36,354 bases of DNA. It comes from Clostridiales bacterium UBA4653 (GTDB lineage: Bacteria; Bacillota; Clostridia; Oscillospirales; CAG-272). The DNA is taken from positions 8,241 through 44,594 of the forward strand of contig DHMB01000020.1 of NCBI GenBank assembly GCA_002405565.1. The letters are read 5' to 3'. A program made the translations under genes and the position numbers. The notes beneath the pieces are model-generated. The model was not told where the DNA came from. It saw nothing but the letters and a program-made list of their open reading frames with translations, and did not search any database. This document shows positions 1 to 36,354 of the stretch, piece by piece (within the stretch, counting starts at the first letter, position 1; every line of letters begins with the position of its first letter).

Positions 1-1
1 C

Positions 2-664
2 ATTTTTTCCGTTGCGATAGTCGGATATACGAACGCTGGAAAATCGACTTTGCTCAACGCTCTGACGGGCGCGGGAATCCTCGCTGAGGACAAGCTCTTT
101 GCGACTCTCGATACGACAACGAGAAAATATTCTCTCCCGTCGGGAGAGGAAATCCTGCTGACGGACACCGTCGGCTTTATACGCAATCTGCCGCACCATC
201 TTATAGACGCTTTCAAGTCAACTCTGGAGGAAGTGAAGTTTGCGGACGCGCTGATGATAGTCGTCGACGCGAGCGACCCGGAGTGCGCAGCGCAGATAGA
301 CGTTACGGAAAAGCTGATATCCGAGCTTGGCGCGGGCGGACTTCCCGTGCTGTATGTTTTCAATAAATGCGATATCGGAATAAGAGATGTTTCTCCGTCA
401 TCTGACGGCGCGAAAAGAGAACGCGTCTTCATCTCCGCAAAGACGGGAGAAGGACTCTCCGAGCTTTCCGAAAAGCTCGAAAAACTCGCTCACGGCGGCA
501 AAAAACAGCTGACGTTCGTTTTCCCGCACAGCGACATTTCAAAGAAAAACATCCTTTATAAAAATGCAACCGTCCTCTCCGAGGAATACGGCGAGGAGGG
601 CGTGACCGTTGTTGCCGTGGCGGATGAAAAAACGGCGGGTCAGCTGAAAAACTATATAAAGTAA
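2..664 (+). CDS. hflX: GTPase HflX, C-terminal part (5'-truncated by window edge)
   Basis: Frame 2 is open from nt 2. Translation begins IFSVAIVGYTNAGKSTLLNALTG (P-loop G1), followed by DTTT (G2), DTVGF (G3) and NKCD (G4). The ORF track shows it only from an internal TTG at 50. Stop TAA at 662-664. Confidence 0.85.
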   Translation: MFSVAIVGYTNAGKSTLLNALTGAGILAEDKLFATLDTTTRKYSLPSGEEILLTDTVGFIRNLPHHLIDAFKSTLEEVKFADALMIVVDASDPECAAQIDVTEKLISELGAGGLPVLYVFNKCDIGIRDVSPSSDGAKRERVFISAKTGEGLSELSEKLEKLAHGGKKQLTFVFPHSDISKKNILYKNATVLSEEYGEEGVTVVAVADEKTAGQLKNYIK

Positions 665-699
665 ACCGAAAAAGAATATATCCGGAGAGGAGAAGACCA

Positions 700-1323
700 A
701 TGGCGACAGAAGCCCTGACGACCCTCGGAAAACGGGGGACATTTGAATTCACGGAGAAAAAGTCCGTTTTTATCGGCTATGCCGCGCCCGTTTCAAGCGA
801 GTCGGAGGCGCTCGCTTTCGTTGCGGAAATAAAAGCGAAGCACTCCGACGCAAGGCACAACGTTTCGGCGTATGTCGTCGGCGGGGCGTGCCACGCAAGC
901 GATGACGGCGAGCCGCAGGGAACCGGCGGGGTGCCGGTGCTTGATGTCATCCGCAAGAGCGGAATTGACAATGCCGCAGTTGTCGTCACAAGGTATTTCG
1001 GGGGGATACTCCTCGGAGCGGGAGGACTTGTCCGCGCTTATTCAAAAGCTGCGGCGGGTGCCGTTGCGGAGGCGGGAGCCGTCACCTATGAGCTTTTTTC
1101 CGAATGTGAATTCACCTGCCCCTATCCCGATTATGACAGGCTCCTCTATGAGCTCGGACGTTATACGACAATAATCGACGGCACGGAATTTCTCTCCGAG
1201 GTAAAGGTTAGATTTGCGATACTCTCGGCGGAGGAGAATGCGTTTTCGGGGAGAATAAGCGAGATGACGGGCGGCAAATGCCGCGTTTTGCATACGGGAC
1301 AGCGCTTTGACGCAAAAAAATAA
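700..1323 (+). CDS. yigZ: IMPACT/YigZ family protein (UPF0029)
   Basis: 207 aa. Contains EKKSVFIGY, ARHNVSAY, DDGEPQGTGG and the diagnostic VVVTRYFGGILLGAGGLVRAY block. GGAGAGGAG SD upstream of the ATG. Confidence 0.8.
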   Translation: MATEALTTLGKRGTFEFTEKKSVFIGYAAPVSSESEALAFVAEIKAKHSDARHNVSAYVVGGACHASDDGEPQGTGGVPVLDVIRKSGIDNAAVVVTRYFGGILLGAGGLVRAYSKAAAGAVAEAGAVTYELFSECEFTCPYPDYDRLLYELGRYTTIIDGTEFLSEVKVRFAILSAEENAFSGRISEMTGGKCRVLHTGQRFDAKK

Positions 1324-1427
1324 CGCGGAAATGTCGGAAAATCGTTGAAAAATCAAAATAAAAAAAGGATTTCCGCAAAATATTTCGTATCTTACAATCA
1401 AATAATAAAAGACAGGAGATTTTTGCC

Positions 1428-2423
1428 TTGACCGTAACGGAAATGCTTATGGAGCGCGAAAGAAACACCCTTTCTCCTTATGCCTGCCTTTCGGAAAACA
1501 CGAAGGGACGTGTCCGCCCGATTGCGCCGTGCACAATGAGAACGGAATTCCAGCGAGACAGAGACAGAATTATTCATTGCAAATCCTTCCGCAGACTCAT
1601 GAACAAAACGCAGGTTTTCCTCTGCCCGGAGGACGACCATTACAGAACCCGTCTGACGCACACCCTTGAAGTCACGCAGATCGCGAGGACGATTGCGAGA
1701 GGGCTTTCCTTAAATGAAGACCTGGCAGAGGCGGCGGGGCTCGGTCATGACCTCGGTCATCCGCCGTTTGCCCATGCCGGCGAGCGCGCGCTGATGGAAT
1801 GTTTTGACCCGGGATTTACTCATTACTATCAGAGCCTGCGCGTCGTTGACAAGCTCGAAAAGGGCGGAAAGGGGCTGAATCTCACCTTTGAAGTCCGTGA
1901 CGCAATAGTCAACCATTCGGGCAGCAACTCCGCGTCGACCCTTGAAGGGAAGATAATCAAATTTGCGGACAGAATTGCTTATATCAATCACGATATAGAC
2001 GACGCGATAAGGGCGAAAATCCTTCGTCCGGAGGATTTACCCAAAAAACTGACGGACATCCTCGGCGATACACATTCAAAGCGTATCGGAACGCTTGTCA
2101 GCTCTGTAATCGAGCAGAGCACGGGCAAAAACGATATAATTATGGAAGAAACCATCCATTCCGCAATGCTTGAGCTCCGCGAATTTCTTTTTGAAAGGGT
2201 ATACAGAAATCCAGAGGCGAAGGGCGAAGAGGGGCGCGCGATGGATATGCTCAAGCGCCTTTACGAATACTTTGTGCAGAACCCGGACAAAATGCCCGAG
2301 GAATACAATATTGACGAAAGCGATTCTGTCGAACGTCGCGCCTGCGACTATATCTGCGGAATGACTGACAGATACGCAATAAACACTTTCGAGCGCATTT
2401 TTGTGCCGAAGGTCTGGAAATAA
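1428..2423 (+). CDS. dgt: HD-domain dGTP triphosphohydrolase-like protein
   Basis: 331 aa. Contains FQRDRDRIIHCKSFRRL, RTRLTHTLEVTQIARTIARGL and GLGHDLGHPPFAHAGE (HD metal site), and ends DYICGMTDRYA. TTG start with AGGAG 9 nt upstream. Confidence 0.85.
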   Translation: MTVTEMLMERERNTLSPYACLSENTKGRVRPIAPCTMRTEFQRDRDRIIHCKSFRRLMNKTQVFLCPEDDHYRTRLTHTLEVTQIARTIARGLSLNEDLAEAAGLGHDLGHPPFAHAGERALMECFDPGFTHYYQSLRVVDKLEKGGKGLNLTFEVRDAIVNHSGSNSASTLEGKIIKFADRIAYINHDIDDAIRAKILRPEDLPKKLTDILGDTHSKRIGTLVSSVIEQSTGKNDIIMEETIHSAMLELREFLFERVYRNPEAKGEEGRAMDMLKRLYEYFVQNPDKMPEEYNIDESDSVERRACDYICGMTDRYAINTFERIFVPKVWK

Positions 2424-2446
2424 AACAGAAAAGGAGGTAACCCGAT

Positions 2447-4204
2447 TTGAAAATCACGCCGGAATTCATAGACGATCTCAAATTCCGAAACAGAATAGAA
2501 GAGGTTATCTCCATGTACGTAACCCTCAAGCGGGCGGGCTCGAGACTTGTCGGGCTTTGTCCGTTCCATTCGGAAAAGACGCCGTCGTTTACGGTGTTCA
2601 CCGATACAAACAGCTATCATTGCTTCGGCTGCGGAGCGGGGGGTGACGTCATAACCTTTGTTATGGCGGCTGAAAACCTCGATTACCTCGGCGCGCTCGA
2701 ATTTCTCTGCAACCGCGTCGGCATGAAAATGCCCGATACGGACGGGGAAAAAAGCGAATCCGGCAGGCGAAGAAGATTTTATGATATGAACAGGGAGGCG
2801 GCGAGGTTCTTTCATGCGTCGCTTTCAAAGCCGGGGGCGGAGAACGCCGTCGACTATCTTATGAACAAGCGTAAGTTGCCGAAATCGGCGATTACGCGCT
2901 TCGGACTCGGCTATGCGCCGGACAGCTTTGACGCCTTGCGCAGTCACATGATATCGCTCGGATATAAGGACGAGGAGCTGAAAGAGGCGTTTCTCTGCGG
3001 CAAGACCAAAACGGGCAAATATTTTGACTATTTCAGGGGAAGAATAATGTTCCCCATAATAGACAATTTCGGTAATGTGATTGCTTTCGGCGGACGAGCC
3101 ATCGGGGATAAGGAGCCGAAATATCTCAACAGCTCCGATACGCCCGTTTTCAAAAAGAGCCGAAACCTTTATTCGCTGAATTTCGCGAGAACGTGTTGCT
3201 CCGAGGAGCTGATACTCTGCGAGGGGTATATGGACGTTATCGGAGTCAACCTTGCGGGGCTTTCAAACGCTGTCGCAACTCTCGGCACGGCGCTTACGAC
3301 CGATCAGGCAAGGATAATGGCGAAGTATACGAAAAAGGTTGTCATCGCATATGACAGCGACGGCGCCGGAACTGCTGCGACGAAAAGAGCCATACCCATG
3401 CTCACCGACGCGGGTCTTGAAGTCCGCGTGCTCCATATGGAAGGAGCGAAAGACCCGGACGAATATGTCAAAAAGTTCGGGGCGGAAAAATTCCGCGCGC
3501 TTGTTGCGGAGAGCGAGGGCAAGCTGGAATTTCTGCTCGGCTCCGTGCTGAAAAAGTATAATGTCGACATACCGGACGAGAAGATAAAGGCGGCGGAGGA
3601 GCTTTGCGGCATTGCCGCTGATATCGAATCGAATGTCGAACGCGAGGTTTATATCGGCAAGATCGCGTCCGCTCTCGGGCTTGAAGTCGCAAACGTCCGC
3701 AGCGATACGGAACGCAAGCGCAGATACAGAAAAAAAGACCGCGAGGCGGAGGAAAAGCGGAAGATAGTCATGAGCTCGCTCGGCGTCGGAGACAGGGTCA
3801 ACCGCGACTACGCAAAGAACGTCAAAGCCGCGCATGCGGAGGAAACCGTTCTCGGGCTGATGCTTCTTTTTCCGGAGTATACCGAGCAGGTCAGGAGCGG
3901 GAAAACGGAGCTGACGGAGGATGACTTCGTCACCGAATTCAACAGGAGAGTTTTTCAGAGACTCATCGAACGCGGCAGTGAAGGGGGCTTCGGCGCGTTC
4001 GCCGACGAGTTTTCGCCGGAGGAGATTTCGAGGATGTCGTCAATGCTTGTCGCAAGGCAGGAGCTGACGGACAACAGCGAAAGAGTCTTTGAAGAAAGTA
4101 TAAAGTCACTTAAAAACGCAGTCGCCGATTCGCGCGAAAAAACGGATGGCGATATTGATTCGCTTATGAAATTGATAGAGCGGAAAAAGCGTCAGAATAA
4201 GTAA
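2447..4204 (+). CDS. dnaG: DNA primase
   Basis: 585 aa. Zinc-binding CPFHSEKTPSFTV...YHCFGCGAGGDVITF, RNA polymerase core (GRIMFPI, FGGRA, KYLNS), TOPRIM EGYMDVI and AYDSDGAG. TTG start with AAGGAGG 9 nt upstream. Confidence 0.95.
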   Translation: MKITPEFIDDLKFRNRIEEVISMYVTLKRAGSRLVGLCPFHSEKTPSFTVFTDTNSYHCFGCGAGGDVITFVMAAENLDYLGALEFLCNRVGMKMPDTDGEKSESGRRRRFYDMNREAARFFHASLSKPGAENAVDYLMNKRKLPKSAITRFGLGYAPDSFDALRSHMISLGYKDEELKEAFLCGKTKTGKYFDYFRGRIMFPIIDNFGNVIAFGGRAIGDKEPKYLNSSDTPVFKKSRNLYSLNFARTCCSEELILCEGYMDVIGVNLAGLSNAVATLGTALTTDQARIMAKYTKKVVIAYDSDGAGTAATKRAIPMLTDAGLEVRVLHMEGAKDPDEYVKKFGAEKFRALVAESEGKLEFLLGSVLKKYNVDIPDEKIKAAEELCGIAADIESNVEREVYIGKIASALGLEVANVRSDTERKRRYRKKDREAEEKRKIVMSSLGVGDRVNRDYAKNVKAAHAEETVLGLMLLFPEYTEQVRSGKTELTEDDFVTEFNRRVFQRLIERGSEGGFGAFADEFSPEEISRMSSMLVARQELTDNSERVFEESIKSLKNAVADSREKTDGDIDSLMKLIERKKRQNK

Positions 4205-4245
4205 AGCAAAAAGAAAAGAATACATAAATTTCGGAGGGAAATTCA

Positions 4246-5613
4246 ATGCTTGAAGACACAAACAAGACCGTCACGGCGGAAACGCCCGCGGAGGAGGAAC
4301 ATAAGGCGCCGAAAAAGAAATCCGGCAAGAAAACGACCGTAAAGGAAACGGCTGTGGCGGAGCCTGCCGAAGTGACGGAAGTCAAAGCCGAGGAGCCTGC
4401 GGCAGAACATCACACGACGAAGAAAAAGAGCACTTCCAAGTCGCACACGGCAAAGAAAACCGAAGAGACACCGGCAGCTGCCACACCCGCAGAGGTCAAG
4501 CCCGAGGGTGAACGCAAGGAGAAAAACGAAATTCAGGATATAATCGACAAGGCGAAGGCTAAGGGCTCGATATCGAACAGCGAAATAATGGTTTCCCTCG
4601 GCGATACGGATTATGACCTTGATCAGATAGACAAGCTCTATGAAACTCTCGAATCGATGGGAATAGACGTCACGGAGGATTTTGATGACGACGAGCCGAT
4701 CGATCTTGACGAGGATATAGAAGCCGATCTTGAAAATTTCGAAAGCTCCGAGAGCATGGAAAAAGCCCTTTCTCAGGAAGGACTTATGATAGACGACCCC
4801 GTCAAAATGTACCTTAAAGAGATCGGCAGAGTGCCGCTTCTTTCGGCGGAAAGAGAAGCCGAGCTTTCAAAGCGTATGGCGGAGGGCGACGAAAAAGCAA
4901 AGCAGGAGCTTGTCGAAGCGAACCTGCGTCTTGTTGTCAGCATTGCGAAGAAATATGTCGGCAAGGGACTTTTCTTCCTCGACCTTATTCAGGAAGGAAA
5001 CCTCGGTCTTATGAAGGCTGTTTCCAAATTCGACTACACAAAGGGATATAAATTCTCAACATATGCGACATGGTGGATCCGTCAGGCGATAACGCGTGCG
5101 ATTGCAGATCAGGCGCGCACGATAAGAATTCCCGTGCACATGGTTGAAACGATACACAAGTATACAAAGGTGTCGCGCCAGATGCTTCAGGAACAGGGCA
5201 GAGAGGTCACTCCCGAGGAGATTGCCAAGGAAATGAACATGAGTCCCGAGAAAATCCGCGAGATAATCAAGGTTGCGCAGGATCCGATTTCTCTTGAAAC
5301 GCCTGTCGGTGAGGAAGAAGACAGTCACATCGGCGACTTTATCGAAGATCAGGACTCTCCCGCTCCCGCAGACGCCGCTTCGTATGCGCTTCTCCGCGAG
5401 CAGCTCTGCGAAGTCCTTCACACGCTCACCCCGAGAGAGGAACACGTTCTCAAGCTCCGTTTCGGTCTTGAGGACGGAAGAGCAAGAACGCTTGAGGAAG
5501 TCGGTCAGAAATTCAACATAACGAGAGAGAGAATACGTCAGATCGAGGCGAAGGCTCTGCGCAAGCTCCGTCATCCCAGCCGTTCAAAGAAGCTCAAGGA
5601 CTATCTTGACTGA
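4246..5613 (+). CDS. rpoD: Primary RNA polymerase sigma factor (sigma-70/SigA) with a ~95-aa Lys/Glu/Thr/Ala-rich N-terminal extension
   Basis: 455 aa. Region 2 is [54 protein letters not shown]. Region 4.2 is [30 protein letters not shown]. Sits in the classic dnaG-rpoD arrangement. Confidence 0.95.
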
Positions 5614-5642
5614 TAAATTTTTATTTGCATAATACACAACAT

Positions 5643-5712
5643 TCTGCCGCGCAGTTTGAACTTTGTGCATATTACGATTGTGCATAAGGCAAAATACGCG
5701 GCAGACTTTTTT
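5643..5712 (+). terminator. Candidate long-loop terminator after rpoD
   Basis: tctgccgcg (5643-5651) pairs perfectly with cgcggcaga (5697-5705) and is followed by c+TTTTTT (5707-5712). The 45-nt loop is atypically long and contains a ttgtgcata direct repeat (5663-5671, 5678-5686). Confidence 0.35.
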
Positions 5713-5787
5713 GTGAATAATGACAATAAATCGGCAAATCGGGCTCAAAAACGGCGAAGGCTACGGGCGCTTAAATCAAATTATCAC

Positions 5788-5816
5788 TTGACACAATGGG
5801 CGTTTTGTAGTAATAT
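5788..5816 (+). promoter_or_regulatory. Sigma-A-type promoter candidate for the lipoprotein gene
   Basis: TTGACA (5788-5793), 17-nt spacer, TAATAT (5811-5816), about 80 nt upstream of ATG 5899. Confidence 0.45.
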
Positions 5817-5898
5817 TATTATATATCATTATAGCTTCGCGTATTGTTTATCGCAAAATTACCAGTAAGCAAGAAACTTTTTTCGGAGGAAAAATTCC

Positions 5899-8800
5899 AT
5901 GTCAAAGAAAATCTTAAGTCTGATACTTGCCGCCGTAATGCTTTTCGGCGCGCTTGCAATGACGGGTTGTACTCTTTTTGATAAAACAGAGCCGACCGCA
6001 ACGGACGACCGCCTGCCGACGACACTCAACGTTGTCGGTATAACAGAGGCATCGACGACGCCCGAGGCTGTTGCCGCTGTCGAGGCGGAGATAAACAAGA
6101 TCCTCGTTGCAAGATATGAGACAAAAATCAAGCTCACACTTGTCACAGAGGACGAATATTACAAGCTCATCGACGAGAGAATTGCCGAGAAGAAACATCT
6201 TGACAATCTCGACGCAGCTGTCGCGCAGTACAACAAGTACATGCAGAAGCTCGCAGACGAGCAGACAAAGCTCGCCGCTTCCATCAGCAAAAAGTCGAGA
6301 AGCAAATGGAAGAAGGACAATGTCACGATTCCCGCGGAGACCGTTTCGACAAGACTCAGATATACCGCGGAGCAGACGACGGTTGACGAAGGCGGTATCA
6401 TTTCAATCGTATATCCCGATCCCGAATCGCCCATCGATATAGTGATGGTGGCGGGTAAGGATATGTACGATTATTTCGATAAGAACGCGATTATCGCTTC
6501 GATTTCGTCATATCTGAAGACAGAGAACTATCAGAAGCTCAATCAGTATATCTATCCCACGTATTTCACGCAGATGTCCGCAATGACGGGCGACGTGAAA
6601 GCTGTTCCTTCAAATAATCTTCTTGCTGAATACACATATATCGTTGTCAAAAAAGACCTTGCGGATAAATACGGATTCAATATAGAAAATGTCAGCAATT
6701 ATTCGGATCTTTCCGCTTTCCTTGCTTCCGTTAAGGAAAACGAGAGCATAAAGCCGATGAAGGAAGCTCCCGAGGCGCTCGGAATCTTCTATCCGTTCGG
6801 AAAGGACGTTGCGATCGCGGCATATGCAGATCCTATGTACGGTTATAACGTCGAAGAGGACAAGAAATTCACAATAAACAACCTCTTCGATATTCCTCAG
6901 TACACAGATCACCTCAAACTTATGTCCGAATACACGGAGCTCGGCTATTTTGACGGTGAAGGCGATTCCTTCGCGGTTGCCGCAGTTGTCGGTGACGCTT
7001 CCGTTGAAAAGACATACGGCGATGACTATTATGTCAAGGTTGTTCAGAATCCGTTTGTAACGGAGACAGATATATTTGAAGGCATGCTCGCAGTAAGCGC
7101 TTACACTTCAAGCGAGGAGCGTTCTCTTGAAGTCATTCAGGCGTTCAGCACAACGCCCGAACTCAAGAACCTTCTTCAGTACGGTATCAAGGATGTAAAC
7201 TACTCCGTAAACGACGACGGGCTCACAATAAAGCGCCTCAACAGCGATTATATGATGAACACTTCGCTCACCGGTAACGTTTACATGGGCTACCCCGACG
7301 AGGGTCAGTACGGAGATCAGTGGAGCTATTACAAGGTCACAAACCTTTCCTCTCTCCTCTCTCCCTTCCTCGTTTACTATATGAACGATGATACAGTCGA
7401 CGGCGAGATGAACAATATTTTCAAGAGAGTTGCTCTTGAAGAGGCGTTCGGCAACGTCGGCACGACATATGACTGGTACCTTGAAAACGAAAGCAAAACA
7501 ACCGGCGCAAGCAAGTTCCTTGAGCTCAAGCGTTACTACAAGGATTATCTCAAAGAATGTCTCCGCGCGGACGGCGTCAGAGAGTCAAACCTTGACGCGG
7601 CTATCGAAAGCTCAACAATCAGAAACAACGACTGGTTCATCGAAAAGCTTGTTGACAAGATTGTCGGTGAAAAGTATGCCGATATCATATCGTCCTCCGG
7701 CGTTGACGCGCTCGTTCAGAAAAAGCTTACCGAGATAATCGGCGTTGATTATGCAAAGACATCCTCATCCGGAAATTCGTTTGAAAAATACAGAACGGAC
7801 GCCGCTCAGTATTATACGAACATCAAATACCTCCGTATAATGGCGGATATGCTCCTTTTCGATGAGCTTGACGAAGCCGAAAAGGCAAAGTATGACGAAA
7901 TGTCCGATACGGAATTTGAGAAGGCACTTCTTGCATTCGTAACCGAAAACTATATAAAGAACAACGAACTCACGGAAGAGAAGTATTCGGAGCTTGTAAA
8001 GGCTTATATCTGCTCTCTTATGACCTTCTCCGACGACCTCGGAAACACATACTCCGTCGGTTGGGATGACATTGCCGATACGCTCAAAAAGGCAGAGCCG
8101 TTCGTTGAGGCTTCGGAAACTCTGAAGAACGAATATGCGGATCTTCTTGCCGAAAACAATTACAACACAGACAGCTCAAGCGCAACGCCTGCCGCTGTTG
8201 TGACCAAGATACACGATCTGCTCTATGCGCAGTATCTCGAAGAGCAGGGCGTTTCGATGGCTGAATTCCAGAACAGCCTTTATGACGAAATCTTTGCTCC
8301 TTACGGTCTTACAAAAGCCGAAGCGGATGAGGTTCGCAAGAAGGACAAAACGACATATGACTCTTATATATCAAAGATAAAGTCCAAATACAAGACAGCT
8401 ATAAGAGAAGTATACTCCGCAGAGAAGTATAAGGAGAAGGGCTCAATGGCTCTTACATCCTCCGAAATACTGACGGTTGTCCTTGACCATCTCATAGAAG
8501 AAAGAACTCAGATCTATCACACGATGTGCGATAAAGCCGGCATAAGTTACAGCGAATTCAGAACAACAAGAACCTATATGACCGACTATATCAAGTATGT
8601 AAACATGATGAGAACCAAGAACACATACACGCTCTCAACGGTTTACACGACAAGCGAGATCAACGCTCTCAAGTATAACGAGATTCAGGACGTTGTATAT
8701 AAGACGATCTATGATGTCGGTTATTATACGAACGAAATGGTCAAGCTCGTCGGTTCTTCGCTCGCTGACTACACGAGTGCAAAGTCAAGCGCAAGCAAAT

Positions 8801-9135
8801 ATATTGCCGCGCTCGACAAGCTCATCAATTATTACAAGGATGAGATCGTTGCTCTCGGATATGACATTGACGACTTCAGAAACATGGATCCCGAAGTCAT
8901 CGAGGACGTTATCTATGGTATCGCAACGAAGGAATGCTCTGAAGGCAAGATTACTCTTGAAACTTATATGAAAGCGCTCTCAAAGAAGTATGTGGACGGT
9001 ATCGCGACCGCAGAAAACATTGAGGATTACTGCAAAGAAGCTTCCGCGGCTCTCCATGGCGACGCTCTCTTCGACGCAATTCCGAAGGAACTCGACAGAG
9101 CAAAGGAAACAAAGCTCTCAGAGGAAACAAAATAA
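5899..9135 (+). CDS. Large lipoprotein of unknown function, possibly extracellular solute-binding-like at the N-terminus
   Basis: 1078 aa. Signal peptide MSKKILSLILAAVMLFGALAMTGC with the lipobox Cys at codon 24 (5968-5970). Good SD (GGAGGA). Own promoter candidate and own terminator. No permease or ATPase genes nearby. The functional call is weak. Confidence 0.8.
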   Translation: MSKKILSLILAAVMLFGALAMTGCTLFDKTEPTATDDRLPTTLNVVGITEASTTPEAVAAVEAEINKILVARYETKIKLTLVTEDEYYKLIDERIAEKKHLDNLDAAVAQYNKYMQKLADEQTKLAASISKKSRSKWKKDNVTIPAETVSTRLRYTAEQTTVDEGGIISIVYPDPESPIDIVMVAGKDMYDYFDKNAIIASISSYLKTENYQKLNQYIYPTYFTQMSAMTGDVKAVPSNNLLAEYTYIVVKKDLADKYGFNIENVSNYSDLSAFLASVKENESIKPMKEAPEALGIFYPFGKDVAIAAYADPMYGYNVEEDKKFTINNLFDIPQYTDHLKLMSEYTELGYFDGEGDSFAVAAVVGDASVEKTYGDDYYVKVVQNPFVTETDIFEGMLAVSAYTSSEERSLEVIQAFSTTPELKNLLQYGIKDVNYSVNDDGLTIKRLNSDYMMNTSLTGNVYMGYPDEGQYGDQWSYYKVTNLSSLLSPFLVYYMNDDTVDGEMNNIFKRVALEEAFGNVGTTYDWYLENESKTTGASKFLELKRYYKDYLKECLRADGVRESNLDAAIESSTIRNNDWFIEKLVDKIVGEKYADIISSSGVDALVQKKLTEIIGVDYAKTSSSGNSFEKYRTDAAQYYTNIKYLRIMADMLLFDELDEAEKAKYDEMSDTEFEKALLAFVTENYIKNNELTEEKYSELVKAYICSLMTFSDDLGNTYSVGWDDIADTLKKAEPFVEASETLKNEYADLLAENNYNTDSSSATPAAVVTKIHDLLYAQYLEEQGVSMAEFQNSLYDEIFAPYGLTKAEADEVRKKDKTTYDSYISKIKSKYKTAIREVYSAEKYKEKGSMALTSSEILTVVLDHLIEERTQIYHTMCDKAGISYSEFRTTRTYMTDYIKYVNMMRTKNTYTLSTVYTTSEINALKYNEIQDVVYKTIYDVGYYTNEMVKLVGSSLADYTSAKSSASKYIAALDKLINYYKDEIVALGYDIDDFRNMDPEVIEDVIYGIATKECSEGKITLETYMKALSKKYVDGIATAENIEDYCKEASAALHGDALFDAIPKELDRAKETKLSEETK

Positions 9136-9150
9136 TCCGGACTCAAAGCA

Positions 9151-9178
9151 GGAGCCGACCGAAAGGTCGGCTCTTTTT
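9151..9178 (+). terminator. Rho-independent terminator of the lipoprotein gene
   Basis: Stem gagccgacc (9151-9159), GAAA tetraloop, stem ggtcggctc (9164-9172), then TTTTT (9173-9177). Begins 16 nt after the stop codon. Confidence 0.8.
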
Positions 9179-9266
9179 GTTTTGCGACTTGATACCGTAC
9201 AAAATGCGACGGACGTTTTTCGGCTGTTTTGAAAGTTGAAACGGCAAGCGTCGGCGACATCCTGCG

Positions 9267-9295
9267 GAATATTTTCCGTCAGCCGATAATATAAA
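9267..9295 (+). promoter_or_regulatory. Weak sigma-E-like promoter candidate upstream of spoIIIAA
   Basis: GAATATT (9267-9273) fits the -35 as I recall it for B. subtilis sigma-E (kmATATT). After a 14-nt spacer, AATATAAA matches CATACAhT only 5/8. The 12-nt motif cggaatattttc occurs twice (9265-9276, 9305-9316). Confidence 0.2.
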
Positions 9296-9348
9296 TTTAT
9301 CACACGGAATATTTTCGGAGGGGCGTTACGGAAGAACGACTTGAAAAA

Positions 9349-10218
9349 GTGATAAAATATCTGCCGCGGGAAAAGGCGGAGGCGATTGCGTCATTCTGCG
9401 CCGAAAGGCTTGACGGCGGGAAAAACGTAACGGAGATAAGACTTCGCGCCGGTGCGCCGCTCTCGCTTACCGTCGGCATGAAAAATGTTATCCTGCCGCG
9501 GACGGTGGTGTCCGTATCAAGCGAGAGGGAGCTCGGCGAAACGCTCGGCAGACTCTGCGAGGACTCTGTCCACACATACAGCGAAACGATAAAAGAGGGC
9601 TATGTCACCCTCTCCGGCGGATACAGAATAGGTGTTTGCGGCAGTGCAAGAAGCGAGGGGGAAAAGGTGAAAGGGGTTTACCTTATAAGCTCGCTCTGCA
9701 TAAGAATTCCGCACGCGATAACAGGCGTTTGCGGCGAGCTTCTCGACGAGATAAAAACAGAAAAAGGCTTGCTCTCCGCCTTGATTTATTCGCCTCCCGG
9801 AGAGGGGAAAACGACTCTCCTCCGCGACGCGGCGAGAAGACTTTCGACAGGGGCGGACGCGATAAGGGTGTGCATTATAGACACAAGGGGAGAAATATAT
9901 CTTTCAGAGCTTTTTTCGGGCTGTATTGCCGACGTTATGTACGGTTATCCGCGGGCAAAGGGAATGGAGATTGCGGCGAGGACGATGTCGGCGCAGCTTA
10001 TCGTTTGCGATGAGATAGGCACGGCGGATGAGGCGGAGGCGATAATCTCCGTTTCAAACACTGGCGTGCCGCTTCTTGCCTCGGCGCACGGGAGCTCGTT
10101 TGATGATCTCATGCGTCGGCCGCCGCTCAAAAAGCTCGCGCAGGCGGGCGTTTTCGGTAAATATATCGGCATAAGGCGGAATGGCGGAGGATATGCGCTC
10201 TCCGTCGACGAAGTATGA
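9349..10218 (+). CDS. spoIIIAA: Stage III sporulation protein AA (ATPase)
   Basis: 289 aa. Walker A SPPGEGKTTLLRD and Walker B-like LIVCDEIG. First gene of an 8-gene array with the spoIIIA size and TM pattern. GTG start, with no in-frame alternative before the upstream stop. The SD is poorly placed, so the start is uncertain. Confidence 0.88.
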   Translation: MIKYLPREKAEAIASFCAERLDGGKNVTEIRLRAGAPLSLTVGMKNVILPRTVVSVSSERELGETLGRLCEDSVHTYSETIKEGYVTLSGGYRIGVCGSARSEGEKVKGVYLISSLCIRIPHAITGVCGELLDEIKTEKGLLSALIYSPPGEGKTTLLRDAARRLSTGADAIRVCIIDTRGEIYLSELFSGCIADVMYGYPRAKGMEIAARTMSAQLIVCDEIGTADEAEAIISVSNTGVPLLASAHGSSFDDLMRRPPLKKLAQAGVFGKYIGIRRNGGGYALSVDEV

Positions 10219-10718
10219 GACTTATCGGGGCGGCGCTTGTGTTTTTTGCCGCTTTTTCATGCGGACTTTTTGCGGGAAAATGCGAGCAGAAAAGGATCGA
10301 CGAGGCGGAAGCCTTTCTTTCGCTTTTTGAATATATAAAAAATCAGGTCGGCTATTTTCTGACGCCGACAAAGCTGATATACCGCGGATTTGAAAACAAA
10401 GTGCTTTCCGATATAGGCTTTCTTGAAAAGCTGAGGTCTCATGAAAACGACGAGATATATTTTGACGCATGGGGCGAGGCTTTCCGCGCATGCGAGGGCT
10501 CTCTTCACCTTTCGGCGGAGGAGGAAAAGATAATTCTCGGCTTCGGCGAATGTATCGGAAAGAGCGACGGAAATATGCAGATAAAGAGCTTTGATTATTA
10601 TATCGGGCTTTTGTCATCGGAGCTGGAAAAGGCACGGACGCTTGTTGCAAAAAACAAAAAGGTTTACAGAACGATCGGCTTTGCCATCGGCGCGATGGCT
10701 GCCATACTGCTTATTTGA
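10215..10718 (+). CDS. spoIIIAB: Stage III sporulation protein AB
   Basis: 167 aa. N-terminal TM helix, a helical soluble domain and a C-terminal TM helix. ATGA overlap with the spoIIIAA stop. Second position in the operon. Confidence 0.82.
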   Translation: MRLIGAALVFFAAFSCGLFAGKCEQKRIDEAEAFLSLFEYIKNQVGYFLTPTKLIYRGFENKVLSDIGFLEKLRSHENDEIYFDAWGEAFRACEGSLHLSAEEEKIILGFGECIGKSDGNMQIKSFDYYIGLLSSELEKARTLVAKNKKVYRTIGFAIGAMAAILLI

Positions 10719-10728
10719 GGGTGATAAA

Positions 10729-10923
10729 ATGGAAACTGCGCTTATTCTTAAAGTCGCGGGGATAGGAATTCTCGTTGCCGTATCAAGCATGGTGCTGAGC
10801 AAATCGGGGCGGGACGAACAGGCAATGCTTGTATCCCTTGCGGGGGTTGTTATAGTGCTTCTGATAATAGTCGGCGAAATCGGAGGGCTTTTCGACACGG
10901 TGAAAAGCATTTTCGGGCTGTGA
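10729..10923 (+). CDS. spoIIIAC: Stage III sporulation protein AC
   Basis: 64-aa two-TM protein METALILKVAGIGILVAVSSMVLSKSGRDEQAMLVSLAGVVIVLL..., which is the conserved SpoIIIAC pattern. ATG at 10729 follows GAGGGTGA. The track's longer ORF (10591) would overlap spoIIIAB by 128 nt. Confidence 0.9.
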   Translation: METALILKVAGIGILVAVSSMVLSKSGRDEQAMLVSLAGVVIVLLIIVGEIGGLFDTVKSIFGL

Positions 10924-11306
10924 ACATCATAAAGCTGTGCGGAGTTGCGATAATTTCTGTCGTTGCGGCGGTGATCGTAAAAAGAATAAAGCCGGACTTC
11001 GGGACGTTTGTTTCGATTATGGCGGCTGTCGTCATTTTCGGGGCGGCTTTGTCGACTTTGTCGCCCGTGACTTCTTATATCGGCGAGCTTTCCGACGCGG
11101 CAGGCTTCGGAATATACACGGAGACTATTATAAAATCGCTTGCGGTGACGTTGCTTGCGCAGACGACGGGCGATATATGCCGCGACTGCGGCGAGAGTGC
11201 CGTCGCGGGAAAGATTGAATTTGCCGCAAAATGCGCGATAATGCTGTTGAGTCTGCCCGTGATAAAAAACATACTTTCTCTATCGGGGGCGGTGCTTGAA
11301 AAGTGA
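10920..11306 (+). CDS. spoIIIAD: Stage III sporulation protein AD
   Basis: 128-aa polytopic membrane protein. GTGA start/stop overlap with spoIIIAC. Fourth position in the operon. Confidence 0.85.
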   Translation: MNIIKLCGVAIISVVAAVIVKRIKPDFGTFVSIMAAVVIFGAALSTLSPVTSYIGELSDAAGFGIYTETIIKSLAVTLLAQTTGDICRDCGESAVAGKIEFAAKCAIMLLSLPVIKNILSLSGAVLEK

Positions 11307-12397
11307 AGAAAACTGCTTGCGTGGCGATTGTGCTCGTGCTTATCCTGCTTTTTTCCGTCACTGCGATGGGGGCGGAGGCGGACGATGTGCTCTCCGCCGT
11401 GCCCGACGGTCTGAAGGACTATCTTCCGGATGTCGGGGAGGATGTGACGCCGTCCGGAATTGCCTCGTCATTTGACGCCGGATGGCTTCTGAAAACCGTA
11501 ATTTCAATCATCTCCGATGTGGCGCCGGGAGCGTTTTCATCCGTTCTGACCGTGCTCGGAATACTGATCGTTGCGGCGGTGCTTGCCGTCGTGCGCGACA
11601 GCATTTCGGGAGAGGCGGTCAAAAATATGCTGACGTACGTCTGCGCGCTCTGCATATGCGGCGCGACATACGGGCTTCTCGGCTCGCTTATGGATATGGT
11701 TTCGGAATTTACGGTGCGCATGGGAGAATTCATGCGCTATGTTTTGCCGACGCTCGGCGTGCTCATGGCGAGCGAAGGGTCGATAACGATGTCGGGCGTC
11801 GGCTGCGCCGTGGTCTACGGCGCTGTCGCGCTTCTTGAAAAGATAACGGAGGGCTTTGTCTTTCCGATGATAAAGATATGCTTCTGCATATCTGTCGGCG
11901 CTGTGGCGCTGGGAAATGACAGCCTTTCCGGCATAGCGCAGACGGTTAAAAAGCTGGTGACGAGCGTCATGGCGCTTGTGATGATAGCGTTTTCCTGCGT
12001 GCTGACGTTTCAGAGCATAGTTGCCAAAAGCGCGGACTCCGTGCTTTTCAAGGGCGTGAAATTTGCGCTTTCAAATATAATTCCGGTTGTCGGAAGTGCC
12101 GTCGGAGACGCGGTGACAACGGTGAAGGGCAGTATTTCCGTTATAAAATCATCCGTCGGGACGATTGGTGCAATAGCGGTGCTTCTGATATTTCTTTTCC
12201 CATTCTGCACGCTCTGGGCAAACAAGGTTGCATTTGAATTGCTTTCATCCGTTGCGGGACTTCTGGGACTTCCGCGCGAGGGAAAGTTTCTCTCCGAGGT
12301 GTCGTCCGTTACGGGGCTGATGATGGCGGTGATAAGCTCGTCAACGGTGTTTTTTATAGTTGCAATGGCGATATTCGCGTCATCGGGGGCGGGTTGA
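11303..12397 (+). CDS. spoIIIAE: Stage III sporulation protein AE
   Basis: 364 aa. Signal peptide (MKKTACVAIVLVLILLFSVTAMGA) followed by multiple TM helices. GTGA overlap with the spoIIIAD stop. Confidence 0.85.
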   Translation: MKKTACVAIVLVLILLFSVTAMGAEADDVLSAVPDGLKDYLPDVGEDVTPSGIASSFDAGWLLKTVISIISDVAPGAFSSVLTVLGILIVAAVLAVVRDSISGEAVKNMLTYVCALCICGATYGLLGSLMDMVSEFTVRMGEFMRYVLPTLGVLMASEGSITMSGVGCAVVYGAVALLEKITEGFVFPMIKICFCISVGAVALGNDSLSGIAQTVKKLVTSVMALVMIAFSCVLTFQSIVAKSADSVLFKGVKFALSNIIPVVGSAVGDAVTTVKGSISVIKSSVGTIGAIAVLLIFLFPFCTLWANKVAFELLSSVAGLLGLPREGKFLSEVSSVTGLMMAVISSSTVFFIVAMAIFASSGAG

Positions 12398-12398
12398 T

Positions 12399-12890
12399 AT
12401 GGAAAAACTGAGCGGCTTTGTGTTTTCCTTGCTGACGGTCTGTGTGATTGCCGGAATTGCAACCGGACTTTCGCCGGAAGGCACGATGAAAAGATATATA
12501 AAATACATAGTTTCGCTTTGCGTGCTGGCGGCGATAATAACGCCTGTGATAAGCATTTTTTCGTCATTACCGGCGCAGGGGGAGGAGCTTTCCGAGCTTT
12601 TCGGCGACCACGGAGAGGCGACGGGCGACTCGGAAGAGAAGCTCATAGAGGCGCAGAAAAAAGCGGTCGAGCAGGCGATAACGGATGTTGTTTCAAATAA
12701 ATTCGGCATTGACAAAGGCAAGCTGGCGGTTGAGATAAAAATAGACGCGACGAACAAATCCGCAATCGAGATACGGGAAATAAACATCGTCTGCTGCGTC
12801 GTCTGCCGGACGGAGGAAATACGGAATTATATAGAGGAAATGTTTTACGGTACGGCAAGGGTTACTGTTACGGAGGCTTTGGATGGGTGA
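12399..12890 (+). CDS. spoIIIAF: Stage III sporulation protein AF
   Basis: 163 aa from ATG 12399, which lies 1 nt after the spoIIIAE stop. Two N-terminal TM helices and a soluble C-terminal domain. The track's start at 12360 lies inside spoIIIAE. Confidence 0.75.
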   Translation: MEKLSGFVFSLLTVCVIAGIATGLSPEGTMKRYIKYIVSLCVLAAIITPVISIFSSLPAQGEELSELFGDHGEATGDSEEKLIEAQKKAVEQAITDVVSNKFGIDKGKLAVEIKIDATNKSAIEIREINIVCCVVCRTEEIRNYIEEMFYGTARVTVTEALDG

Positions 12891-13395
12891 GCTGAAAATG
12901 AAGAAAATGTTTTCCGGTGCGGACGGAAAAAAGGTCATTATTCTTGTTGCCATCGGCATTTTGGGGGTTCTGCTTATGCTTTTGGGGTCATTTTCCGGAG
13001 GGAAAAAGAGCAAAACGCAGAATTTGTCGACGGGCTTTGATGAAACCGAGGCATATATTTCCGAGACGGAGAATAAGATTAGAAACATAACGGAGCAGAT
13101 AACGGGTTCGGGAAAGACCTGTGTTGTGGTAACGGTGAAATCGGGGGTCGAGTCCGTTTACGCATATGACGAAAAGACAGCGTCCGGCTCGGAGAGCAAA
13201 AGTCATATAACCGTCAAAAACAGTAGCGGCGACGGAGAACCGGTGCTTGTCAAGCGGATATATCCGGAGATTGCGGGCGTATCGATCGTATGCGAAGGTG
13301 GCGACAGCGCGGAAATCCGCGCAAAGCTGATAAACGCCGTTTCCACAGCGCTCGGACTTTCAAGCAACCGTATCTGCATAGTGGGAACAAAATAA
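12883..13395 (+). CDS. spoIIIAG: Stage III sporulation protein AG
   Basis: 170 aa. N-terminal TM helix. The C-terminal block IAGVSIVCEGGDSAEIRAKLINAVSTALGLSSNRICIV matches the conserved SpoIIIAG ring-domain terminus. GGAGG lies 7 nt upstream of the ATG. Confidence 0.82.
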   Translation: MGELKMKKMFSGADGKKVIILVAIGILGVLLMLLGSFSGGKKSKTQNLSTGFDETEAYISETENKIRNITEQITGSGKTCVVVTVKSGVESVYAYDEKTASGSESKSHITVKNSSGDGEPVLVKRIYPEIAGVSIVCEGGDSAEIRAKLINAVSTALGLSSNRICIVGTK

Positions 13396-13417
13396 TTATT
13401 TTACAGGAGAAAGTATT

Positions 13418-14080
13418 ATGAGAAACGCAGAGAGAATGGCACTTAAAATGGGTCAGGCAGAGCAGATTGCGGGCGACGGAACGCTCGATCTTCCGGAGAG
13501 CGAGGAAAAATCGTTCAAATTCAAAAGTATTTTCACCGCGGACGGAGCAAAGAAGGGACTTAAAAAGATAGGTCTCAGAAACATTGTCATTGCGCTTGCA
13601 ATCGTCCTTATCGGCGCGGCGGTTTACGTCAACTGGCAGCTCTTCGGCGGATCAAAAGTTGAAGAGCCGGCAAAAGATCCGAACGCCGAGCAGACCGGTA
13701 ACGTAACGCCCGGATCAGACCAGAGCGGCAAGACAGACGATTATTTCGCTTCCGCGGAAATCTCCAGAAAGCAGGCAAGAGACGAGGCTATCGAGGTGCT
13801 TCAGGGTGTTGTTGACGACAAGGGCTCTCTTGACGCGGCAAAAGAGCAGGCGCTCAAAGACATCAGCGCAATGGCGGCAAACATAGAGCTTGAGGCAAAC
13901 ATTGAGTCGCTTATAAAGGCGAAGGGCTTTGAAGAATGTGTAACCGTTATAAACGGTGACAAGGCGACGGTCGTTGTAAAGAGCGAAGGACTTAAGCCCA
14001 ATCAGCTTTCGCAGATACTCGAAATCGTTTATCTTCAGGCAGGAGTTCTTCCCGCAAACGTTACGATAACCGAGAAATAA
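13418..14080 (+). CDS. spoIIIAH: Stage III sporulation protein AH
   Basis: 220 aa. TM helix (IVIALAIVLIGAAVYV), a disordered linker, and a C-terminal YscJ/FliF-like region (ATVVVKSEGL...ILEIVYLQAGVLPANVTI). Last gene of the operon. Confidence 0.78.
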   Translation: MRNAERMALKMGQAEQIAGDGTLDLPESEEKSFKFKSIFTADGAKKGLKKIGLRNIVIALAIVLIGAAVYVNWQLFGGSKVEEPAKDPNAEQTGNVTPGSDQSGKTDDYFASAEISRKQARDEAIEVLQGVVDDKGSLDAAKEQALKDISAMAANIELEANIESLIKAKGFEECVTVINGDKATVVVKSEGLKPNQLSQILEIVYLQAGVLPANVTITEK

Positions 14081-14096
14081 TTTACTTGTACCAAAA

Positions 14097-14128
14097 ACAA
14101 AAAAGGCACGCTGCGGCGTGCTTTTTTG
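14097..14128 (+). terminator. Rho-independent (bidirectional-looking) terminator of the spoIIIA operon
   Basis: A-run, stem gcacgc (14106-14111), loop tgcg, stem gcgtgc (14116-14121), then TTTTTT (14122-14127). The stem starts 26 nt after the spoIIIAH stop. Confidence 0.8.
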
Positions 14129-14377
14129 TTAAAAAGAATAAGTAAACCAAATATTTTCAATCAGAACGTCTAATTTCCTTGTAATCAAAATGCAAATAAG
14201 AAATATAAGGGAAAAGCGCGGTTATATTTGAAGCCGGACTGGTGCGATAAGTGGCAAAATATGCGTCAAAAAACGATTTTTAATGCCAATATAATGCAAA
14301 AACACTTATCGAACAACATATTTTAATGAAAATGAATATAAATATAAATATGGAGTTAATAAAAATGTTACAATCCA

Positions 14378-14406
14378 TTGACAAATAAAGGATTTAAGAG
14401 TATAAT
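14378..14406 (+). promoter_or_regulatory. Consensus sigma-A promoter heading the TIR/vWA/tubulin-like cluster
   Basis: Perfect TTGACA (14378-14383), exactly 17-nt spacer, perfect TATAAT (14401-14406). Lies in a visibly AT-rich spacer, ~200 nt upstream of ATG 14604. Confidence 0.6.
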
Positions 14407-14482
14407 GAAAAAAATGACGAATTATGTCTGTGCGATATCTTTTCCGCGGTTTCTTTACTAAAATGCGCAAGACTTCCAGGTT

Positions 14483-14540
14483 AAAAACGGTTGCTCCGTG
14501 CGCATTCCCCCCGGAACTGTGCACAGAGTAACCGTTTTTT
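14483..14540 (+). promoter_or_regulatory. Terminator-like leader hairpin (possible attenuator or small-RNA terminator)
   Basis: 5' arm aaaaacggttgctccgtgcgca (14483-14504) pairs with 3' arm tgtgcacagagtaaccgttttt (14518-14539): 22 positions, with 2 G-U pairs and 1 C-A mismatch. 13-nt loop, then a T6 run (14535-14540). Possible competing 8-bp pairing of aatgcgca (14462-14469) with tgcgcatt (14499-14506). Confidence 0.5.
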
Positions 14541-14603
14541 GCATATTGAGGGATTCGGAAATGGGTTTGGCTGAATTCCAAAATTAAATCGGAGGGTAGG
14601 AAA

Positions 14604-16250
14604 ATGACAGAAAAGACAAAGACTAACGAACCAAAACAAAACGAAACATGGGATAACGTCCAGACAAAGTTTGAGGCGTACACCGGTAACGAGCCGTATC
14701 TCTTCGTGAGCTATTCTCACAGGGATACCGCCGCTGTGTATCCCATACTTGACGCGCTCCATGACTGTAAATACCGCATATGGTATGACGAATCGTGTGA
14801 AAACGGAAACGATTTCCGCGATGAGCTGCGTCACCGCATAGAAAATGCGGAGGCAGTGTTGCTTTTCGTATCGAAAAGCTCAATGACATCTCCCTTCTGC
14901 GGCATGGAAATCATCGTCGCAAGAGAGAACAACAAGCGCCTTTATCCGATATATCTTGATGATGCGGATGTTCCGCCGGCTTTCGCAATACTTCTTTCAA
15001 ACACACAGCACAGCATGGCAGGCAATATGGACAAGCTCATCAAAGCGCTTTTGCGTGATCTGCCTGCGGTTGCAATGGATCGTCTCACAATCGGAGACGG
15101 AGAGCTCAAAAAGTGCGAAGATAACGGCAATAGCATAACCGTTGACGAAGGGGTACGCGTAATATGCGCCGACGCCTTCAAGGATCGCAAAGCTCTGCAC
15201 ACGATCATCCTGCCGCAGACGCTTGAAACAATCGGGGAAGAGAGCTTCCGCGGGTGCAGCAATCTTGAAGCGATGGACGTGCCCGAAAAGACGTCCAGAA
15301 TAGGTTCGAGCGCCTTCCGCGACTGTATAAGCATGAAGAGCCTGAAAGTTCGCAATGGGTACATAAAGATAGGCGAAAGAGCATTTGAAAACTGCGCCTC
15401 ACTTGAAAGCGTTTCGCTTCCCGACGGACTTACGGAAATTTACGGTGGCGTGTTCAACAGCTGTAAAAGTCTTGTACACATAGACCTGCCGAAAAATCTT
15501 ACGATACTCGGCGAGAGCGCATTTTCGGATTGCGTCTGCCTTGAAAAGATGGAAGTGCCGGAGGCGGTTGTCAAGATAGACGACCTTGCCTTCAACGGGT
15601 GCACTAATCTGACGAAGATAGTCCTTCACGAGGGACTCCGCAAGATCGGGAAGGGCGCTTTCAAGAACTGCCGTAATCTTAAGCAGATAGAGCTTCCGAT
15701 CTCGCTTTCCAGCATAGGCGACGCACCGTTCCGCGGATGTGAGTCGATAAAGTCGATTCACGTCGACCCGAAAAACCGTTATTACAAATCCGAGCCGAAC
15801 AAGCGTGAGGGCAGCGACCACGTTCTTTTCAACAAGAACAAATCGGTGATAGTTGCATATCCGGCGAGCAGCCGCGAGGTTCAGTATGACATACCGGACA
15901 GCGTTACGGTCATCAGCGACTGGGCGTTCAGCGAATGTAAAAAGCTCAACCGTATCACGATACCGGACAGCGTATCCGAGATAGGTGAAGGCGCGTTCTG
16001 CAACTGCGTGCTTCTCGATGAGGTTGAAATCCCGGACAGCGTTGAAAAAATCGACGACTGCGCCTTCCGCGGGTGCGCAAGCCTTGAAAAGGTAGTCATT
16101 CCGTCATCCGTAAAGGATCTCGGCTGGGGACTTTTCGACGGTTGCGAGGGCACCGTTACGGTATACTGCGACGAAGGCTCCGCGATACACGATTATTGCC
16201 GCAGATGCGGAATAAAGAGCGCGCCGATATCCGAAAAGGAATCGAACTGA
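14604..16250 (+). CDS. Cytoplasmic TIR-domain protein fused to BspA-type leucine-rich repeats
   Basis: 548 aa with no signal peptide. TIR_2-like N-terminus: YLFVSYSHRDTAAVYPILDAL..YRIWYDE...AEAVLLFVSKSSMTSPFCGMEIIVA, with putative catalytic Glu102 at 14907-14909. From ~15140 there are roughly ten ~23-aa repeats of the form IGxxAFxxCxxLxxIxIPxxV. Strong SD GGAGGG 7 nt upstream. Confidence 0.85.
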   Translation: MTEKTKTNEPKQNETWDNVQTKFEAYTGNEPYLFVSYSHRDTAAVYPILDALHDCKYRIWYDESCENGNDFRDELRHRIENAEAVLLFVSKSSMTSPFCGMEIIVARENNKRLYPIYLDDADVPPAFAILLSNTQHSMAGNMDKLIKALLRDLPAVAMDRLTIGDGELKKCEDNGNSITVDEGVRVICADAFKDRKALHTIILPQTLETIGEESFRGCSNLEAMDVPEKTSRIGSSAFRDCISMKSLKVRNGYIKIGERAFENCASLESVSLPDGLTEIYGGVFNSCKSLVHIDLPKNLTILGESAFSDCVCLEKMEVPEAVVKIDDLAFNGCTNLTKIVLHEGLRKIGKGAFKNCRNLKQIELPISLSSIGDAPFRGCESIKSIHVDPKNRYYKSEPNKREGSDHVLFNKNKSVIVAYPASSREVQYDIPDSVTVISDWAFSECKKLNRITIPDSVSEIGEGAFCNCVLLDEVEIPDSVEKIDDCAFRGCASLEKVVIPSSVKDLGWGLFDGCEGTVTVYCDEGSAIHDYCRRCGIKSAPISEKESN

Positions 16251-16342
16251 CGCGCGGCAAGACCGCTTTCAAAGGAATAAACCGGACAATGTCCGGAATT
16301 CATAAACAGACTTAACAATTTAATTTATGAGGTGATTTTTGT

Positions 16343-17866
16343 ATGACATCATGGTTTGGTAATCAATGGGGAAAATTTCTCTCCTCAATGCCCGAAAATA
16401 TCGGCGTGTTCGCTGTTATTTTCTTTCTGCTGTTTATTGCGGTAAGCGCGCTGTTTTCGCTGACAAAGCGGTTCATGCAGAACATTGCCGCTCTCGCGGC
16501 GGCGATAGTTTCGGCGTTCGTATCGTTTTTGCTCGTCGACTCGATTTACGGAATTCTTCTCAAACGCGAAGGAATTCAGGCGGCGATAAACGAACTGCTT
16601 GAGAAATTTCCGGAGCTGGGCGCGTCCTCTGAGGGAGTCGTTGCGGTTTCAAAATTCGTTGTCAGTCTTGTTGCCGTTCCCGCGCTGTTCCTCATAGTTT
16701 ACGGAATTTTCTCGCTTGTAACGTCGATAATATTCCGCAAGTATCAGAAGGAAGGCGTAAGCGGCGGGAAAAAGGCGGAAAGCAACATTTCGTCGACTGT
16801 GAAGATAATCATCGGCGTGCTTTCCGGCGTTGCGGCGTTTGTGGCATATTTCTTCCCGTCACATTCGTTTGTCGACCTTATGACGCTGCCGCCCATCCTT
16901 ATAACGGCGTTTGCGGTTGTCAAGGGAATAATGTTCTTCTTCGGAAAACACCGTCCCAAGGCAGACTGGGCGAGAAAGACCGCGGGAATCGTTTCCGGCG
17001 CGGTCACGGGGCTTATCCTCTTTGTAATGCTGATGTTCCCGTTCCTCTCTCTCGCAAACATCATAGGCGAAGGCGTCTCGGCAATACCGGAAGAGGCGCT
17101 CGCGTGCTATGAAAACGCAGAGGTTGACGAAGACCCGGATGACGTCGGCGTAATGACGACAATATTCAGCTACACGGCGAAGGCAAAGGTCTATTCGGAC
17201 AGTTACAGCAAAACCTTTGTTTCAAAGATATATCCCAAATGCGGGGTGGCGGGACTGCACAATAAGGTCGCTCCCGAAAAACAGGCGGAATCGATACTCA
17301 AAGCAACCGTTGCGCTCGGTTCGTATTATTATTGCGAAGAGCAGGGCGCCGAGTTTGCCAATGCCGATGAACGTCTCGGCGAATATATCGACGACGTTGT
17401 AGGCGATAAAAACTTAAACGATGTGTTGCAGGCGCTTTTCTGCGACACAATTTCAACCACATTTGCAGAGGAGAGCGAAAGAGACGCTTTCCGCGAAGAG
17501 ATATCCGCGACGGCAAAACTCTCTGGGCTTGAAAATCTTGATGAGCAGGCGCGTGCGGAAGAGAGCGTCAGACTTTCAAGAGTATATCAGGTTCTCTGCA
17601 AAATGCTTGTTTCAAAGATGAACAAAAGAGCGGACGGCTTTACCCCCGATGACCTCATACTCATCGGAAATATGCTCGACGCAATGAACGACACCTATTC
17701 CTTCGGCGATACGCCGGCGCCTATTCTCGAAAAGCTCCATGAGGACAAGAGTATAGGCAGGTTCATAGATCCGCAGGAAGCAATCGGAAATGTCAGCGCA
17801 GGAGAATACAGTTACACACTTTATATGGAAATTATAAATGAGAGAATTGCCGACGCCGCAAGGTAA
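16343..17866 (+). CDS. Polytopic membrane protein (about 6-7 TM helices) with an acidic helical C-terminal domain; unknown function
   Basis: 507 aa. Hydrophobic helices run through roughly aa 20-245, then a soluble Asp/Glu-rich region. GAGGTGA SD. No motif I recognise. Confidence 0.75.
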   Translation: MTSWFGNQWGKFLSSMPENIGVFAVIFFLLFIAVSALFSLTKRFMQNIAALAAAIVSAFVSFLLVDSIYGILLKREGIQAAINELLEKFPELGASSEGVVAVSKFVVSLVAVPALFLIVYGIFSLVTSIIFRKYQKEGVSGGKKAESNISSTVKIIIGVLSGVAAFVAYFFPSHSFVDLMTLPPILITAFAVVKGIMFFFGKHRPKADWARKTAGIVSGAVTGLILFVMLMFPFLSLANIIGEGVSAIPEEALACYENAEVDEDPDDVGVMTTIFSYTAKAKVYSDSYSKTFVSKIYPKCGVAGLHNKVAPEKQAESILKATVALGSYYYCEEQGAEFANADERLGEYIDDVVGDKNLNDVLQALFCDTISTTFAEESERDAFREEISATAKLSGLENLDEQARAEESVRLSRVYQVLCKMLVSKMNKRADGFTPDDLILIGNMLDAMNDTYSFGDTPAPILEKLHEDKSIGRFIDPQEAIGNVSAGEYSYTLYMEIINERIADAAR

Positions 17867-17902
17867 GGTGTTCTCAGATAACTTGGAAAGGAAGGAAACA
17901 TT

Positions 17903-20900
17903 GTGTTTTCAAAAAGGATTATCCGCATTCTGGCGCTGTGTATTGCCGCTGTATTTCTGATGGCATGCATACCGATGTCAGCCGCGCAGGCGAGCGAGGC
18001 GGAGGCGTCATACAAACGGAAGATTATTTCCGTTGTATATGACAACTCCGGCTCAATGGAGGTGCAGAGCAGAATAAATTATGCGCAGTATTCTCTTCAG
18101 ATACTGCTTTCAATGCTCGGCAGCGGCGACATTCTGACGATATCTCCGATGAACCCCGTCTCGGACGAAGAGCCGACGATTGAGGTCAAGCTCCAGGACG
18201 GAGACTGCAGCAATAAGATAAAGGAGATTGTCAACCGCAGGTCTATTACAAAGGCAAACGGCGGCACGCCGTTCGGAGCGGTTGAAAGAGCTGTCGAAGA
18301 GCTTGAAAAGCGCGGACTGAAAAAGGTTGAGGACGCGGGCGATGTTGAGCAGAGCGACGAATTCTGGCTCGTCATCCTGACGGACGGCTCGTTTGACTCG
18401 CTGGCGTCGCAGAGCAAGCTCGAGGACGCGATCGGCAAGCTGATCGGCAAATACAGCTCGCTCAGAACAATCTATCTCGGAATAGGCAGCAGCGCCGTGG
18501 ATCTTTCCTCCGGCAAGCTTGCGACTTCCGCGTCATTTACCGCACTGAAAGCGGGCGAAAAGACTTCGTTTGTTGAAAAAATGCAGACGATATGCAACAT
18601 AATGTCCGGAAGATACGCGCTCCAGCAGGATTCGTATACTATAAAAGGAAACAAGGTCACTCTTGACTTTGACAGAGCCGATTTCCCGTTCCGCACGGTT
18701 TCCGTCCTGCTTCAGGACTGCGCCGCGGAGCTCAGGGATATAAAATATAACGGAAAGAGCATTGAGCCGTCGCAGTTCAGCGTTCTGTCCGGTAACCCGA
18801 AGGTCGGTATGGAGGACGGATACTCCGCCGTTATAAAGGGAACGCCGTATTTCTCGTCCGGAAAGATGGAGCTTGTGTTCTCGTCCGACATAAAGGCTGA
18901 GAATCTGACGGTCACGGGCGAGCCCGCGCTTACTATTCAGCCGTATTTCGAGTATCTGAAAGACGGGAAATGGGAAAGAACGGACATCCGTTATATAAAC
19001 AGTAATCTTACAAAAAACGACTCGATAAGAGTCGGATATGAAATTTATGAGCAGGCAAACGGCAAAAAGCTCAATCTTGCCTCCATCTTCGGTGACGTTG
19101 TGTCATACGTTTCGTATGCCGGCAACCGCTACGAAATAGAAGAGAAGATACCGCTTGTCGTCGGTACGAACGAAATCGGCATATCGGTAAGCGTTATGGG
19201 CGGAAGCTACTCGATGACATCATCTGCGATGTGTATCATAAGCGATAACCCGATGGCGTACCGCATTGAAGCGACGACAGAGGAAAAGCGTGAAGCTTCG
19301 TCAAACAAAATGCTTGTGAAGTTCACGGTCTACTCCGATGACAAGCCGCTCTCCAAAAAACAGCTTGAGGAATACACTCTCAAGCTCGGCGCTGTGAGAG
19401 AAAACGGCACCGACCTTCCGATGAGTTTTGAAATCAATTCATCCGGTATTGTTGTTGCCGAGGTCGACCTGAAGGACGTTCCGTCCGGCGAAAAATGCAC
19501 TGTTTCGCTGAGAGTGACCTCTCCCTTGAACGTCTCACGCGAGAAAAAGGTGGAATTCAGCGTCAAGGCGAATATATCGAAGATCGACATAGGCCCCTCC
19601 GGTGATCTTTCATCAAAATCGTTCTCGCTTACACAGTATGAACTGCTCAGCAACAAAAACGGAATGGAATTCGTCCTCATGGCGAACGGTCAGGCTTATG
19701 ACTTCACAGCCTCCGGCGACATTTCTTATTCCGTTACGCTTGATGGCAGAGATATTACAAAATATACAAAAGCGGAAGGTAACAGACTGATATTCACCCC
19801 GACGCTTGAAAGCCTCGGAGACGAGGCGGGCAAGCCCGGAAAAAAGACGGTTGAGCTGACGGTTTCGTCAGTACTGAACCCCAAGGTTTCCGGAAAGGCA
19901 ACGGCGACTCTCGAGCTTCTGAAGTCCGAAATGACGGTGACCGTCAAAGCGGACGAGAGCCCGTTGAACATAACGCCGTATCAGCTCAAAAACAACGGGC
20001 GCGGATTTGAGTTTGTCATAAAGATTGACGGAAAGACTGTCGCTTTTGATGACGGAATCATTGATTGGCAGCTGACTCTCGGCGGAACGGATATAGGAAA
20101 GTACGCTACCGTAAGCGGCGGCGGACTCAGCTTTATCCCGACGGAGGAGAGCATGGGCGGAAGTACCTCTCTCGGCGGCAGAACCGCTTCCGTGAAGGCA
20201 TGGCTTAAGGAAATCCCGGATATATCGGCGTCGTGCGACGCTTCATGGAACATCGTCGACAGTCTTTGGGAGATCGTGATATTGCCGGGCACATCAGAGG
20301 TTGACCGCTTTGCGATAGAAGACAGCGGAGCTTCTTTCAAAGTAAAACTTATGAGAGACAAGGTCTGGCTCAGCGCCGAAGAGGCGCAGGCGCTCTTTGA
20401 ATCAGGCGCGCTCAGATTTGAATGCGGAATGATCGATAAGAACTTCCTGCTTCCTGTTGGCAAGGAGATAACCTTTGAAAGCGAAGACGGAGTCGGAATA
20501 ATAACATACAGCGTCACGCGCGATCAGATAAATCCCTTTGCAAGCTTTATGGCAATGCTTATTCCGAACGGCACGCGGACAGTAAACATTTTCTGCAACA
20601 CCGCAGAAAACAGCACAGACCTCTTCTTTGTGAAGAGCGCGGCATGGTCATACATATGGAGAATACTTGTTATTCTGCTGATAATTTATCTCATAGTATG
20701 GTTTGTGCTTGCGTTCAAGGTCAAGAGCTTCCCTTCGGGAAGAATTGTGACCGTTATAAGGAGCGGAGCGTATGCGAGATTTTCCAGCAAAGACCTGAAC
20801 AAGACGTTTATCGATAAATACTTGTGGCATCTTCAGCGCCTGCTCCCCTGGAAGCTGGCAACAAATCAGCCGGATCGTGACAAGGTCACATTCTCGTCCG

Positions 20901-21220
20901 GAATAACAACGAAGGGGTCGGCAAAATCAAGCGGAACCAAGGCGAAGCTGAAGATTAAAGGAAAGCCGCCGAAGAAGCTTTATAAGATATCGTTTGTAGG
21001 GCTTCCGACCGAAATTTATACGTACATGATGTCTTTCGGCAAACCTTCGATTGGCAAGGCGCCGGGGAAGATCAACGCAGACGATTTCTTCGGATGTGTT
21101 TCTCTTGAAGATGAGATAGAAAAATATCCCGATCTTTCAAGCGGAAAATATTATGCCGAAGTCGACGACAAAAAGGGAAAAGTAACAAAGGTTACTTATT
21201 ATATGAGAACAAATTTCTAA
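17903..21220 (+). CDS. Surface-exposed vWA-domain protein with Ig-like repeats, a single C-terminal TM anchor and a Lys-rich cytoplasmic tail
   Basis: 1105 aa. Signal peptide (...IPMSAAQA/SEA). Complete MIDAS: DNSGS (18041-18055), GGTPF, ILTDG. Beta-rich repeats include a clear ~100-aa tandem duplication (~19615-19920 vs ~19960-20220). TM helix WSYIWRILVILLIIYLIVWFVLAF (~20646-20717). ~165-aa tail includes KAKLKIKGKPPKK. GTG start. Confidence 0.85.
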   Translation: MFSKRIIRILALCIAAVFLMACIPMSAAQASEAEASYKRKIISVVYDNSGSMEVQSRINYAQYSLQILLSMLGSGDILTISPMNPVSDEEPTIEVKLQDGDCSNKIKEIVNRRSITKANGGTPFGAVERAVEELEKRGLKKVEDAGDVEQSDEFWLVILTDGSFDSLASQSKLEDAIGKLIGKYSSLRTIYLGIGSSAVDLSSGKLATSASFTALKAGEKTSFVEKMQTICNIMSGRYALQQDSYTIKGNKVTLDFDRADFPFRTVSVLLQDCAAELRDIKYNGKSIEPSQFSVLSGNPKVGMEDGYSAVIKGTPYFSSGKMELVFSSDIKAENLTVTGEPALTIQPYFEYLKDGKWERTDIRYINSNLTKNDSIRVGYEIYEQANGKKLNLASIFGDVVSYVSYAGNRYEIEEKIPLVVGTNEIGISVSVMGGSYSMTSSAMCIISDNPMAYRIEATTEEKREASSNKMLVKFTVYSDDKPLSKKQLEEYTLKLGAVRENGTDLPMSFEINSSGIVVAEVDLKDVPSGEKCTVSLRVTSPLNVSREKKVEFSVKANISKIDIGPSGDLSSKSFSLTQYELLSNKNGMEFVLMANGQAYDFTASGDISYSVTLDGRDITKYTKAEGNRLIFTPTLESLGDEAGKPGKKTVELTVSSVLNPKVSGKATATLELLKSEMTVTVKADESPLNITPYQLKNNGRGFEFVIKIDGKTVAFDDGIIDWQLTLGGTDIGKYATVSGGGLSFIPTEESMGGSTSLGGRTASVKAWLKEIPDISASCDASWNIVDSLWEIVILPGTSEVDRFAIEDSGASFKVKLMRDKVWLSAEEAQALFESGALRFECGMIDKNFLLPVGKEITFESEDGVGIITYSVTRDQINPFASFMAMLIPNGTRTVNIFCNTAENSTDLFFVKSAAWSYIWRILVILLIIYLIVWFVLAFKVKSFPSGRIVTVIRSGAYARFSSKDLNKTFIDKYLWHLQRLLPWKLATNQPDRDKVTFSSGITTKGSAKSSGTKAKLKIKGKPPKKLYKISFVGLPTEIYTYMMSFGKPSIGKAPGKINADDFFGCVSLEDEIEKYPDLSSGKYYAEVDDKKGKVTKVTYYMRTNF

Positions 21221-21248
21221 AAAAATTATTATTTAAGGAGATAAAACA

Positions 21249-24200
21249 ATGAAAAACATTCTTCTCATCGGTGTCGGAGGCACCGGCAGCAACGCGGTTG
21301 ACATTCTTACTCAGAAGAGAAAAGAATTCGGAAACCAGACAGGCAACAGAATTACATCGATCGTGTTTGATACGGACGCCGGCAGCGTTGAAAATATTTC
21401 AGCGGCTACCATTATTCCCATGACGGACAATGCAAGCGTCGGCACCATCTGCGACAGAATAGGCACTTCGTACCTGCGCGAATGGTTCCCCTGCGACGAC
21501 ACATGGGTGGATTACAAGTCCGTCAGAGCGCAGGAAATGGTCAGAGGCGCATCGCAGTGGCGTAAGAAATCGTTCCTTGCATTCGTCAACCTTATGAATA
21601 AGCCTATGGCGCGCAACACCTTTATCAATGCGCTTGAATCAATGGTCGCAAACCCCGGCGCTTCATGCGAGGTATATGTCATTTCCTCAGTTGCAGGCGG
21701 AACGGGCTCCGGTTCATTTATACCGATCGCTCTTTATACCAAGAGATATCTTCGTAAGTGCCTCGGAAAGGATCCGATCGTAAACGCTATGATCGCCCTT
21801 CCCGATATATATGCCGACAGTCAGACCCCCGATAACAAGGTCAAGGTCTATGCAAACGCATATGCGATTCTTCGTGAGCTCAACGCCATAAACCTTGTTG
21901 CTCACAACTTCAATGACGACAACAAGACAGAAAAGAAGGCTCCTGTCAAATTCCGCATAGGTGATCCGAGAGAGCCCAACGTAGGCGTTCTGTTTGATTC
22001 GGAAGACGAGCAATACTGGACGCCTGAAGCCGCTCCGTTTACGCAGATATTTATACTCGACCGTATTCCCGGACTGAAATCCATCTCGGCGCACGATATG
22101 GTAATGGCTGACTCGCTTTATACTCTGATTTGTACGGATATCGGCGCGGCATTCGACAGCGAAGCGTCAAACCATGAGATTCTTCATTCGCAGAGCAACG
22201 GCAGCAACGCCATTTATGCAGGAATTTCCACATCACAGATACGTTTCCCCAGAGAGACGATTCTTGAATATCTCTCCCGCAGAAAAGCTCTCGGCGATTG
22301 CGAAAAGGAATGGATGGTTCTCCATCGCAAGGTCGAGGCGACGATTGCAGAGAAGATTCAGCAGGCAAAAGATAACAATGACAGATACGTTCTCAAGGAC
22401 GGCGGTTATGCAGAGCTCGTTTTGCAGTCGCTTGCAGACCTTGCCGAGAACGGAACAGGTATTCTTGTCTCCGATATGGTTGACCGCGGTACAGCGGTTG
22501 TTGAAGACGGAAAGAAGACCGACAAGTCAACCGAAGAAAAGTTCTTCGCAGAGCTCAAAAAGGAAATCGACAAGAGAGTTCTTTCGGATGAGAGATATTT
22601 CGAGGAAAACTGCGAGCGGCCTGCTCCTGAAAAGGCAAGTGCCAAAGAAGCTGTTGTCGAGAGCGCAGAAGCATGGAGAGAAGAAGGTCTCTTTGAGTAC
22701 TTTGCAGAATGTGTAAGACTTATCAAGAATTCTTCCACGAGCCTTGCGGAAGCTGTTCTTTCTCTTGACGAAAACCGCGGAATGGGACTTAACAAGTCGC
22801 TCTCTGTAATCGAAACGCTCCTTAAAAAGGATAATAAGTTCATTCACCCCGTTGCAGCAATGGTACAGCTTTGCAGACTGAAATGTCATCTCGCCGATTT
22901 CCTCAAGATAGGAAAGGGTGACTTCCAGTGGGAAGAAATCAAGAAGAGATCTGTTGATTCGCTTCCCGCATGGGCATTGGAACTTGACGATGATAGCGCA
23001 CCTGTTGACGACAAGAAGATTGTCAGCCGCAGTGCATATGCAAAATCGACAAGCGGCGTACAGAGATTCTCCGATCTCTGCGACGACAGTGAAACATATC
23101 TTTCAAAACATACCGATGCGCGTTGTGACCACGAGTGCGTTGAGGCAGACGTCAAAACGCTTTTCAAGAAAATACGCAAGAGAGCTGTTGATCAGTTCCA
23201 GTATGCCGTATTCAAGAAAATTTCCGATAACCTTGATATACTCATAGAAAAATACCGCAACTTCTTCTCCCGTTTCGACAAGGAAAGAGAAGAGCTTGAA
23301 GAAGAAACAAAGACTGTTCTCCGCAAGGACTGCGGCACGGTCGACAGCATTATAAACGTATATTCTTCAATTGCGGATAAGGAAGAAATCCTCAGAGACG
23401 TATTCAAGAACGCAGGCCCCGAGAGCGAAGCTCAGCTTGCCGAGACGGATGATATTGCCGGCAAGGGCGTATTCGCCACGGCGTACGGCGCTGCTGTTGC
23501 CGCAAGCAAACAGGACGAAACATGGAACGAGAAGGACTCCCGCGCATACCGTTCGCTCTTTACGAACATGGTTGCCGCTTACAGAGAGTATATCGCAAAA
23601 TCCGACGCGTACGCGAAGATCGCTTCGTTCAACGTTGTTCAGGCGATAGAATGTTCCTGCAAGGACAAAGATAAGCTCGAATCCGAATTCCGCACATGCT
23701 TCTCGACGGCTCAGGAGCTTGCAACTCCTTCTCTCCGTATAAATACGGGCGACGCATGCAGCGATCTTGTCAAACCTTCAAACGTCGTTGTATTCATGAT
23801 GTCGCTTGAAACAGGTAAATACATAAAGAAGAACGCCGACAAGCTCGGACTTCACCTGCCCGCAAATCAGAACAAGGAAAGCACGGTTATCCGTTCTTGC
23901 GTTGAGGAATTTGTCCGCCGCTATTCGGGCGATGACAGCGTTCGCGTTTCGATCGTTGAAAATATGCCCGATGACGTGCTCTACTGCACAGGCGAGATCA
24001 TGGACATCAGCCCTCTCCGCATTGCAAAGTTTGATGAATGCGGAACAGACAACATCTATTTCAGAAATTACAAGCAGGCGCTCTTCAATGCGAAGAGATT
24101 CGGCACGGATATGTGGAATCCTCACATCGGCAAGGACTTGCACCGTCGCGGCTACCTGCCCTATATGAACGAGGCTATGGAGGAAGAATGTGACGTCAAG

Positions 24201-25124
24201 ATGGTAAAGGCGCTCCTCTTCGCTCTGTCGACCGGCGGAATAACTTACACGGCAAGCGGACTTGCACAGACAAACGATGTCTACTCATTCCGTTACATCA
24301 CCTCAAAGGGCGACGACAAGAGACCTGTATTCGGCCCCGATGGCGCAATGGTTCAGATGAAGAATGTTGCTCAGCTTGTTGCATGGCTCCGCAACGAAGA
24401 CGATCTTGTTGACAAGTGGAGCTCTGGATTTGATAATGCAATTCAGGATCAGCTCAATGCGCTTCCCAACATCGCAAGCAATTCCGAGGTTCCGCGCCTT
24501 GAAGCAGCGATCACAAACTCCAAGTTTATTTCGCAGCTCAAGACAATGCTCTTTGCAGATCCTTCCATGAAGTCTGCAGACGACGCTTCTCCGGACAAGA
24601 AGGTCGGGCTCGGAATACTTGAATTTGCATATTATGTCAGAACGAGCGAAGAATCCTCCAAGGACTGCGACGACGCAGAGAGAATTCTCAGAGTTGCATA
24701 TGACGTATTCAGGCAGTTCTGCGCATTCCGCGCAAACCCCGAGCTGAACCCCGAAAGATTTATTCAGGTATACCGTCAGCAGATCGGCAACATATTTGCC
24801 GGACTTGCAGGATCACGCATATTCCAGAAGGAAGCCAAGGAAGAATCGCGCAGGATCTATTTCGATCAGTTCGTTTCATGGCTCAACGGCGCAGGCGTGT
24901 TCCTCAACATCAGCAATTCGTCACCGATTGACGACAAGGGCAACGTATGCATAACGGATAAATTCGATTATTCCGAATATCCCGATGTCACAAAGGTGCT
25001 CAGGACGGCTGCACCGAAGAAGGCAGTCTCTGCGGACAAACAGCCTGCAGAGGTTGTTCCTTCCGATGACGATTACATCGACACAGACGATGTTGACGTA
25101 ACGGACGAAGACGAAACAAACTGA
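21249..25124 (+). CDS. Giant tubulin/FtsZ-superfamily (Tubulin_2/FtsZL-like) GTPase, canonical motifs, acidic C-terminal tail
   Basis: 1291 aa. T1-like MKNILLIGVGGTGSNAVD (aa 1-18). Tubulin signature AGGTGSG at aa 149-155 (21693-21713), a T1-T4 spacing like eukaryotic tubulin. Long helical extension. Ends PSDDDYIDTDDVDVTDEDETN. AAGGAG SD. Confidence 0.8.
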   Translation: MKNILLIGVGGTGSNAVDILTQKRKEFGNQTGNRITSIVFDTDAGSVENISAATIIPMTDNASVGTICDRIGTSYLREWFPCDDTWVDYKSVRAQEMVRGASQWRKKSFLAFVNLMNKPMARNTFINALESMVANPGASCEVYVISSVAGGTGSGSFIPIALYTKRYLRKCLGKDPIVNAMIALPDIYADSQTPDNKVKVYANAYAILRELNAINLVAHNFNDDNKTEKKAPVKFRIGDPREPNVGVLFDSEDEQYWTPEAAPFTQIFILDRIPGLKSISAHDMVMADSLYTLICTDIGAAFDSEASNHEILHSQSNGSNAIYAGISTSQIRFPRETILEYLSRRKALGDCEKEWMVLHRKVEATIAEKIQQAKDNNDRYVLKDGGYAELVLQSLADLAENGTGILVSDMVDRGTAVVEDGKKTDKSTEEKFFAELKKEIDKRVLSDERYFEENCERPAPEKASAKEAVVESAEAWREEGLFEYFAECVRLIKNSSTSLAEAVLSLDENRGMGLNKSLSVIETLLKKDNKFIHPVAAMVQLCRLKCHLADFLKIGKGDFQWEEIKKRSVDSLPAWALELDDDSAPVDDKKIVSRSAYAKSTSGVQRFSDLCDDSETYLSKHTDARCDHECVEADVKTLFKKIRKRAVDQFQYAVFKKISDNLDILIEKYRNFFSRFDKEREELEEETKTVLRKDCGTVDSIINVYSSIADKEEILRDVFKNAGPESEAQLAETDDIAGKGVFATAYGAAVAASKQDETWNEKDSRAYRSLFTNMVAAYREYIAKSDAYAKIASFNVVQAIECSCKDKDKLESEFRTCFSTAQELATPSLRINTGDACSDLVKPSNVVVFMMSLETGKYIKKNADKLGLHLPANQNKESTVIRSCVEEFVRRYSGDDSVRVSIVENMPDDVLYCTGEIMDISPLRIAKFDECGTDNIYFRNYKQALFNAKRFGTDMWNPHIGKDLHRRGYLPYMNEAMEEECDVKMVKALLFALSTGGITYTASGLAQTNDVYSFRYITSKGDDKRPVFGPDGAMVQMKNVAQLVAWLRNEDDLVDKWSSGFDNAIQDQLNALPNIASNSEVPRLEAAITNSKFISQLKTMLFADPSMKSADDASPDKKVGLGILEFAYYVRTSEESSKDCDDAERILRVAYDVFRQFCAFRANPELNPERFIQVYRQQIGNIFAGLAGSRIFQKEAKEESRRIYFDQFVSWLNGAGVFLNISNSSPIDDKGNVCITDKFDYSEYPDVTKVLRTAAPKKAVSADKQPAEVVPSDDDYIDTDDVDVTDEDETN

Positions 25125-25170
25125 CGACCGTATCATAAAACGACAAAAACTCAAAGACCGTAATATAAAA

Positions 25171-25201
25171 GCTGTTTTCCGCCATTGCGGCGGAAAACAG
25201 C
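25171..25201 (+). other. Perfect 13-bp stem-loop between the two tubulin-like genes
   Basis: gctgttttccgcc (25171-25183), loop attgc, ggcggaaaacagc (25189-25201). No downstream U-tract on the + strand. A second ggcggaaag copy at 25206-25214 overlaps the weak SD of the next gene. Confidence 0.6.
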
Positions 25202-25228
25202 CAGCGGCGGAAAGGCAGACCCGATACT

Positions 25229-28200
25229 ATGGAAGAACGGATTATTATAATCGGCGCGGGAAGAACGGGCTGTGAAGCTGTCAGCGCTTTTGCCGAAAAC
25301 AACCCCGGAAAAAAGAACATTTTTCCGATGTTTTTCGGAACCGACGCCGCGGCTCTCGACGAGCTTTCCGAAAACGGAGTATCACCGAAAAACATTTTCA
25401 GAATGACAAGTAAAAATACTTTCGGACAGATTGTCCGTGACCTTGGCGAGGGAATTTCCGATTGGTTTTCATGCACATATGAAAACTGCTATGGCGGTCA
25501 GAGGGCGATGGAGCATGGGTCGGGCTTTTCAAGGCTTAAAGCAATGGTTTCCTTTGTCGATTTTATAGCGCGCGGCGGCGACAAGACAATCGAAGAAAGA
25601 ATTTCGGAGGTCGCCGGCGATGAGGCGGAATACAAGGTCTATACCGTTGCCGCTCCTTCCGACGCAACGGGAGGAGAACTGTTTTTGCCGATAACCCTGT
25701 ATATTGCGAGAGCGCTTTGGCAGAAGGGCGTTCATGCGGAATACGGTCTTCTGCTTTCGTCCCCGACGGCATTGACGTCCGGCGGAATGAATGAAATGCA
25801 GATGACAAAAGTTTTTGGAAACGCTTATGCTTCGCTTCGTGAGCTGAACGCCGTTATGAGCGGGGCGGGCGGAGAAGAATTTTCGATTGGCTCCGAAAAC
25901 GACCCTTATATAGGTCAGCTTTATCCTATGCAGGGCGAATATTCCGAAAACAAAGGGCTGTTCTCGCATGTCTATGTTGTCGGTAAAATTCCCGGCGTGT
26001 TTACGGCGTCGGGGCACATTTCGGTCATTTCCGACATGCTGTTTTTCCTTACGTCAGACATCGCACAGAGAACGCTTTCCGCGCGTAATGACAACGCTTT
26101 TACGTTTTTGTCGTCGGCATCGTTAGATTTTCCCGCCGGAAGGGCAATTGATTATATTGTTGACAGGGCGGTCTGCGATGATATTTTGCAGAGCATGAGC
26201 GCTTGCGGAAATCTTTCGGCTTATGCAGAGGAGATGCTCGGTTCGGAGGAGAAGAAAGCGCCGAGAGAGGATCAGAACATTCCTGAGAGCCTTTTTGCGA
26301 TTTTCGAAAACGAAAGTGTCATTTCGGATTACATAAACGCGCTTATCGAAGCTACGGAATTTACGGATGACGCACCGGTTTTCGATACCGAATGTGCGAC
26401 TCTGACCGAAGGCGGGCTCTGCCGCCGTCTGTTTGACGTAAAGAGCAAAACAACTGAAAAAACGGACAAATTCAATGCAATTGTTACGGATTGCAAAAAG
26501 GAGCTTTCCTCCTATGCCGAGGCGTTCCGTCTGCACACCGTGCGCGTTTGCGGATTATTGTCCGAAAAAGTATTTCCGGCGGGCGCGGAGGGCGAGCTTT
26601 CGTTTGCATCCGCGATCGGAATCGGATCATGTCGGCTCGATGTGGTATTTGCGCGGCTTTGCACATTCCGCAAGGTGCTGGCAAAAGTCATCGACGACAA
26701 AAAATGTAATCTTATAAAGATGAAGACGGGCGAGAGCATAAGCGAATATACAGACCGCGCGACATCGGAGCGCATGCCCGTCATAAGAACCGACGGAGAG
26801 TATCTGTTGACGACGGAAAAAAACATAACGAAAGAAAAATGCGAATCGCTTGCGTCCGTGCTGAAAAGAGCGGGGGACGATATCCGCACCATGGCAAACC
26901 TTCGGATGCGATATGCGGTGCTTGAACTGCTTTCCGACTTTACGGACAGGTTGATTTCGGAGGGCAAGCGGCTTATCTCCGATTTTAAGGAGGTCATCTC
27001 GGATTACGGAGCTTCGGGAGCGGACAGAGAAGAGCTGACCGAGCTTGAAAGTCGCTATGAGGATATATATAAAGAGATGCGCGGGGCTTTGGCGGAGACG
27101 GTTGCCGGCGGAATTTCGGATGTGACGGTTTCGGTCGTTTCCGGAATTTACGGAAGTGTCTTGGGCATAAATGACGGCACGCCCGAGCGGGAGCCCGCAT
27201 ACAAAATTTACTGCGGCGAGAAGGAAAGAGCGATAAAAGCCGCTGCCGAAGGCGATGTTATGCGTATTTTGCGACGCAAAAGCGTAACGGAGCTTATGCC
27301 GCAGAAAACGGAAAATGATTTCGGCGCATACCTTTCGTCGATAGCCGACAGGGCGATGCCGGTGTTTTCATACTCCGAAAACCGAGCCTGCGAGAGCCGT
27401 CCGCGCAGAGGCGTGATTACGGTGCTTCCGCGCGAAGCGGCGGAAGCAATTGCCGCAAAGGAAGACGGAGACGCGCCGAAGAGCGCAGAGGACGCGGTCA
27501 GAGATTATCTTGTCAGACACAAGTGTCTTGATTCCGAGTTTGCCGTCTGTGACGGGTTGTCGGCTTTCAGAATTATCTGCTTCGGATTTGCCGAAAATCT
27601 TTCGCTCGAGAATTTTACACTTGTACGCGAGTCGGACAAGGACGCGAAATGGTATGAAGAATACCTCAAATGTCTTGAAAATGAAAGTAAATTCAGGTCT
27701 GTCCTGTGGCACCCGTACATTTCATCCTGCACAAGGGGAATACCGCCGTGCATAGACAAAGAGTTTGAAAAATCGCGCAATGCACAGATCTGCAAAGCGC
27801 TTGTATATATGTTCATCGGAAACGGATTTTCCGCAGAATATGATGAGAGATCCGGTAAAAAGGTTGTTTTCCGTGATGAAGGCGGACGAAAGTATCCGCT
27901 CTCTGTCGACGGAAAGAGCATTGCCGCGGGGGATTTTTGCGGCATGACGGATTATCTTGTGTCAAACGAGCCGGTTGCAAGAGATATGGCATTGGCGTTT
28001 GACGAATATATCGACCGTAACTGCGCGGAGACCGTAAAAAACATATCCGGCTCCGATGAAAACGATAATTTGATTGATTGCGCACTTATGCGGGCGCTCC
28101 GCGGTAACGGCGAGCGTGCGGAAGAAAAGCTGCCGCTTTCGGAAATGCTTCTTAAATATCTTTCCGTCGGGGGAAAACTGGCGGAAGGAATTGCGGACGC

Positions 28201-28414
28201 TTTGCTTTGCGCAATCGAAAAGCTGTGCTTATCCGTAAACAAAGACAGTGATTCCGAGACTGTCGGAGCGCGGATATTCAAGGAAATTGAAGCCCTGCGC
28301 GGCTGTGTCGCCGCGTCGGCTCTTTCGCGGATGACGGAGACGGCGGAAGAAAAATATCGTCCTTCGGCGGTTCCGACGAAAGAAACAAACAGTAGTGAGG
28401 AGAGATTATGTTAA
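25229..28414 (+). CDS. Paralogous tubulin-like protein with degenerate nucleotide-binding signature
   Basis: 1061 aa and collinear with the upstream gene. Matching blocks: MEERIIIIGAGRTGCEAV vs MKNILLIGVGGTGSNAV; KVYTVAAPSDATGGELFLPITLY vs EVYVISSVAGGTGSGSFIPIALY; KVFGNAYASLRELNAV vs KVYANAYAILRELNAI; FSHVYVVGKIPGV..SGHISVISDMLFFL vs FTQIFILDRIPGL..SAHDMVMADSLYTL. The signature GGTGSG is replaced by DATGGE (25661-25678). Confidence 0.72.
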   Translation: MEERIIIIGAGRTGCEAVSAFAENNPGKKNIFPMFFGTDAAALDELSENGVSPKNIFRMTSKNTFGQIVRDLGEGISDWFSCTYENCYGGQRAMEHGSGFSRLKAMVSFVDFIARGGDKTIEERISEVAGDEAEYKVYTVAAPSDATGGELFLPITLYIARALWQKGVHAEYGLLLSSPTALTSGGMNEMQMTKVFGNAYASLRELNAVMSGAGGEEFSIGSENDPYIGQLYPMQGEYSENKGLFSHVYVVGKIPGVFTASGHISVISDMLFFLTSDIAQRTLSARNDNAFTFLSSASLDFPAGRAIDYIVDRAVCDDILQSMSACGNLSAYAEEMLGSEEKKAPREDQNIPESLFAIFENESVISDYINALIEATEFTDDAPVFDTECATLTEGGLCRRLFDVKSKTTEKTDKFNAIVTDCKKELSSYAEAFRLHTVRVCGLLSEKVFPAGAEGELSFASAIGIGSCRLDVVFARLCTFRKVLAKVIDDKKCNLIKMKTGESISEYTDRATSERMPVIRTDGEYLLTTEKNITKEKCESLASVLKRAGDDIRTMANLRMRYAVLELLSDFTDRLISEGKRLISDFKEVISDYGASGADREELTELESRYEDIYKEMRGALAETVAGGISDVTVSVVSGIYGSVLGINDGTPEREPAYKIYCGEKERAIKAAAEGDVMRILRRKSVTELMPQKTENDFGAYLSSIADRAMPVFSYSENRACESRPRRGVITVLPREAAEAIAAKEDGDAPKSAEDAVRDYLVRHKCLDSEFAVCDGLSAFRIICFGFAENLSLENFTLVRESDKDAKWYEEYLKCLENESKFRSVLWHPYISSCTRGIPPCIDKEFEKSRNAQICKALVYMFIGNGFSAEYDERSGKKVVFRDEGGRKYPLSVDGKSIAAGDFCGMTDYLVSNEPVARDMALAFDEYIDRNCAETVKNISGSDENDNLIDCALMRALRGNGERAEEKLPLSEMLLKYLSVGGKLAEGIADALLCAIEKLCLSVNKDSDSETVGARIFKEIEALRGCVAASALSRMTETAEEKYRPSAVPTKETNSSEERLC

Positions 28415-30450
28415 CCTACGTGATAAACACCTCTGAAAACAAAATATTTGACAGCGATCTGCTTTTTGAACTTGCCGGATATAACAAGATCAGATGGATG
28501 CATTGCAGTCTTGATAAGGTGAAGGAGTGTGCGATTGAAATATGCGATAAGCAGAATGTGCTCGGGGCGGACGCCTTCCGCATTGCTGTCATCGTGGATT
28601 TCTATTGCTTTGACAGAGTTCGCCGTCCATACGGTTACAGCGGGTATACGGATGATCCGGGCGTGGATCTTTGTCTCTATTACCCTTATATCGAAACATA
28701 CCTCTCCGATCACCTTCTCAGTCACCTTGACAGAAATAATCTGCACGCGGCAACGTGCGAAATTTACTATATACAAAACGAAAAAAATGATAAATATTCA
28801 AATATAGACAACCGCAAAGAGCAGCTGAAAAAAATCATGAAGGCTGTCGACTTCGGTGGTGCGGAAATCGAGCTTCCCGAGGAAAAGAAAGAATCGGCGC
28901 ACACGGGTGAAAGCGAAACTGACTTTATTGGTCAGAACGGAAAAACCAAGCAGGGAACAGGGAAAAATGAGGATGAAGAAAAAACTCCGGAGGAGAAATA
29001 TCCGAAATTCAGACTTTATTGCACGCCCGGCGTCTCGCTTGATTTTGAGGTCAAAGATTACCCGTATTGCGGCGGAGCCGAGATGACTTTTTCCGATTTC
29101 ACAAGAGAACTTGAAGGACGCTATTCCGGAAAAAGACATATGATATGCCATTCTTACGTAACCGCTTACGGTTGCGGCTCGGCGATGGCGGCGTTCGATA
29201 CGCTCGCGCTTTCGCTTTATCTTGTGCACATGTATGAACGCGAGGAGGACAGACGCGACAGCACGGATTTTGAAATAGATCATCTTGATCCGATCGCGCT
29301 CAGAAATGTTCTCGAAAAGGCATGGAACAAGATCCACTGCGCAAAGGAGCTTGCGCAGGAAAACAAGTGCGAATATTACGCGCTTGATTTCGAAATGGCA
29401 AACGGAAAAAAGAAAAAGGAAGAATATACAGAGCCCGACGAAAAGGAAGAGCTGAGAAAATTCCGTGCCGCCGTAAAACCTGCGGATCTTGATTTTTCTT
29501 CAGATGAGCTTTATAAGAAAATAGTTGAGTATGCTTCCAGAAGGATGAACGAGCCGAGCGAAGCCGACCGCGAGGAGCTTGACAAGCTAATGCGCGGATA
29601 TCTTGAAAACAGAGACGGCACGCGCGAGGTCGGTGTGCAGAGCGAGTTTGAACAGCTTTGCGCCACGGGCGCATTCAAAATGCAGAAGCAGTGCCCGTCA
29701 AAGCTGCAATATGACATAGTCGTTGAAGAAAGACAGACGAAGATATCCGAGATTTTTGAGAGAACTCTCAAAGCCGAATATCTGAAAACAGACTATGCCG
29801 AAGTCTATAAAGAGGCGAGCGAGCATTATGCCGAGCATAAAGAGCTTATGCGCCAGAGGAGCAGATGGATAGTTGCCGATATCGTGCTTTTCATAATAAT
29901 GGTTGCGTCGATACTTGTCCCGTTCCATTATATGCAGGCGCTGAAAAGCGGCGGCGTTGTATATGACATCATGCGTTACATATGGACAGCCGCGCCGTTT
30001 ATGGCGCTGTTCGTCCTGTGCTTTATAATCATAGTCATAACGATTTCCGTAAGACTGAAACGCGTCAGGGAACGACTTCAGCTATGCCTTGAGATATGTA
30101 TCGCAAAGCATGCGTTTTCAATGTCGGCACTGAAAAGACGTTATGAAAAAGAGCTTCCCGAGATTGAAAAGATAAGATACGAAATCCGCGGGATTGCAAA
30201 TCTTCAGGAGAAGAACATCGAAAAGAACAGAAACATCAGACTTCACAGGGAAACGCTCGAGAATGTTGAAAACAGACTCAGCGCGATTCTCAATAACCTC
30301 GGAGTTGAGCCCAAGCCCGAAAAGCATGAGGATCTCTCCGACGAATTCGACGCACAGAAGCCCATAAACGCTCCGATAAACAGCGTTTACAGAATTTTCT
30401 CCGTCGAAGCGATAGAGTCGATGTTTCCGGACAAAAGGGGGAAACAGTAA
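28408..30450 (+). CDS. Unknown protein with cytoplasmic N-domain, charged linker, TM hairpin and C-terminal coiled coil
   Basis: 680 aa. ATG overlaps the upstream stop (ATGTTAA), with GAGGAG SD. TM helices at 29866-29928 (WIVADIVLFIIMVASILVPF) and 29983-30051 (WTAAPFMALFVLCFIIIVITISV). Heptad-like charged C-terminus. Confidence 0.78.
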   Translation: MLTYVINTSENKIFDSDLLFELAGYNKIRWMHCSLDKVKECAIEICDKQNVLGADAFRIAVIVDFYCFDRVRRPYGYSGYTDDPGVDLCLYYPYIETYLSDHLLSHLDRNNLHAATCEIYYIQNEKNDKYSNIDNRKEQLKKIMKAVDFGGAEIELPEEKKESAHTGESETDFIGQNGKTKQGTGKNEDEEKTPEEKYPKFRLYCTPGVSLDFEVKDYPYCGGAEMTFSDFTRELEGRYSGKRHMICHSYVTAYGCGSAMAAFDTLALSLYLVHMYEREEDRRDSTDFEIDHLDPIALRNVLEKAWNKIHCAKELAQENKCEYYALDFEMANGKKKKEEYTEPDEKEELRKFRAAVKPADLDFSSDELYKKIVEYASRRMNEPSEADREELDKLMRGYLENRDGTREVGVQSEFEQLCATGAFKMQKQCPSKLQYDIVVEERQTKISEIFERTLKAEYLKTDYAEVYKEASEHYAEHKELMRQRSRWIVADIVLFIIMVASILVPFHYMQALKSGGVVYDIMRYIWTAAPFMALFVLCFIIIVITISVRLKRVRERLQLCLEICIAKHAFSMSALKRRYEKELPEIEKIRYEIRGIANLQEKNIEKNRNIRLHRETLENVENRLSAILNNLGVEPKPEKHEDLSDEFDAQKPINAPINSVYRIFSVEAIESMFPDKRGKQ

Positions 30451-33400
30451 ATGATTGTTGCAGCCAAAATATTATTTCTGATAGTACTGCTTTTGGTTCT
30501 GTCATATCCGTTTCTGCCTTTTTCATCGAAGGCAAAGCGCTTTTCAACGTTTTCATCGCTGAGATACAATCCCCCGTTCAACAAACGTAATTTCATATTC
30601 ATTCCGATAACAATTGCGGAATTTATAGTCGTGGCGCTGATTTTTGAGATAATCGCGGGACTTTGCGATAAATTCGGAAGTCTGCCGTTTGTTTCGACAA
30701 TCATAAGCGCTGTTGAAGCAAAGCTCGGCGTTCAGGGCGGATTTTTCGTCTTTGCCGTGCGCGTGCTTCTGATAAACATTGCAATTCTCTATGCGTTTAT
30801 ATTTGTAAAAGGAATATTGCGTCATGTGTTTATCGACCCCATATTCGGTTGGGGCAAAAACGGGAAGATGACCCGTAAAGAGCGCAAGGCGCTTGCGGAA
30901 AAACGTAAACTTGAAAAGAAAAAGAGAAAAGAAGCAAAGAAAAGAGGCGAGAAATACGTTGCCGAGGAGCCCGCTCCCGAGCCCGTGAAAACGGATGACG
31001 GAGAGGAAGACCCGGAGAACGGTCACATAATGCGCTTCCCGCACCTTGAAGGTGACGAGGAAAAGGATGAGAACAAGAAGCGCTCCGGCGAAACGGAGAA
31101 GGAGTCATCCTCCGAAACGGAAGGAATTCCGAAGGAAGAAGAGCCGCCGGCTCCGCCCAAATCGGAGTTTATGCGCGCGATACTCGGTATCTTCTTCGAA
31201 GCTCCCGATTATCTTTATGCAAGACCGAGCGTTGCCCGCGCAACGGCAGTTCTGCAAACCTTCCTTTATATTGTCGAGGCAATATATATACTCCTCTTTG
31301 TCAACATGGCGGCAATGCTCGTTTTTGCAATGCCCGAATGGATGTACAGAGTGGCGCAGATCATAAGAAGCTTCTATATTTACCCGTTTATCTCCGTTAT
31401 ATTCCTTCAGGAGATATGCAATTTCCTGCGCACAAAGCAGCCCGTGGAAAAGCCCGAGGAGCTTATGCAGAAGGAAGAAGAGGAAACAAAGAAGGAATGT
31501 GAAGCGAGACTTGTCGCGCTCAACAACGAGCTGACAAAGCGCTTCGATGAAAATCATTTCTTCCGTTATTATCCCGAGCTGCCCTGCAAGGAGGTTCCGG
31601 AATACGTTTGCACTAACATTCCTTACGCAAGTGCGCTTGCGTATATACGCGAATACGCCAGACAGAATTCGGGGCATGTTGTCCAGAGTTATATGGAAAG
31701 TCTGGACGCGGTGTTCAATGACAACCACATCTATTTCGGCACGTCATTCTATTCGGAATACGGCGAATATCTCATTTCTTATGCCTATACCAGACTTCTC
31801 TCCGGCGCGAGAATGATATTCATCATTTCCGATATGGAAAAGGCGGAGTCGCTCCGCAGATACATACGCGACAGACTTACCTCCATGACGAATTGCAGTA
31901 ACAATGCGACATGGCGCGTATATATAAAGGGAGAAAGACTTGACCAGGCGGACATTCTCATCGCCACACCCGAGGATTTCCGCGATGACAGCATAATAAA
32001 CCATTATCCCGCGTTCTTTGAAGAGGTCTGCAACGCGGTGTTTGTGGACGCGGATCGCATAACCGCGATATACGGTTATCTTTGCCCGATTCTTTCGATG
32101 AGACTGAAAAAGGCGACGGAAAACAGGATCCGCTTTATATTCCTCACGCGTGACATCATGCGCGGATTTGCGGCAAAAAGCCTGCCGAGATATTTCTGTA
32201 TCGACAAGGTTTATACATGCAGCAGTGCGCTTGAAAACGAGAGCACCGCATACACGCTTCTCAACAGAGAAAGCAAGCACCACAGAATTTATAATAAGCA
32301 CGGGCAGACTCTCACGAGCCTTGAATGTATCGTCGCCGAGCAGGCGGTGAAGTTCGGTGTTGACGGAGTCAAGGTTATAAGCGGCGCGCCGATCGACCAT
32401 GCGGACGCAGTTTCCCTTGCGACAAAGGGCGTTGAGCTGAATGAATTCTATAAGCCCGTTCCGAAGATAAACTACATGATCTATGCGGATGACAGGTGTA
32501 ACCTCGCTTCCGCCATCTATACGTGCACCCGCTTCAGGGGACATGTAAAATCCATTGCAAACATTATCTCCAAGCCCTATCTTCTCCGCGACTACTTCGT
32601 CTTTATGGCGAGCAACGGCGAATATATAAACCGTTCATCGTTCATTCAGCCGCGTGCCGTTGAGAGCATGGACGTCGGAAAGCTGAGCCTGCTCCGTATC
32701 TTCTGCGAAGCCAGCATGGATGACGGAATGTCGCTTGCGAAGTTCTGCGAGAAGATGAGAAACATCATTGAAATGGTCGGCAACCGTTTTTCGTCGGCGC
32801 CGAGCTGTTTCTGCGGTGATATGATCGACAAGATCAAGAGCGGGGAGCTTGTGCCCGACGAGGATGACTATGCCGCATATCTTGTCTCCGGACTTTTTGA
32901 TTATGCCGGCACGGGCAAAGATCGCAGCGAGGGCAAGAAGGCGAAGGATTACTATCTTATCGTCGACTCCAAATACAGCACCTCCGCAAGTCGCGACAAG
33001 ACAATCTGCTTTAAGAGAAGCAAATATTTCTTTGACAGACTTACGGACAAAAACAAACGCGTCGAGCTGCGGTTAAATGACTCGACGATAGGCTATCTTG
33101 ACACGTTCCCGGGCAGAGTTCACCAGCAGTATATGGTGGGGCAGAGTATCATCTTCCGCAACATGGAATATGAGATAGGCGAAATATCGGACGACAGCAG
33201 CGTAATTTACCTGCGCAACGAAAACGTCACGTTCAAAAACTCGCTCGATACGTTCTTTTTGCGTCGTTATGACGTCAGAAATCTTGAAAAGGTCGGGGAC
33301 GAGGGTATCCTTTACCGTTCAAACTCCAACCTTGCCGAGATACGCGTCTCGCACGCGATAGCCGATATCACCGGCGAAAACTACGGCTTCTTTACGCTGA

Positions 33401-36354
33401 CGTGCGACAATCAGACGCTTGATTTCTCGCATGGCGTCGAGGGTAACCCCTGGGTCGGCGAGGCGAGAGTAAACGAAACGGCAAGAAAGCTCAAAGGAGC
33501 CGATTGTCTTGTTGTCACGCTGCGCGCGAGAGTTGAATGTAACGACGAAATGCGAATTCTGATTTCGGTCGTTTTCAATGAATTCATAAAGACGATATTC
33601 CCGGATACTTACAGGCTTCTTTCCATATGCCCTGTGCTTGCGTCGCCCATTGAAAACGCATGGGACGGCGACAAGTCGACGGATGAGCAGATACGCGTTC
33701 TTTATCCGTATCTTGCAAATTCGTGCCTAAAAGAAACCGACGATCATATCATGAGATTTATCATGGTCAACGACTGCGCGGACGACGTCGGAATTCTTGA
33801 CTGGTTCTATGACAAAAAAGCAAACTATATGAGGGAGTTCCTCTCGCATATATATTCATATATGCAGTGGCTCAAGATTTGCGGCAAGCCCGGAGCATAT
33901 ATATACTTTGGAGAAGACAAGCTTCCCGCATGCTTTGACCTTGAAGGCTGTTGCACCGTCTTTGACGGGCTCGGGCTCATCCTCAGCGACGACGGCGAGA
34001 CCGAAATTGAGACGGCAGGCAACTTTGAAGTGCTCTCAAGGACGAAGAGATGTGCATTCTGTCACAGAGTTGTTGAAAGCGGAAGATATGCGTTGTTTGA
34101 CAAGAAGCGCTATATCTGCGTTGACTGCTTTGACGTTGTCCGCGACAGAGATCAGCTCCGCGCACTTGTTCAGGAAGTCTATGAATACCTCAGAAAGACT
34201 TATCCGGACGTTGTATTCGGACAGACGGGCTTTGATATCGATAAGAGCTATGAGCTCGGCGAAGATCAGGTGCTCAGCGAAAATTATTACCGTATTGACT
34301 ATGACAGCCGCACGGTATATATAGAAAAAGAATTGCCTGTCACAAACGCGAGAGTTGCCATATTGCGCGGAATTATCGGCATGTGGCAGTATGACAATCA
34401 GCTTCTCATACCTCAGTCAAACGGACAGCTTTATTTCGAGGAGCTTTATTATCTCCGCGGACTCGGCAAGAACGAAAGCGCAGACTGGATACACGACGCG
34501 CTGGACGCCAATACCGCGTTTGTCATAAAGGATATAGAAGATTACATATCCGGAAAGGCAGAGACGGAAGAAACGCCGGATGAAACGCCGGAAGATACGG
34601 ACGACGTTGACAGCGTCGACGAAGCCGACGAGACAGACGAAGCCGGCGAAACCGATGAAAGCAAGGAAGCGCCGGAGACGGTCGAACCCGAAAAGTCCGA
34701 AGAAGAGCCTGCGCAAGAGCCGACAGAAGGCTCCCGCCGCACGAGCTTCACATATATGTGGGAAGTAATTGCGGAAATGCAGGAAGACGAGGACGACGAA
34801 GGCAGTGACGGCGACTATTCAAACGACCTCTATGATCCCAACAAGATCCCGCGTTTCTGGAAGTGCTATCTGCGCGGAGAGAAGGCGACGGATCAGGAAG
34901 ACCCGCTCTCGGACGATGACAGAGATCTTCTCGATGACGAAACTCTCGATAAGCTCGCGGGAGAAAGCGACGAAGAGGATGATGACAGCGACGAGAAAAA
35001 GGAGGAGACCTTGAATGACGAATGCTCCGGACGCGGAGAGATGATATTCTTCGAGCTGACCAAGCCGAACGCTCCGTTTGCGTATGAAGATCCCGCGGAG
35101 GACGCGGACGAAGAAAGCGGCGACGAAGGCACAGGCGACGGCTCCGAAAGCGAAGAAACTCCTGAAAACGAAGAGACGGAGGAGGGCGGAGAGCCCTCCG
35201 AAGTCAAAACGAAGGCTCAGCTCCGCAAGGAGGAAAAGGAACGCAAAAAGCGTCTGAAAGCCGAGGAGAAGCAGAAAAAACGGGAAGAGAAGGAAGCTCT
35301 GAAAAAAGAGAAGGAAGAGCGTAAGAAGGCTAAAAAAGAGGCTAAGAAAAAACGCGGGAAAACCGCGGAGGAAGAGCCTGCCGAGGATCCCGAAAAGACC
35401 GAGACCCCGGAGGGGACGGAAATACCGGAGACACCGGAAAATCCGGAAAATCCGGAAAATCCGGAGACGCCCGAAAATCCTGACAATTCCGAAGAAACGA
35501 AAAAGCCCAAAAAGCCGAAGAAGGAAAAGAAACCGAAGAAGGCAAAGACGCCGAAGAAGGGAAAAAAGAACAAAATCTTTGACCCGGACGAGGCGACTAA
35601 TCCCAAAATTCGCGTCTATAACGAGTTTGTCCGCCATGCATACGCATATGACAGAGGCGATATATCGAGAGAGGGCGTCACGGACGCAGAACTCCAAAGT
35701 ATATTTGCTTATGTCATCGGCGACTGGCCAGAGCTTTTCTGGCTCAGCGGTTACTCATACAACGCGCAAACCTTCAAGCTCACGTTCCGTTGCCTTGACG
35801 AAAACGGCGACGTTGACGTCCGACAGATAAAAAAGAAGATAAAGCTTCTGAAAAAAGGCGCAAAGGAATTCACAAAGGGAATAACCCGTCGTACAAAGCC
35901 GTATGACGCCTGCCTGAAAATATACCGCAGACTCATTCTCAAGCTTGATTATGACGGTATCGGACTCAACATACGCGCAGGAGAGGACATCGGTTCGGAC
36001 GACAGTCTGCGCTCGCTTTACAGCGCACTTGTCGAACACAAGGTTGTTTGCGCGGGATATGCTTTCGCAATGCAATATCTTTTGCAGTCTGTCGGGATAA
36101 GCGCGGCGTATGTTTCAAGCGAAACCGCGCCCGGCAACACATCGCATGCGTTCAATACGCTCCGCATAGGCAAGTATTGCTATTATCTCGACGCGACATG
36201 GGGCGACAATTCGAACACCATGACGGGCGAGACCAATCGCGGACGTATAACATATGACTATTTCTGCGTGCCTTACAGGGAATTCATCATGACCGGCGGT
36301 AACGCAAGGGAATATCATGAGCCGAGAAAGGAATATTATACAAATCTCGAAGAA
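30451..36354 (+). CDS. Giant (>=1968 aa, 3'-truncated) membrane protein: ~5 TM helices, degenerate SF2-helicase-like region, C4 zinc ribbon, polyampholyte low-complexity region, transglutaminase-like Cys protease core
   Basis: Not in the supplied ORF track. I checked every frame-1 codon from ATG 30451 (directly after TAA 30448-30450) to nt 36354 and found no stop (1968 codons). AAGGGGG SD about 10 nt upstream. C-terminal VVCAGYAFAMQYLL (Cys 36049-36051), TSHAFNTL (His 36145-36147) and YYLDATWGD (Asp 36190-36192) fit the transglutaminase-like C-H-D core. Confidence 0.88.
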   Translation, partial: MIVAAKILFLIVLLLVLSYPFLPFSSKAKRFSTFSSLRYNPPFNKRNFIFIPITIAEFIVVALIFEIIAGLCDKFGSLPFVSTIISAVEAKLGVQGGFFVFAVRVLLINIAILYAFIFVKGILRHVFIDPIFGWGKNGKMTRKERKALAEKRKLEKKKRKEAKKRGEKYVAEEPAPEPVKTDDGEEDPENGHIMRFPHLEGDEEKDENKKRSGETEKESSSETEGIPKEEEPPAPPKSEFMRAILGIFFEAPDYLYARPSVARATAVLQTFLYIVEAIYILLFVNMAAMLVFAMPEWMYRVAQIIRSFYIYPFISVIFLQEICNFLRTKQPVEKPEELMQKEEEETKKECEARLVALNNELTKRFDENHFFRYYPELPCKEVPEYVCTNIPYASALAYIREYARQNSGHVVQSYMESLDAVFNDNHIYFGTSFYSEYGEYLISYAYTRLLSGARMIFIISDMEKAESLRRYIRDRLTSMTNCSNNATWRVYIKGERLDQADILIATPEDFRDDSIINHYPAFFEEVCNAVFVDADRITAIYGYLCPILSMRLKKATENRIRFIFLTRDIMRGFAAKSLPRYFCIDKVYTCSSALENESTAYTLLNRESKHHRIYNKHGQTLTSLECIVAEQAVKFGVDGVKVISGAPIDHADAVSLATKGVELNEFYKPVPKINYMIYADDRCNLASAIYTCTRFRGHVKSIANIISKPYLLRDYFVFMASNGEYINRSSFIQPRAVESMDVGKLSLLRIFCEASMDDGMSLAKFCEKMRNIIEMVGNRFSSAPSCFCGDMIDKIKSGELVPDEDDYAAYLVSGLFDYAGTGKDRSEGKKAKDYYLIVDSKYSTSASRDKTICFKRSKYFFDRLTDKNKRVELRLNDSTIGYLDTFPGRVHQQYMVGQSIIFRNMEYEIGEISDDSSVIYLRNENVTFKNSLDTFFLRRYDVRNLEKVGDEGILYRSNSNLAEIRVSHAIADITGENYGFFTLTCDNQTLDFSHGVEGNPWVGEARVNETARKLKGADCLVVTLRARVECNDEMRILISVVFNEFIKTIFPDTYRLLSICPVLASPIENAWDGDKSTDEQIRVLYPYLANSCLKETDDHIMRFIMVNDCADDVGILDWFYDKKANYMREFLSHIYSYMQWLKICGKPGAYIYFGEDKLPACFDLEGCCTVFDGLGLILSDDGETEIETAGNFEVLSRTKRCAFCHRVVESGRYALFDKKRYICVDCFDVVRDRDQLRALVQEVYEYLRKTYPDVVFGQTGFDIDKSYELGEDQVLSENYYRIDYDSRTVYIEKELPVTNARVAILRGIIGMWQYDNQLLIPQSNGQLYFEELYYLRGLGKNESADWIHDALDANTAFVIKDIEDYISGKAETEETPDETPEDTDDVDSVDEADETDEAGETDESKEAPETVEPEKSEEEPAQEPTEGSRRTSFTYMWEVIAEMQEDEDDEGSDGDYSNDLYDPNKIPRFWKCYLRGEKATDQEDPLSDDDRDLLDDETLDKLAGESDEEDDDSDEKKEETLNDECSGRGEMIFFELTKPNAPFAYEDPAEDADEESGDEGTGDGSESEETPENEETEEGGEPSEVKTKAQLRKEEKERKKRLKAEEKQKKREEKEALKKEKEERKKAKKEAKKKRGKTAEEEPAEDPEKTETPEGTEIPETPENPENPENPETPENPDNSEETKKPKKPKKEKKPKKAKTPKKGKKNKIFDPDEATNPKIRVYNEFVRHAYAYDRGDISREGVTDAELQSIFAYVIGDWPELFWLSGYSYNAQTFKLTFRCLDENGDVDVRQIKKKIKLLKKGAKEFTKGITRRTKPYDACLKIYRRLILKLDYDGIGLNIRAGEDIGSDDSLRSLYSALVEHKVVCAGYAFAMQYLLQSVGISAAYVSSETAPGNTSHAFNTLRIGKYCYYLDATWGDNSNTMTGETNRGRITYDYFCVPYREFIMTGGNAREYHEPRKEYYTNLEE
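35425..35487 (+). repeat. In-frame 9-nt tandem repeat (Pro-Glu-Asn/Thr units) inside the giant ORF
   Basis: Seven 9-nt units. Three are perfect ccggaaaat copies (35434-35442, 35443-35451, 35452-35460), flanked by ccggagaca, ccggagacg, cccgaaaat and cctgacaat. Encodes PETPENPENPENPETPENPDN. Confidence 0.85.

What the first reader, a model, noticed from the sequence alone, without database searches (positions are those of the whole stretch)
14378..36354. Over 22 kb operon-like cluster coupling TIR-LRR, surface vWA, twin tubulin-like proteins and a giant transglutaminase-domain membrane protein
Seven co-directional genes follow one consensus sigma-A promoter. The gaps between them are 92, 36, 28, 104, -7 and 0 nt, and I saw no convincing internal terminator.

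The domain combination read from the sequence is:
- TIR with the catalytic Glu context, plus BspA-type LRR;
- an extracellular MIDAS-intact vWA with Ig-like repeats on a single-pass anchor;
- two tubulin/FtsZ-superfamily paralogs;
- two further membrane proteins;
- a multi-TM giant with a transglutaminase-like protease core.

I do not know this combination as a described system. FtsZ-like/Tubulin_2 families were predicted computationally to act in membrane remodelling in operons with membrane-associated proteins (Makarova & Koonin, 2010, as I recall). TIR domains are NADase effectors or signal generators in bacterial immunity.

Two hypotheses:
1. An envelope-spanning conflict/defence machine, with surface sensing by vWA/Ig, cytoplasmic sensing by LRR, a tubulin-like filament as scaffold or switch, and TIR plus transglutaminase-like protease as effectors.
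2. A tubulin-based envelope-remodelling or adhesion apparatus.
Basis: partly seen in the sequence, partly recalled or inferred. Interest (0 to 1): 0.92.

Follow-up and report, generated by a model that had tools for sequence, protein, structure and literature searches.

The report
Tubulin-like/vWA membrane system with TIR accessory
This is a real, conserved operon of about 26 kb in gut Clostridia; its four-gene core was catalogued in 2010 but never characterised, and here it carries extra parts (a dead helicase-like membrane giant, a protease module and an optional TIR/RyR module) that point to an envelope-anchored defence machine rather than plain membrane remodelling.

Summary
The cluster is real. 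Seven co-directional genes have the stated gaps, and an eighth (RyR-domain membrane protein) lies just past the window. TIR_2+LRR_5, two Tubulin_2 (FtsZl1) paralogs and a transglutaminase-like Cys-His-Asp module are confirmed. The vWA call rests on weaker convergent evidence.

g3-g4-g5-g6-g7 is syntenic in about 30 species genomes. A divergent second class in Oscillospiraceae has one tubulin gene. That class's core (vWA-FtsZl1-"B5"-"B12") is already listed in Makarova & Koonin 2010 supplementary tables.

New here:
- The giant's main body has the fold of a YprA/MrfA (DUF1998) helicase but lacks Walker A.
- Its C-terminus swaps between peptidase types across relatives.
- The second tubulin paralog is eroding.
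- The g3 cytoplasmic tail and g4 central region are co-varying hypervariable cassettes.
- Natural strains carry 12-18 kb deletions of the cluster.
- TIR-LRR belongs to an optional module (RyR-TM, TIR-LRR, CitMHS, sometimes a nuclease). In every informative locus I retrieved, that module sat beside this system.

Best reading: an envelope-anchored conflict system (confidence about 0.5). It is a new variant of a known kind.

The parts
14378..14406 (+). Perfect sigma-A-type promoter (TTGACA-17-TATAAT)
   Evidence: 12/12 match. Unique in the window, with 0 of 100 shuffles giving a match. The -35, -10 and first ~50 nt of the transcript are conserved in L040, the nearest species.
14483..14539 (+). 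Leader hairpin of about 25 bp followed by a U-run. It is intrinsic-terminator-like and could be an attenuator, a riboswitch-like element, or the end of a small RNA.
   Evidence: RNA fold of 14413-14603 gives -60.2 kcal/mol, z -2.9. No Rfam family matches. L040 has a different GC hairpin plus T-run at the same place.
14604..16250 (+). g1: cytoplasmic TIR (about residues 30-165) plus BspA-type LRR (170-548). It is an accessory component, not core.
   Evidence: TIR_2 2.7e-18 and LRR_5 3.2e-82. No TM segment or signal peptide. The SPFCGME[IV] Glu motif is invariant in 9 of 9 orthologs. Present in only a subset of systems.
16343..17866 (+). g2: protein with about 7 TM segments plus a soluble C-terminal half. 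Lineage-specific accessory.
   Evidence: Hydropathy. No Pfam, NCBIfam or PADLOC hit. The only ortholog found is in L040.
17903..21220 (+). g3: signal peptide, extracellular vWA with MIDAS (about residues 38-260), beta/Ig-like array (about 261-900), TM (909-928) and a hypervariable cytoplasmic tail (929-1105).
   Evidence: The tail is 6-48% identical between strains at ~95% nucleotide identity, while the rest of the protein is 94-100% identical. The class II ortholog was annotated COG2304 by Makarova & Koonin.
21249..25124 (+). g4: FtsZl1/Tubulin_2 paralog A. It has a GTPase domain (1-390), a hypervariable central region (about 400-650) and a conserved alpha-helical C-terminal region.
   Evidence: Tubulin_2 2.4e-33. 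AF2 plus Foldseek gives FtsZ for all top 50 hits, E 4e-6. GVGGTGS and AGGTGSGS are invariant. Region-by-region divergence.
25170..25202 (+). Perfect 13-bp GC-rich hairpin in the g4-g5 spacer. It has no U-tract on the + strand, so it may be a processing or stability element, or a - strand terminator.
   Evidence: -30 kcal/mol, z -3.8.
25229..28414 (+). g5: FtsZl1/Tubulin_2 paralog B. It evolves fast, and in this lineage the tubulin signature loop is eroded (SDATGGE at residues 144-150).
   Evidence: Weak Tubulin_2 hit at 2.6e-6. BLASTP to g4 gives 1e-24, and hhalign gives probability 100% over 1121 columns. Loop comparison.
28408..30450 (+). g6: conserved cytoplasmic N-domain (about 480 aa), a TM hairpin (484-554) and a C-terminal coiled-coil region. 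It corresponds to the 'B5' family of Makarova & Koonin.
   Evidence: Hydropathy. No PDB or Pfam relatives. It abuts or overlaps g7 by -47 to +11 nt in about 25 genomes. B5 label.
30451..36354 (+). g7: giant protein of 2083 aa, cut by the window end at codon 1968. It has about 6 TM segments (1-319), a YprA/MrfA-like helicase-fold region (370-1340), an acidic disordered region (about 1341-1740) and a transglutaminase-like module. It corresponds to the 'B12' family.
31558..34470 (+). g7 helicase-fold core. Two RecA-like domains and accessory domains align to MrfA over about 900 columns. Motif I is replaced by the invariant SFYSExGEY, and motif II reads DADR.
   Evidence: AF2 pLDDT 81.5, pTM 0.78. 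Foldseek hit to 6znp_A at E 1.5e-18. No GK[ST] anywhere in the region. Invariant residues.
34051..34128 (+). g7 four-cysteine cluster (C1201, C1204, C1223, C1226), probably a zinc-binding module like the one in DUF1998/MZB.
   Evidence: Invariant in 40 sequences. CxxC pairs found. Its position is consistent with the MrfA alignment. M&K noted a 'Zn finger' in B12.
36049..36192 (+). g7 transglutaminase-like catalytic triad: Cys1867, His1899, Asp1914.
   Evidence: Aligned to PDB 9crn. Conserved in 8 of 8 fused and split orthologs. The split modules have no signal peptide or TM segment, so the module is cytoplasmic.

Best explanation
WHAT IT IS (shown)
This is a class I variant of the vWA-FtsZl1-B5-B12 operon. 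Its core has five genes:
- g3, a type I membrane protein with an extracellular MIDAS-vWA/Ig ectodomain and a cytoplasmic tail.
- g4 and g5, two FtsZl1 tubulin-like paralogs. One has intact nucleotide loops and the other is degenerating.
- g6, a protein anchored by a TM hairpin.
- g7, a polytopic membrane giant. Its cytoplasmic body is a YprA/MrfA-fold module without Walker A, followed by a 4-Cys module, an acidic disordered linker and a transglutaminase-like Cys-His-Asp module.

An optional accessory module joins the core in a subset of genomes: a RyR-domain membrane protein, TIR-LRR and a CitMHS transporter, sometimes with a non-specific endonuclease. In this window the module is split, with TIR-LRR at the 5' end and RyR-TM at the 3' end.

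HOW IT MOST LIKELY WORKS (inferred)
I read it as an envelope-anchored conflict system, probably anti-phage.
1. The only extracellular part, the vWA/Ig ectodomain, binds a ligand or senses a perturbation at the cell surface.
2. Its hypervariable tail couples to the equally hypervariable central region of FtsZl1-A.
3. GTP-dependent assembly of the FtsZl1-A/B pair at the membrane acts as a threshold or scaffold.
4. This scaffold organises g6 and g7. The dead helicase module of g7 would bind incoming nucleic acid without unwinding it, and the peptidase module would deliver the output.
5. Where present, TIR-LRR (NAD+ cleavage or signalling), the RyR/Rossmann-like membrane protein and the nuclease add an abortive-infection arm.
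For: - Synteny and tight coupling of g3-g7 in about 30 species genomes.
- The same core in a deeply divergent class II.
- Topology puts only the g3 ectodomain outside the cell.
- g4's nucleotide loops are invariant and its GTPase domain is extremely conserved, for example 96% where the g3 tail is 41%.
- Two discrete cassettes, g3 tail and g4 residues 400-650, are swapped together between strains at ~95% nucleotide identity.
- Deletions of 18.2 kb and 12.1 kb, with 3-nt junction overlaps, occur in wild strains. The cluster is therefore dispensable.
- Variable effector-type neighbours recur: TIR-LRR; TIR_2-HD_3 as a 3.2-kb presence/absence polymorphism between strains at 99% nucleotide identity; Endonuclease_NS_2; and RyR-TM.
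- The g1 ortholog group was found only beside this system, in 10 of 10 informative loci.
- The g7 fold matches the helicase family central to DISARM, Druantia and Dpd. It lacks Walker A, which fits the 'inactive module' theme of Kaur et al..
- The g7 family's C-terminus swaps between transglutaminase-like and zincin-like peptidase modules.
- The catalytic residues of the transglutaminase and TIR domains are conserved.
- Kaur et al. 2020 proposed that tubulin + vWA systems in Firmicutes are conflict systems.
Against: - No experiment exists for any FtsZl1 system.
- PADLOC recognises nothing except generic weak TIR hits.
- Flanks are ordinary housekeeping genes, with no integrases, transposases or neighbouring known defence genes.
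- The core is long-lived and syntenic within a clade, which also fits a cell-biological apparatus.
- Many genomes have no effector-type accessory at all.
- Polymerisation, GTPase activity, DNA binding, peptidase activity and the g3-g4 contact are all inferred.
- A T7-type catalytic loop could not be identified in g4. The model has low confidence at residues 221-260 and 302-332, and Makarova & Koonin noted the same problem.
- Fast evolution of g3 and g5 could reflect relaxed constraint or host or surface adaptation rather than an arms race.
Confidence: 0.5

Rival explanations
1. It is a housekeeping or accessory cell-biological apparatus: an integrin-like link between a surface adhesin (vWA/Ig) and a tubulin-like membrane cytoskeleton. 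This is the original 'membrane remodelling' prediction of Makarova & Koonin. It would serve adhesion, envelope shaping or vesicle formation in gut Clostridia. TIR, RyR and nuclease genes would be unrelated passengers or regulators.
For: - The core is conserved and syntenic across many species, with housekeeping flanks and no mobile-element signature.
- The g4 GTPase domain is under very strong purifying selection.
- The ectodomain has adhesin-type domains: vWA MIDAS and intimin-like Ig.
- The original prediction is in the literature.
- Many genomes carry the core only.
Against: - It does not explain a conserved Walker-A-less YprA-fold module with a Zn cluster.
- It does not explain the peptidase swapping.
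- It does not explain the exclusive association of the TIR-LRR ortholog group, plus the nuclease, with this system.
- It does not explain the cassette-type hypervariability of cytoplasmic segments, as opposed to surface ones.
- It does not explain the large natural deletions.
Confidence: 0.3
2. It is a degenerate member of the DO-GTPase/GAP1-N2 tubulin-type conflict systems of Kaur et al. 2020. In this reading g6 (B5) is a GAP1 relative, and the GTPase has been lost or replaced by g7.
For: - Kaur et al. describe Firmicutes versions with two tubulin + coiled-coil genes and an extracellular TM-vWA protein.
- Makarova & Koonin gave the g6-position protein the same 'B5' label as the protein next to the 'new GTPase' in C. 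kluyveri.
- GAP1 often has C-terminal TM segments and a polar extension, as g6 and g7 do.
Against: - No conserved Walker A motif occurs in any cluster protein (the one GxxGKT lies in a variable g6 linker), so no P-loop GTPase is evident.
- g2, g3 and g6 have no significant Pfam-A (2025) hit, and g7 matches only Transglut_core. I could not confirm that this Pfam copy includes GAP1 or DO-GTPase models.
- g7 folds as a two-RecA SF2 helicase, not a TRAFAC GTPase.
- No separate FNIII protein is present.
Confidence: 0.12
3. It is a chance juxtaposition of unrelated genes, or a sporulation-related extension of the adjacent spoIIIA operon.
For: - The cluster directly follows spoIIIAA-AH in this species.
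- g1 and g2 are absent from most related loci.
Against: - A bidirectional terminator and a 500-bp AT-rich spacer separate spoIIIAH from the cluster.
- spoIIIA is not adjacent in any other species.
- The core order is conserved in about 30 genomes and in a second class.
- g1 orthologs always co-localise with the system.
Confidence: 0.03

Closest known systems
FtsZl1 (Pfam Tubulin_2)-vWA operons of Makarova & Koonin 2010, specifically the vWA-FtsZl1-B5-B12 neighbourhoods listed for 'Bacteroides capillosus ATCC 29799' (BACCAP_04120-04124) and Ruminococcus lactaris (RUMLAC_01526-01529)
   Same: [quoted passage not shown]
- An upstream membrane vWA protein has an intact MIDAS.
- Downstream come B5 (= g6) and B12 (= g7: membrane-associated, Zn finger, peptidase).
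- Gene sizes of my class II locus L077 (861/1183/658/1433/151 aa) match the BACCAP listing (861/1183/658/1435/151).
   Different: - The window's class I has two FtsZl1 paralogs, and one has an eroded signature loop.
- It has a transglutaminase-like module instead of a zincin module, fused or as a separate gene.
- It has a long acidic linker.
- It has an optional RyR-TM/TIR-LRR/CitMHS(/nuclease) module.
- The 2010 paper did not recognise the helicase fold of B12, did not discuss this neighbourhood in its text, and proposed membrane remodelling.
GAP1-N2-type DO-GTPase conflict systems with tubulin components (Kaur, Burroughs, Iyer & Aravind 2020)
   Same: - Found in Firmicutes.
- Two tubulin-domain + coiled-coil genes.
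- A vWA protein with TM segments and an extracellular vWA.
- Membrane-proximal components and polar extensions.
- Variable effector-type accessories.
- Proposed NTP-dependent thresholding by polymer-forming proteins.
   Different: - The defining DO-GTPase was not found. GAP1 and FNIII were not detected with the available profiles.
- The place of the GTPase is taken by a Walker-A-less SF2 helicase-fold giant.
YprA/MrfA (DUF1998) helicases of MrfAB repair, DISARM, Druantia, Dpd and ARMADA
   Same: - The overall fold aligns over about 900 columns (Foldseek E 1.5e-18 to MrfA).
- A four-cysteine module sits in the C-terminal part.
- Nuclease- or peptidase-type modules are fused C-terminally.
   Different: - Motif I lacks GK[ST], and motif II reads DADR.
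- There is no sequence-level match to helicase or DUF1998 profiles.
- The family is polytopic-membrane-anchored.
- It is small (144 representative clusters) and self-contained.
- It is absent from the 2025 survey of the YprA family.
Membrane-anchored anti-phage systems that sense at the envelope and act on incoming DNA (Zorya, Kiwa), and TIR-based systems (Thoeris). This comparison rests on my own knowledge.
   Same: - The logic is similar: a membrane complex plus a cytoplasmic DNA-handling module.
- TIR serves as an NAD+-consuming or signalling arm.
   Different: - No homologous components were detected (PADLOC).
- The partner of TIR here is a RyR/Rossmann-like membrane protein, not ThsA.
- The sensor is an extracellular vWA/Ig protein coupled to tubulin-like GTPases.

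Membership tests
FtsZl1-vWA operon (Makarova & Koonin 2010) | FtsZl1 protein: N-terminal FtsZ-like GTPase domain with GGGTG(S/T)G-type loop, extended middle region and alpha-helical C-terminal domain, about 1000-1300 aa | tested here: met
   g4 hits Tubulin_2 at 2.4e-33 and has AGGTGSGS. Its model's top Foldseek hits are all FtsZ. It is 1291 aa. g5 is a full-length paralog.
FtsZl1-vWA operon (Makarova & Koonin 2010) | Adjacent gene for a vWA protein with intact MIDAS, often with a signal peptide or TM segment | tested here: met
   g3 lies directly upstream. D47xS49xS51, T122 and D161 are invariant. VWA_2 hits 5 of 14 orthologs. It has a signal peptide and a TM segment. The class II ortholog is labelled COG2304 by the authors. 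The window copy alone has no Pfam hit.
FtsZl1-vWA operon (Makarova & Koonin 2010) | Partner families B5 and B12 downstream, as in the B. capillosus and R. lactaris neighbourhoods | tested here: met
   The class II locus L077 reproduces the BACCAP gene sizes. g7 relates to class II g7' at hhalign probability 99%, E 4.5e-18. g3 relates to g3' at probability 99.5%. The g6-to-g6' link rests on position only: hhalign probability was 4.5%, confined to the TM region.
FtsZ/tubulin superfamily polymerising GTPases | Nucleotide-binding fold with T1 and T4 loops | tested here: met
   Met for g4. g5 in this window has SDATGGE in place of GGTGSG, so the feature is not met for that copy.
FtsZ/tubulin superfamily polymerising GTPases | T7 catalytic loop and C-terminal activation domain that complete the active site in a filament | tested here: inconclusive
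   The model has low confidence at residues 221-260 and 302-332. Foldseek alignments cover 200-310 columns at rmsd 6-7 A. Makarova & Koonin also could not identify T6-H7-T7.
FtsZ/tubulin superfamily polymerising GTPases | GTP-dependent polymerisation | not testable with these tools
   This requires biochemistry or imaging.
DO-GTPase / GAP1-N2 tubulin-type conflict system (Kaur et al. 2020) | One or two TRAFAC-clade DO-GTPases with Walker A and B motifs | tested here: not met
   No conserved GxxxxGK[ST] occurs in any cluster protein. No GTPase Pfam hit was found. g7 has an SF2 helicase fold.
DO-GTPase / GAP1-N2 tubulin-type conflict system (Kaur et al. 2020) | GAP1 protein (N2, M and C domains) | tested here: inconclusive
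   g6 has no Pfam or PDB hit. However, M&K labelled the g6-position protein 'B5', the same label as CKL_1669 next to the new GTPase. I had no GAP1 sequence to compare.
DO-GTPase / GAP1-N2 tubulin-type conflict system (Kaur et al. 2020) | Two tubulin + coiled-coil genes and an extracellular TM-vWA protein (Firmicutes theme) | tested here: met
YprA/MrfA (DUF1998) SF2 helicases | Two RecA-like domains plus accessory domains in the MrfA arrangement | tested here: met
   Foldseek hit to 6znp_A at E 1.5e-18 over about 900 columns, from a model with pLDDT 81.5.
YprA/MrfA (DUF1998) SF2 helicases | ATPase motifs I (GxGK[ST]) and II (DExH) | tested here: not met
   No GK[ST] occurs in residues 370-1340. 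The invariant SFYSExGEY and DADR stand in their places.
YprA/MrfA (DUF1998) SF2 helicases | Four-cysteine zinc-binding module (MZB/DUF1998) | tested here: met
   C1201, C1204, C1223 and C1226 are invariant in 40 sequences. There is no Pfam DUF1998 match by sequence.
Transglutaminase-like cysteine peptidase superfamily | Cys-His-Asp triad in the papain-like core | tested here: met
   The profile hits PDB 9crn at E 5e-13 with the triad aligned. C1867/H1899/D1914 is conserved in 8 of 8 orthologs. Pfam Transglut_core scores 21.3 bits, below the cut-off of 23, for the window copy, but 35 bits in relative P0303.
TIR-domain NADases and signal generators | TIR fold with the catalytic Glu | tested here: met
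   TIR_2 scores 67 bits against a cut-off of 28. The Glu of SPFCGME[IV] is invariant in 9 of 9 orthologs. Equating it with the catalytic Glu of the WCxxE-type motif rests on my own knowledge. Enzymatic activity is not testable here.
Thoeris | ThsB-type TIR together with a ThsA effector (SIR2/SLOG or TM-Macro) | tested here: not met
   Only sub-threshold ThsB and ThcB4 hits were found. No ThsA-like protein is present. g8 has no PADLOC hit.
RyR-repeat domain proteins | RyR (PF02026) repeat | tested here: met
   The g8 family profile scores E 1.2e-18 to a RyR chimera and 7e-9 to a chain named 'Putative ryanodine receptor' (4n05). Pfam RyR hits 5 of 6 orthologs. g8 lies outside the window at L001:18316-20073.

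The most novel reading that the evidence does not exclude
This would be a new kind of bacterial immune machine that works 'outside-in', like an integrin.
- An extracellular vWA/Ig receptor transmits through a specificity-determining tail to a tubulin-superfamily heteropolymer, made of one active and one degenerate subunit as in alpha/beta-tubulin.
- GTP-driven assembly of that polymer at the membrane is the decision step.
- It arms a membrane-tethered dead YprA helicase, acting as a sensor or clamp for entering DNA, with a peptidase output.
- A second arm would have TIR-made NAD+-derived nucleotides act on a RyR-domain membrane protein. That would be a prokaryotic parallel to cADPR-RyR signalling.
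Probability: 0.15. Interest if true: 0.9.

Novelty: new variant of a known kind. Interest (0 to 1): 0.66.

Why it matters
- FtsZl1 proteins are the most divergent branch of the tubulin/FtsZ superfamily. They have had no assigned function since 2010.
- This locus gives a concrete, testable picture of one subfamily: its defined partners, a candidate interaction interface (g3 tail with g4 centre), an unexpected dead helicase module related to those of DISARM and Druantia, and effector-type accessories.
- If it is a defence system, it would be a large one absent from current catalogues, in abundant gut Clostridia. It would also be the first with a tubulin-like GTPase at its centre.
- If it is not, it is an integrin-like link between surface and cytoskeleton in bacteria.
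- A cultured carrier of the simpler class exists (Pseudoflavonifractor sp. CLA-AP-H29, plus the strains listed in 2010), so experiments are feasible.

Tried and rejected
1. Sporulation link. spoIIIA is adjacent only in this species and is separated by a terminator. Rejected.
2. 'TIR-LRR/RyR pair exists without the core'. This was my own interim reading from tblastn. It was wrong: profile comparison showed divergent g6'/g7' genes directly upstream, and contexts showed tubulin and vWA further up.
3. Known defence system. PADLOC gave nothing beyond weak TIR hits.
4. Known RNA element in the leader. There was no Rfam hit at gathering thresholds.
5. Sequence-level link of g7 to helicases. PDB profile search, Pfam, and phmmer against 1.84 billion representatives found only family members. 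The helicase assignment therefore rests on predicted structure only.
6. g6 function. No PDB or Pfam relatives were found. hhalign of the class I profile against class II g6' matched only the TM region.
7. The profile job with the g7 alignment failed because the profile exceeded 1200 positions. I reran it as a single sequence.
8. Literature on bacterial RyR domains and TIR. The search was uninformative.
9. Phyletic completeness within the clade, and tree congruence, could not be assessed from 10-kb loci.

Full report
CONTEXT AND OBSERVATION

The window is chromosomal DNA of an uncultured spore-forming gut Clostridium. Upstream lie dnaG, sigA, an unknown 1078-aa ORF, and spoIIIAA-AH ending at 14080 with a bidirectional terminator.

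The TTGACA-17-TATAAT promoter at 14378-14406 is the only perfect match in the window, and none of 100 shuffles produced one.

A contig of the same organism (L001) shows that the last gene is 2083 aa. It also shows an eighth co-directional gene of 585 aa, followed by opposite-strand genes and rpsJ.

Two things were missed in the transcription picture:
- The ~195-nt leader contains a hairpin of about 25 bp followed by a U-run (about 14483-14539), which looks like an intrinsic terminator. The nearest species (L040) conserves the promoter and the first ~50 nt of the transcript. It has its own GC hairpin plus T-run at the same place. No Rfam family matches.
- A perfect 13-bp hairpin sits in the g4-g5 spacer, without a U-tract on the + strand.

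DOMAIN ASSIGNMENTS

- g1 is TIR_2 + LRR_5, with no TM segment or signal peptide.
- g4 is Tubulin_2 (2.4e-33). An AF2 model of residues 1-440 (pLDDT 68) matches only FtsZ among its top 50 PDB hits.
- g5 is a full-length paralog of g4 (hhalign probability 100%, E 3e-163). In this lineage its signature loop reads SDATGGE instead of GGTGSG, whereas g4 keeps GVGGTGS and AGGTGSGS invariant.
- g3 gave no Pfam hit. Its vWA assignment rests on the following:
  - an invariant DxSxS...T...D pattern;
  - VWA_2 hits in 5 of 14 orthologs;
  - a TIGR03788 hit;
  - a best PDB hit to a double-vWA protein at E 0.12;
  - an intimin-like Ig hit;
  - the COG2304 label that Makarova & Koonin gave to its class II ortholog.
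- g8 has N-terminal TM helices and a RyR repeat (profile E 1e-18). From my reading of the alignment, it also has a Rossmann-like GxGxxG segment in the family consensus, degenerate in this copy.

TOPOLOGY

Hydropathy analysis puts only the g3 ectodomain outside the cell. g6 has a TM hairpin. g7 has about six N-terminal TM segments followed by roughly 1750 cytoplasmic residues. The transglutaminase modules that occur as separate genes have no signal peptide or TM segment, so they are cytoplasmic.

THE GIANT g7

Its C-terminal transglutaminase-like module is confirmed by a hit to PDB 9crn (E 5e-13) and an NCBIfam hit (9e-15). The Cys1867/His1899/Asp1914 triad is conserved in 8 of 8 orthologs.

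Its largest and most conserved part, residues 370-1340, had no sequence-detectable relatives. An AF2 model built on 40 homologs (pLDDT 81.5, pTM 0.78) aligns over about 900 columns to MrfA, the DUF1998 SF2 helicase (E 1.5e-18). It then aligns to Hel308, PolQ, Brr2 and RecQ at about 1e-8.

- The region has no Walker A lysine motif anywhere.
- Motif I is replaced by the invariant SFYSExGEY, and motif II reads DADR.
- A four-cysteine cluster (1201-1226) is invariant.

I therefore read g7 as a membrane-tethered, ATPase-dead YprA/MrfA-fold module.

An exhaustive phmmer search of 1.84 billion representatives found only 144 relatives. All have the same layout, and none is a canonical helicase. Among the divergent ones the C-terminal module is transglutaminase-like, zincin-like (BSP/DUF6782), DUF6273 or absent. 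Two unrelated peptidase-type folds at one position suggest a proteolytic output. A 2025 survey of YprA-family helicases in immunity does not mention tubulin, vWA or membrane-anchored members.

CONSERVATION OF THE CORE

g4 has more than 300 full-length homologs, all in uncultured Clostridia. In 48 species-level genome loci, the order g3-g4-g5-g6-g7 is kept wherever the contig allows. Intergenic gaps are small. g6 and g7 abut or overlap by -47 to +11 nt. In Christensenellaceae-labelled genomes, g7 is split into a protein of about 1400 aa plus a transglutaminase protein of about 400 aa.

Flanks differ between genomes and are ordinary housekeeping genes. spoIIIA is adjacent only in this species.

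A SECOND CLASS

A second, deeply divergent class occurs in Oscillospiraceae and includes a cultured Pseudoflavonifractor. Its order is g3'-Tubulin_2 (single copy)-g6'-g7' (no transglutaminase)-150 aa. Homology is supported by hhalign: g7 to g7' at probability 99%, and g3 to g3' at probability 99.5%.

THE ACCESSORY MODULE

g1 and g2 are absent from most class I loci. The reciprocal test is informative, however. A search for g1 orthologs (59-97% identity) in metagenome contigs found them directly preceded by a g8-type gene (divergent in L064) and followed by a CitMHS transporter wherever the contig extends past g1. This held in every species other than the window's own (L059-L067). In every locus long enough to see, the neighbourhood was Tub-g6'-g7'-(150 aa)-(Endonuclease_NS_2)-g8'-g1-CitMHS, or g7-g8-g1.

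Class I genomes show the same pair in other arrangements:
- g8 then g1, divergent from g3 (L006, L022).
- g1 directly upstream (L005).
- g1-CitMHS-g2-g3 (L040).
- g8 alone, upstream or downstream (L021, L027, L037, L039, L051).

In the window the pair is split around the core. In another genome, a different TIR protein (TIR_2-HD_3, 984 aa) sits directly upstream of g3. It is a 3.2-kb presence/absence polymorphism between strains at 99% nucleotide identity.

The TIR Glu motif is invariant in 9 of 9 g1 orthologs. PADLOC recognises none of these proteins beyond weak generic TIR matches.

POPULATION-LEVEL VARIATION

- Strains at ~95% nucleotide identity carry an 18.2-kb deletion (g3 codon ~436 joined to g8 codon ~235) and a 12.1-kb deletion (g1 codon 48 joined to g5 codon ~551). 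Each junction has a 3-nt overlap. The cluster is therefore dispensable.
- Another strain (L058) is 94-100% identical in protein sequence across g1-g4, apart from one 88% stretch in g2 and two discrete segments. These are the g3 cytoplasmic tail (6-48%) and g4 residues ~400-650 (36-50%).
- Across species, the g4 GTPase domain is the slowest-evolving part, and those two segments are the fastest.
- I take the joint replacement as a hint that the g3 tail contacts the g4 central region. This is inference.

WHAT IS ALREADY KNOWN

Makarova & Koonin (2010) defined FtsZl1 (now Pfam Tubulin_2) and its operonic link to MIDAS-intact vWA proteins and lineage-specific membrane proteins. They predicted membrane remodelling.

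Their Additional file 5 lists the class II core explicitly:
- For 'Bacteroides capillosus ATCC 29799': vWA 861 aa, FtsZl1 1183, B5 658, B12 1435, and a 151-aa protein. These are the same sizes as L077.

Kaur et al. (2020) describe Firmicutes GAP1-N2/DO-GTPase conflict systems containing two tubulin + coiled-coil genes and an extracellular TM-vWA protein. The present cluster lacks the defining GTPase. I found no experimental work on FtsZl1.

INTERPRETATION

The anatomy above is shown. The function is inferred.

I favour an envelope-anchored conflict system (about 0.5) for these reasons:
- effector-type accessories that vary and are exclusive to this system;
- a dead module of a helicase family central to DISARM and Druantia;
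- swapping between peptidase types;
- cassette hypervariability in cytoplasmic interface-like segments;
- natural deletions.

The main rival (about 0.3) is a non-immune adhesion, cytoskeleton or membrane-remodelling apparatus. It is supported by long-term synteny, housekeeping flanks, the lack of mobile-element signatures, and the many core-only genomes. Chance juxtaposition or a sporulation role is effectively excluded.

VERDICT

The finding is real and more interesting in detail than 'a domain combination'. It is not a categorically new system, because its core was catalogued in 2010 and related tubulin/vWA conflict systems were described in 2020. It is a new variant of a known but uncharacterised kind, with several new and testable features. 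I score interest at 0.66.

Noticed in passing
window 14407-14603 (and L040:1975-2265): A conserved promoter-proximal leader has a strong terminator-like hairpin and no Rfam match. A possible conserved mini-ORF starts about 7 nt after the -10 box (window MTNYVCAISFPRFLY*, L040 MTQIVCAAAF*). It could be an attenuator, a riboswitch-like element or a small RNA.
   Followed up: partly
window 5899-9135 (+): A 1078-aa ORF between sigA and spoIIIAA has no Pfam or NCBIfam hit.
   Followed up: no
L057 (junction at window 19210 to about 37425 in extended coordinates) and L072 (window 14747 to 26880): Two independent large deletions (18.2 kb and 12.1 kb) remove most of the cluster in strains at ~95% nucleotide identity. 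Each junction has only a 3-nt overlap.
   Followed up: partly
L058 versus window 20750-21220 (g3 tail) and 22446-23198 (g4 residues 400-650): Two discrete hypervariable cassettes (6-50% aa identity) sit inside genes that are otherwise 94-100% identical between conspecific strains. This suggests allelic replacement of an interaction interface.
   Followed up: partly
L053:3504-6458 (-) versus L052: A 984-aa TIR_2 + HD_3 protein (PADLOC Aga_TIR-PNTD-like TIR, 1e-12) is present or absent as a 3.2-kb indel directly upstream of g3 in genomes that share an identical g4 protein.
   Followed up: partly
L040:3868-5013, L006:1236-2378, L062:11657-12802, L076:21874 onward, L065:11659-12789: A CitMHS-family transporter gene immediately follows the TIR-LRR gene in both classes. 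The accessory module is therefore RyR-TM, TIR-LRR and CitMHS. The window copy lacks the transporter.
   Followed up: partly
L076:17117-17992, L060, L061, L065:14083-14892: An Endonuclease_NS_2 + Ada_Zn_binding protein (291 aa) and a conserved 150-aa protein lie between g7' and the RyR-TM gene in class II loci.
   Followed up: partly
L007-L009, L017, L023-L025, L034, L041, L043, L045, L073-L075: g7 is split into a helicase-fold protein of about 1400 aa and a separate cytoplasmic transglutaminase protein of about 400-500 aa, separated by -4 to +15 nt.
   Followed up: yes
L018:3010-9984: One genome has a 2324-aa g3-like protein preceded by a second g3-like gene, indicating expansion of the ectodomain protein.
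   Followed up: no
window 24409-24437 (+): An 11/12 promoter-like match (TTGACA-17-GATAAT) lies inside the 3' part of g4, upstream of the g4-g5 hairpin and g5. It could be an internal promoter.
   Followed up: no
L013:4442-6613 and L020:5076-7211: A homologous unknown protein of 711-723 aa, with no Pfam or PADLOC hit, lies directly upstream of g3 and co-directional with it in two genomes. It may be another accessory component.
   Followed up: partly

Follow-up and report, generated by a model that had tools for sequence, protein, structure and literature searches.

The TIR-LRR gene described here lies in a stretch of 36,354 nucleotides (the window) from Clostridiales bacterium UBA4653, and its product is a member of a large, uncharacterised orthologous group, which forms at least 2,987 clusters when grouped at 90% identity (E ≤ 1e-50). 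The family is found in gut Clostridia and is strongly conserved and collinear down to 40% identity. Its TIR domain carries the full NADase-type active-site signature and, in the best reading of the sequence, is probably catalytically competent. The conservation pattern appears to lean towards a built-in cellular function, more than towards a fast-evolving immune sensor. We give about an even chance to the protein being a soluble cytoplasmic enzyme-adaptor, in which the LRR docks on a partner that is endogenous, conserved and associated with the membrane.

The gene runs from position 14,604 to 16,250 of the window on the forward strand, as do all features described below, and ORF translation, Pfam, hydropathy and AF2 analysis give a cytoplasmic product of 548 aa. 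Its ATG start codon is preceded by GGAGG at 14,591–14,595. Approximately 200 nt 5' of the start codon lies a sigma-70-type promoter-like site (TTGACA-17 nt-TATAAT, 14,378–14,406) with a consensus match of 12/12, the sole such match in 17 kb. The site is also conserved in two loci of the same species (L002 and L003), in L002 despite an inversion of the upstream spoIIIA operon. Folding of the 5' leader revealed a near-perfect long hairpin followed by a T-run (14,483–14,539). The minimum free energy of the leader is -60.2 kcal/mol (z -2.9), and the hairpin is present in the centroid structure too. It resembles an intrinsic terminator and could act as an attenuator or mark where a separate small RNA of ~130 nt ends. 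A search of the 200-nt leader for riboswitches and other known RNAs gave no Rfam match.

An earlier note, made from the sequence alone, had described the protein as having no signal peptide or TM helix. The hydropathy scan bore this out, as neither of these nor any other hydrophobic segment was found; the largest 19-residue Kyte-Doolittle mean is 1.04, against values above 2.3 in the membrane protein neighbours. The lack of a hydrophobic segment indicates a cytoplasmic protein. No anchor or secretion-system genes accompany it in the window, as judged by a Pfam scan and topology prediction. The motifs singled out in the same note (FVSYSHRD, RIWYDE and LLFVSKSSMTSPFCGMEIIVA) were all found in the protein, and its assignment of a TIR_2 domain and BspA-type LRRs was correct according to Pfam, AF2 and Foldseek, with domain and fold scores that lie far past chance level. 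In hmmscan, TIR_2 was matched at residues 34–127 (E 2.7e-18, 67 bits versus a cut-off of 28) and LRR_5 with an E-value of 3.2e-82 (273 bits versus a cut-off of 27.7).

The TIR domain, delimited by Pfam TIR_2, DSSP on AF2 models and Foldseek, spans residues ~29–155 (14,688–15,068). The AF2 model (pLDDT 93.5, pTM 0.82) has the TIR flavodoxin-like fold, with five alternating beta/alpha units in the order betaA (residues 33–36), alphaA (39–54), betaB (59–61), BB loop (62–68), alphaB (69–81), betaC (84–89), alphaC (97–108), betaD (112–117), alphaD (125–132) and alphaE (142–152). Foldseek retrieved SARM1 (TM 0.71), SPARTA, BtpA, MyD88, TLR and plant TIRs, with TM values of 0.64–0.71 to the SARM1, BtpA and MyD88 TIRs, and the best 50 matches were all TIR domains. 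The family profile matched TIRs in the PDB with sequence E-values of 3.5e-7 to 1e-3. The nearest TIR relatives are fusions to TPR, to FGE-sulfatase or tandem TIRs. Such fusions are usually read as parts of conflict systems, an observation that does not favour the docking reading.

The putative catalytic residue, Glu102 (codon GAA, 14,907–14,909), was placed by sequence and profile alignments and by its position in the secondary structure. It is located at the start of helix alphaC, four residues behind the aromatic F98, and aligns with the Glu of AbTIR 'WTNYE', SARM1 'WVHKE', plant (AtTIR) 'WCLDE' and Cat1 'WCWDE'; we take it to be equivalent to SARM1 E642 and AbTIR E208. Glu102 is invariant among 118 diverse homologues, in keeping with the proposal in the note that a Glu occupies the catalytic NADase position. 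In the same 118 sequences neither the aromatic at the F98 position nor the motifs of the AA and BB loops vary, and R58, W60, D62, E66, G68, F71, F88, S90 and S96 are invariant along with Glu102. Ligand-triggered NAD+ cleavage, as suggested earlier, could reasonably be inferred for a protein with this sequence.

The remainder of the protein is a BspA-type LRR_5 solenoid covering residues ~176–520 (15,129–16,163; Pfam LRR_5, repeat register and Foldseek), rigidly joined to the TIR domain, with a linker of 45 aa. It consists of 13 repeats of 23 aa in the register I-G-x-x-A-F-x-x-C-x-x-L-x-x-I-x-I-P, interrupted by a single insert of ~43 aa (residues 394–436) and followed by a C-terminal cap helix. 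Foldseek matched the solenoid to the BspA-type structures 4gt6 (8.6e-16), 4fs7, PcpA 4cp6 and TpLRR 6mlx.

One exposed face of the solenoid is nearly invariant and as constrained as the hydrophobic scaffold: repeat positions 3, 4, 7 and 8 have a conservation of 0.77–0.85 and a dN/dS of 0.06, equal to that of the scaffold positions. Residues of this invariant face include E258, R259, E262 and N263, and G281, G282, N285 and S286. The concave face, the canonical ligand site, is relaxed (dN/dS 0.23–0.33) and is the least conserved and fastest-evolving part of the protein, which leaves room for an external ligand; this feature is at odds with the docking reading. The dN/dS values are simple Nei-Gojobori counts over pairs that are not independent. 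Diversifying selection on the concave face was considered and ruled out by its dN/dS, and since all site classes have values of 0.06–0.33, purifying selection acts throughout. The earlier comparison of the protein to a sensor with TLR/NLR logic holds only in the loose sense of a repeat domain joined to a TIR. The LRR does not evolve like a diversifying sensor: its exposed face is constrained, and purifying selection acts on all classes of sites.

The genomic context of the family was compared in a dereplicated set of 40 sequence clusters (40–97% identity). A CitMHS/ArsB-type permease with 10–12 TM segments adjoins the TIR-LRR gene on the same strand in 26 of the 28 evaluable clusters. The pair occurs in either gene order, often with overlapping stop and start codons or with gaps of at most 20 nt, and the two proteins have correlated identity matrices (r 0.56, not reached in any of 2000 permutations). 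Members with the same partners occur in gut bacteria of termites, ruminants, sloths and humans. The flanking genes outside the module are heterogeneous and of housekeeping type. An exception is formed by the P0193 clade (L035, L088 and L090), which contains neither the permease nor the tubulin-like cluster described below, and in which a kinase-ankyrin protein is encoded upstream and a DHH phosphoesterase downstream of TIR-LRR. The existence of this clade does not sit easily with the docking reading. Phosphoesterase neighbours were also considered as a sign of nucleotide signalling. This was rejected as a general feature, since DHH was found in the P0193 clade only and Metallophos once; among the 111 scanned neighbour ORFs no other family exceeded a count of 3.

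The window itself has no CitMHS-type permease. In its place is a non-homologous membrane protein of 507 aa, mem507 (16,343–17,866), with ~6–7 predicted N-terminal TM helices and a soluble C-terminus of ~265 aa. The mem507 gene is present in the window clade only, always 75–84 nt after the TIR-LRR gene, in the position held by the permease in other lineages, and its product had no match in Pfam, NCBIfam or PADLOC. The possibility that mem507 is a diverged CitMHS protein was rejected, since HMM searches gave no signal and hhalign against the CitMHS profile gave a probability of 0.2%.

Downstream of mem507, p1105 (17,903–21,220) has a signal peptide, a vWA-like domain with a DxSxS MIDAS (VVYDNSGSM) and a C-terminal TM anchor; its assignment as vWA is based on the motif and a weak match to NCBIfam TIGR03788, without a Pfam hit. 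Homologues of p1105 adjoin tubulin-like genes in L008 and L015. The next gene, tub1291 (21,249–25,124), encodes a member of the FtsZl1/Tubulin_2 family (Pfam Tubulin_2 2.4e-33) with an intact GGTGSG signature and a C-terminal extension of ~900 aa. It is followed by a divergent Tubulin_2 paralogue, tub1061 (25,229–28,414; Tubulin_2 2.6e-6, 27.4 bits versus a cut-off of 27; phmmer against tub1291 1.8e-24). The GGTGSG signature was not found in tub1061, which is possibly inactive, judging from its sequence. Two TM helices were predicted at residues ~488–546 of p680 (28,408–30,450), which shares topology and position with family c3 of other lineages; that p680 is a diverged c3 was rejected, as HMM and hhalign searches gave no signal. 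The last gene runs off the window, which contains its 5' part (30,451–36,354); the product is a giant membrane protein, of which at least 1968 aa are encoded here. A start codon and a TM N-terminus are present. This protein is a homologue of family c4 (profile match 7.6e-13), jackhmmer gathers c4 members, and residues 1807–1906 are transglutaminase-core-like (Transglut_core 3.4e-4; 1.8e-9 in the L036 homologue).

The TIR-LRR gene had been placed at the head of a cluster, and in the window it does head a co-directional array with two Tubulin_2 genes. The linkage recurs in distant relatives, but extends to only about half of the well-flanked loci: the tubulin-like/vWA/c3/c4 module was found within 10 kb of TIR-LRR in 8 of 15 well-flanked clusters, and in 7 more clusters with short flanks. 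The module occurs in at least four different gene orders, and the loci include that of a 46%-identical orthologue. A tblastn search had suggested that the linkage is confined to the window clade. This was overturned by profile and jackhmmer searches, in which diverged tubulin-like, c3 and c4 genes were found to adjoin many orthologues; a metagenome scan from a three-sequence alignment of the tubulin-like domain found nothing. The cluster is absent from L003 and L043, strains of the same species; such strain variability is typical of accessory or defence loci and is not what the docking reading would lead one to expect. The cluster of tubulin-like, vWA and giant transglutaminase-like genes recurs beside TIR-LRR but is facultative. 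With the permease in 26 of 28 clusters and the tubulin cluster in about half, the permease is the near-universal partner.

In the mechanism that we propose, the invariant LRR face would be the docking site for a membrane-associated partner that is conserved and endogenous. Gene adjacency suggests that this partner would be the co-translated permease in most lineages and, in the window clade, mem507, together with the tubulin-like/vWA complex where present. As the usual permease is absent here and mem507 is not homologous to it, the docking model transfers to the window by position only. An altered state of the partner, or a ligand at the less constrained concave face, would gather the TIR domains, and their self-association would create a composite active site in which Glu102 cleaves NAD+. 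The outcome could be NAD+ depletion or an ADP-ribose-derived signal.

It is possible, though on the doubtful side, that the protein is a vertically inherited, non-immune TIR enzyme acting in the cytoplasm as the NAD+-linked signalling subunit of a membrane or envelope machine, which would comprise the permease, the FtsZl1 tubulin-like GTPases, the extracellular vWA protein and the giant transglutaminase-like membrane protein. We regard it as rather unlikely that the locus is a new type of self-contained anti-phage abortive-infection module, in which the concave LRR face would recognise a phage or invader protein, the TIR would deplete NAD+ or make a nucleotide signal, and the permease or mem507 would be the effector that collapses the membrane, on the model of type II Thoeris, where a TIR is paired with a TM effector. 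Defence is the established role of those characterised bacterial TIRs that have the catalytic Glu (Thoeris, SPARTA, TIR-STING, TIR-SAVED, Cat1), which counts for such a module, as do weak ThsB-type and SAVED_TIR matches in PADLOC and NCBIfam, the TPR, FGE-sulfatase and tandem TIR fusions of the nearest TIRs, the rapid evolution of the concave positions and the strain variability of the linked tubulin cluster. A few neighbours carry ResIII or N6_Mtase domains, which points the same way, and Kaur et al. 2020 (PMC7159879) read the tubulin plus vWA neighbourhoods of Firmicutes as conflict systems. On the other hand, dN/dS is far below 1 in all site classes, and the family remains collinear and strongly conserved over deep divergence, among housekeeping genes. 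No family member was found on phages or plasmids, no ThsA-like neighbour was found in 75 family loci, nor was any other nucleotide-sensing effector domain, and neither a ligand-binding domain nor a Macro or other nucleotide-binding domain could be recognised in the permease. Searches of PADLOC-DB v2 returned solely generic TIR or kinase-domain matches, and none of the partners (mem507, p1105, the tubulins, p680, c1–c4 and DHH) matched a catalogued defence system.

Two further explanations concern the TIR domain and the location of the protein. Animal TLR and adaptor TIRs function as scaffolds, the model also matches the MyD88 and TLR TIRs, and its gene lies in clusters that encode large structural or membrane proteins. 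All this would suit a non-enzymatic TIR that organises a membrane and tubulin-like complex through TIR-TIR and LRR-partner contacts, without NAD+ chemistry. We consider this improbable: the Glu, the aromatic and the AA/BB-loop motifs are invariant in 118 sequences, which is hard to explain without catalysis, and the best sequence and structure matches are the NADase TIRs SARM1, AbTIR, Cat1 and SPARTA. Least probable is an exported, host-directed factor like the Tcp/Btp proteins of pathogens, with the LRR as adhesin or host binder and a TIR that disrupts host TLR signalling or NAD+. The BspA-type LRR is a typical module of the surface proteins that gut and oral bacteria make (4gt6, 4fs7, PcpA, TpLRR), the organisms are gut-associated and the BtpA TIR is among the structural matches, but the protein lacks a signal peptide, TM segment and anchor, the window lacks secretion-system genes, and in the family the gene overlaps or abuts that of the permease. 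That the family is conserved with the same partners in gut bacteria of termites, ruminants, sloths and humans speaks for a role inside the cell.

Bacterial TIR enzymes are now seen almost wholly as anti-phage or virulence factors. The TIR-LRR family keeps every catalytic hallmark, yet behaves like a conserved cellular component, with strong purifying selection, housekeeping surroundings and a fixed permease neighbour. If it is immune, it represents a defence pair not yet catalogued, in which the effector is, unusually, transporter-like; otherwise TIR/NAD+ signalling extends to normal bacterial cell biology. A role as non-immune signalling subunit would, if true, be a first example of housekeeping TIR signalling in bacteria, and would make the FtsZl1/vWA systems, with no known function since 2010, accessible to experiment. 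The linkage to the tubulin-like and vWA genes offers a concrete, assayable entry into a cytoskeletal-like system. The organisms, uncultured Clostridia, are abundant in the guts of humans and animals.

Compared with known systems, the TIR domain has the same fold as the bacterial NADase TIRs (AbTIR, BtTIR and ThsB of Thoeris) and SARM1. It shares with them the catalytic Glu in alphaC, an aromatic that precedes this Glu by four residues and, in the loops, the motifs 'SYS..D' and 'WYD'. In contrast to these enzymes it has no ThsA (SIR2/Macro-SLOG), SAM/ARM, Argonaute, STING or SAVED module, and we know of no characterised TIR enzyme for which a C-terminal BspA-type LRR module has been described. 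When compared with Thoeris models, the protein scored 20.7 bits for ThsB_TIR (cut-off 21.2) and 20 bits for NCBIfam ThcB4 (cut-off 220), and its PADLOC ThsB matches had E-values of 1e-5 or weaker. Type II Thoeris and other pairs of a TIR plus membrane effector are likewise two-gene units of a TIR and an integral membrane protein. Here, however, the partner is a CitMHS/ArsB-type permease or mem507, without Macro or nucleotide-binding domain, and the family is strongly conserved and lacks a defence-island context.

As in plant TIR-NB-LRR proteins and animal TLRs, TIR and LRR are present in one polypeptide, with the TIR at the N-terminus as in plant TNLs. In place of the NTPase module of the NLR/STAND proteins (TIR-NB-LRR, Avs, bNACHT) there is a linker of 45 aa, and no Walker A/P-loop or Pfam NTPase match was found in the protein; a TLR has an extracellular LRR, a single TM helix and a C-terminal cytoplasmic TIR, whereas this protein has no TM helix, an N-terminal TIR and an LRR that is not extracellular. 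The architecture is therefore neither NLR-like nor TLR-like. The repeats are of the 23-aa BspA/LRR_5 type, as opposed to the plant or typical type, and a further difference from these receptors is that selection on them is purifying and not diversifying. The repeat and the solenoid are the same as in the BspA-type surface proteins (F. prausnitzii 4gt6, B. ovatus 4fs7, PcpA 4cp6 and TpLRR 6mlx; Foldseek E 1e-15 to 1e-7), and the insert motif in the middle of the array is shared as well. Those proteins are secreted or surface-anchored, whereas TIR-LRR lacks export signals and combines the repeats with an enzyme domain.

Our literature search found nothing specific on TIR-BspA-LRR fusions, on later FtsZl1 work or on TIRs with tubulin-like systems. 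The vWA/FtsZl1 operons were described by Makarova & Koonin 2010 (PMC2875224), who do not mention a TIR, LRR, CitMHS-type permease or giant transglutaminase-like protein. The window differs from these operons in that no OmpA, kinase or GTPase was seen in it. It has, as they do, a Tubulin_2/FtsZl1 gene beside a vWA protein with signal peptide and intact MIDAS, as well as lineage-specific membrane proteins, and it is the cluster, not the TIR-LRR gene, that is of this operon type. The DO-GTPase, GAP1 and FNIII components of the GAP1-N2/DO-GTPase tubulin systems (PMC7159879) were not found in the window by Pfam, NCBIfam and a Walker A scan; in the latter mem507, p1105, the tubulins and p680 gave no match, and the giant ORF gave only a lysine-rich, unconvincing one (AKKKRGKT). 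In contrast to those systems there is a single vWA gene, and no YtkA fusion was detected. What the window shares with them is a pair of tubulin paralogues with long C-terminal extensions, accompanied by a membrane-anchored vWA protein.

The gene at 14604-16250 (+) encodes a protein of 548 aa, TIR-LRR, and starts with an ATG nine bases 3' of a GGAGG Shine-Dalgarno site. An earlier note had described it as an N-terminal TIR domain joined to an array of ~23-aa repeats, without TM helix or signal peptide, and this observation was borne out in all details. In Pfam, TIR_2 matched residues 34-127 (E 2.7e-18; 67 bits, cut-off 28) and LRR_5 matched with 273 bits (E 3.2e-82; cut-off 27.7). The LRR array repeats a 23-residue unit 13 times, with the register I-G-x-x-A-F-x-x-C-x-x-L-x-x-I-x-I-P, and is interrupted by a single insert of ~43 residues (394-436). 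No hydrophobic segment was found in TIR-LRR (maximum 19-residue hydropathy 1.04, versus >2.3 in its membrane neighbours) and the protein is therefore predicted to be cytoplasmic.

An AlphaFold2 model built on an alignment of 118 family sequences was confident (mean pLDDT 93.5, pTM 0.82). Using Foldseek, the C-terminal part matched BspA-type LRR structures from gut and oral bacteria (4gt6, 8.6e-16; 4fs7; PcpA 4cp6; 4h09; TpLRR 6mlx). A separate model of residues 1-175 matched TIR domains only, namely those of SARM1 (TM up to 0.71), SPARTA TIR-APAZ, BtpA, MyD88, TLRs, plant TNLs and ThsB, and the order of its secondary structure elements was the canonical betaA-alphaA ... betaE-alphaE. In the model, Glu102, the suggested catalytic residue, lies at the beginning of alphaC (helix 97-108), past betaC (84-89). 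Sequence and profile alignments pair it with the Glu of AbTIR 'WTNYE-L', SARM1 'WVHKE-I', AtTIR 'WCLDE-L' and Cat1 'WCWDE-L', which are the established catalytic glutamates (SARM1 E642, AbTIR E208); the aromatic residue four positions ahead is F98 in the window protein and Y in other clades. Glu102 is invariant in 118 diverse homologues, as are R58, W60, D62, E66, G68, F71, F88, S90 and S96. These alignments and this invariance agree with the catalytic position assigned to Glu102, and the domain is predicted to be an intact NADase-type TIR. Outside the repeat consensus, the 118 sequences (family alignment A1) also share three invariant cysteines, one in the 'KC.D(N/G)G' linker between TIR and LRR (C171) and two in the C-terminal cap (C522, C532); a metal site or a structural cluster is a possible role.

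Overall, the LRR (0.68-0.75) was no less conserved than the TIR core (0.72). Within the I-G-x-x-A-F-x-x-C segment, the exposed positions 3, 4, 7 and 8 (the flank face) were nearly as conserved as the scaffold (0.77-0.85 versus 0.83), and carried repeat-specific residues, e.g. 'GERAFENC' and 'YGGVFNSC'. The concave side of the main beta-strand is the canonical ligand face of LRRs; the exposed positions 14 and 16 of this strand had a conservation of 0.37, equal to that of the unstructured N-tail. A codon-level count, pooled over 111 close, non-independent pairs, gave dN/dS values of 0.06 for both scaffold and flank face, 0.11 for the TIR core, 0.15 for exposed positions 19, 20, 22 and 23, 0.23 for concave positions 14 and 16, and 0.33 for exposed positions 10, 11 and 13. 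Selection was purifying in every site class and relaxed on the concave side, and no arms-race signal was seen in these pairs (dN/dS 0.06-0.33). The constrained flank face, together with the purifying selection, points to this face as the site for a fixed binding partner; the concave face possibly binds an additional, lineage-specific ligand.

TIR-LRR is a member of a family and not an orphan. The first search yielded >100 clusters at 75-96% identity, all of ~548 aa and all containing TIR_2 and LRR_5. When only the TIR part was used in an exhaustive search, collinear full-length relatives appeared with identities as low as 40% (P0152, 58%; P0261, 46%; P0193, 40%), and with P0193 as seed the clusters at E <= 1e-50 numbered at least 2,987, among them a large subgroup of 525-535 aa. 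The source records name uncultured gut Clostridia only (Oscillospiraceae, Acutalibacteraceae, 'Christensenella sp. UBA1214', 'Eubacterium sp. UMGS660', Ca. Scatosoma), with human, ruminant, sloth and termite guts among the habitats, and the database entries carry generic names ('TIR domain-containing protein', 'leucine-rich repeat protein'). The closest TIRs lacking LRRs are fused to TPR or FGE-sulfatase-like domains, or are tandem TIRs. Searches (tblastn) of 50,697 phage and 72,556 plasmid records found nothing but LRR-only proteins of <=36% identity, none of which covered the TIR. One allele with 96% identity (P0054, L002 10001-11509) is 502 aa long; it is shorter by 46 residues, which is exactly two 23-residue units, and this suggests a repeat-number variant.

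To compare gene context, 75 family loci were collected from species-representative genomes, protein-identity look-ups and a metagenome scan, mostly as MAG or metagenome contigs with simple longest-ORF or six-frame calls. Neighbours were scored with profiles, and dereplication at 90% identity of TIR-LRR left 40 clusters, the counts varying with flank length. In 26 of the 28 clusters with sufficient flank, TIR-LRR has a co-oriented CitMHS/ArsB-type permease (c1; Pfam CitMHS 5e-28, far under all NCBIfam equivalog cut-offs) as its neighbour, at a distance of no more than 150 bp. The permease lies 3' of TIR-LRR in most clades and 5' in L036, L038/39, L042 and L076; in the loci examined, stop and start codons overlap or are at most 20 nt apart. 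The pairwise identities of TIR-LRR correlated with those of the permease next to it (r 0.56, reached by 0 of 2000 permutations), a correlation that shared phylogeny would also produce. One exception is the window clade (the window locus, L002, L003, L004, L043, L044), with mem507 (16343-17866, +; 6-7 TM helices and a soluble C-terminus, matching no family) at the permease position. No homology of mem507 to the permease was detected and, as all more distant clades have the permease, mem507 is most simply a secondary replacement. The other is the most divergent clade, that of P0193 (L035, L088, L090; ~40% identity), which lacks permease and tubulin module; its neighbours are a 1097-aa Ser/Thr kinase-ankyrin-SH3 protein upstream and a 511-aa DHH phosphoesterase downstream (L035 178-6867), a partner set that would suit nucleotide-signal turnover. 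TIR-LRR is genetically coupled to a membrane permease, and to mem507 in the window clade.

The window is chromosomal, with a GTPase gene, dnaG, sigA, a 1078-aa secreted protein and spoIIIAA-AH, and a 524-bp spacer separates the spoIIIAA-AH side from the co-directional array opening with TIR-LRR. The 1078-aa ORF (5899-9135, +), between sigA and spoIIIAA, has an N-terminal signal-like segment, is conserved at 98% in L002 and L003, and had no match in Pfam, NCBIfam or PADLOC. Downstream of mem507 follow p1105 (17903-21220, +), a vWA-like protein with signal peptide, DNSGS MIDAS motif and C-terminal TM; tub1291 (21249-25124, +; Tubulin_2 2.4e-33, GGTGSG intact); tub1061 (25229-28414, +; 1061 aa, weak Tubulin_2); and p680 (28408-30450, +; two TM helices). 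In tub1061 the nucleotide-binding signature is lost, 'SDATGGE' aligning with GGTGSG, and the protein is possibly inactive, as a partner to tub1291. A giant ORF (+) starts with the ATG at 30451, directly 3' of the p680 stop, and runs past the window end (36354); its at least 1968 aa include N-terminal TM helices and a weak transglutaminase core match (residues 1807-1906), and by sequence it is a true homologue of neighbour family c4. Minus-strand ORFs overlapping it (30553-32544, 34819-35697) are probably shadow frames.

The leader (14378-14603, +) contains a perfect TTGACA-17-TATAAT promoter-like site 5' of the TIR-LRR start codon and, ~75 nt past it, a long near-perfect hairpin (14483-14539) followed by a T-run. 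It had no Rfam match, is conserved in same-species loci only, and could be a transcription attenuator, a riboswitch-like leader or a separate small RNA of ~130 nt. In the close relative L002 the entire spoIIIAA-AH operon is inverted (L002 4551-9282 vs window 9349-14080), one breakpoint lying at the bidirectional terminator hairpin GCACGCTGCGGCGTGC (window 14106-14121). Despite this inversion, the upstream region of TIR-LRR including the promoter is unchanged in L002.

Of the 15 clusters whose flanks reach at least 9 kb on either side, 8 have a module of tubulin-like, vWA, c3 (two-TM, positioned like p680) and c4 genes within 10 kb of TIR-LRR; 7 further clusters with shorter flanks have it too. 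At least four arrangements of the module were seen: TIR-LRR, mem507, vWA, tubulin, tubulin, p680, c4 in the window clade; tubulin, c3, c4, (x), c2, TIR-LRR, permease in L009 and L011, and likewise in L012, L014 and L019, where the contig ends short of the tubulin gene; tubulin, c3, c4, TIR-LRR, permease in L052-L063 and L086, the tubulin being seen where the upstream flank was long enough; and c2, TIR-LRR, permease, vWA, tubulin, c3, c4 in L008. The orientation in L015 is divergent. The locus of a 46%-identical orthologue reads Tubulin_2, 817 aa, 1416 aa (transglutaminase core, 1.8e-9), CitMHS, TIR-LRR, second TIR protein, ..., Tubulin_2. The position at the head of the cluster, claimed for the window, is thus real, and the linkage is ancient and also facultative. 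In the distant cluster L037, a 1098-aa protein with N-terminal TIR_2 and an FGE-sulfatase-like region (2359-5655, +) follows TIR-LRR between two Tubulin_2 genes; from this second TIR protein, TIR modules seem recurrent in such clusters. Elsewhere the TIR-LRR/permease pair stands alone amid housekeeping genes (e.g. L001, L005, L006, L016, L018, L038/39, L042, L081, L083). In L003 and L043, strains of the same species (~95-96% nucleotide identity), the match to the window stops at 19210, within p1105, and the tubulin, p680 and giant genes are lacking; from there the ORF (L003 13279-15657, L043 13300-15660; window counterpart 17903-21220) continues into a c2-like C-terminus, forming a hybrid of 786 aa, and the genes after it are unrelated. 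We regard this difference, seen in two independent assemblies, as a presence/absence polymorphism of the tubulin cluster or, less probably, as a MAG chimera. Outside the module, same-strand ORFs within ~5-6.5 kb were heterogeneous (201 Pfam families among 111 scanned, each in at most 3). TIR-LRR is frequently coupled to an FtsZl1/vWA/transglutaminase-like membrane cluster.

Functional statements on TIR-LRR are drawn from sequence, models and gene order. In TIR enzymes, self-association forms the active site. We propose that the invariant LRR face docks onto a conserved endogenous membrane-associated partner, and that a change in this partner, or a ligand at the concave face, would cluster the TIR domains; self-association would then build the active site, in which Glu102 would cleave NAD+, resulting in NAD+ depletion or an ADPR-derived signal. 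We give this mechanism as a whole an even chance of being correct. A further reading, put forward tentatively as less likely than not, gives the TIR a housekeeping role, with TIR-LRR as the signalling subunit of a tubulin-like membrane machine.

The main rival, in which TIR-LRR and the membrane protein form a new abortive-infection pair and the latter is the effector, draws on the defence precedent of catalytic bacterial TIRs, the conflict-type architectures among the nearest TIRs and the strain-variable cluster. However, the conservation pattern of the family, its housekeeping gene context and partners that match no catalogued defence system (PADLOC gave no match for mem507, vWA, tubulins, p680, c1-c4 or DHH) speak against it, and we consider it rather unlikely. 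On TIR-LRR itself PADLOC gave weak TIR-level matches only (ThsB, SAVED_TIR), the ThsB and ThcB4 models scoring under their cut-offs. That the TIR of TIR-LRR is a pure scaffold is improbable, and that the protein is an exported, host-directed factor is very improbable. The preferred reading remains the LRR-docked, NAD+-cleaving TIR.

TIR-LRR differs from Thoeris in that no ThsA-like gene was found near it. The earlier note had also drawn a parallel to TLR/NLR logic; as architecture this does not hold, because TIR-LRR has neither the STAND NTPase of an NLR nor the TM segment of a TLR. It joins a TIR effector to a repeat module, and this domain pair (TIR + BspA-LRR) is already in databases but uncharacterised. 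In our searches of open-access papers (including PMC2875224 for FtsZl1 systems), neither bacterial fusions of TIR and BspA-LRR nor TIR/CitMHS pairs were described, and no account of TIR components within FtsZl1 systems was found; both the conserved association with a permease of the ion-transporter superfamily and the repeated occurrence inside FtsZl1/vWA/transglutaminase clusters appear new to the literature. The window array is similar to the Firmicute neighbourhoods with two tubulins and vWA described by Kaur et al. 2020 (PMC7159879), but their defining GTPase, GAP1 and FNIII components were not found in it. It matches the vWA/FtsZl1 operon (Makarova & Koonin 2010, PMC2875224).

What the first reader, a model, noticed from the sequence alone, without database searches (positions are those of the whole stretch)
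17903..21220. Type-I membrane vWA protein with intact MIDAS, duplicated Ig-like modules and a basic cytoplasmic tail next to the tubulin genes
The sequence shows a cleavable signal peptide and a complete metal-ion-dependent adhesion site (DxSxS = DNSGS, Thr in GGTPF, Asp in ILTDG). About 700 aa of beta-rich modules follow. Two consecutive ~100-aa modules are clearly homologous: SLTQYELLSNKNGMEFVLMANGQ..ITKYTKAEGNRLIFTPTLESLG vs NITPYQLKNNGRGFEFVIKIDGK..IGKYATVSGGGLSFIPTEESMG. Then come one TM helix and a ~165-aa tail.

The topology puts a ligand-binding head outside the cell and the tail inside, immediately upstream of the tubulin-like genes. That is the arrangement expected for an outside-in coupling device, comparable to an integrin.
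Basis: partly seen in the sequence, partly recalled or inferred. Interest (0 to 1): 0.6.

Follow-up and report, generated by a model that had tools for sequence, protein, structure and literature searches.

The report
Surface vWA receptor of tubulin-like operon
This gene encodes a single-pass membrane protein of a gut Clostridia bacterium, with a metal-binding vWA head on an Ig-like stalk outside the cell and a small orphan domain inside; it is the outward-facing partner of bacterial tubulin-like (FtsZl1) genes, a pairing catalogued in 2010 for which I found no experimental study.

Summary
ORF 17903-21220 (1105 aa) has these parts:
- an N-terminal signal peptide;
- a divergent vWA domain whose five MIDAS residues (D47, S49, S51, T122, D161) are invariant in 73 relatives;
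- six beta-rich modules, two of them (573-685 and 687-797) a real tandem duplication (30% identity, 53 bits) with two strong copies only in the window and its two nearest relatives;
- one TM helix (914-938);
- a 167-aa cytoplasmic tail.

The tubulin-like gene (Pfam Tubulin_2, also called FtsZl1) starts 28 nt downstream. In 67 of 69 informative loci from Clostridia and Bacilli, the same signal peptide, vWA, single TM and tail architecture sits directly upstream of an FtsZl1 gene. In Bacillus thuringiensis the two genes sit alone between housekeeping genes.

Two details need correcting. The tail is predicted to fold; it is an orphan domain with no PDB or BFVD match, found only at the C-terminus of this family. 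Its basic charge is not conserved. The best-conserved parts are the TM helix and the juxtamembrane segment.

The vWA-FtsZl1 linkage was published by Makarova and Koonin (2010) and by Kaur et al. (2020). This is therefore a new member of a known, untested kind. The integrin comparison is an analogy only; direct coupling to the tubulin-like proteins is inferred, not shown.

The parts
17888..17896 (+). Ribosome-binding site (AGGAAGG) about 7 nt before the GTG start
   Evidence: Read directly from the sequence
17903..21220 (+). Whole gene: 1105-aa type I membrane vWA protein, stop codon included
   Evidence: 44 homologs in the protein collection. 343 relatives in species genomes.
17903..17992 (+). 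Signal peptide, aa 1-30 (n-region K4/R5/R8, hydrophobic core, AQA|S)
   Evidence: Hydropathy. An N-terminal hydrophobic segment is present in nearly all relatives. pLDDT falls at 23-34 after the helix.
18008..18622 (+). Divergent vWA domain, aa 36-240. MIDAS residues: D47/S49/S51 (nt 18041-18055), T122 (nt 18266-18268), D161 (nt 18383-18385).
   Evidence: Invariant columns. 30 of 73 heads hit VWA_2 and 27 of 73 hit VWA. The family profile hits PDB vWA proteins. AF2 beta/alpha pattern with pLDDT around 90.
18635..19558 (+). Three beta-sandwich modules D1-D3, aa 245-552. D2 is the best-conserved ectodomain module (52% mean identity).
   Evidence: AF2 secondary structure. Foldseek matches to cadherin and S-layer Ig-like chains. 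Per-domain identity.
19619..19957 (+). Ig-like repeat copy 1, aa 573-685
   Evidence: Pairwise alignment. Repeat HMM E 8.6e-36.
19961..20293 (+). Ig-like repeat copy 2, aa 687-797
   Evidence: Two strong copies occur only in the window, L001 and L003, so the duplication is lineage-specific.
20300..20629 (+). Membrane-proximal alpha/beta module D6, aa 800-909
   Evidence: AF2 pLDDT around 90. 35% mean identity; D819 and P851 invariant.
20642..20716 (+). Single TM helix, aa 914-938, preceded by the motif WSYIWR with invariant R920
   Evidence: Hydropathy peak 2.9. AF2 helix at 914-937. 54% mean identity, the highest of any segment.
20717..21217 (+). Cytoplasmic tail, aa 939-1105. The proximal part is conserved (P.G..V hairpin, VN.TF, WH..RF.P, Q). 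The middle is variable and Lys-rich. The C-terminal strands are weakly conserved.
   Evidence: No structural match in the PDB or BFVD. The domain is found only at the C-terminus of this family.
21249..25124 (+). Partner gene: FtsZl1/Tubulin_2 protein A (1291 aa), no TM segment
   Evidence: PF13809 E 2.4e-33. No hydrophobic segment. Follows the vWA gene in 67 of 69 loci.
25229..28414 (+). Diverged second tubulin-like protein B (1061 aa)
   Evidence: PF13809 E 2.6e-6, 27.4 bits, just over the 27-bit cut-off. Also found by the genome search.

Best explanation
**What it is.** The gene encodes the outward-facing, single-pass (type I) membrane subunit of an FtsZl1 (Pfam Tubulin_2) system.

**Proposed layout after export and signal-peptide removal:**
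- A divergent vWA domain with a complete MIDAS site forms the head, together with two conserved beta-sandwich modules (D1, D2).
- A stalk of further Ig-like modules carries the head. Stalk length varies between lineages; here it is extended by a recent tandem duplication.
- Inference: the head binds a ligand through a metal ion, with the ligand supplying an acidic side chain, as in other MIDAS proteins.
- A strongly conserved TM helix and juxtamembrane segment lead to a small folded orphan domain in the cytoplasm. The giant FtsZl1 GTPases encoded immediately downstream also lie in the cytoplasm.

**Proposed function (inferred).** The protein physically links an extracellular binding event, or attachment point, to assembly or positioning of FtsZl1 polymers at the membrane. 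In this clade, the other membrane proteins of the cluster probably take part.

**Shown here:** the architecture, its conservation, and the strict gene pairing.

**Inferred only:** ligand binding, contact with FtsZl1, and the direction of signalling.
For: - **Architecture.** (full-length AF2 model, mean pLDDT 85.3).
- **MIDAS and vWA homology.** MIDAS residues are invariant in 29 and in 73 sequences. vWA homology is reached through the family.
- **Stalk.** An Ig-like chain with a variable number of modules.
- **Conserved topology.** Signal peptide, DxSxS about 40-60 aa from the start, one C-proximal TM helix and a 116-203 aa tail recur in relatives from Oscillospiraceae, Lachnospiraceae, Christensenellaceae, Erysipelotrichaceae and the Bacillus cereus group.
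- **Gene pairing.** An FtsZl1 gene starts 16-469 nt downstream on the same strand in 67 of 69 loci. In B. thuringiensis the pair sits alone between housekeeping genes, as Makarova and Koonin listed it.
- **Location of partners.** FtsZl1 A and B have no TM segment.
- **Conserved membrane segment.** The TM helix (54% identity) and proximal tail (36%) are conserved while the rest of the tail is not.
- **Dedicated tail.** The tail domain occurs only at the C-terminus of this family among 1.84 billion representative proteins.
Against: - No experiment or co-folding test links the tail to FtsZl1.
- Most of the tail evolves fast (12-17% identity), whereas FtsZl1 A is 42-59% identical in the same loci.
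- Tails of distant clades are not detectably homologous to this one.
- Charge complementarity with the FtsZl1 C-terminus is not supported.
- The isolated tail model has only moderate confidence (pLDDT 67.6) and differs in its middle part from the full-length model.
- The window protein itself fails every Pfam vWA model.
- The ligand is unknown.
Confidence: 0.6

Rival explanations
1. Immune or conflict sensor. The vWA head detects a phage, or a competitor's structure, at the cell surface. This triggers FtsZl1 polymerisation and the neighbouring effectors (TIR-LRR, and the transglutaminase-like giant protein), as in the tubulin-containing GTPase-centric conflict systems proposed by Kaur et al. 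2020.
For: - The distribution is sporadic: only 5 of 81 genera in the same taxonomic family carry a homolog.
- A TIR-domain protein and a protein with a transglutaminase-like core lie in the same gene run.
- Kaur et al. place firmicute neighbourhoods with two tubulins and two vWA proteins among conflict systems.
- Stalk length varies between lineages.
Against: - No cluster protein other than the TIR domain hits PADLOC models.
- The GAP1 and DO-GTPase components that define those systems were not found: there is no Walker A GTPase in the seven proteins.
- The head is the conserved part (42-52% identity) rather than hypervariable.
- The Bacillus version is a bare two-gene pair without effectors.
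- The gene is essentially absent from phage and plasmid records.
Confidence: 0.25
2. Inside-out envelope or membrane-remodelling machine. FtsZl1 filaments position, cluster or pull on the vWA protein in order to organise surface adhesion, wall contacts or membrane shape. This is the membrane-remodelling proposal of Makarova and Koonin 2010. The vWA head is then an anchor to the cell wall or to a partner, not a sensor.
For: - The head and the membrane-proximal module are conserved, which fits a constant self ligand.
- The stalk of about six modules fits a wall-spanning spacer (the wall-thickness comparison is my inference).
- The conserved TM helix suggests packing with the cluster's multi-pass membrane proteins.
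- The original authors favoured membrane remodelling.
Against: - A sporadic distribution is unusual for a core envelope function.
- No ligand, wall-binding domain or sortase signal was found; there is no LPXTG motif.
- No phenotype is known.
Confidence: 0.3
3. Independent surface adhesin. The vWA protein is an ordinary Gram-positive adhesin that merely lies beside the tubulin-like genes and has no functional link to them.
For: vWA plus Ig-like modules is a common adhesin layout. The whole-model structure search returns adhesion and S-layer proteins.
Against: - The same gene order holds in 67 of 69 loci across two bacterial classes.
- The Bacillus pair is isolated from other related genes.
- The cytoplasmic domain is conserved and dedicated to this family.
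- The intergenic gap is 28 nt.
Confidence: 0.05

Closest known systems
vWA proteins of vWA/FtsZl1 operons (Makarova and Koonin 2010, Biol Direct 5:33, PMC2875224), for example BT9727_3336 with BT9727_3335 in Bacillus thuringiensis, and the vWA-FtsZl1-B5-B12 arrangement of Ruminococcus lactaris and 'Bacteroides' capillosus
   Same: - vWA gene directly upstream of an FtsZl1 (Tubulin_2) gene.
- Intact MIDAS site.
- Signal peptide and TM segment.
- The heads are homologous: Bacillus cereus group loci were recovered with the family's peptide patterns and tblastn.
- A membrane protein of about 680 aa and a giant membrane protein follow, in the positions of B5 and B12.
   Different: - Longer ectodomain: 1105 aa against about 700 aa, with six modules and a recent duplication.
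- A second, diverged tubulin-like gene is inserted after the first.
- The giant downstream protein has a transglutaminase-like rather than a zincin domain.
- A TIR-LRR gene and a six-TM gene lie upstream.
- The tail is not detectably homologous to the Bacillus tail.
Firmicute 'tubulin theme' of the GAP1-N2-type GTPase-centric conflict systems (Kaur, Burroughs, Iyer, Aravind 2020, eLife 9:e52696, PMC7159879)
   Same: Two tubulin-domain genes lie next to a membrane vWA protein whose vWA domain is extracellular, in Firmicutes.
   Different: - No GAP1, DO-GTPase or FNIII-repeat component, and no YtkA-fused second vWA protein, was found in the seven cluster proteins.
- This vWA protein has a single TM helix rather than several.
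- The contig ends 187 nt after the window, so genes further downstream are unseen.
Integrin I and beta-I domains (eukaryotic vWA/MIDAS receptors linked to actin)
   Same: A MIDAS-bearing vWA head on a stalk of beta-sandwich modules, a single TM helix and a cytoplasmic tail. A cytoskeletal-family protein is the genomic partner.
   Different: - No homology beyond the vWA fold.
- No alpha/beta heterodimer evident.
- No NPxY motif.
- The tail is a 167-aa folded orphan domain.
- The partner belongs to the tubulin family, not to actin adaptors.
- The resemblance is an analogy drawn from general knowledge, not a tested membership.
Gram-positive vWA adhesins and pilus tip proteins (for example RrgA and GBS104; from my own knowledge) and eukaryotic vWA adhesins hit by the family profile (PTMP1, TRAP)
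   Same: A vWA/MIDAS head combined with Ig-like modules on the cell surface. The PTMP1 and TRAP vWA domains are the best sequence-profile matches in the PDB.
   Different: Anchored by a C-terminal TM helix plus a cytoplasmic domain rather than by a sortase LPXTG signal (none found), and strictly paired with a cytoplasmic GTPase gene.

Membership tests
vWA domain superfamily (Pfam VWA PF00092 / VWA_2 PF13519) | Sequence match to vWA family models | tested here: met
   The window protein alone gets no hit. However, 30 of 73 homologous heads hit VWA_2 (best E 1e-7) and 27 of 73 hit VWA. The family profile hits the vWA structures PTMP1 (E 1e-3), TRAP, collagen VI, ITIH4 and midasin. The vWA part of TIGR03788 matches at E 7e-6. 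Membership is met through the family, not by the single sequence.
vWA domain superfamily | Alternating beta/alpha Rossmann-like fold | tested here: met
   AF2 gives strands 39-46, 77-82, 152-160, 187-194 and 212-217 interleaved with helices 50-70, 103-116, 125-136, 170-181 and 220-235, at pLDDT around 90.
vWA domain superfamily | Complete MIDAS site (DxSxS, Thr, Asp), spatially clustered | tested here: inconclusive
   All five residues are present and invariant. They sit at the C-terminal ends of strand 1 and strand 4 and before helix 125-136, as expected for a MIDAS site. Model coordinates are not exposed, so distances were not measured.
vWA/FtsZl1 operon (Makarova and Koonin 2010) | vWA gene adjacent to, and on the same strand as, an FtsZl1 (Tubulin_2) gene | tested here: met
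   PF13809 E 2.4e-33 for the next gene. The gap is 28 nt. The order is conserved in 67 of 69 loci.
GAP1-N2 GTPase-centric conflict system, firmicute tubulin theme (Kaur et al. 2020) | GAP1 protein plus a zinc-ribbon DO-GTPase and an FNIII-repeat component in the neighbourhood | tested here: not met
   No GTPase family hit. The only Walker A match, AKKKRGKT at aa 1631 of the giant protein, lies in a Lys-rich stretch, and no NKxD motif accompanies it. Caveat: the contig ends inside the last gene.
GAP1-N2 system, firmicute tubulin theme | Two tubulin-domain genes plus a membrane protein with an extracellular vWA domain | tested here: met
Integrin | Alpha/beta heterodimer, hybrid/PSI/EGF domains, and a short tail with NPxY motifs that bind talin or kindlin | tested here: not met
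   No NPxY motif. No integrin family hit in Pfam. The tail is a 167-aa folded orphan domain.
Sortase-anchored Gram-positive vWA adhesin | C-terminal LPXTG sorting signal | tested here: not met
   No LPx[TSA]G motif. The C-terminal hydrophobic helix is followed by 167 residues, not by a short charged stop-transfer tail.
Known anti-phage defence systems (PADLOC-DB 2.0) | Match to any defence-system protein model | tested here: not met
   No hit for the vWA protein or for its tubulin-like neighbours. Only the upstream TIR domain hits ThsB-like models, and weakly.

The most novel reading that the evidence does not exclude
The vWA protein is a bacterial transmembrane receptor that couples metal-dependent ligand binding at the cell surface directly to GTP-dependent assembly of a tubulin-family polymer in the cytoplasm. 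The coupling would run through its conserved TM/juxtamembrane module and its orphan tail domain. This would be a prokaryotic receptor-cytoskeleton link analogous to integrin-actin coupling. It could be used either for surface sensing (including phage detection) or for force transmission to the envelope.
Probability: 0.25. Interest if true: 0.8.

Novelty: new member of a known kind. Interest (0 to 1): 0.38.

Why it matters
FtsZl1 (Tubulin_2) proteins are a widespread branch of the tubulin/FtsZ superfamily with no known function, and I found no functional study of them. A 2023 survey of the FtsZ/tubulin family still treats them as a sparse, divergent outgroup.

When the operon type was published, a reviewer asked how periplasmic or secreted vWA proteins could work with a cytoplasmic FtsZ-like protein. 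The uniform architecture found here gives a concrete physical route across the membrane: signal peptide, vWA head, stalk, single TM helix and cytoplasmic domain, across Clostridia and Bacilli.

The work also points to the conserved TM/juxtamembrane segment as the place to look for the coupling. The two-gene version in Bacillus thuringiensis is a tractable system for a first experiment.

The finding itself adds a member and some detail to a catalogued system; it does not define a new one.

Tried and rejected
1. **Pfam on the window protein and on its first 245 aa.** No vWA hit, even at E<=10. Homology had to be reached through the family.
2. **PDB sequence search with the single protein and with the full-length profile.** Only weak Ig-like hits.
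3. **Whole-model Foldseek.** Dominated by the Ig-like chain, so it says nothing about the head.
4. **Tail-only model against the PDB and BFVD.** Nothing below E 0.4.
5. **Homology between the tails of different clades.** An HMM of the close clade finds only a TM segment in one distant tail. hhalign between tail groups is weak; the best pair is Bacillus against Lachnospiraceae at 51% probability.
6. **Charge complementarity between the tail and the FtsZl1 C-terminus.** Rejected as a general feature.
7. **Lipoprotein reading of LMAC at aa 19-22.** The Cys is not conserved in the family consensus, so I prefer a type I signal peptide.
8. **Sporulation link, because spoIIIA lies just upstream.** The spoIIIA genes are not found next to the cluster in L001, the 51%-identical relative, so I treat the adjacency as incidental.
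9. **Mobile-element carriage.** Essentially absent from plasmid and phage collections.
11. **Genes downstream of the cluster in this genome.** The contig ends 187 nt after the window.
Full report
**Setting**

The window is a chromosomal stretch of a small gut Clostridia genome. It comes from a metagenome-assembled genome of 1.76 Mb, 82% complete. All large genes lie on the + strand. By my reading of the translations, they are hflX, dnaG, sigA, a 1078-aa lipoprotein-like protein and a spoIIIAA-AH-like operon.

After that operon comes a run of seven genes:

| Position | Product |
|---|---|
| 14604-16250 | TIR plus BspA-type LRR protein |
| 16343-17866 | six-TM protein |
| 17903-21220 | the target gene |
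| 21249-25124 | giant Tubulin_2 (PF13809, also called FtsZl1) protein, E 2.4e-33 |
| 25229-28414 | diverged second copy, E 2.6e-6 |
| 28408-30450 | 680-aa protein with two TM segments |
| 30451 onward | protein of more than 1968 aa with four N-terminal TM segments and a transglutaminase-like C-terminus |

The last gene runs off the contig, which ends 187 nt after the window.

**Checking the observation**

*ORF.* It is 1105 codons long and starts at a GTG preceded by AGGAAGG. It lies 36 nt after the previous stop, and the tubulin-like gene starts 28 nt after its own stop.

*Hydropathy.* There are exactly two hydrophobic segments. One is an N-terminal signal-peptide-like segment with basic residues before it and AQA|S after it. 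The other is a TM helix centred on 920-938. Seven basic residues and one acidic residue lie in the 30 residues after the TM helix, against two and two before it. This fits an outside-in orientation.

*Tail.* It is 167 aa with K+R 32 and D+E 15.

They are invariant in an alignment of 29 full-length homologs and in 73 head domains drawn from Clostridia and Bacilli.

*vWA identity is real but divergent.*
- The window protein hits no Pfam model, even at E<=10.
- 30 of 73 homologous heads hit VWA_2, and 27 of 73 hit VWA.
- The family profile finds the vWA structures PTMP1, TRAP, collagen VI, ITIH4 and midasin in the PDB. The DxSxS and LTDG blocks align to the MIDAS blocks of PTMP1.

*Full-length AF2 model.* Mean pLDDT is 85.3. 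It shows:
- the beta/alpha alternation of a vWA fold at 39-235;
- about six beta-rich modules at 245-909;
- a helix at 914-937;
- a tail with regular secondary structure at pLDDT 70-90.

A Foldseek search with the whole model returns cadherin ectodomains, Bacillus S-layer proteins, DSCAM and complement C3, which are chains of Ig-like domains.

An HMM built from them finds two strong copies only in the window and its two closest relatives (L001, L003). All other members of the clade have one strong copy. The duplication is therefore recent and lineage-specific.

**What the relatives show**

The protein collection holds 44 homologs, almost all unnamed metagenome proteins. The 97% cluster has 338 member sequences.

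A scan of one genome per species found 343 relatives. I examined the best 80 loci and parsed the ORF in each. The recurring features are:
- an N-terminal hydrophobic segment;
- DxSxS about 40-60 residues from the start;
- one TM helix near the C-terminus;
- a cytoplasmic tail of 116-203 residues.

Among loci with a complete ORF and at least 2 kb of downstream DNA, 67 of 69 have the N-terminus of an FtsZl1 gene starting 16-469 nt downstream on the same strand. This holds in Oscillospiraceae, Lachnospiraceae, Christensenellaceae, Erysipelotrichaceae, Neobacillus and the Bacillus cereus group.

In a complete B. thuringiensis chromosome, the pair sits alone between an oligopeptide-binding protein and a methyltransferase on one side, and an amino-acid permease and GerAC on the other. 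The core unit is therefore two genes: the vWA membrane protein and FtsZl1. Full-length matches to the 680-aa protein and the giant protein are confined to the close clade (L001-L037); weak partial giant-protein hits also occur in L045 and L057. The second tubulin copy is a separate downstream gene only in some close-clade loci. TIR-LRR matches occur in 6 of the 80 loci.

Within the taxonomic family of the window's genome, only 5 of 81 genera carry a homolog. The system is therefore accessory. It is essentially absent from plasmid and phage records.

**Where the conservation lies**

Mean identity to the window protein across 28 clade members:

| Segment | Mean identity |
|---|---|
| vWA | 42% |
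| D1 | 38% |
| D2 | 52% |
| D3 | 29% |
| repeat 1 / repeat 2 | 21% / 27% |
| membrane-proximal module | 35% |
| TM helix | 54% |
| proximal tail | 36% |
| middle tail | 12% |
| C-terminal tail | 17% |

The TM and juxtamembrane block reads WSYIWR-ILVIL..II...GFFNGKCKSLP.G..V, then a hairpin, then VN.TF..Y.WH..RF.P...Q. R920 is invariant.

The protein therefore divides into:
- a conserved head (vWA, D1, D2);
- a variable stalk;
- a conserved membrane-proximal, TM and juxtamembrane unit;
- a fast-evolving distal tail.

**The tail**

- Predicted on its own, the tail folds with moderate confidence (pLDDT 67.6, pTM 0.64).
- It has no structural match in the PDB (best E 1.4) or in BFVD (best E 0.46).
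- A profile of the tail, searched against 1.84 billion representative proteins, finds 108 proteins. Nearly all are 900-1500 aa long with the match at the extreme C-terminus, or are short gene fragments.
- Three very long proteins (3722-6156 aa) match only profile positions 62-133, in 11-22 repeated stretches. I take these to be spurious matches to the variable mid-tail.
- The tail is thus an orphan domain dedicated to this receptor family.
- Tails of more distant clades, Bacillus included, are not detectably homologous to it.
Of 66 tails, 55 are net positive (median +9). The closest relative is net -7, and the Bacillus tails are about +1.
- Tail charge does not correlate with the charge of the FtsZl1 C-terminus (rho 0.12, p 0.33). 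Charge complementarity would predict a negative correlation.

**Interpretation**

Shown:
- the type I architecture;
- an intact, invariant MIDAS motif;
- an Ig-like stalk of variable length;
- a conserved TM/juxtamembrane unit;
- near-obligate pairing with a cytoplasmic FtsZl1 gene.

Inferred:
- the head binds a ligand through its metal site;
- the TM and tail contact FtsZl1 or the cluster's membrane proteins;
- information or force passes across the membrane.

The conserved TM helix argues for intramembrane packing with a partner. The fast-evolving distal tail argues against a large conserved interface with the much better conserved FtsZl1.

Three biological roles remain open.
- An immune or conflict sensor. 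For: sporadic distribution, and the TIR and transglutaminase neighbours. Against: a conserved head, no PADLOC hit, no defining GTPase, and the effector-less Bacillus pair.
- An envelope or membrane-remodelling machine, as the original authors proposed.
- A plain adhesin, which the synteny makes unlikely.

**Comparison with the literature**

Makarova and Koonin (2010) defined FtsZl1. They reported that most of its operons contain a vWA protein, often with a signal peptide or TM segment and usually with an intact MIDAS site. They proposed membrane remodelling. Their supplementary table lists BT9727_3336 (vWA) with BT9727_3335 (FtsZl1), and the vWA-FtsZl1-B5-B12 order in gut Clostridia. The present cluster resembles that order, with a second tubulin copy inserted.

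Kaur et al. (2020) placed firmicute neighbourhoods with two tubulins and two vWA proteins inside their GAP1-N2 GTPase-centric conflict systems. The GAP1, GTPase and FNIII components that define those systems were not found here.

A 2023 survey of the FtsZ/tubulin family still treats the Tubulin_2 group as a divergent, sparsely distributed outgroup. I found no functional study.

Notes from earlier agents of this scan describe the same architecture in other genomes and reach the same filing. I treated them as leads. I tested one of them, the charge-complementarity idea, with a negative result.

**Verdict**

Trans-membrane coupling to the tubulin-like genes is a sound inference from architecture and synteny. 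The integrin comparison is an analogy, and neither the direction of coupling nor the contact is tested. This is a new member, with added anatomical detail, of a system catalogued in 2010 and 2020 for which I found no experimental study.

Noticed in passing
L002:11309-12620 (contig UQUT01000011.1 of the 97%-identical relative UMGS660): The relative's contig matches the window only up to window position 19210 (residue ~436 of the vWA protein). It then continues in frame into unrelated sequence that, by eye, resembles a RyR-like repeat domain, up to the contig end. This is probably a chimeric contig end or a rearrangement in that assembly.
   Followed up: partly
window 20642-20716 (aa 914-938): The TM helix is the best-conserved segment of the whole protein (54% mean identity). 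An invariant Arg (R920) lies in the WSYIWR motif at its outer edge. This is unusual for a simple membrane anchor and suggests specific packing with another membrane protein.
   Followed up: partly
window 17957-17968 (aa 19-22, LMAC): A lipobox-like L-M-A-C lies inside the signal peptide. The Cys is not conserved in the family consensus, so I read it as chance.
   Followed up: partly
MT836542.1 (hit H2), 4824-6233: An unannotated 9.8-kb 'Bacteriophage sp.' contig from human faecal samples encodes a 25%-identical relative of residues 39-511. It could be bacterial DNA in a virome or a phage-borne copy.
   Followed up: no
P0055, P0060, P0099 (3722-6156 aa proteins): Three giant proteins match only profile positions 62-133 of the tail profile, in 11-22 repeated stretches each. 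I take this to be a spurious match to the variable mid-tail rather than homology.
   Followed up: no
L033:9935-11077 and L046:4006-6609: These are the only two informative loci without a detectable FtsZl1 gene downstream. L033 has a truncated 380-aa vWA ORF, possibly a remnant. L046 has a full-length vWA-TM-tail protein with no tubulin-like match within 8 kb.
   Followed up: no
window 9349-14080: A spoIIIAA-AH-like sporulation operon (my reading of the translations) lies directly upstream of the cluster. The adjacency is not seen in L001, the 51%-identical relative, so it looks incidental.
   Followed up: partly

What the first reader, a model, noticed from the sequence alone, without database searches (positions are those of the whole stretch)
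21249..28414. Tandem giant tubulin-like paralogs: one canonical, one with a degenerate GTP signature (heterodimer-like pair)
Both proteins start with a beta-strand plus Gly-rich loop (IGVGGTGSN vs IGAGRTGCE). They share collinear blocks along the N-terminal ~330 aa and again near the C-terminus (NPHIGKDLHRRGYLPYMNE...VKALLFALSTGG vs WHPYISSCTRGIPPCIDKE...ICKALVYMFIGNG).

Gene A keeps the tubulin signature AGGTGSG at aa 149-155, which is almost the position of GGGTGSG in eukaryotic tubulin (about aa 142-148). Gene B has DATGGE at the aligned site.

An active/degenerate pair encoded side by side recalls the alpha/beta-tubulin and BtubA/B heterodimer logic. Here, though, each protein is over 1000 aa with a large helical extension, far larger than FtsZ, TubZ, PhuZ or CetZ.
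Basis: partly seen in the sequence, partly recalled or inferred. Interest (0 to 1): 0.88.

Follow-up and report, generated by a model that had tools for sequence, protein, structure and literature searches.

The report
Paired giant FtsZ-like (FtsZl1) genes
Two neighbouring 1000+ aa genes are real tubulin/FtsZ-like paralogs of the known but unstudied FtsZl1 family; the pair is conserved across a clade of gut Clostridia, but the "dead" GTP site in the second copy is a quirk of this lineage.

Summary
ORF A (21249-25124) and ORF B (25229-28414) are full-length paralogs (BLASTP E=1e-24; profile comparison E=4e-137 over 1090 columns), and all quoted motifs are present.

Both belong to the known FtsZl1/Tubulin_2 family (Makarova & Koonin 2010), whose members are typically about 750-1400 aa and sit next to a vWA gene. 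The large size is therefore not new.

They lie in a five-gene operon: vWA membrane protein, A, B, a 2-TM protein D, and a giant membrane protein E with a transglutaminase-like end. This order is kept wherever the contig allows, across 48 loci from uncultured Clostridia.

The duplication is old. A evolves slowly (N-domain 66% mean identity) and B fast (28%), but B is still under purifying selection (dN/dS 0.19).

Most B orthologs keep GGTGS, so the degenerate signature arose only in this sublineage and in one other.

The clade-wide asymmetry is different. B lacks an invariant acidic loop (FDSExSNHE) that A and single-copy relatives keep.

An αβ-tubulin-like division of labour remains possible but untested. 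Paired tubulin-domain genes in Firmicutes were already noted by Kaur et al. 2020.

The parts
17903..21220 (+). Gene 1: vWA membrane protein (1105 aa). Signal/TM at aa 1-31, extracellular vWA domain with MIDAS plus a beta-rich ectodomain, TM at aa ~912-945, cytoplasmic tail at aa ~945-1105.
   Evidence: Hydropathy. D47xS49xS51...T122...D161 are invariant in 11 orthologs. 5 of 11 orthologs hit Pfam VWA_2, best E=7.6e-6. The gene sits upstream of A wherever the upstream flank is present.
20735..21220 (+). Cytoplasmic tail of the vWA protein: a strain-level variable cassette.
   Evidence: Against L053 the tail is 29% identical while the ectodomain is 97-99% identical. Its divergence tracks that of the A middle region (partial r about 0.62-0.63).
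21249..25124 (+). Gene 2: FtsZl1 paralog A (1291 aa), slowly evolving, with complete GTP-binding motifs.
   Evidence: Pfam PF13809 E=2.4e-33 over aa 5-345. More than 120 orthologs at 47-96% identity. dN/dS 0.078.
21249..22499 (+). A N-domain (aa 1-417) with a tubulin/FtsZ-like fold. T1 GVGGTGS at aa 8-14; T3-like RGASQWRKK at aa 99-107; T4 AGGTGSG at aa 149-155.
   Evidence: AF2 pLDDT 74.9. Foldseek PDB top hits are CetZ 3zid (E=1.5e-6), FtsZ, TubZ and tubulins. Motifs are invariant across orthologs.
22152..22178 (+). A-specific invariant acidic loop FDSEASNHE (aa 302-310), directly after helix 279-302. Candidate T7-like loop.
   Evidence: Invariant in the A orthologs shown (first-position copy of L034 is degenerate). 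A loop with a conserved Asn is present in single-copy outgroups. It is deleted or unconserved in the divergent B family. The T7 assignment is inference only; hhalign disagrees at low confidence.
22500..23198 (+). A middle region (aa ~418-650), variable and swapped between strains.
   Evidence: 49% identical to L053, while the flanking A parts are 96-99% identical, with sharp boundaries.
25170..25202 (+). Perfect GC-rich hairpin (13-15 bp) in the A-B spacer, 27 nt before the B start. No U-tract follows it on the + strand.
   Evidence: A perfect 10-17 bp stem at the same place occurs in 23 of 45 loci with unrelated sequences. It is absent where the second copy is A-like.
25229..28414 (+). Gene 3: FtsZl1 paralog B (1061 aa), fast evolving. 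In this lineage it has a decayed nucleotide pocket.
   Evidence: Pfam PF13809 27.4 bits. Paralogous to A over its full length. AF2/Foldseek returns FtsZ, TubZ and tubulin, but the MSA was mostly A orthologs. dN/dS 0.19.
25661..25678 (+). Degenerate T4 site DATGGE (B aa 145-150).
   Evidence: Aligned to A's GGTGSG. The window B differs from the B-family consensus at 11 of 40 conserved positions, including D41G, W104S, S147A, G150D, G151A and S154G, plus D271G.
28408..30450 (+). Gene 4: protein D (680 aa). Cytoplasmic N-domain, 2 TM helices (aa 484-554), C-terminal helical tail. Its start overlaps the B stop by 7 nt.
   Evidence: Follows B in every locus that extends far enough. No Pfam, NCBIfam, PADLOC or PDB relative.
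30451..36354 (+). Gene 5: protein E (at least 1968 aa here; runs off the window; 2072-2079 aa in close relatives). N-terminal TM helices, CxxC...CxxC zinc-ribbon-like motif, C-terminal transglutaminase-like domain.
   Evidence: Orthologs lie downstream of D in more than 35 loci. The ORF listing does not report it because it runs off the end.

Best explanation
Shown:
- A and B are two full-length paralogs of the FtsZl1 (Pfam Tubulin_2) branch of the tubulin/FtsZ superfamily.
- They sit in a five-gene, membrane-associated operon: vWA receptor-like protein, A, B, 2-TM protein D, and giant membrane protein E with a transglutaminase-like domain.
- The duplication is ancient within a clade of uncultured gut and rumen Clostridia, and both copies have been kept ever since.
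- A is the conserved, motif-complete GTPase subunit.
- B is a fast-evolving copy under purifying selection that has lost an invariant acidic loop following the core helix.
- In the window's sublineage B has additionally lost its GTP-binding signature, making it a likely pseudo-GTPase.

Inferred:
- A assembles in a GTP-dependent way under the membrane, held by the cytoplasmic tail of the vWA protein. The tail and the A middle region co-vary and are swapped together between strains.
- B joins A through the tubulin-like and/or helical domains but cannot supply the loop that A supplies. It therefore acts as a non-catalytic modulator, cap or adaptor that links the assembly to D and E.
- B is probably made in smaller amounts than A, because a conserved hairpin separates vWA-A from the translationally coupled B-D-E.
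- The cellular output (envelope or membrane remodelling versus a conflict response) is not resolved.
For: - Family and fold. The family description in PMC2875224 matches.
- Full-length paralogy.
- Cassette order is kept wherever the contig allows, across 48 loci from different species-level genomes, plus L052-L056.
- The A and B clades mirror each other in an NJ tree rooted with actinobacterial single-copy FtsZl1.
- Rates: mean pairwise identity is 0.66 for A_N and 0.45 for A_C, against 0.28, 0.15 and 0.13 for B_N, B_mid and B_C. dN/dS is 0.078 for A and 0.19 for B.
- The residues that stay at least 80% conserved in B cluster in T1, T3, T4 and the NAYAxLxELNA helix.
- Pocket decay occurs only in window/L037 (partly L026) and in L007/L047.
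- Loss of the A-specific loop in B.
- Two-module signals: coupled allelic swap of the vWA tail and A aa 418-650 in L053; partial correlations of 0.63 for A_mid with V_tail and 0.43-0.60 for B with D; hairpin in 23 of 45 loci, with B/D overlapping and D/E abutting.
Against: - No direct evidence that A and B touch each other. AlphaFold-Multimer was not available.
- The B structure model rests on an MSA dominated by A orthologs.
- The T7 reading of the A-specific loop is not established. AF2 confidence there is below 50. hhalign against FtsZ places the FtsZ T7 loop at A aa 273-283 instead, at low confidence. Makarova & Koonin could not align the family beyond H5.
- The co-variation statistics use non-independent locus pairs and have no significance test. 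The coupled swap is a single event.
- The effect of the hairpin on expression is assumed, not measured.
- Basal loci (L027, L034, L039, L046, L025) have A-like second copies, so the asymmetry is graded rather than absolute.
Confidence: 0.6

Rival explanations
1. A and B form an obligate 1:1 αβ-tubulin/BtubAB-like heterodimer. One subunit has an active GTP site and the other a degenerate one, and this dimer is the polymerising unit.
For: - Strict co-occurrence and co-divergence of the two paralogs.
- Both N-domains are tubulin/FtsZ-like.
- Complementary asymmetry exists: B lacks a loop that is invariant in A, and in this window B also lacks the T4 signature.
Against: - The degenerate signature is not conserved. 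33-37 of 39 divergent B orthologs keep each GGTGS residue, so an active/dead GTP site is not what selection maintains.
- A conserved intercistronic hairpin, with B coupled to D/E rather than to A, argues against fixed 1:1 dosage.
- The tubulin-type C-terminal/intermediate domain and the T7 loop could not be identified (PMC2875224).
- No complex prediction or biochemistry is available.
Confidence: 0.2
2. The cassette is a biological-conflict (anti-invader) system of the kind proposed by Kaur et al. 2020. The extracellular vWA protein and its variable parts sense an invader. The tubulin-like proteins form an NTP-dependent assembly as switch or effector. B and the swapped cassettes evolve fast because of an arms race.
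For: - Kaur et al. (PMC7159879) describe firmicute GAP1-N2 systems with two tubulin plus coiled-coil genes and a TM protein with extracellular vWA.
- The vWA ectodomain and tail, the A middle region and B are all very variable, with strain-level cassette replacement.
- A TIR-LRR gene lies nearby in the window and in L002, L003, L019, L037, L052 and L053.
- E ends in a transglutaminase-like (thiol-peptidase fold) domain.
- A Thermus plasmid homolog sits next to brxL, an exonuclease and RecQ.
Against: - The defining DO-GTPase and GAP1 components were not found. There is no Pfam hit in D, E or their orthologs.
- There is only one vWA gene.
- No PADLOC hit for any cassette protein.
- Flanking genes are housekeeping, with no mobile-element genes in four species.
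- A's N-domain is conserved like a core cellular protein, and B's dN/dS is 0.19, not above 1.
Confidence: 0.2
3. B is a decaying, functionless duplicate, and the pairing has no mechanistic meaning.
For: - B evolves 2-4 times faster than A.
- In this window B has lost several pocket residues.
- It barely reaches the Pfam threshold.
Against: - Intact full-length ORFs are retained at the same position in every locus long enough to show it.
- dN/dS is 0.19.
- 40 positions, mostly pocket motifs, are at least 80% conserved across B.
- B is translationally coupled to D.
Confidence: 0.03

Closest known systems
FtsZl1 family / Pfam Tubulin_2 (PF13809) with its vWA partner (Makarova & Koonin 2010, Biol Direct 5:33)
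   Same: - N-terminal FtsZ-like GTPase domain with T1 and T4 motifs.
- About 1000+ aa with a long helical middle and a helical C-domain.
- A vWA (MIDAS-intact, membrane) gene directly upstream.
- Membrane proteins downstream. The order vWA, FtsZl1, a ~680 aa protein, then a giant membrane Zn-finger protein matches their Ruminococcus lactaris and 'Bacteroides' capillosus operons (B5, B12) in gene order and protein size only.
   Different: - Every neighbourhood in their Additional file 5 has one FtsZl1 gene, apart from a transposon-split Sulfolobus gene. Here there are two, conserved across a clade, with asymmetric rates and motif content.
- Homology of D and E to their B5 and B12 was not tested, because no sequences were at hand.
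Tubulin-containing GAP1-N2 DO-GTPase 'conflict' systems of Firmicutes (Kaur, Burroughs, Iyer, Aravind 2020, eLife 9:e52696)
   Same: - Two genes for tubulin-domain proteins with C-terminal coiled-coil regions.
- A TM protein with extracellular vWA.
- A membrane-proximal multi-gene operon.
   Different: - No DO-GTPase, no GAP1, and no second (YtkA-fused) vWA gene detected here.
- Genomic flanks are housekeeping genes.
αβ-tubulin and BtubA/BtubB heterodimers
   Same: - Two co-encoded superfamily paralogs kept together.
- One copy lacks a conserved loop the other has. This recalls β-tubulin lacking the catalytic T7 glutamate that α-tubulin supplies (established knowledge of tubulin).
   Different: - In tubulin both subunits bind GTP. 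Here most B copies keep the signature, but the window's B does not.
- No recognisable tubulin C-terminal domain.
- About 900 extra residues, and membrane partners.
- Probable unequal dosage.
- Dimer formation is untested.
FtsZ, CetZ, TubZ/PhuZ
   Same: These are the best structural matches to both N-domain models (E down to 1e-6, about 280-330 aligned columns). The T1 and T4 motifs align with FtsZ.
   Different: - Pfam Tubulin PF00091 scores 29.2 bits, below its cut-off of 33, and matches only aa 3-53.
- TM-scores are only about 0.4.
- No FtsZ_C domain.
- Large inserts between T1 and T4, and after H5.

Membership tests
FtsZl1 / Pfam Tubulin_2 (PF13809) | Match to the family HMM above the gathering threshold | tested here: met
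   A scores 116.3 bits against a cut-off of 27, covering the whole profile (1-349 of 356). B scores 27.4 bits against 27, covering a partial profile (174-346). B's membership is secured by full-length homology to A, and second paralogs in other species carry PF13809.
FtsZl1 / Pfam Tubulin_2 (PF13809) | N-terminal FtsZ/tubulin-type nucleotide-binding domain with a glycine-rich T1 loop and the GGTG(S/T)G T4 signature | tested here: met
   A has GVGGTGS and AGGTGSG, both invariant in orthologs, and the fold search returns FtsZ, CetZ, TubZ and tubulin. For B in this window, T1 is kept (GAGRTG) but the T4 signature is NOT met (DATGGE). Most B orthologs meet it.
FtsZl1 / Pfam Tubulin_2 (PF13809) | [quoted passage not shown] | tested here: inconclusive
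   The lengths fit (1291 and 1061 aa). AF2 shows long helices from aa 335 to the end of the modelled piece at aa 440. No coiled-coil predictor was run, and no model was made of aa 440 to the end.
FtsZl1 / Pfam Tubulin_2 (PF13809) | Operon partner with a vWA domain and intact MIDAS, often membrane-associated | tested here: met
   The gene at 17903-21220 has invariant MIDAS residues DxSxS...T...D and is a single-pass membrane protein. It lies upstream of A in all loci that include the upstream flank.
αβ-tubulin / BtubAB-type heterodimer | Two co-inherited paralogs | tested here: met
   A tandem pair is present in every locus long enough to show it, and the A and B trees mirror each other.
αβ-tubulin / BtubAB-type heterodimer | Both subunits bind GTP; one subunit lacks the catalytic T7 acidic residue | tested here: inconclusive
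   The window's B lacks the GTP signature, whereas most B orthologs keep it. B lacks an invariant acidic loop present in A, but the identity of that loop with T7 is not established.
αβ-tubulin / BtubAB-type heterodimer | Stable longitudinal heterodimer that is the assembly unit | not testable with these tools
   No multimer prediction or biochemistry was available. The conserved A-B hairpin hints at unequal dosage.
αβ-tubulin / BtubAB-type heterodimer | Tubulin/FtsZ C-terminal (activation) domain following core helix H7 | tested here: inconclusive
   Foldseek alignments span about 280-330 columns of FtsZ or CetZ but with TM-scores of about 0.4. AF2 confidence is below 50 for A 303-342. No Tubulin_C or FtsZ_C Pfam hit.
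GAP1-N2 DO-GTPase conflict system with tubulins (Kaur et al. 2020) | DO-GTPase gene(s) and a GAP1 (N2-M-C) protein as the constant core | tested here: not met
   No GTPase or GAP1 family hit in vWA, D or E, or in 12 D orthologs and 4 E orthologs. No such gene lies within the cassette. This depends on those families being represented in the Pfam copy used.
GAP1-N2 DO-GTPase conflict system with tubulins (Kaur et al. 2020) | Two tubulin plus coiled-coil genes and two vWA genes (one fused to YtkA, one TM with extracellular vWA) | tested here: inconclusive
   Two tubulin-like genes and one TM protein with extracellular vWA are present. A second, YtkA-fused vWA gene is absent.
Canonical FtsZ/TubZ/CetZ (Pfam Tubulin PF00091 plus FtsZ_C) | PF00091 above threshold across the GTPase domain, and an FtsZ_C or TubZ C-domain | tested here: not met
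   PF00091 scores 29.2 bits, below the cut-off of 33, and matches only aa 3-53 of A. There is no hit for B and no C-domain hit. A PDB sequence-profile search finds FtsZ only at E=8.8.

The most novel reading that the evidence does not exclude
A clade of gut Clostridia has independently evolved a tubulin-style division of labour inside the FtsZl1 branch.

- A would supply both a GTP site and a T7-like catalytic loop (FDSExSNHE).
- B would keep, or in some lineages lose, the GTP site but never supply the loop.
- A-B interfaces would then be hydrolysis-dead. B would cap or polarise a membrane-tethered A assembly.
- That assembly would connect an extracellular vWA receptor (through its tail) to the D/E membrane machinery.
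Probability: 0.2. Interest if true: 0.75.

Novelty: new variant of a known kind. Interest (0 to 1): 0.45.

Why it matters
FtsZl1 is one of the most divergent branches of the tubulin/FtsZ superfamily. In the library and PDB copy searched, I found no functional study of it and no solved structure detectable by sequence.

A clade in which the gene has been kept as an asymmetric pair for a long time gives a natural experiment. It shows which features are indispensable: A's motifs and loop. It also shows which are dispensable: B's GTP pocket was lost at least twice.

The data also point to concrete partner contacts that can be tested: the vWA tail with the A middle region, and B with D.

If A and B co-assemble with a catalytic and a non-catalytic subunit, this would be a further independent origin of the logic behind αβ-tubulin.

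If not, the finding is still a well-defined, abundant, uncharacterised membrane system of gut Clostridia.

Tried and rejected
- **Protein search for B.** The search for homologous proteins with B alone and with a 21-sequence B alignment gave only 1 and 4 hits. The word index misses this fast-evolving family. B orthologs had to be taken from loci found through A.
- **Metagenome scan.** The wider distribution of tandem pairs was instead sampled three ways: Makarova's Additional file 5; plasmid tblastn with 5 records, one place each; and family HMMs on three single-copy loci.
- **Sporulation link.** The cassette sits next to spoIIIA in the window, but that synteny is absent from the 48 genome-scan loci and is seen only in the two ~95%-identical relatives. 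Rejected.
- **Convergent 266-aa gene.** An apparently conserved ORF at 31744-32544(-) is an antisense shadow of gene E. Rejected.
- **PADLOC.** No hit for any cassette protein.
- **PDB sequence searches.** Profile or sequence searches for A, the vWA domain and D found nothing usable.
- **hhalign in global mode.** It gave nonsense. Local mode gave a weak full-domain alignment to FtsZ that does not settle where T7 lies.
- **Not used.** The search of protein representatives was not run, because counts without genomic context would not have changed the verdict.


Full report
**1. Observation**

The window has two adjacent + strand ORFs at exactly the stated coordinates: A at 21249-25124 (1291 aa) and B at 25229-28414 (1061 aa). 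A has IGVGGTGSN at aa 7-15 and AGGTGSG at aa 149-155. B has IGAGRTGCE at aa 8-16 and DATGGE at aa 145-150.

BLASTP of A against B gives 26% identity over 356 aa (E=1e-24) and a second segment of 20% over 453 aa (E=1e-5). Comparing a profile of 21 A orthologs with a profile of 21 second-copy proteins gives probability 100% and E=4e-137, with 1090 aligned columns. The two are therefore collinear paralogs over their whole length.

**2. Family**

Pfam places A in Tubulin_2 (PF13809) with E=2.4e-33 over the full profile. B scores 27.4 bits against a cut-off of 27. The classical Tubulin family (PF00091) is hit only below threshold, at A aa 3-53.

AF2 models were made for both N-domains. A aa 1-440 has pLDDT 74.9. 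B aa 1-410 has pLDDT 63, from an MSA that is mostly A orthologs. Their significant PDB matches are CetZ, FtsZ, TubZ and tubulins (E down to 1e-6, TM about 0.4); the B list also holds one weak unrelated hit, 1qyv. A sequence-profile search of the PDB finds nothing significant, so I could detect no solved structure of this family by sequence.

PF13809 corresponds to the FtsZl1 family of Makarova & Koonin (2010). [quoted passage not shown] Listed members run from about 730 to 1400 aa. The gene usually follows a vWA gene, and the authors predicted a membrane-remodelling role (PMC2875224).

**3. Operon**

- Upstream of A, 28 nt away, is a 1105-aa single-pass membrane protein. It has an N-terminal signal/TM segment, an extracellular vWA domain and a cytoplasmic tail of about 160 aa. 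The MIDAS residues D47xS49xS51, T122 and D161 are invariant in 11 orthologs, and 5 of 11 orthologs hit Pfam VWA_2.
- B's stop overlaps the start of D (28408-30450). D is 680 aa with two TM helices and has no detectable relatives.
- One base after D's stop begins a fifth gene, E. It runs off the window, so the ORF listing does not report it. It is at least 1968 aa here and 2072-2079 aa in close relatives. It has N-terminal TM helices, a CxxC...CxxC motif and a C-terminal transglutaminase-like domain (Pfam 21.3 bits; PDB 9crn_A E=1e-12).
- The rest of the window is ordinary chromosome: a GTPase, dnaG, rpoD, the spoIIIA operon and a TIR-LRR protein.

**4. Is the pair conserved?**

A has more than 120 full-length orthologs at 47-96% identity, the named ones all from Clostridia MAGs. 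A scan of one genome per species returned 48 loci, all from uncultured Clostridia of human, rabbit, deer, goat, yak, buffalo and sheep guts.

In every locus long enough, the order is vWA, A, a second Tubulin_2 paralog, D, E. The same holds on long contigs whose flanks carry housekeeping genes (IMPDH/GuaA, SmpB/Suf, glycosidases) and no mobile-element or defence genes.

An NJ tree of N-domains, rooted with actinobacterial single-copy FtsZl1, separates a short-branched A clade from a long-branched B clade with mirrored topology. A few basal loci have A-like second copies.

Outside this clade I found only single copies:
- all neighbourhoods in Makarova & Koonin's Additional file 5;
- five plasmid records;
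- three loci searched with family HMMs.

The pair is an old, clade-specific duplication.

**5. Rates and selection**

Mean pairwise identities across 35 loci are:

| Region | Mean identity |
|---|---|
| A N-domain | 0.66 |
| A C-part | 0.45 |
| D | 0.35-0.40 |
| A middle | 0.28 |
| B N-domain | 0.28 |
| B middle | 0.15 |
| B C-part | 0.13 |

Against a relative that is about 95% identical at the nucleotide level, dN/dS is 0.078 for A and 0.19 for B. B is functional but less constrained.

**6. The GTP site**

In the 39 divergent B proteins, the 40 positions that stay at least 80% conserved lie mostly in T1, the T3-like GAxxWR motif, T4 (S-x-x-GGTGS) and the NAYAxLxELNA helix. Each residue of GGTGS is kept in 33-37 of the 39. 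The closest informative B ortholog (L026) has AGGTGSAL.

The window's B is the second most deviant member. It differs at 11 of the 40 positions: D41G, W104S, S147A, G150D, G151A, S154G and others. It also has D271G at a likely T6 position. L037 shares much of this decay, and L007/L047 show it independently.

So B normally keeps a nucleotide pocket, and the pocket has been lost at least twice. Loss of the pocket is evidently tolerated.

**7. The asymmetry that is clade-wide**

Directly after helix 279-302, A orthologs carry a loop, CT(D/E)IGxxFDSExSNHE...SQNNGS, that is near-invariant (the first-position copy of basal locus L034 is degenerate there). The sequence of that helix resembles FtsZ H7. 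Single-copy FtsZl1 proteins from Actinobacteria, Azospirillum and Thermus keep a loop there, with a conserved Asn and acidic neighbours in two of the three. The divergent B family has it deleted or unconserved, and the A-like second copies show intermediate decay.

By position and the AF2 secondary-structure order (strand 266-270, loop, helix 279-302, loop), this is a candidate T7-like loop. That is inference only. The model is unconfident there (pLDDT below 50). hhalign against validated E. coli and recalled B. subtilis FtsZ sequences (probability 55%) instead places the FtsZ T7 loop on A 273-283, at low confidence. Makarova & Koonin also could not align the family beyond H5.

**8. Module structure**

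Three independent hints point to two sub-modules, vWA+A and B+D+E.

- **Hairpin.** A perfect GC-rich hairpin with a 10-17 bp stem sits 5-42 nt before the B start in 23 of 45 loci. The sequences are unrelated between species, and the tail is not U-rich. It is absent where the second copy is A-like. In the window it is at 25170-25202. Meanwhile B/D overlap and D/E abut.
- **Coupled swap.** In relative L053, two sharply bounded patches are replaced while everything around and between them is 96-100% identical. The patches are the vWA cytoplasmic tail (29% identity) and A aa 418-650 (49% identity).
- **Co-variation.** Across locus pairs, after regressing out the divergence of A's N- and C-parts, A-middle correlates best with the vWA tail (0.63), and B regions correlate best with D (0.43-0.60). 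These statistics are exploratory, because the pairs are not independent.

**9. Most likely mechanism**

Shown: the identity of the proteins, the operon, the age of the pair, the rate asymmetry and the motif asymmetry.

Inferred:
- A is the GTP-dependent assembling subunit, held under the membrane by the vWA tail.
- B co-assembles with A but lacks the loop A supplies. It acts as a non-catalytic modulator, cap or adaptor towards D/E.
- B is probably sub-stoichiometric.

The cellular output remains open. Conservation, housekeeping flanks and the absence of PADLOC hits favour an envelope or cytoskeletal role. The variable ectodomain, the cassette swapping, the nearby TIR-LRR gene and the peptidase-fold end of E keep a conflict-system reading alive.

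**10. Comparison with known systems and novelty**

The family and its vWA partnership are known (2010). Kaur et al. 2020 had already remarked that firmicute GAP1-N2 DO-GTPase systems contain two tubulin plus coiled-coil genes and an extracellular-vWA membrane protein (PMC7159879). Here the defining DO-GTPase and GAP1 components were not detected, and there is only one vWA gene.

Three things appear to be new:
- the demonstration that the pair is a long-lived, asymmetric A/B couple;
- the loop loss in B, with repeated pocket loss;
- the two-module organisation.

I rate this a new variant of a known kind, of moderate interest.

Noticed in passing
window 30451-36354 (+), continues beyond the window end: A giant fifth operon gene (E) that the ORF listing cannot show because it runs off the end. 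It has TM helices, very acidic and lysine-rich low-complexity linkers, a zinc-ribbon-like CxxC...CxxC at aa 1201-1230, and a transglutaminase-like C-terminus. In Christensenellaceae-type loci it is split into a ~1420-aa gene plus a separate ~400-aa transglutaminase-like gene (L004, L005, L014, L031, L040, L042).
   Followed up: partly
window 25170-25202; same position in 23 of 45 related loci: A perfect GC-rich hairpin in the A-B spacer, conserved as a structure but not as a sequence, with no U-tract after it. It may be an mRNA-stability or processing element that sets the A:B ratio. It is absent in loci where the second copy is still A-like.
   Followed up: partly
window 20735-21220 and 22500-23198, compared with L053 (6684-9974 and 10001-13852): Between genomes about 95% identical, the cytoplasmic tail of the vWA protein and aa 418-650 of A are both replaced by divergent alleles (29% and 49% identity) with sharp boundaries. 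The A N-domain lying between them stays at background identity. This looks like coupled allelic cassettes.
   Followed up: partly
window 14604-16250 (+): A 548-aa protein with an N-terminal TIR domain and BspA-type leucine-rich repeats. It gives weak ThsB-like hits in PADLOC. It lies near the cassette here and in L002, L003, L019, L037, L052 and L053, but not in most other loci.
   Followed up: partly
window 30553-32544 (- strand ORFs): ORFs of 163-266 aa on the minus strand appeared 'conserved' in 15 loci. They are antisense shadows of gene E, not genes.
   Followed up: yes
window 5899-9135 (+): A 1078-aa ORF with an N-terminal hydrophobic segment and no Pfam, NCBIfam or PADLOC hit, lying between rpoD and the spoIIIA operon.
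   Followed up: no
window 16343-17866 (+): A 507-aa protein with about 6 TM helices and a soluble C-terminal half, directly upstream of the vWA gene. It is found there only in the closest relatives (L037, L052, L053).
   Followed up: partly
L025 9959-20298; L043 4082-11787; L015 3-9984; L034 4343-12148: Variants of the cassette. L025 has three tubulin-like genes. In L043 the first copy is split at an apparent frameshift. L015 has two vWA genes, one of 2324 aa. In L034 both copies are A-like, and the more degenerate one comes first.
   Followed up: no
L051 (Thermus oshimai plasmid pTHEOS01) 5712-18999: A single-copy vWA, tubulin-like, 677-aa gene trio sits between a TROVE (Ro-like) gene and brxL, a 3'-5' exonuclease and a RecQ helicase. 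This is a defence-island-like context.
   Followed up: no
window 18900-20400 (vWA ectodomain, aa ~560-760): Two similar beta-rich segments of about 100 aa (…DITKYTKAEGNRLIFTPTLESLG… and …DIGKYATVSGGGLSFIPTEESMG…) suggest tandem Ig/FNIII-like repeats in the extracellular part. Ectodomain identity between species is only about 26%.
   Followed up: no

Follow-up and report, generated by a model that had tools for sequence, protein, structure and literature searches.

A 2083-residue clostridial membrane protein with a predicted pseudo-helicase core and a transglutaminase-like module, encoded beside FtsZ-like tubulin genes

The 3′ part of the window analyzed here (the whole 36,354-nucleotide stretch of DNA) raises the question of which strand is coding and, if it is the plus strand, what kind of protein is made. 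The ORF list for this part contains exactly four minus-strand ORFs, the same four that a preliminary description had named as shadows of an unlisted gene; it had claimed that plus frame 1 has no stop from ATG 30451 to the end of the window, that the ORF went unlisted for want of a stop inside the window, and that it is the largest gene of its cluster and runs past the window end. Translation of the window gave 1968 open codons from this ATG, as claimed; calculated from base composition, the probability of a stop-free run this long is ~1e-45. The ORF lister does skip ORFs that run off the end of their source. The end of the gene lies on an 81-kb contig (L001; ENA ERZ808294 NODE_145) that is identical to the window across their 7,947-nt overlap: the stop codon (L001:18293-18295) is 345 nt, or 115 codons, past the window end, giving a full-length protein of 2083 aa, of which the window carries the first 1968 codons. 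At its 5′ end the gene cannot begin further upstream, because the in-frame TAA of the upstream 680-aa gene (p680) directly precedes ATG 30451; a ribosome-binding site (GGGGG) is located 8 nt 5′ of this ATG.

Codon usage, divergence between orthologs, and homologs all favor the plus strand, in agreement with the earlier view of the four antisense ORFs. Plus frame 1 scores 0.38 bits per codon, compared to 0.30 to 0.51 for housekeeping genes in the window and 0.17 for the best antisense frame, and it scores highest in 17 of 18 sliding 600-nt windows; the single exception is a Glu/Lys/Pro-rich low-complexity linker. Against an ortholog that is 67% identical (L004), divergence is 0.30, 0.22, and 0.60 at the first, second, and third codon positions, and 580 of the 1133 identical residues are encoded by different synonymous codons. 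We found ∼84 full-length homologs with 38 to 97% identity, and a sequence cluster at ≥90% identity has 170 members from many samples, mostly 2072 to 2079 aa long. The alternative is that the long frame is not one gene, but either an assembly or sequencing artifact joining two genes or the complement of real minus-strand ORFs. It could draw on the fact that the core and the transglutaminase domain described below are two genes in some lineages, and on the near-equal score of the antisense frame over the low-complexity linker, where ORF 34819..35697 (−) and plus frame 1 are almost equal by composition alone. However, the independent assembly is identical over 7.9 kb; fused forms of 1744 to 2176 aa occur in many lineages; and even at 34819-35697 the plus frame is to be preferred because of its homologs and a conserved peptide motif at 34828-34875, inside the stretch covered by the antisense ORF. 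The assembly, the homologs, and the divergence pattern refute this alternative for practical purposes, and we give it next to no weight. Plus frame 1 is one genuine gene, encoding a 2083-aa polytopic membrane protein (Table 1). For annotation more generally, ORFs truncated at a contig end, together with antisense shadows, may conceal the largest gene of a cluster.

Table 1. Features of the giant gene and its cluster (nucleotide positions are those of the window)
Feature	Position (nt)	Strand	Basis or remark
p1105, probable extracellular vWA membrane protein	17903..21220	+	Sequence, TM scan, NCBIfam partial match
FtsZl1/Tubulin_2 protein, 1291 aa	21249..25124	+	PF13809, E 2.4e-33
Second Tubulin_2/FtsZl1 paralog, 1061 aa, GGTGSG signature lost	25229..28414	+	PF13809, 27.4 bits (cutoff, 27)
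p680, 680 aa, translationally coupled partner	28408..30450	+	Synteny in 51/54 loci, 171 homologs, model
Giant gene	30451..36354 within window, continues beyond	+	Translation, L001 extension, codon statistics, homologs
N-terminal membrane anchor, aa 1-319	30451..31407	+	Kyte-Doolittle scan, loop charges
YprA/MrfA-like (DUF1998-type) SF2 helicase-fold core, aa 326-1350	31426..34500	+	AlphaFold2 model, Foldseek
Walker-A (motif I) position, aa 426-440, HIYFGTSFYSEYGEY	31726..31770	+	Homolog alignment
Motif II position, aa 530-536, VFVDADR	32038..32058	+	Homolog alignment
Four-Cys zinc ribbon, C1201-x2-C1204 ... C1223-x2-C1226	34051..34128	+	Invariant columns
Disordered linker, aa 1351-1744 (∼400 aa)	34501..35682	+	Composition, tandem repeats
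Short linear motif LYDPNK-IPRFWK-CYLR, aa 1460-1475, in acidic linker	34828..34875	+	Invariant columns
Transglutaminase-like module, aa 1745 to ∼2060 (window ends at aa 1968)	35683..36354	+	Pfam, NCBIfam, PDB
Catalytic Cys1867	36049-36051	+	Aligned to 9CRN
Catalytic His1899	36145-36147	+	Aligned to 9CRN
Catalytic Asp1914	36190-36192	+	Aligned to 9CRN
Shadow ORF	30553..31044	−	Noncoding; codon score 0.14 vs 0.38 for frame +1
Shadow ORF	31105..31728	−	Noncoding; codon score 0.10 vs 0.34 for frame +1
Shadow ORF	31744..32544	−	Noncoding; codon score 0.12 vs 0.38 for frame +1
Shadow ORF over low-complexity linker	34819..35697	−	Noncoding; codon score 0.40 vs 0.47 for frame +1

The protein begins with a membrane anchor. 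A Kyte-Doolittle scan found hydrophobic segments at aa 1-19, 49-67, 90-128, 274-292, and 301-319, at coordinates that agree with the helices of the preliminary description, and N-terminal TM segments are kept in distant relatives. The anchor likely comprises five TM helices with the N terminus outside; K/R residues abound in the loops that follow TM1 and TM3. The 145-aa loop at aa 129-273, which is highly charged (30 K/R and 32 D/E) and poorly conserved, is predicted to be cytoplasmic.

The preliminary description had not identified the protein's domains or the surrounding system; the identifications that follow are new here. The AlphaFold2 model of the core (pLDDT 87.4, pTM 0.85) matched MrfA best in Foldseek (6ZNP_A; E 1.3e-18; 920 aligned columns; target-normalized TM-score 0.53). 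Other SF2 helicases matched its RecA domains only, at ∼1e-7 to 1e-9, and in a viral structure library the core matched only generic SF2 helicases. YprA-family proteins have the order NTR-RecA1-RecA2-helical-OB-CON-DUF1998 (10.1101/2025.09.15.676423), and the elements of the core fit this scheme, with OB and CON recognized by order rather than delimited by residue. Sequence searches gave a different picture: Pfam, NCBIfam, and PADLOC yielded no helicase match to the core, the transglutaminase domain being all that they found in the giant protein, and neither the single sequence nor the family profile matched a helicase in PDB sequence searches. The helicase relationship is structural only, because an hhalign comparison of the family alignment with the MrfA core (6ZNP_A residues 56-417) gave no signal (probability 0.4%). 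As for the zinc ribbon noticed earlier, its cysteines C1201, C1204, C1223, and C1226 are invariant in all 83 homologs and also present in the distant tier; the ribbon is located where DUF1998 has its zinc cluster and weakly matches the ClpX zinc-binding domain.

With the MrfA/YprA (DUF1998) helicases that we compared (Bacillus subtilis MrfA [PDB 6ZNP] and the DrmA/DrmB, DruE, Dpd, ARMADA, BRIGADE, and TALON helicases), the giant protein thus shares RecA1, RecA2, a helical domain, a β-rich OB/CON-like region, and a four-Cys zinc domain. Unlike them, it has no detectable sequence similarity to the group, lacks the Walker-A Lys and the DExH Glu, carries an N-terminal five-TM anchor, is linked to tubulin-like genes, and has a transglutaminase-like enzyme, rather than a nuclease, as its fused or separate partner. 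A 2025 survey of the YprA family does not mention the giant-protein family (10.1101/2025.09.15.676423). The YprA/DUF1998 fold, known from DNA repair and anti-phage systems, is here extended to a membrane-bound, nonmotor context, in a relative that sequence searches do not detect.

We predict from the model and the homolog alignment that the core is a pseudo-helicase without ATPase activity. At the motif I position, assigned like the other motifs by the order of secondary-structure elements in the model rather than by residue-level superposition, the strand-loop-helix is nearly invariant, and Lys or Arg occurs at aa 426-441 in 0 of 83 homologs. The motif II loop is also nearly invariant, with the pattern D-[A/V/T/S]-D-[R/K], and the catalytic Glu of DExH is missing family-wide. 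Distant relatives (22 to 29% identity) likewise lack both the motif I Lys/Arg and the motif II Glu, and a search of the core for GxxxxGK[ST] found none. It is nevertheless conceivable, though in our judgment quite improbable, that the core still functions as a helicase or DNA translocase by means of a noncanonical nucleotide site and would move or unwind DNA at the membrane in DNA uptake, chromosome translocation, or plasmid segregation with tubulin filaments. In favor of this, the MrfA-like architecture is complete down to the zinc domain; motif V-like E662 and N664 and motif VI-like R694 and G697 are invariant, the latter within a conserved Arg-containing TRFRG; and DNA is moved by tubulin-like filaments in TubZ and PhuZ systems. 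These points are outweighed by the loss of both catalytic positions throughout the family.

Downstream of the core, a linker with an acidic half followed by a Lys-rich half contains 9- and 18-nt tandem repeats and is positioned at the joint where the core and transglutaminase genes, separate in other lineages, are fused. Its acidic half contains a short linear motif, in the form [ITVM]PRFWK in 74 of 84 homologs, which may resemble the FtsZ C-terminal peptide.

The recognizable catalytic core that had been seen at the end of the window is a transglutaminase-like Cys-His-Asp domain. The window protein matches Pfam PF01841 with E 3e-4 and 21.3 bits, just under the gathering score of 23, while a stand-alone ortholog exceeds that score (26.8 bits) and several homologs have precomputed PF01841 matches; the module also matches NCBIfam NF045980 (E 2.5e-14). 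PDB entry 9CRN_A was matched by the single sequence (E 7e-14) and by the profile (E 1.3e-25), and the alignment covers the ∼310-aa module, including its N-terminal helical part. The triad is in register: VVCAGYA (Cys1867), HAFN (His1899), and LDATWGD (Asp1914) correspond to VCNGYA, HAWN, and VDVTWGD in 9CRN. Triad motifs are present in 51 of 55 fused homologs and in all six stand-alone forms. The module thus shares its Cys-His-Asp triad with 9CRN, PF01841, and the NCBIfam MAG6410 family, but it is a predicted cytoplasmic domain tethered to a membrane pseudo-helicase, whereas 9CRN is an uncharacterized stand-alone protein; no paper describing 9CRN was found in the literature searched. Core and transglutaminase appear to be functionally linked, because some lineages have a single fused gene for both and others have two neighboring genes separated by 12 to 15 nt.

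That the bulk of the protein is cytoplasmic, as had been proposed from the charge distribution, gains indirect support from the K/R-rich loops, from the SF2 fold with its Cys4 site, and from the separately encoded transglutaminase modules, which have a hydrophilic, Lys-rich N terminus and neither signal peptide nor lipobox. An extracellular bulk, as in an adhesin on the cell surface or a toxin, secreted or anchored, whose transglutaminase-like domain acts outside the cell, would accord with the nearest NCBIfam model, a Mycoplasma transglutaminase-related lipoprotein, and if the hydrophobic segment at aa 90-128 formed two TM helices, the topology would be inverted. However, such an arrangement would need export of the highly charged 145-aa loop, domains that combine an SF2-helicase fold with a Cys4 zinc site are of a cytoplasmic kind, and the partner tubulin-like proteins lack TM segments; we regard it as very improbable.

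In its cluster, which belongs to gut Clostridia, the giant gene is the largest and comes last, translationally coupled to p680; the order is p1105, FtsZl1 tubulin, degenerate tubulin paralog, p680, giant gene. The p1105 protein has a signal peptide, a MIDAS-like D-N-S-G-S motif, β-rich repeats, a TM segment at aa 910-928, and a cytoplasmic tail; the vWA assignment is based on the MIDAS-like motif and a weak partial NCBIfam match (E 7e-6), with Pfam VWA undetected at E 0.5. Homologs of p1105 lie directly upstream of the tubulin gene in three divergent lineages (L058, L060, and L062/L063). The 1291-aa FtsZl1 protein retains GVGGTGSN and AGGTGSG motifs and has an acidic C-terminal tail; Tubulin_2 is stated to be equivalent to the FtsZ-like family (PMC9871819). 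PDB sequence searches with p1105 and this tubulin found nothing. p680 has an α/β domain at its N terminus, a hairpin of TM segments around aa 488-546, and an extended coiled coil; compared with PDB structures, its model (pLDDT 85.4) gave no significant fold match and no GTPase neighbor. Two further candidates were set aside: p507 as a cluster member, because it has only seven homologs, all in close relatives, and p585 (RyR-like) and other downstream membrane proteins, which are accessory, each found in four to seven loci.

Our best reading is that the cluster is a new variant of FtsZl1 operons. As in the FtsZl1-vWA operons described by Makarova and Koonin in 2010 (PMC2875224), its FtsZl1 protein has a coiled-coil region and is accompanied by a probable vWA-type protein associated with the membrane and by several large membrane proteins that are lineage-specific and contain low-complexity regions; the cluster differs in that we detected no GTPase, OmpA, or kinase component with Pfam and NCBIfam, and, judged by the one-line descriptions of families A1-A2 and B1-B9 (PMC2875224), the giant protein and p680 fall outside them. 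The GAP1-N2 GTPase-centric conflict systems of Firmicutes described by Kaur, Burroughs, Iyer, and Aravind in 2020 (PMC7159879) likewise have two tubulin-domain genes with coiled coils, together with a TM protein with an extracellular vWA domain, of which p1105 is the probable counterpart; they are predicted to act near the membrane. In contrast to those systems, the cluster yielded neither of their defining components, a DO-GTPase with zinc ribbons and GAP1, and has no second vWA-YtkA protein; no GTPase family matched any cluster protein in Pfam or NCBIfam, libraries that hold no GAP1 model. Conversely, no helicase-like or transglutaminase component is described for the GAP1-N2 systems (PMC7159879). 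Few proteins of the tubulin/FtsZ superfamily are as divergent as FtsZl1 (Tubulin_2), and we found no experimental study of it since the 2010 description in the literature searched. To its conserved partners the locus adds a strongly constrained helicase-fold protein that, by prediction, has been ATPase-dead since ancient times, a tethered transglutaminase-like enzyme with an intact triad, and p680. The catalytic cysteine, the candidate docking peptide, and the natural contrast between a strain that carries the cluster and one that lacks it offer handles on bacterial tubulin-like systems.

The tubulin genes and p680 are syntenic with the giant gene in 41 to 51 of 54 species-level loci, and the linkage persists in a distant cluster at ∼25% identity, which also has a p680 homolog. 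With 145 relatives among 1.84 billion representatives, the giant-protein family is a rare one. In a strain with ∼95% nucleotide identity the whole cluster is deleted, leaving a remnant, and the same chimeric ORF was found in an independent sample; the cluster is accessory and dispensable, since it was cleanly lost from so close a relative. Its distribution over a broad clade of clostridia looks like vertical inheritance, and this would fit a cell-biological role as well. The flanks are mostly housekeeping (rpsB-tsf-frr, valS, and the rpsJ operon) with scattered defense-type matches, and sporulation genes are nearby: spoIIIA upstream in the window and spoIIAA-AB-sigF downstream in one other locus (L062). 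We noticed no mobile-element genes in the flanks. Pfam and PADLOC searches of 145 nonredundant downstream ORFs gave single scattered defense matches and no defense enrichment, and PADLOC-DB v2 gave no match for p507, p1105, both tubulins, p680, or the giant protein. A TIR-LRR gene, whose product has weak ThsB-like TIR matches in PADLOC-DB v2, recurs adjoining the cluster, on differing sides; the distant cluster adjoins genes for a TPR-rich protein, MazE, AAA_14, and HsdR.

What, then, might the giant protein do? With a probability of roughly 50%, we propose that it serves a tubulin-vWA membrane system both as membrane-tethered platform and as enzymatic output, the system being accessory to the cell and leaning toward conflict or stress response; every functional step for the family we infer from sequence and model. 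The ATPase-dead helicase-like body would be a rigid scaffold that binds or senses a partner protein or nucleic acid, rather than a motor. Tethering and docking of the transglutaminase-like thiol enzyme, in some lineages supplied as a separate subunit, would fall to the flexible linker with its conserved peptide. Acting as a peptidase or transamidase, this enzyme would cleave or cross-link a cytoplasmic protein substrate, most plausibly one that belongs to the system itself, for instance p680 or the tubulin-like filaments encoded alongside. The role would lean toward conflict or stress response, as predicted for tubulin-vWA systems, and away from core cell division. We favor this leaning because of the TIR-LRR neighbor, the MazE, AAA_14, and HsdR genes beside the distant cluster, the defense ties of YprA-type helicases, which are typical of defense systems and also act in DNA repair (10.1101/2025.09.15.676423), and the predicted conflict role of those Firmicutes systems that combine two tubulins with a vWA protein (PMC7159879).

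A tentative second explanation, to which we give a minor share of our confidence, is a housekeeping-type cytoskeletal or membrane-remodeling machine in which the giant protein would passively anchor or organize FtsZl1 filaments with the transglutaminase-like domain serving to mature or cross-link structural components, for instance in envelope remodeling or sporulation. FtsZl1-vWA operons with large lineage-specific membrane proteins were predicted to remodel membranes (PMC2875224); moreover, the cluster is chromosomal, lies among housekeeping and sporulation genes, is conserved across ∼54 species, and lacks PADLOC matches within it and defense enrichment around it. Its clean loss from a strain with ∼95% nucleotide identity, the rarity of the family, the recurring TIR-domain neighbor, and the ties of the YprA-like fold to DNA repair and defense are less easily accommodated, and a separate canonical division machinery is presumably present, as the 2010 paper argued (PMC2875224).

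More doubtful is the idea that the cluster represents an immune or conflict system of a new class, embedded in the membrane and built on a cytoskeleton. Its ATPase-dead YprA-like module might then recognize foreign DNA on entry or a signal passed on by the extracellular vWA sensor, and thereby cause the two FtsZl1 tubulins to assemble, in a GTP-dependent manner, as a threshold switch; the tethered thiol enzyme would execute the response by processing the filament or the p680 membrane hairpin. In a related conception, the transglutaminase-like domain might modify the acidic tail of the bacterial tubulin, and vasohibin could then be its functional analog: a prokaryotic counterpart of the vasohibin "tubulin code."

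The frame that escaped the ORF listing is real, and its absence is an ordinary by-product of the way ORFs were listed, as the preliminary description had correctly interpreted it. Translation of the + strand from ATG 30451 to the window end gives 1968 stop-free codons, a run with a probability of ~1e-45 from base composition. The lister drops any ORF left open at the end of its source sequence, so for this stretch it reports only short + ORFs and the same four minus-strand ORFs noted earlier. The proposed extension of the contig settled the other end: an 81-kb ENA contig (L001), found via the exact upstream protein and identical to the window over their 7,947-nt overlap, has a gene called at 2083 aa, whose stop lies 115 codons past the window end. 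ATG 30451 directly follows the in-frame stop codon (TAA) of the preceding 680-aa gene, and a GGGGG Shine-Dalgarno sequence lies 8 nt 5' of this ATG; together these fix the start, and the two genes are translationally coupled.

Codon usage, which had been suggested as a check, also favors the + strand. With a table trained on the window's own Pfam-confirmed housekeeping genes (0.30-0.51 bits per codon), frame +1 scored 0.38, compared to 0.17 for the best antisense frame, and ranked first in 17 of the 18 sliding windows; the sole near tie was a Glu/Lys/Pro-rich low-complexity part, at the same place as the longest antisense ORF (34819-35697). Against a 67%-identical orthologue (L004), differences by codon position were 0.30, 0.22, and 0.60, and 580 of 1133 identical residues used different synonymous codons; judged from sequence comparison, this pattern marks frame +1 as under purifying selection. 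What this ORF encodes is more interesting than its having gone unlisted.

The giant protein consists of an N-terminal membrane anchor, a core, a linker, and a transglutaminase-like module (see table). Features read earlier from the partial translation hold up well: the TM-helix coordinates match the hydrophobic segments; the zinc ribbon corresponds to four cysteines (C1201, C1204, C1223, and C1226) that are present in every one of 83 sequences; the terminal catalytic core is the transglutaminase-like module, with an intact Cys-His-Asp triad; and, at 2083 aa, this is indeed the largest gene of the cluster. K/R-rich loops follow hydrophobic segments one and three, consistent with the mainly cytoplasmic topology proposed before; segments and loops together would fit a protein with its N terminus outside and its bulk inside.

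Features of the giant gene, its cluster, and related loci (window coordinates unless a locus or aa is given; cluster proteins are named by length in aa)
Feature	Position	Strand	Description
TIR_2 + BspA-type LRR protein	14604-16250	+	548 aa; immediately 5' of cluster
p507			multi-TM protein
p1105			signal peptide, MIDAS-like D-N-S-G-S, beta-rich repeats, one TM
tub1291	21249-25124	+	FtsZl1/Tubulin_2; GTP-binding motifs GVGGTGSN and AGGTGSG intact
tub1061	25229-28414	+	tub1291 paralogue; GGTGSG signature lost
p680	28408-30450	+	AlphaFold model confident, pLDDT 85.4
Giant protein, membrane anchor	first 320 residues		hydrophobic segments aa 1-19, 49-67, 90-128, 274-292, 301-319
Giant protein, core	aa 326-1350
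Giant protein, linker	aa 1351-1744		disordered; acidic part, then Lys-rich part
Linker motif ("invariant peptide")	34828-34875	+	LYDPNK-IPRFWK-CYLR
Giant protein, transglutaminase-like module	aa 1745 to ~2060		Pfam, NCBIfam, PDB profile matches
p585	L001 18316-20073	+	20 nt after giant gene; 3 TM; weak C-terminal RyR domain (E 3e-5)
TIR-LRR homologues	L058 19789-21438; L027 14785-16464; L043 ~14872-16464; L065 8262-9908
L065 deletion allele	L065 10001-13310		aligned to window 17725 to beyond window end
Three L065 deletions	17725-23348; 24178-36861; 37902-38361		composite coordinates

The core is the most conserved part of the giant-protein family and has no sequence match in Pfam, NCBIfam, PADLOC, or PDB. 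Its AlphaFold2 model (alignment of 83 homologues) is confident (pLDDT 87.4, pTM 0.85), and the best structural match in PDB is Bacillus subtilis MrfA/YprA (6ZNP; E 1.3e-18, ~920 columns), the prototype DUF1998 helicase. Hel308, Brr2, RecQ, Lhr, and HamB match more weakly (E ~1e-7 to 1e-9) and over the two RecA domains only. The modeled order (N-terminal strand, RecA1, RecA2, helical domain, beta-rich region with very long antiparallel hairpins, and zinc site) is that of the published YprA scheme (10.1101/2025.09.15.676423). We placed the SF2 motifs by strand-loop-helix topology, without coordinate superposition, and hhalign gave no signal between the core family and the verified MrfA sequence; the motif mapping is thus topological. 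On this mapping, the Walker-A position reads H-v-Y-F-x-a-S-F-Y-S-E-x-G-E-Y, with Lys or Arg in 0 of 83 members, and motif II reads (V/I)-F-(I/V)-D-A-D-(R/K), lacking the catalytic Glu. Neither loop varies much among these members, and a motif-VI-like T-R-F-R-G is fully conserved. When 1.84 billion representatives were scanned exhaustively with phmmer, only 145 relatives emerged, of which a distant tier (22-29% identity) keeps the same register, the TM anchor, the degenerate motifs, and the zinc ribbon. Since these motifs are common to both tiers, the canonical ATPase site was lost long ago while the fold has stayed under constraint: the core is a pseudo-helicase, to the extent that a model-based motif mapping can define one, and not a decaying gene.

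The C-terminal module scores slightly under the cutoff for Pfam PF01841 and matches NCBIfam NF045980 (E 2.5e-14); the family profile aligns over ~310 residues with PDB 9CRN ("transglutaminase-like domain-containing protein"; E 1.3e-25), for which we found no associated paper. Cys1867, His1899, and Asp1914 align to their 9CRN counterparts; the window contains the whole triad. At Christensenellaceae-type loci, core and enzyme are two separate genes: the core protein (1412-1497 aa) terminates, past the conserved linker motif, in an acidic tail, and a transglutaminase protein of ~400 aa begins 12-15 nt 3' of the core gene, preceded by a strong AAGGAGG site. Fused forms elsewhere span 1744-2176 aa. 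The existence of split and fused forms argues that core and enzyme work together and marks the linker as the fusion joint. Stand-alone enzymes have a hydrophilic, Lys-rich N terminus with neither signal peptide nor lipobox, which supports a predicted cytoplasmic location of the enzyme.

The linker is encoded in part by 9- and 18-nt tandem repeats. Over window positions 34565-35565 (+), repeats of 9, 12, 18, 27, and 36 nt give rise to PEN/PET, acidic, and KKP repeats, which suggests that the fusion joint lengthens and shortens rapidly. Within the acidic half, 74 of 84 homologues share a short motif, LYDPNK-[ITVM]PRFWK-(R/C)YLRG; distant-tier relatives lack it. The linker peptide may resemble D-I-P-x-F-L-R-K, the conserved C-terminal peptide through which FtsZ docks FtsA, ZipA, and SepF.

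The giant gene lies in a tightly packed cluster, in the order p507, p1105, tub1291, tub1061, p680, giant gene, and p585, with intergenic gaps of 36, 28, 104, -7, 0, and 20 nt. The two tubulin genes belong to the FtsZl1 family and may, as their motifs suggest, pair an active subunit with a degenerate one; tub1291 ends in an acidic tail (...DDDYIDTDDVDVTDEDETN). The p680 model shows an alpha/beta domain (first strand V-I-N-T-S, invariant), a TM hairpin, and a ~110-residue helix, and has no significant structural neighbor in PDB. The end members are less widely kept: p507 is lineage specific, with only 7 homologues, and p585 homologues adjoin the cluster in only 7 loci, being replaced in other lineages by a ~410- and ~285-aa pair or a ~703-aa protein. 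Like p585, these alternative 3' membrane proteins are accessory.

The order tubulin, tubulin, p680, giant core, and transglutaminase is found in 41-51 of 54 species-level loci, all from gut MAGs (human, ruminant, and rabbit), with many of the exceptions on short contigs. In three divergent lineages, those inspectable, the first tubulin gene follows a p1105 homologue. The cluster of a distant-tier relative (~25% identity) comprises a 1134-aa gene, a Tubulin_2 gene, a 726-aa gene, the giant-transglutaminase gene, and a TPR protein; the 726-aa protein is homologous to p680, and the TM and coiled-coil part is kept even here. 3' of this distant cluster (L064 15457-25238) lie a 942-aa TPR-rich protein, a MazE antitoxin, an AAA_14/DUF4143 ATPase, and type I restriction HsdR; these surroundings are defense-island-like, unlike those of closer relatives. 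The TIR-LRR gene recurs beside the cluster, on differing sides: full-length homologues (67-75% identity) lie immediately 3' of it in three other lineages.

A close strain (L065; GCA_021628465.1, JAJWZL010000003.1), with ~95% nucleotide identity, shares the region from sigA through spoIIIA and the TIR-LRR gene to p507 and has lost p1105, most of tub1291, tub1061, p680, the whole giant gene, and part of p585; it retains the TIR-LRR gene. The remnant is a chimeric 767-aa ORF, and the same ORF occurs in an independent sample (L066). The cluster can thus be dispensed with and is accessory. Intact alleles are common too, with 90%-identity clusters of 170 and 136 member sequences.

FtsZl1 was defined by Makarova and Koonin (PMC2875224) and is modeled in Pfam as Tubulin_2 (PMC9871819). 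FtsZl1-vWA operons with large lineage-specific membrane proteins were predicted in 2010 to act in membrane remodeling (PMC2875224); Kaur et al. reinterpreted Firmicutes systems of two tubulins and an extracellular-vWA membrane protein as GTPase-centric conflict systems (PMC7159879). In common with the latter, the cluster described here has a tubulin pair and, in p1105, a probable vWA-type protein, but Pfam and NCBIfam scans detected neither GTPase nor GAP1; the giant pseudo-helicase-transglutaminase protein and p680 stand in their place. Neither protein is described in PMC2875224, judging by its family descriptions, or in PMC7159879. A 2025 survey of YprA helicases (10.1101/2025.09.15.676423) includes no membrane-bound, tubulin-linked, or transglutaminase-linked branch, as expected for a family beyond the reach of sequence searches. 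The giant protein thus represents an unannotated, rare, well-conserved family, with a domain combination not found in the literature searched, and no other component is as large in what is probably a variant FtsZl1 tubulin-vWA system.

As for its role, the helicase-like body may be a membrane-tethered scaffold or sensor, whose linker peptide would dock a partner; the transglutaminase-like enzyme would be the output, with a cytoplasmic protein of the same system as its putative target. We give this scaffold-plus-enzyme reading, with a role leaning toward conflict, a probability of about one-half. Loss of the cluster at the strain level, recurrence of the TIR-LRR gene, and the defense-type neighbors of the distant cluster all point toward conflict, as does the fold itself, since YprA-type folds are otherwise tied to DNA repair and defense systems; they are countered by a lack of PADLOC matches, housekeeping flanks not enriched in defense genes, and vertical-looking inheritance. 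A scaffold-plus-enzyme system with a purely cell-biological role seems to us a rather less probable version.

The window is a Clostridia chromosome segment that begins with an Obg-like fragment, UPF0029, an HD-domain gene, dnaG, and sigA, followed by an uncharacterized 1078-aa gene, spoIIIAA-AH, the TIR-LRR gene, and the cluster. The 1078-aa protein (5899-9135, +) has no match in Pfam, NCBIfam, or PADLOC; it has a single N-terminal TM segment and is kept in the close strain. Beyond p585, L001 carries opposite-strand genes (Amidohydro_2 and TSCPD) and then rpsJ. By consensus match only, a σ70 promoter (TTGACA-17-TATAAT, 12 of 12 positions; 14378-14406, +) lies 5' of the TIR-LRR gene, and 68 nt past p585 comes a terminator-like hairpin (9-bp stem; L001 20141-20163, +); these two candidate signals would bracket a transcription unit of ~24 kb.
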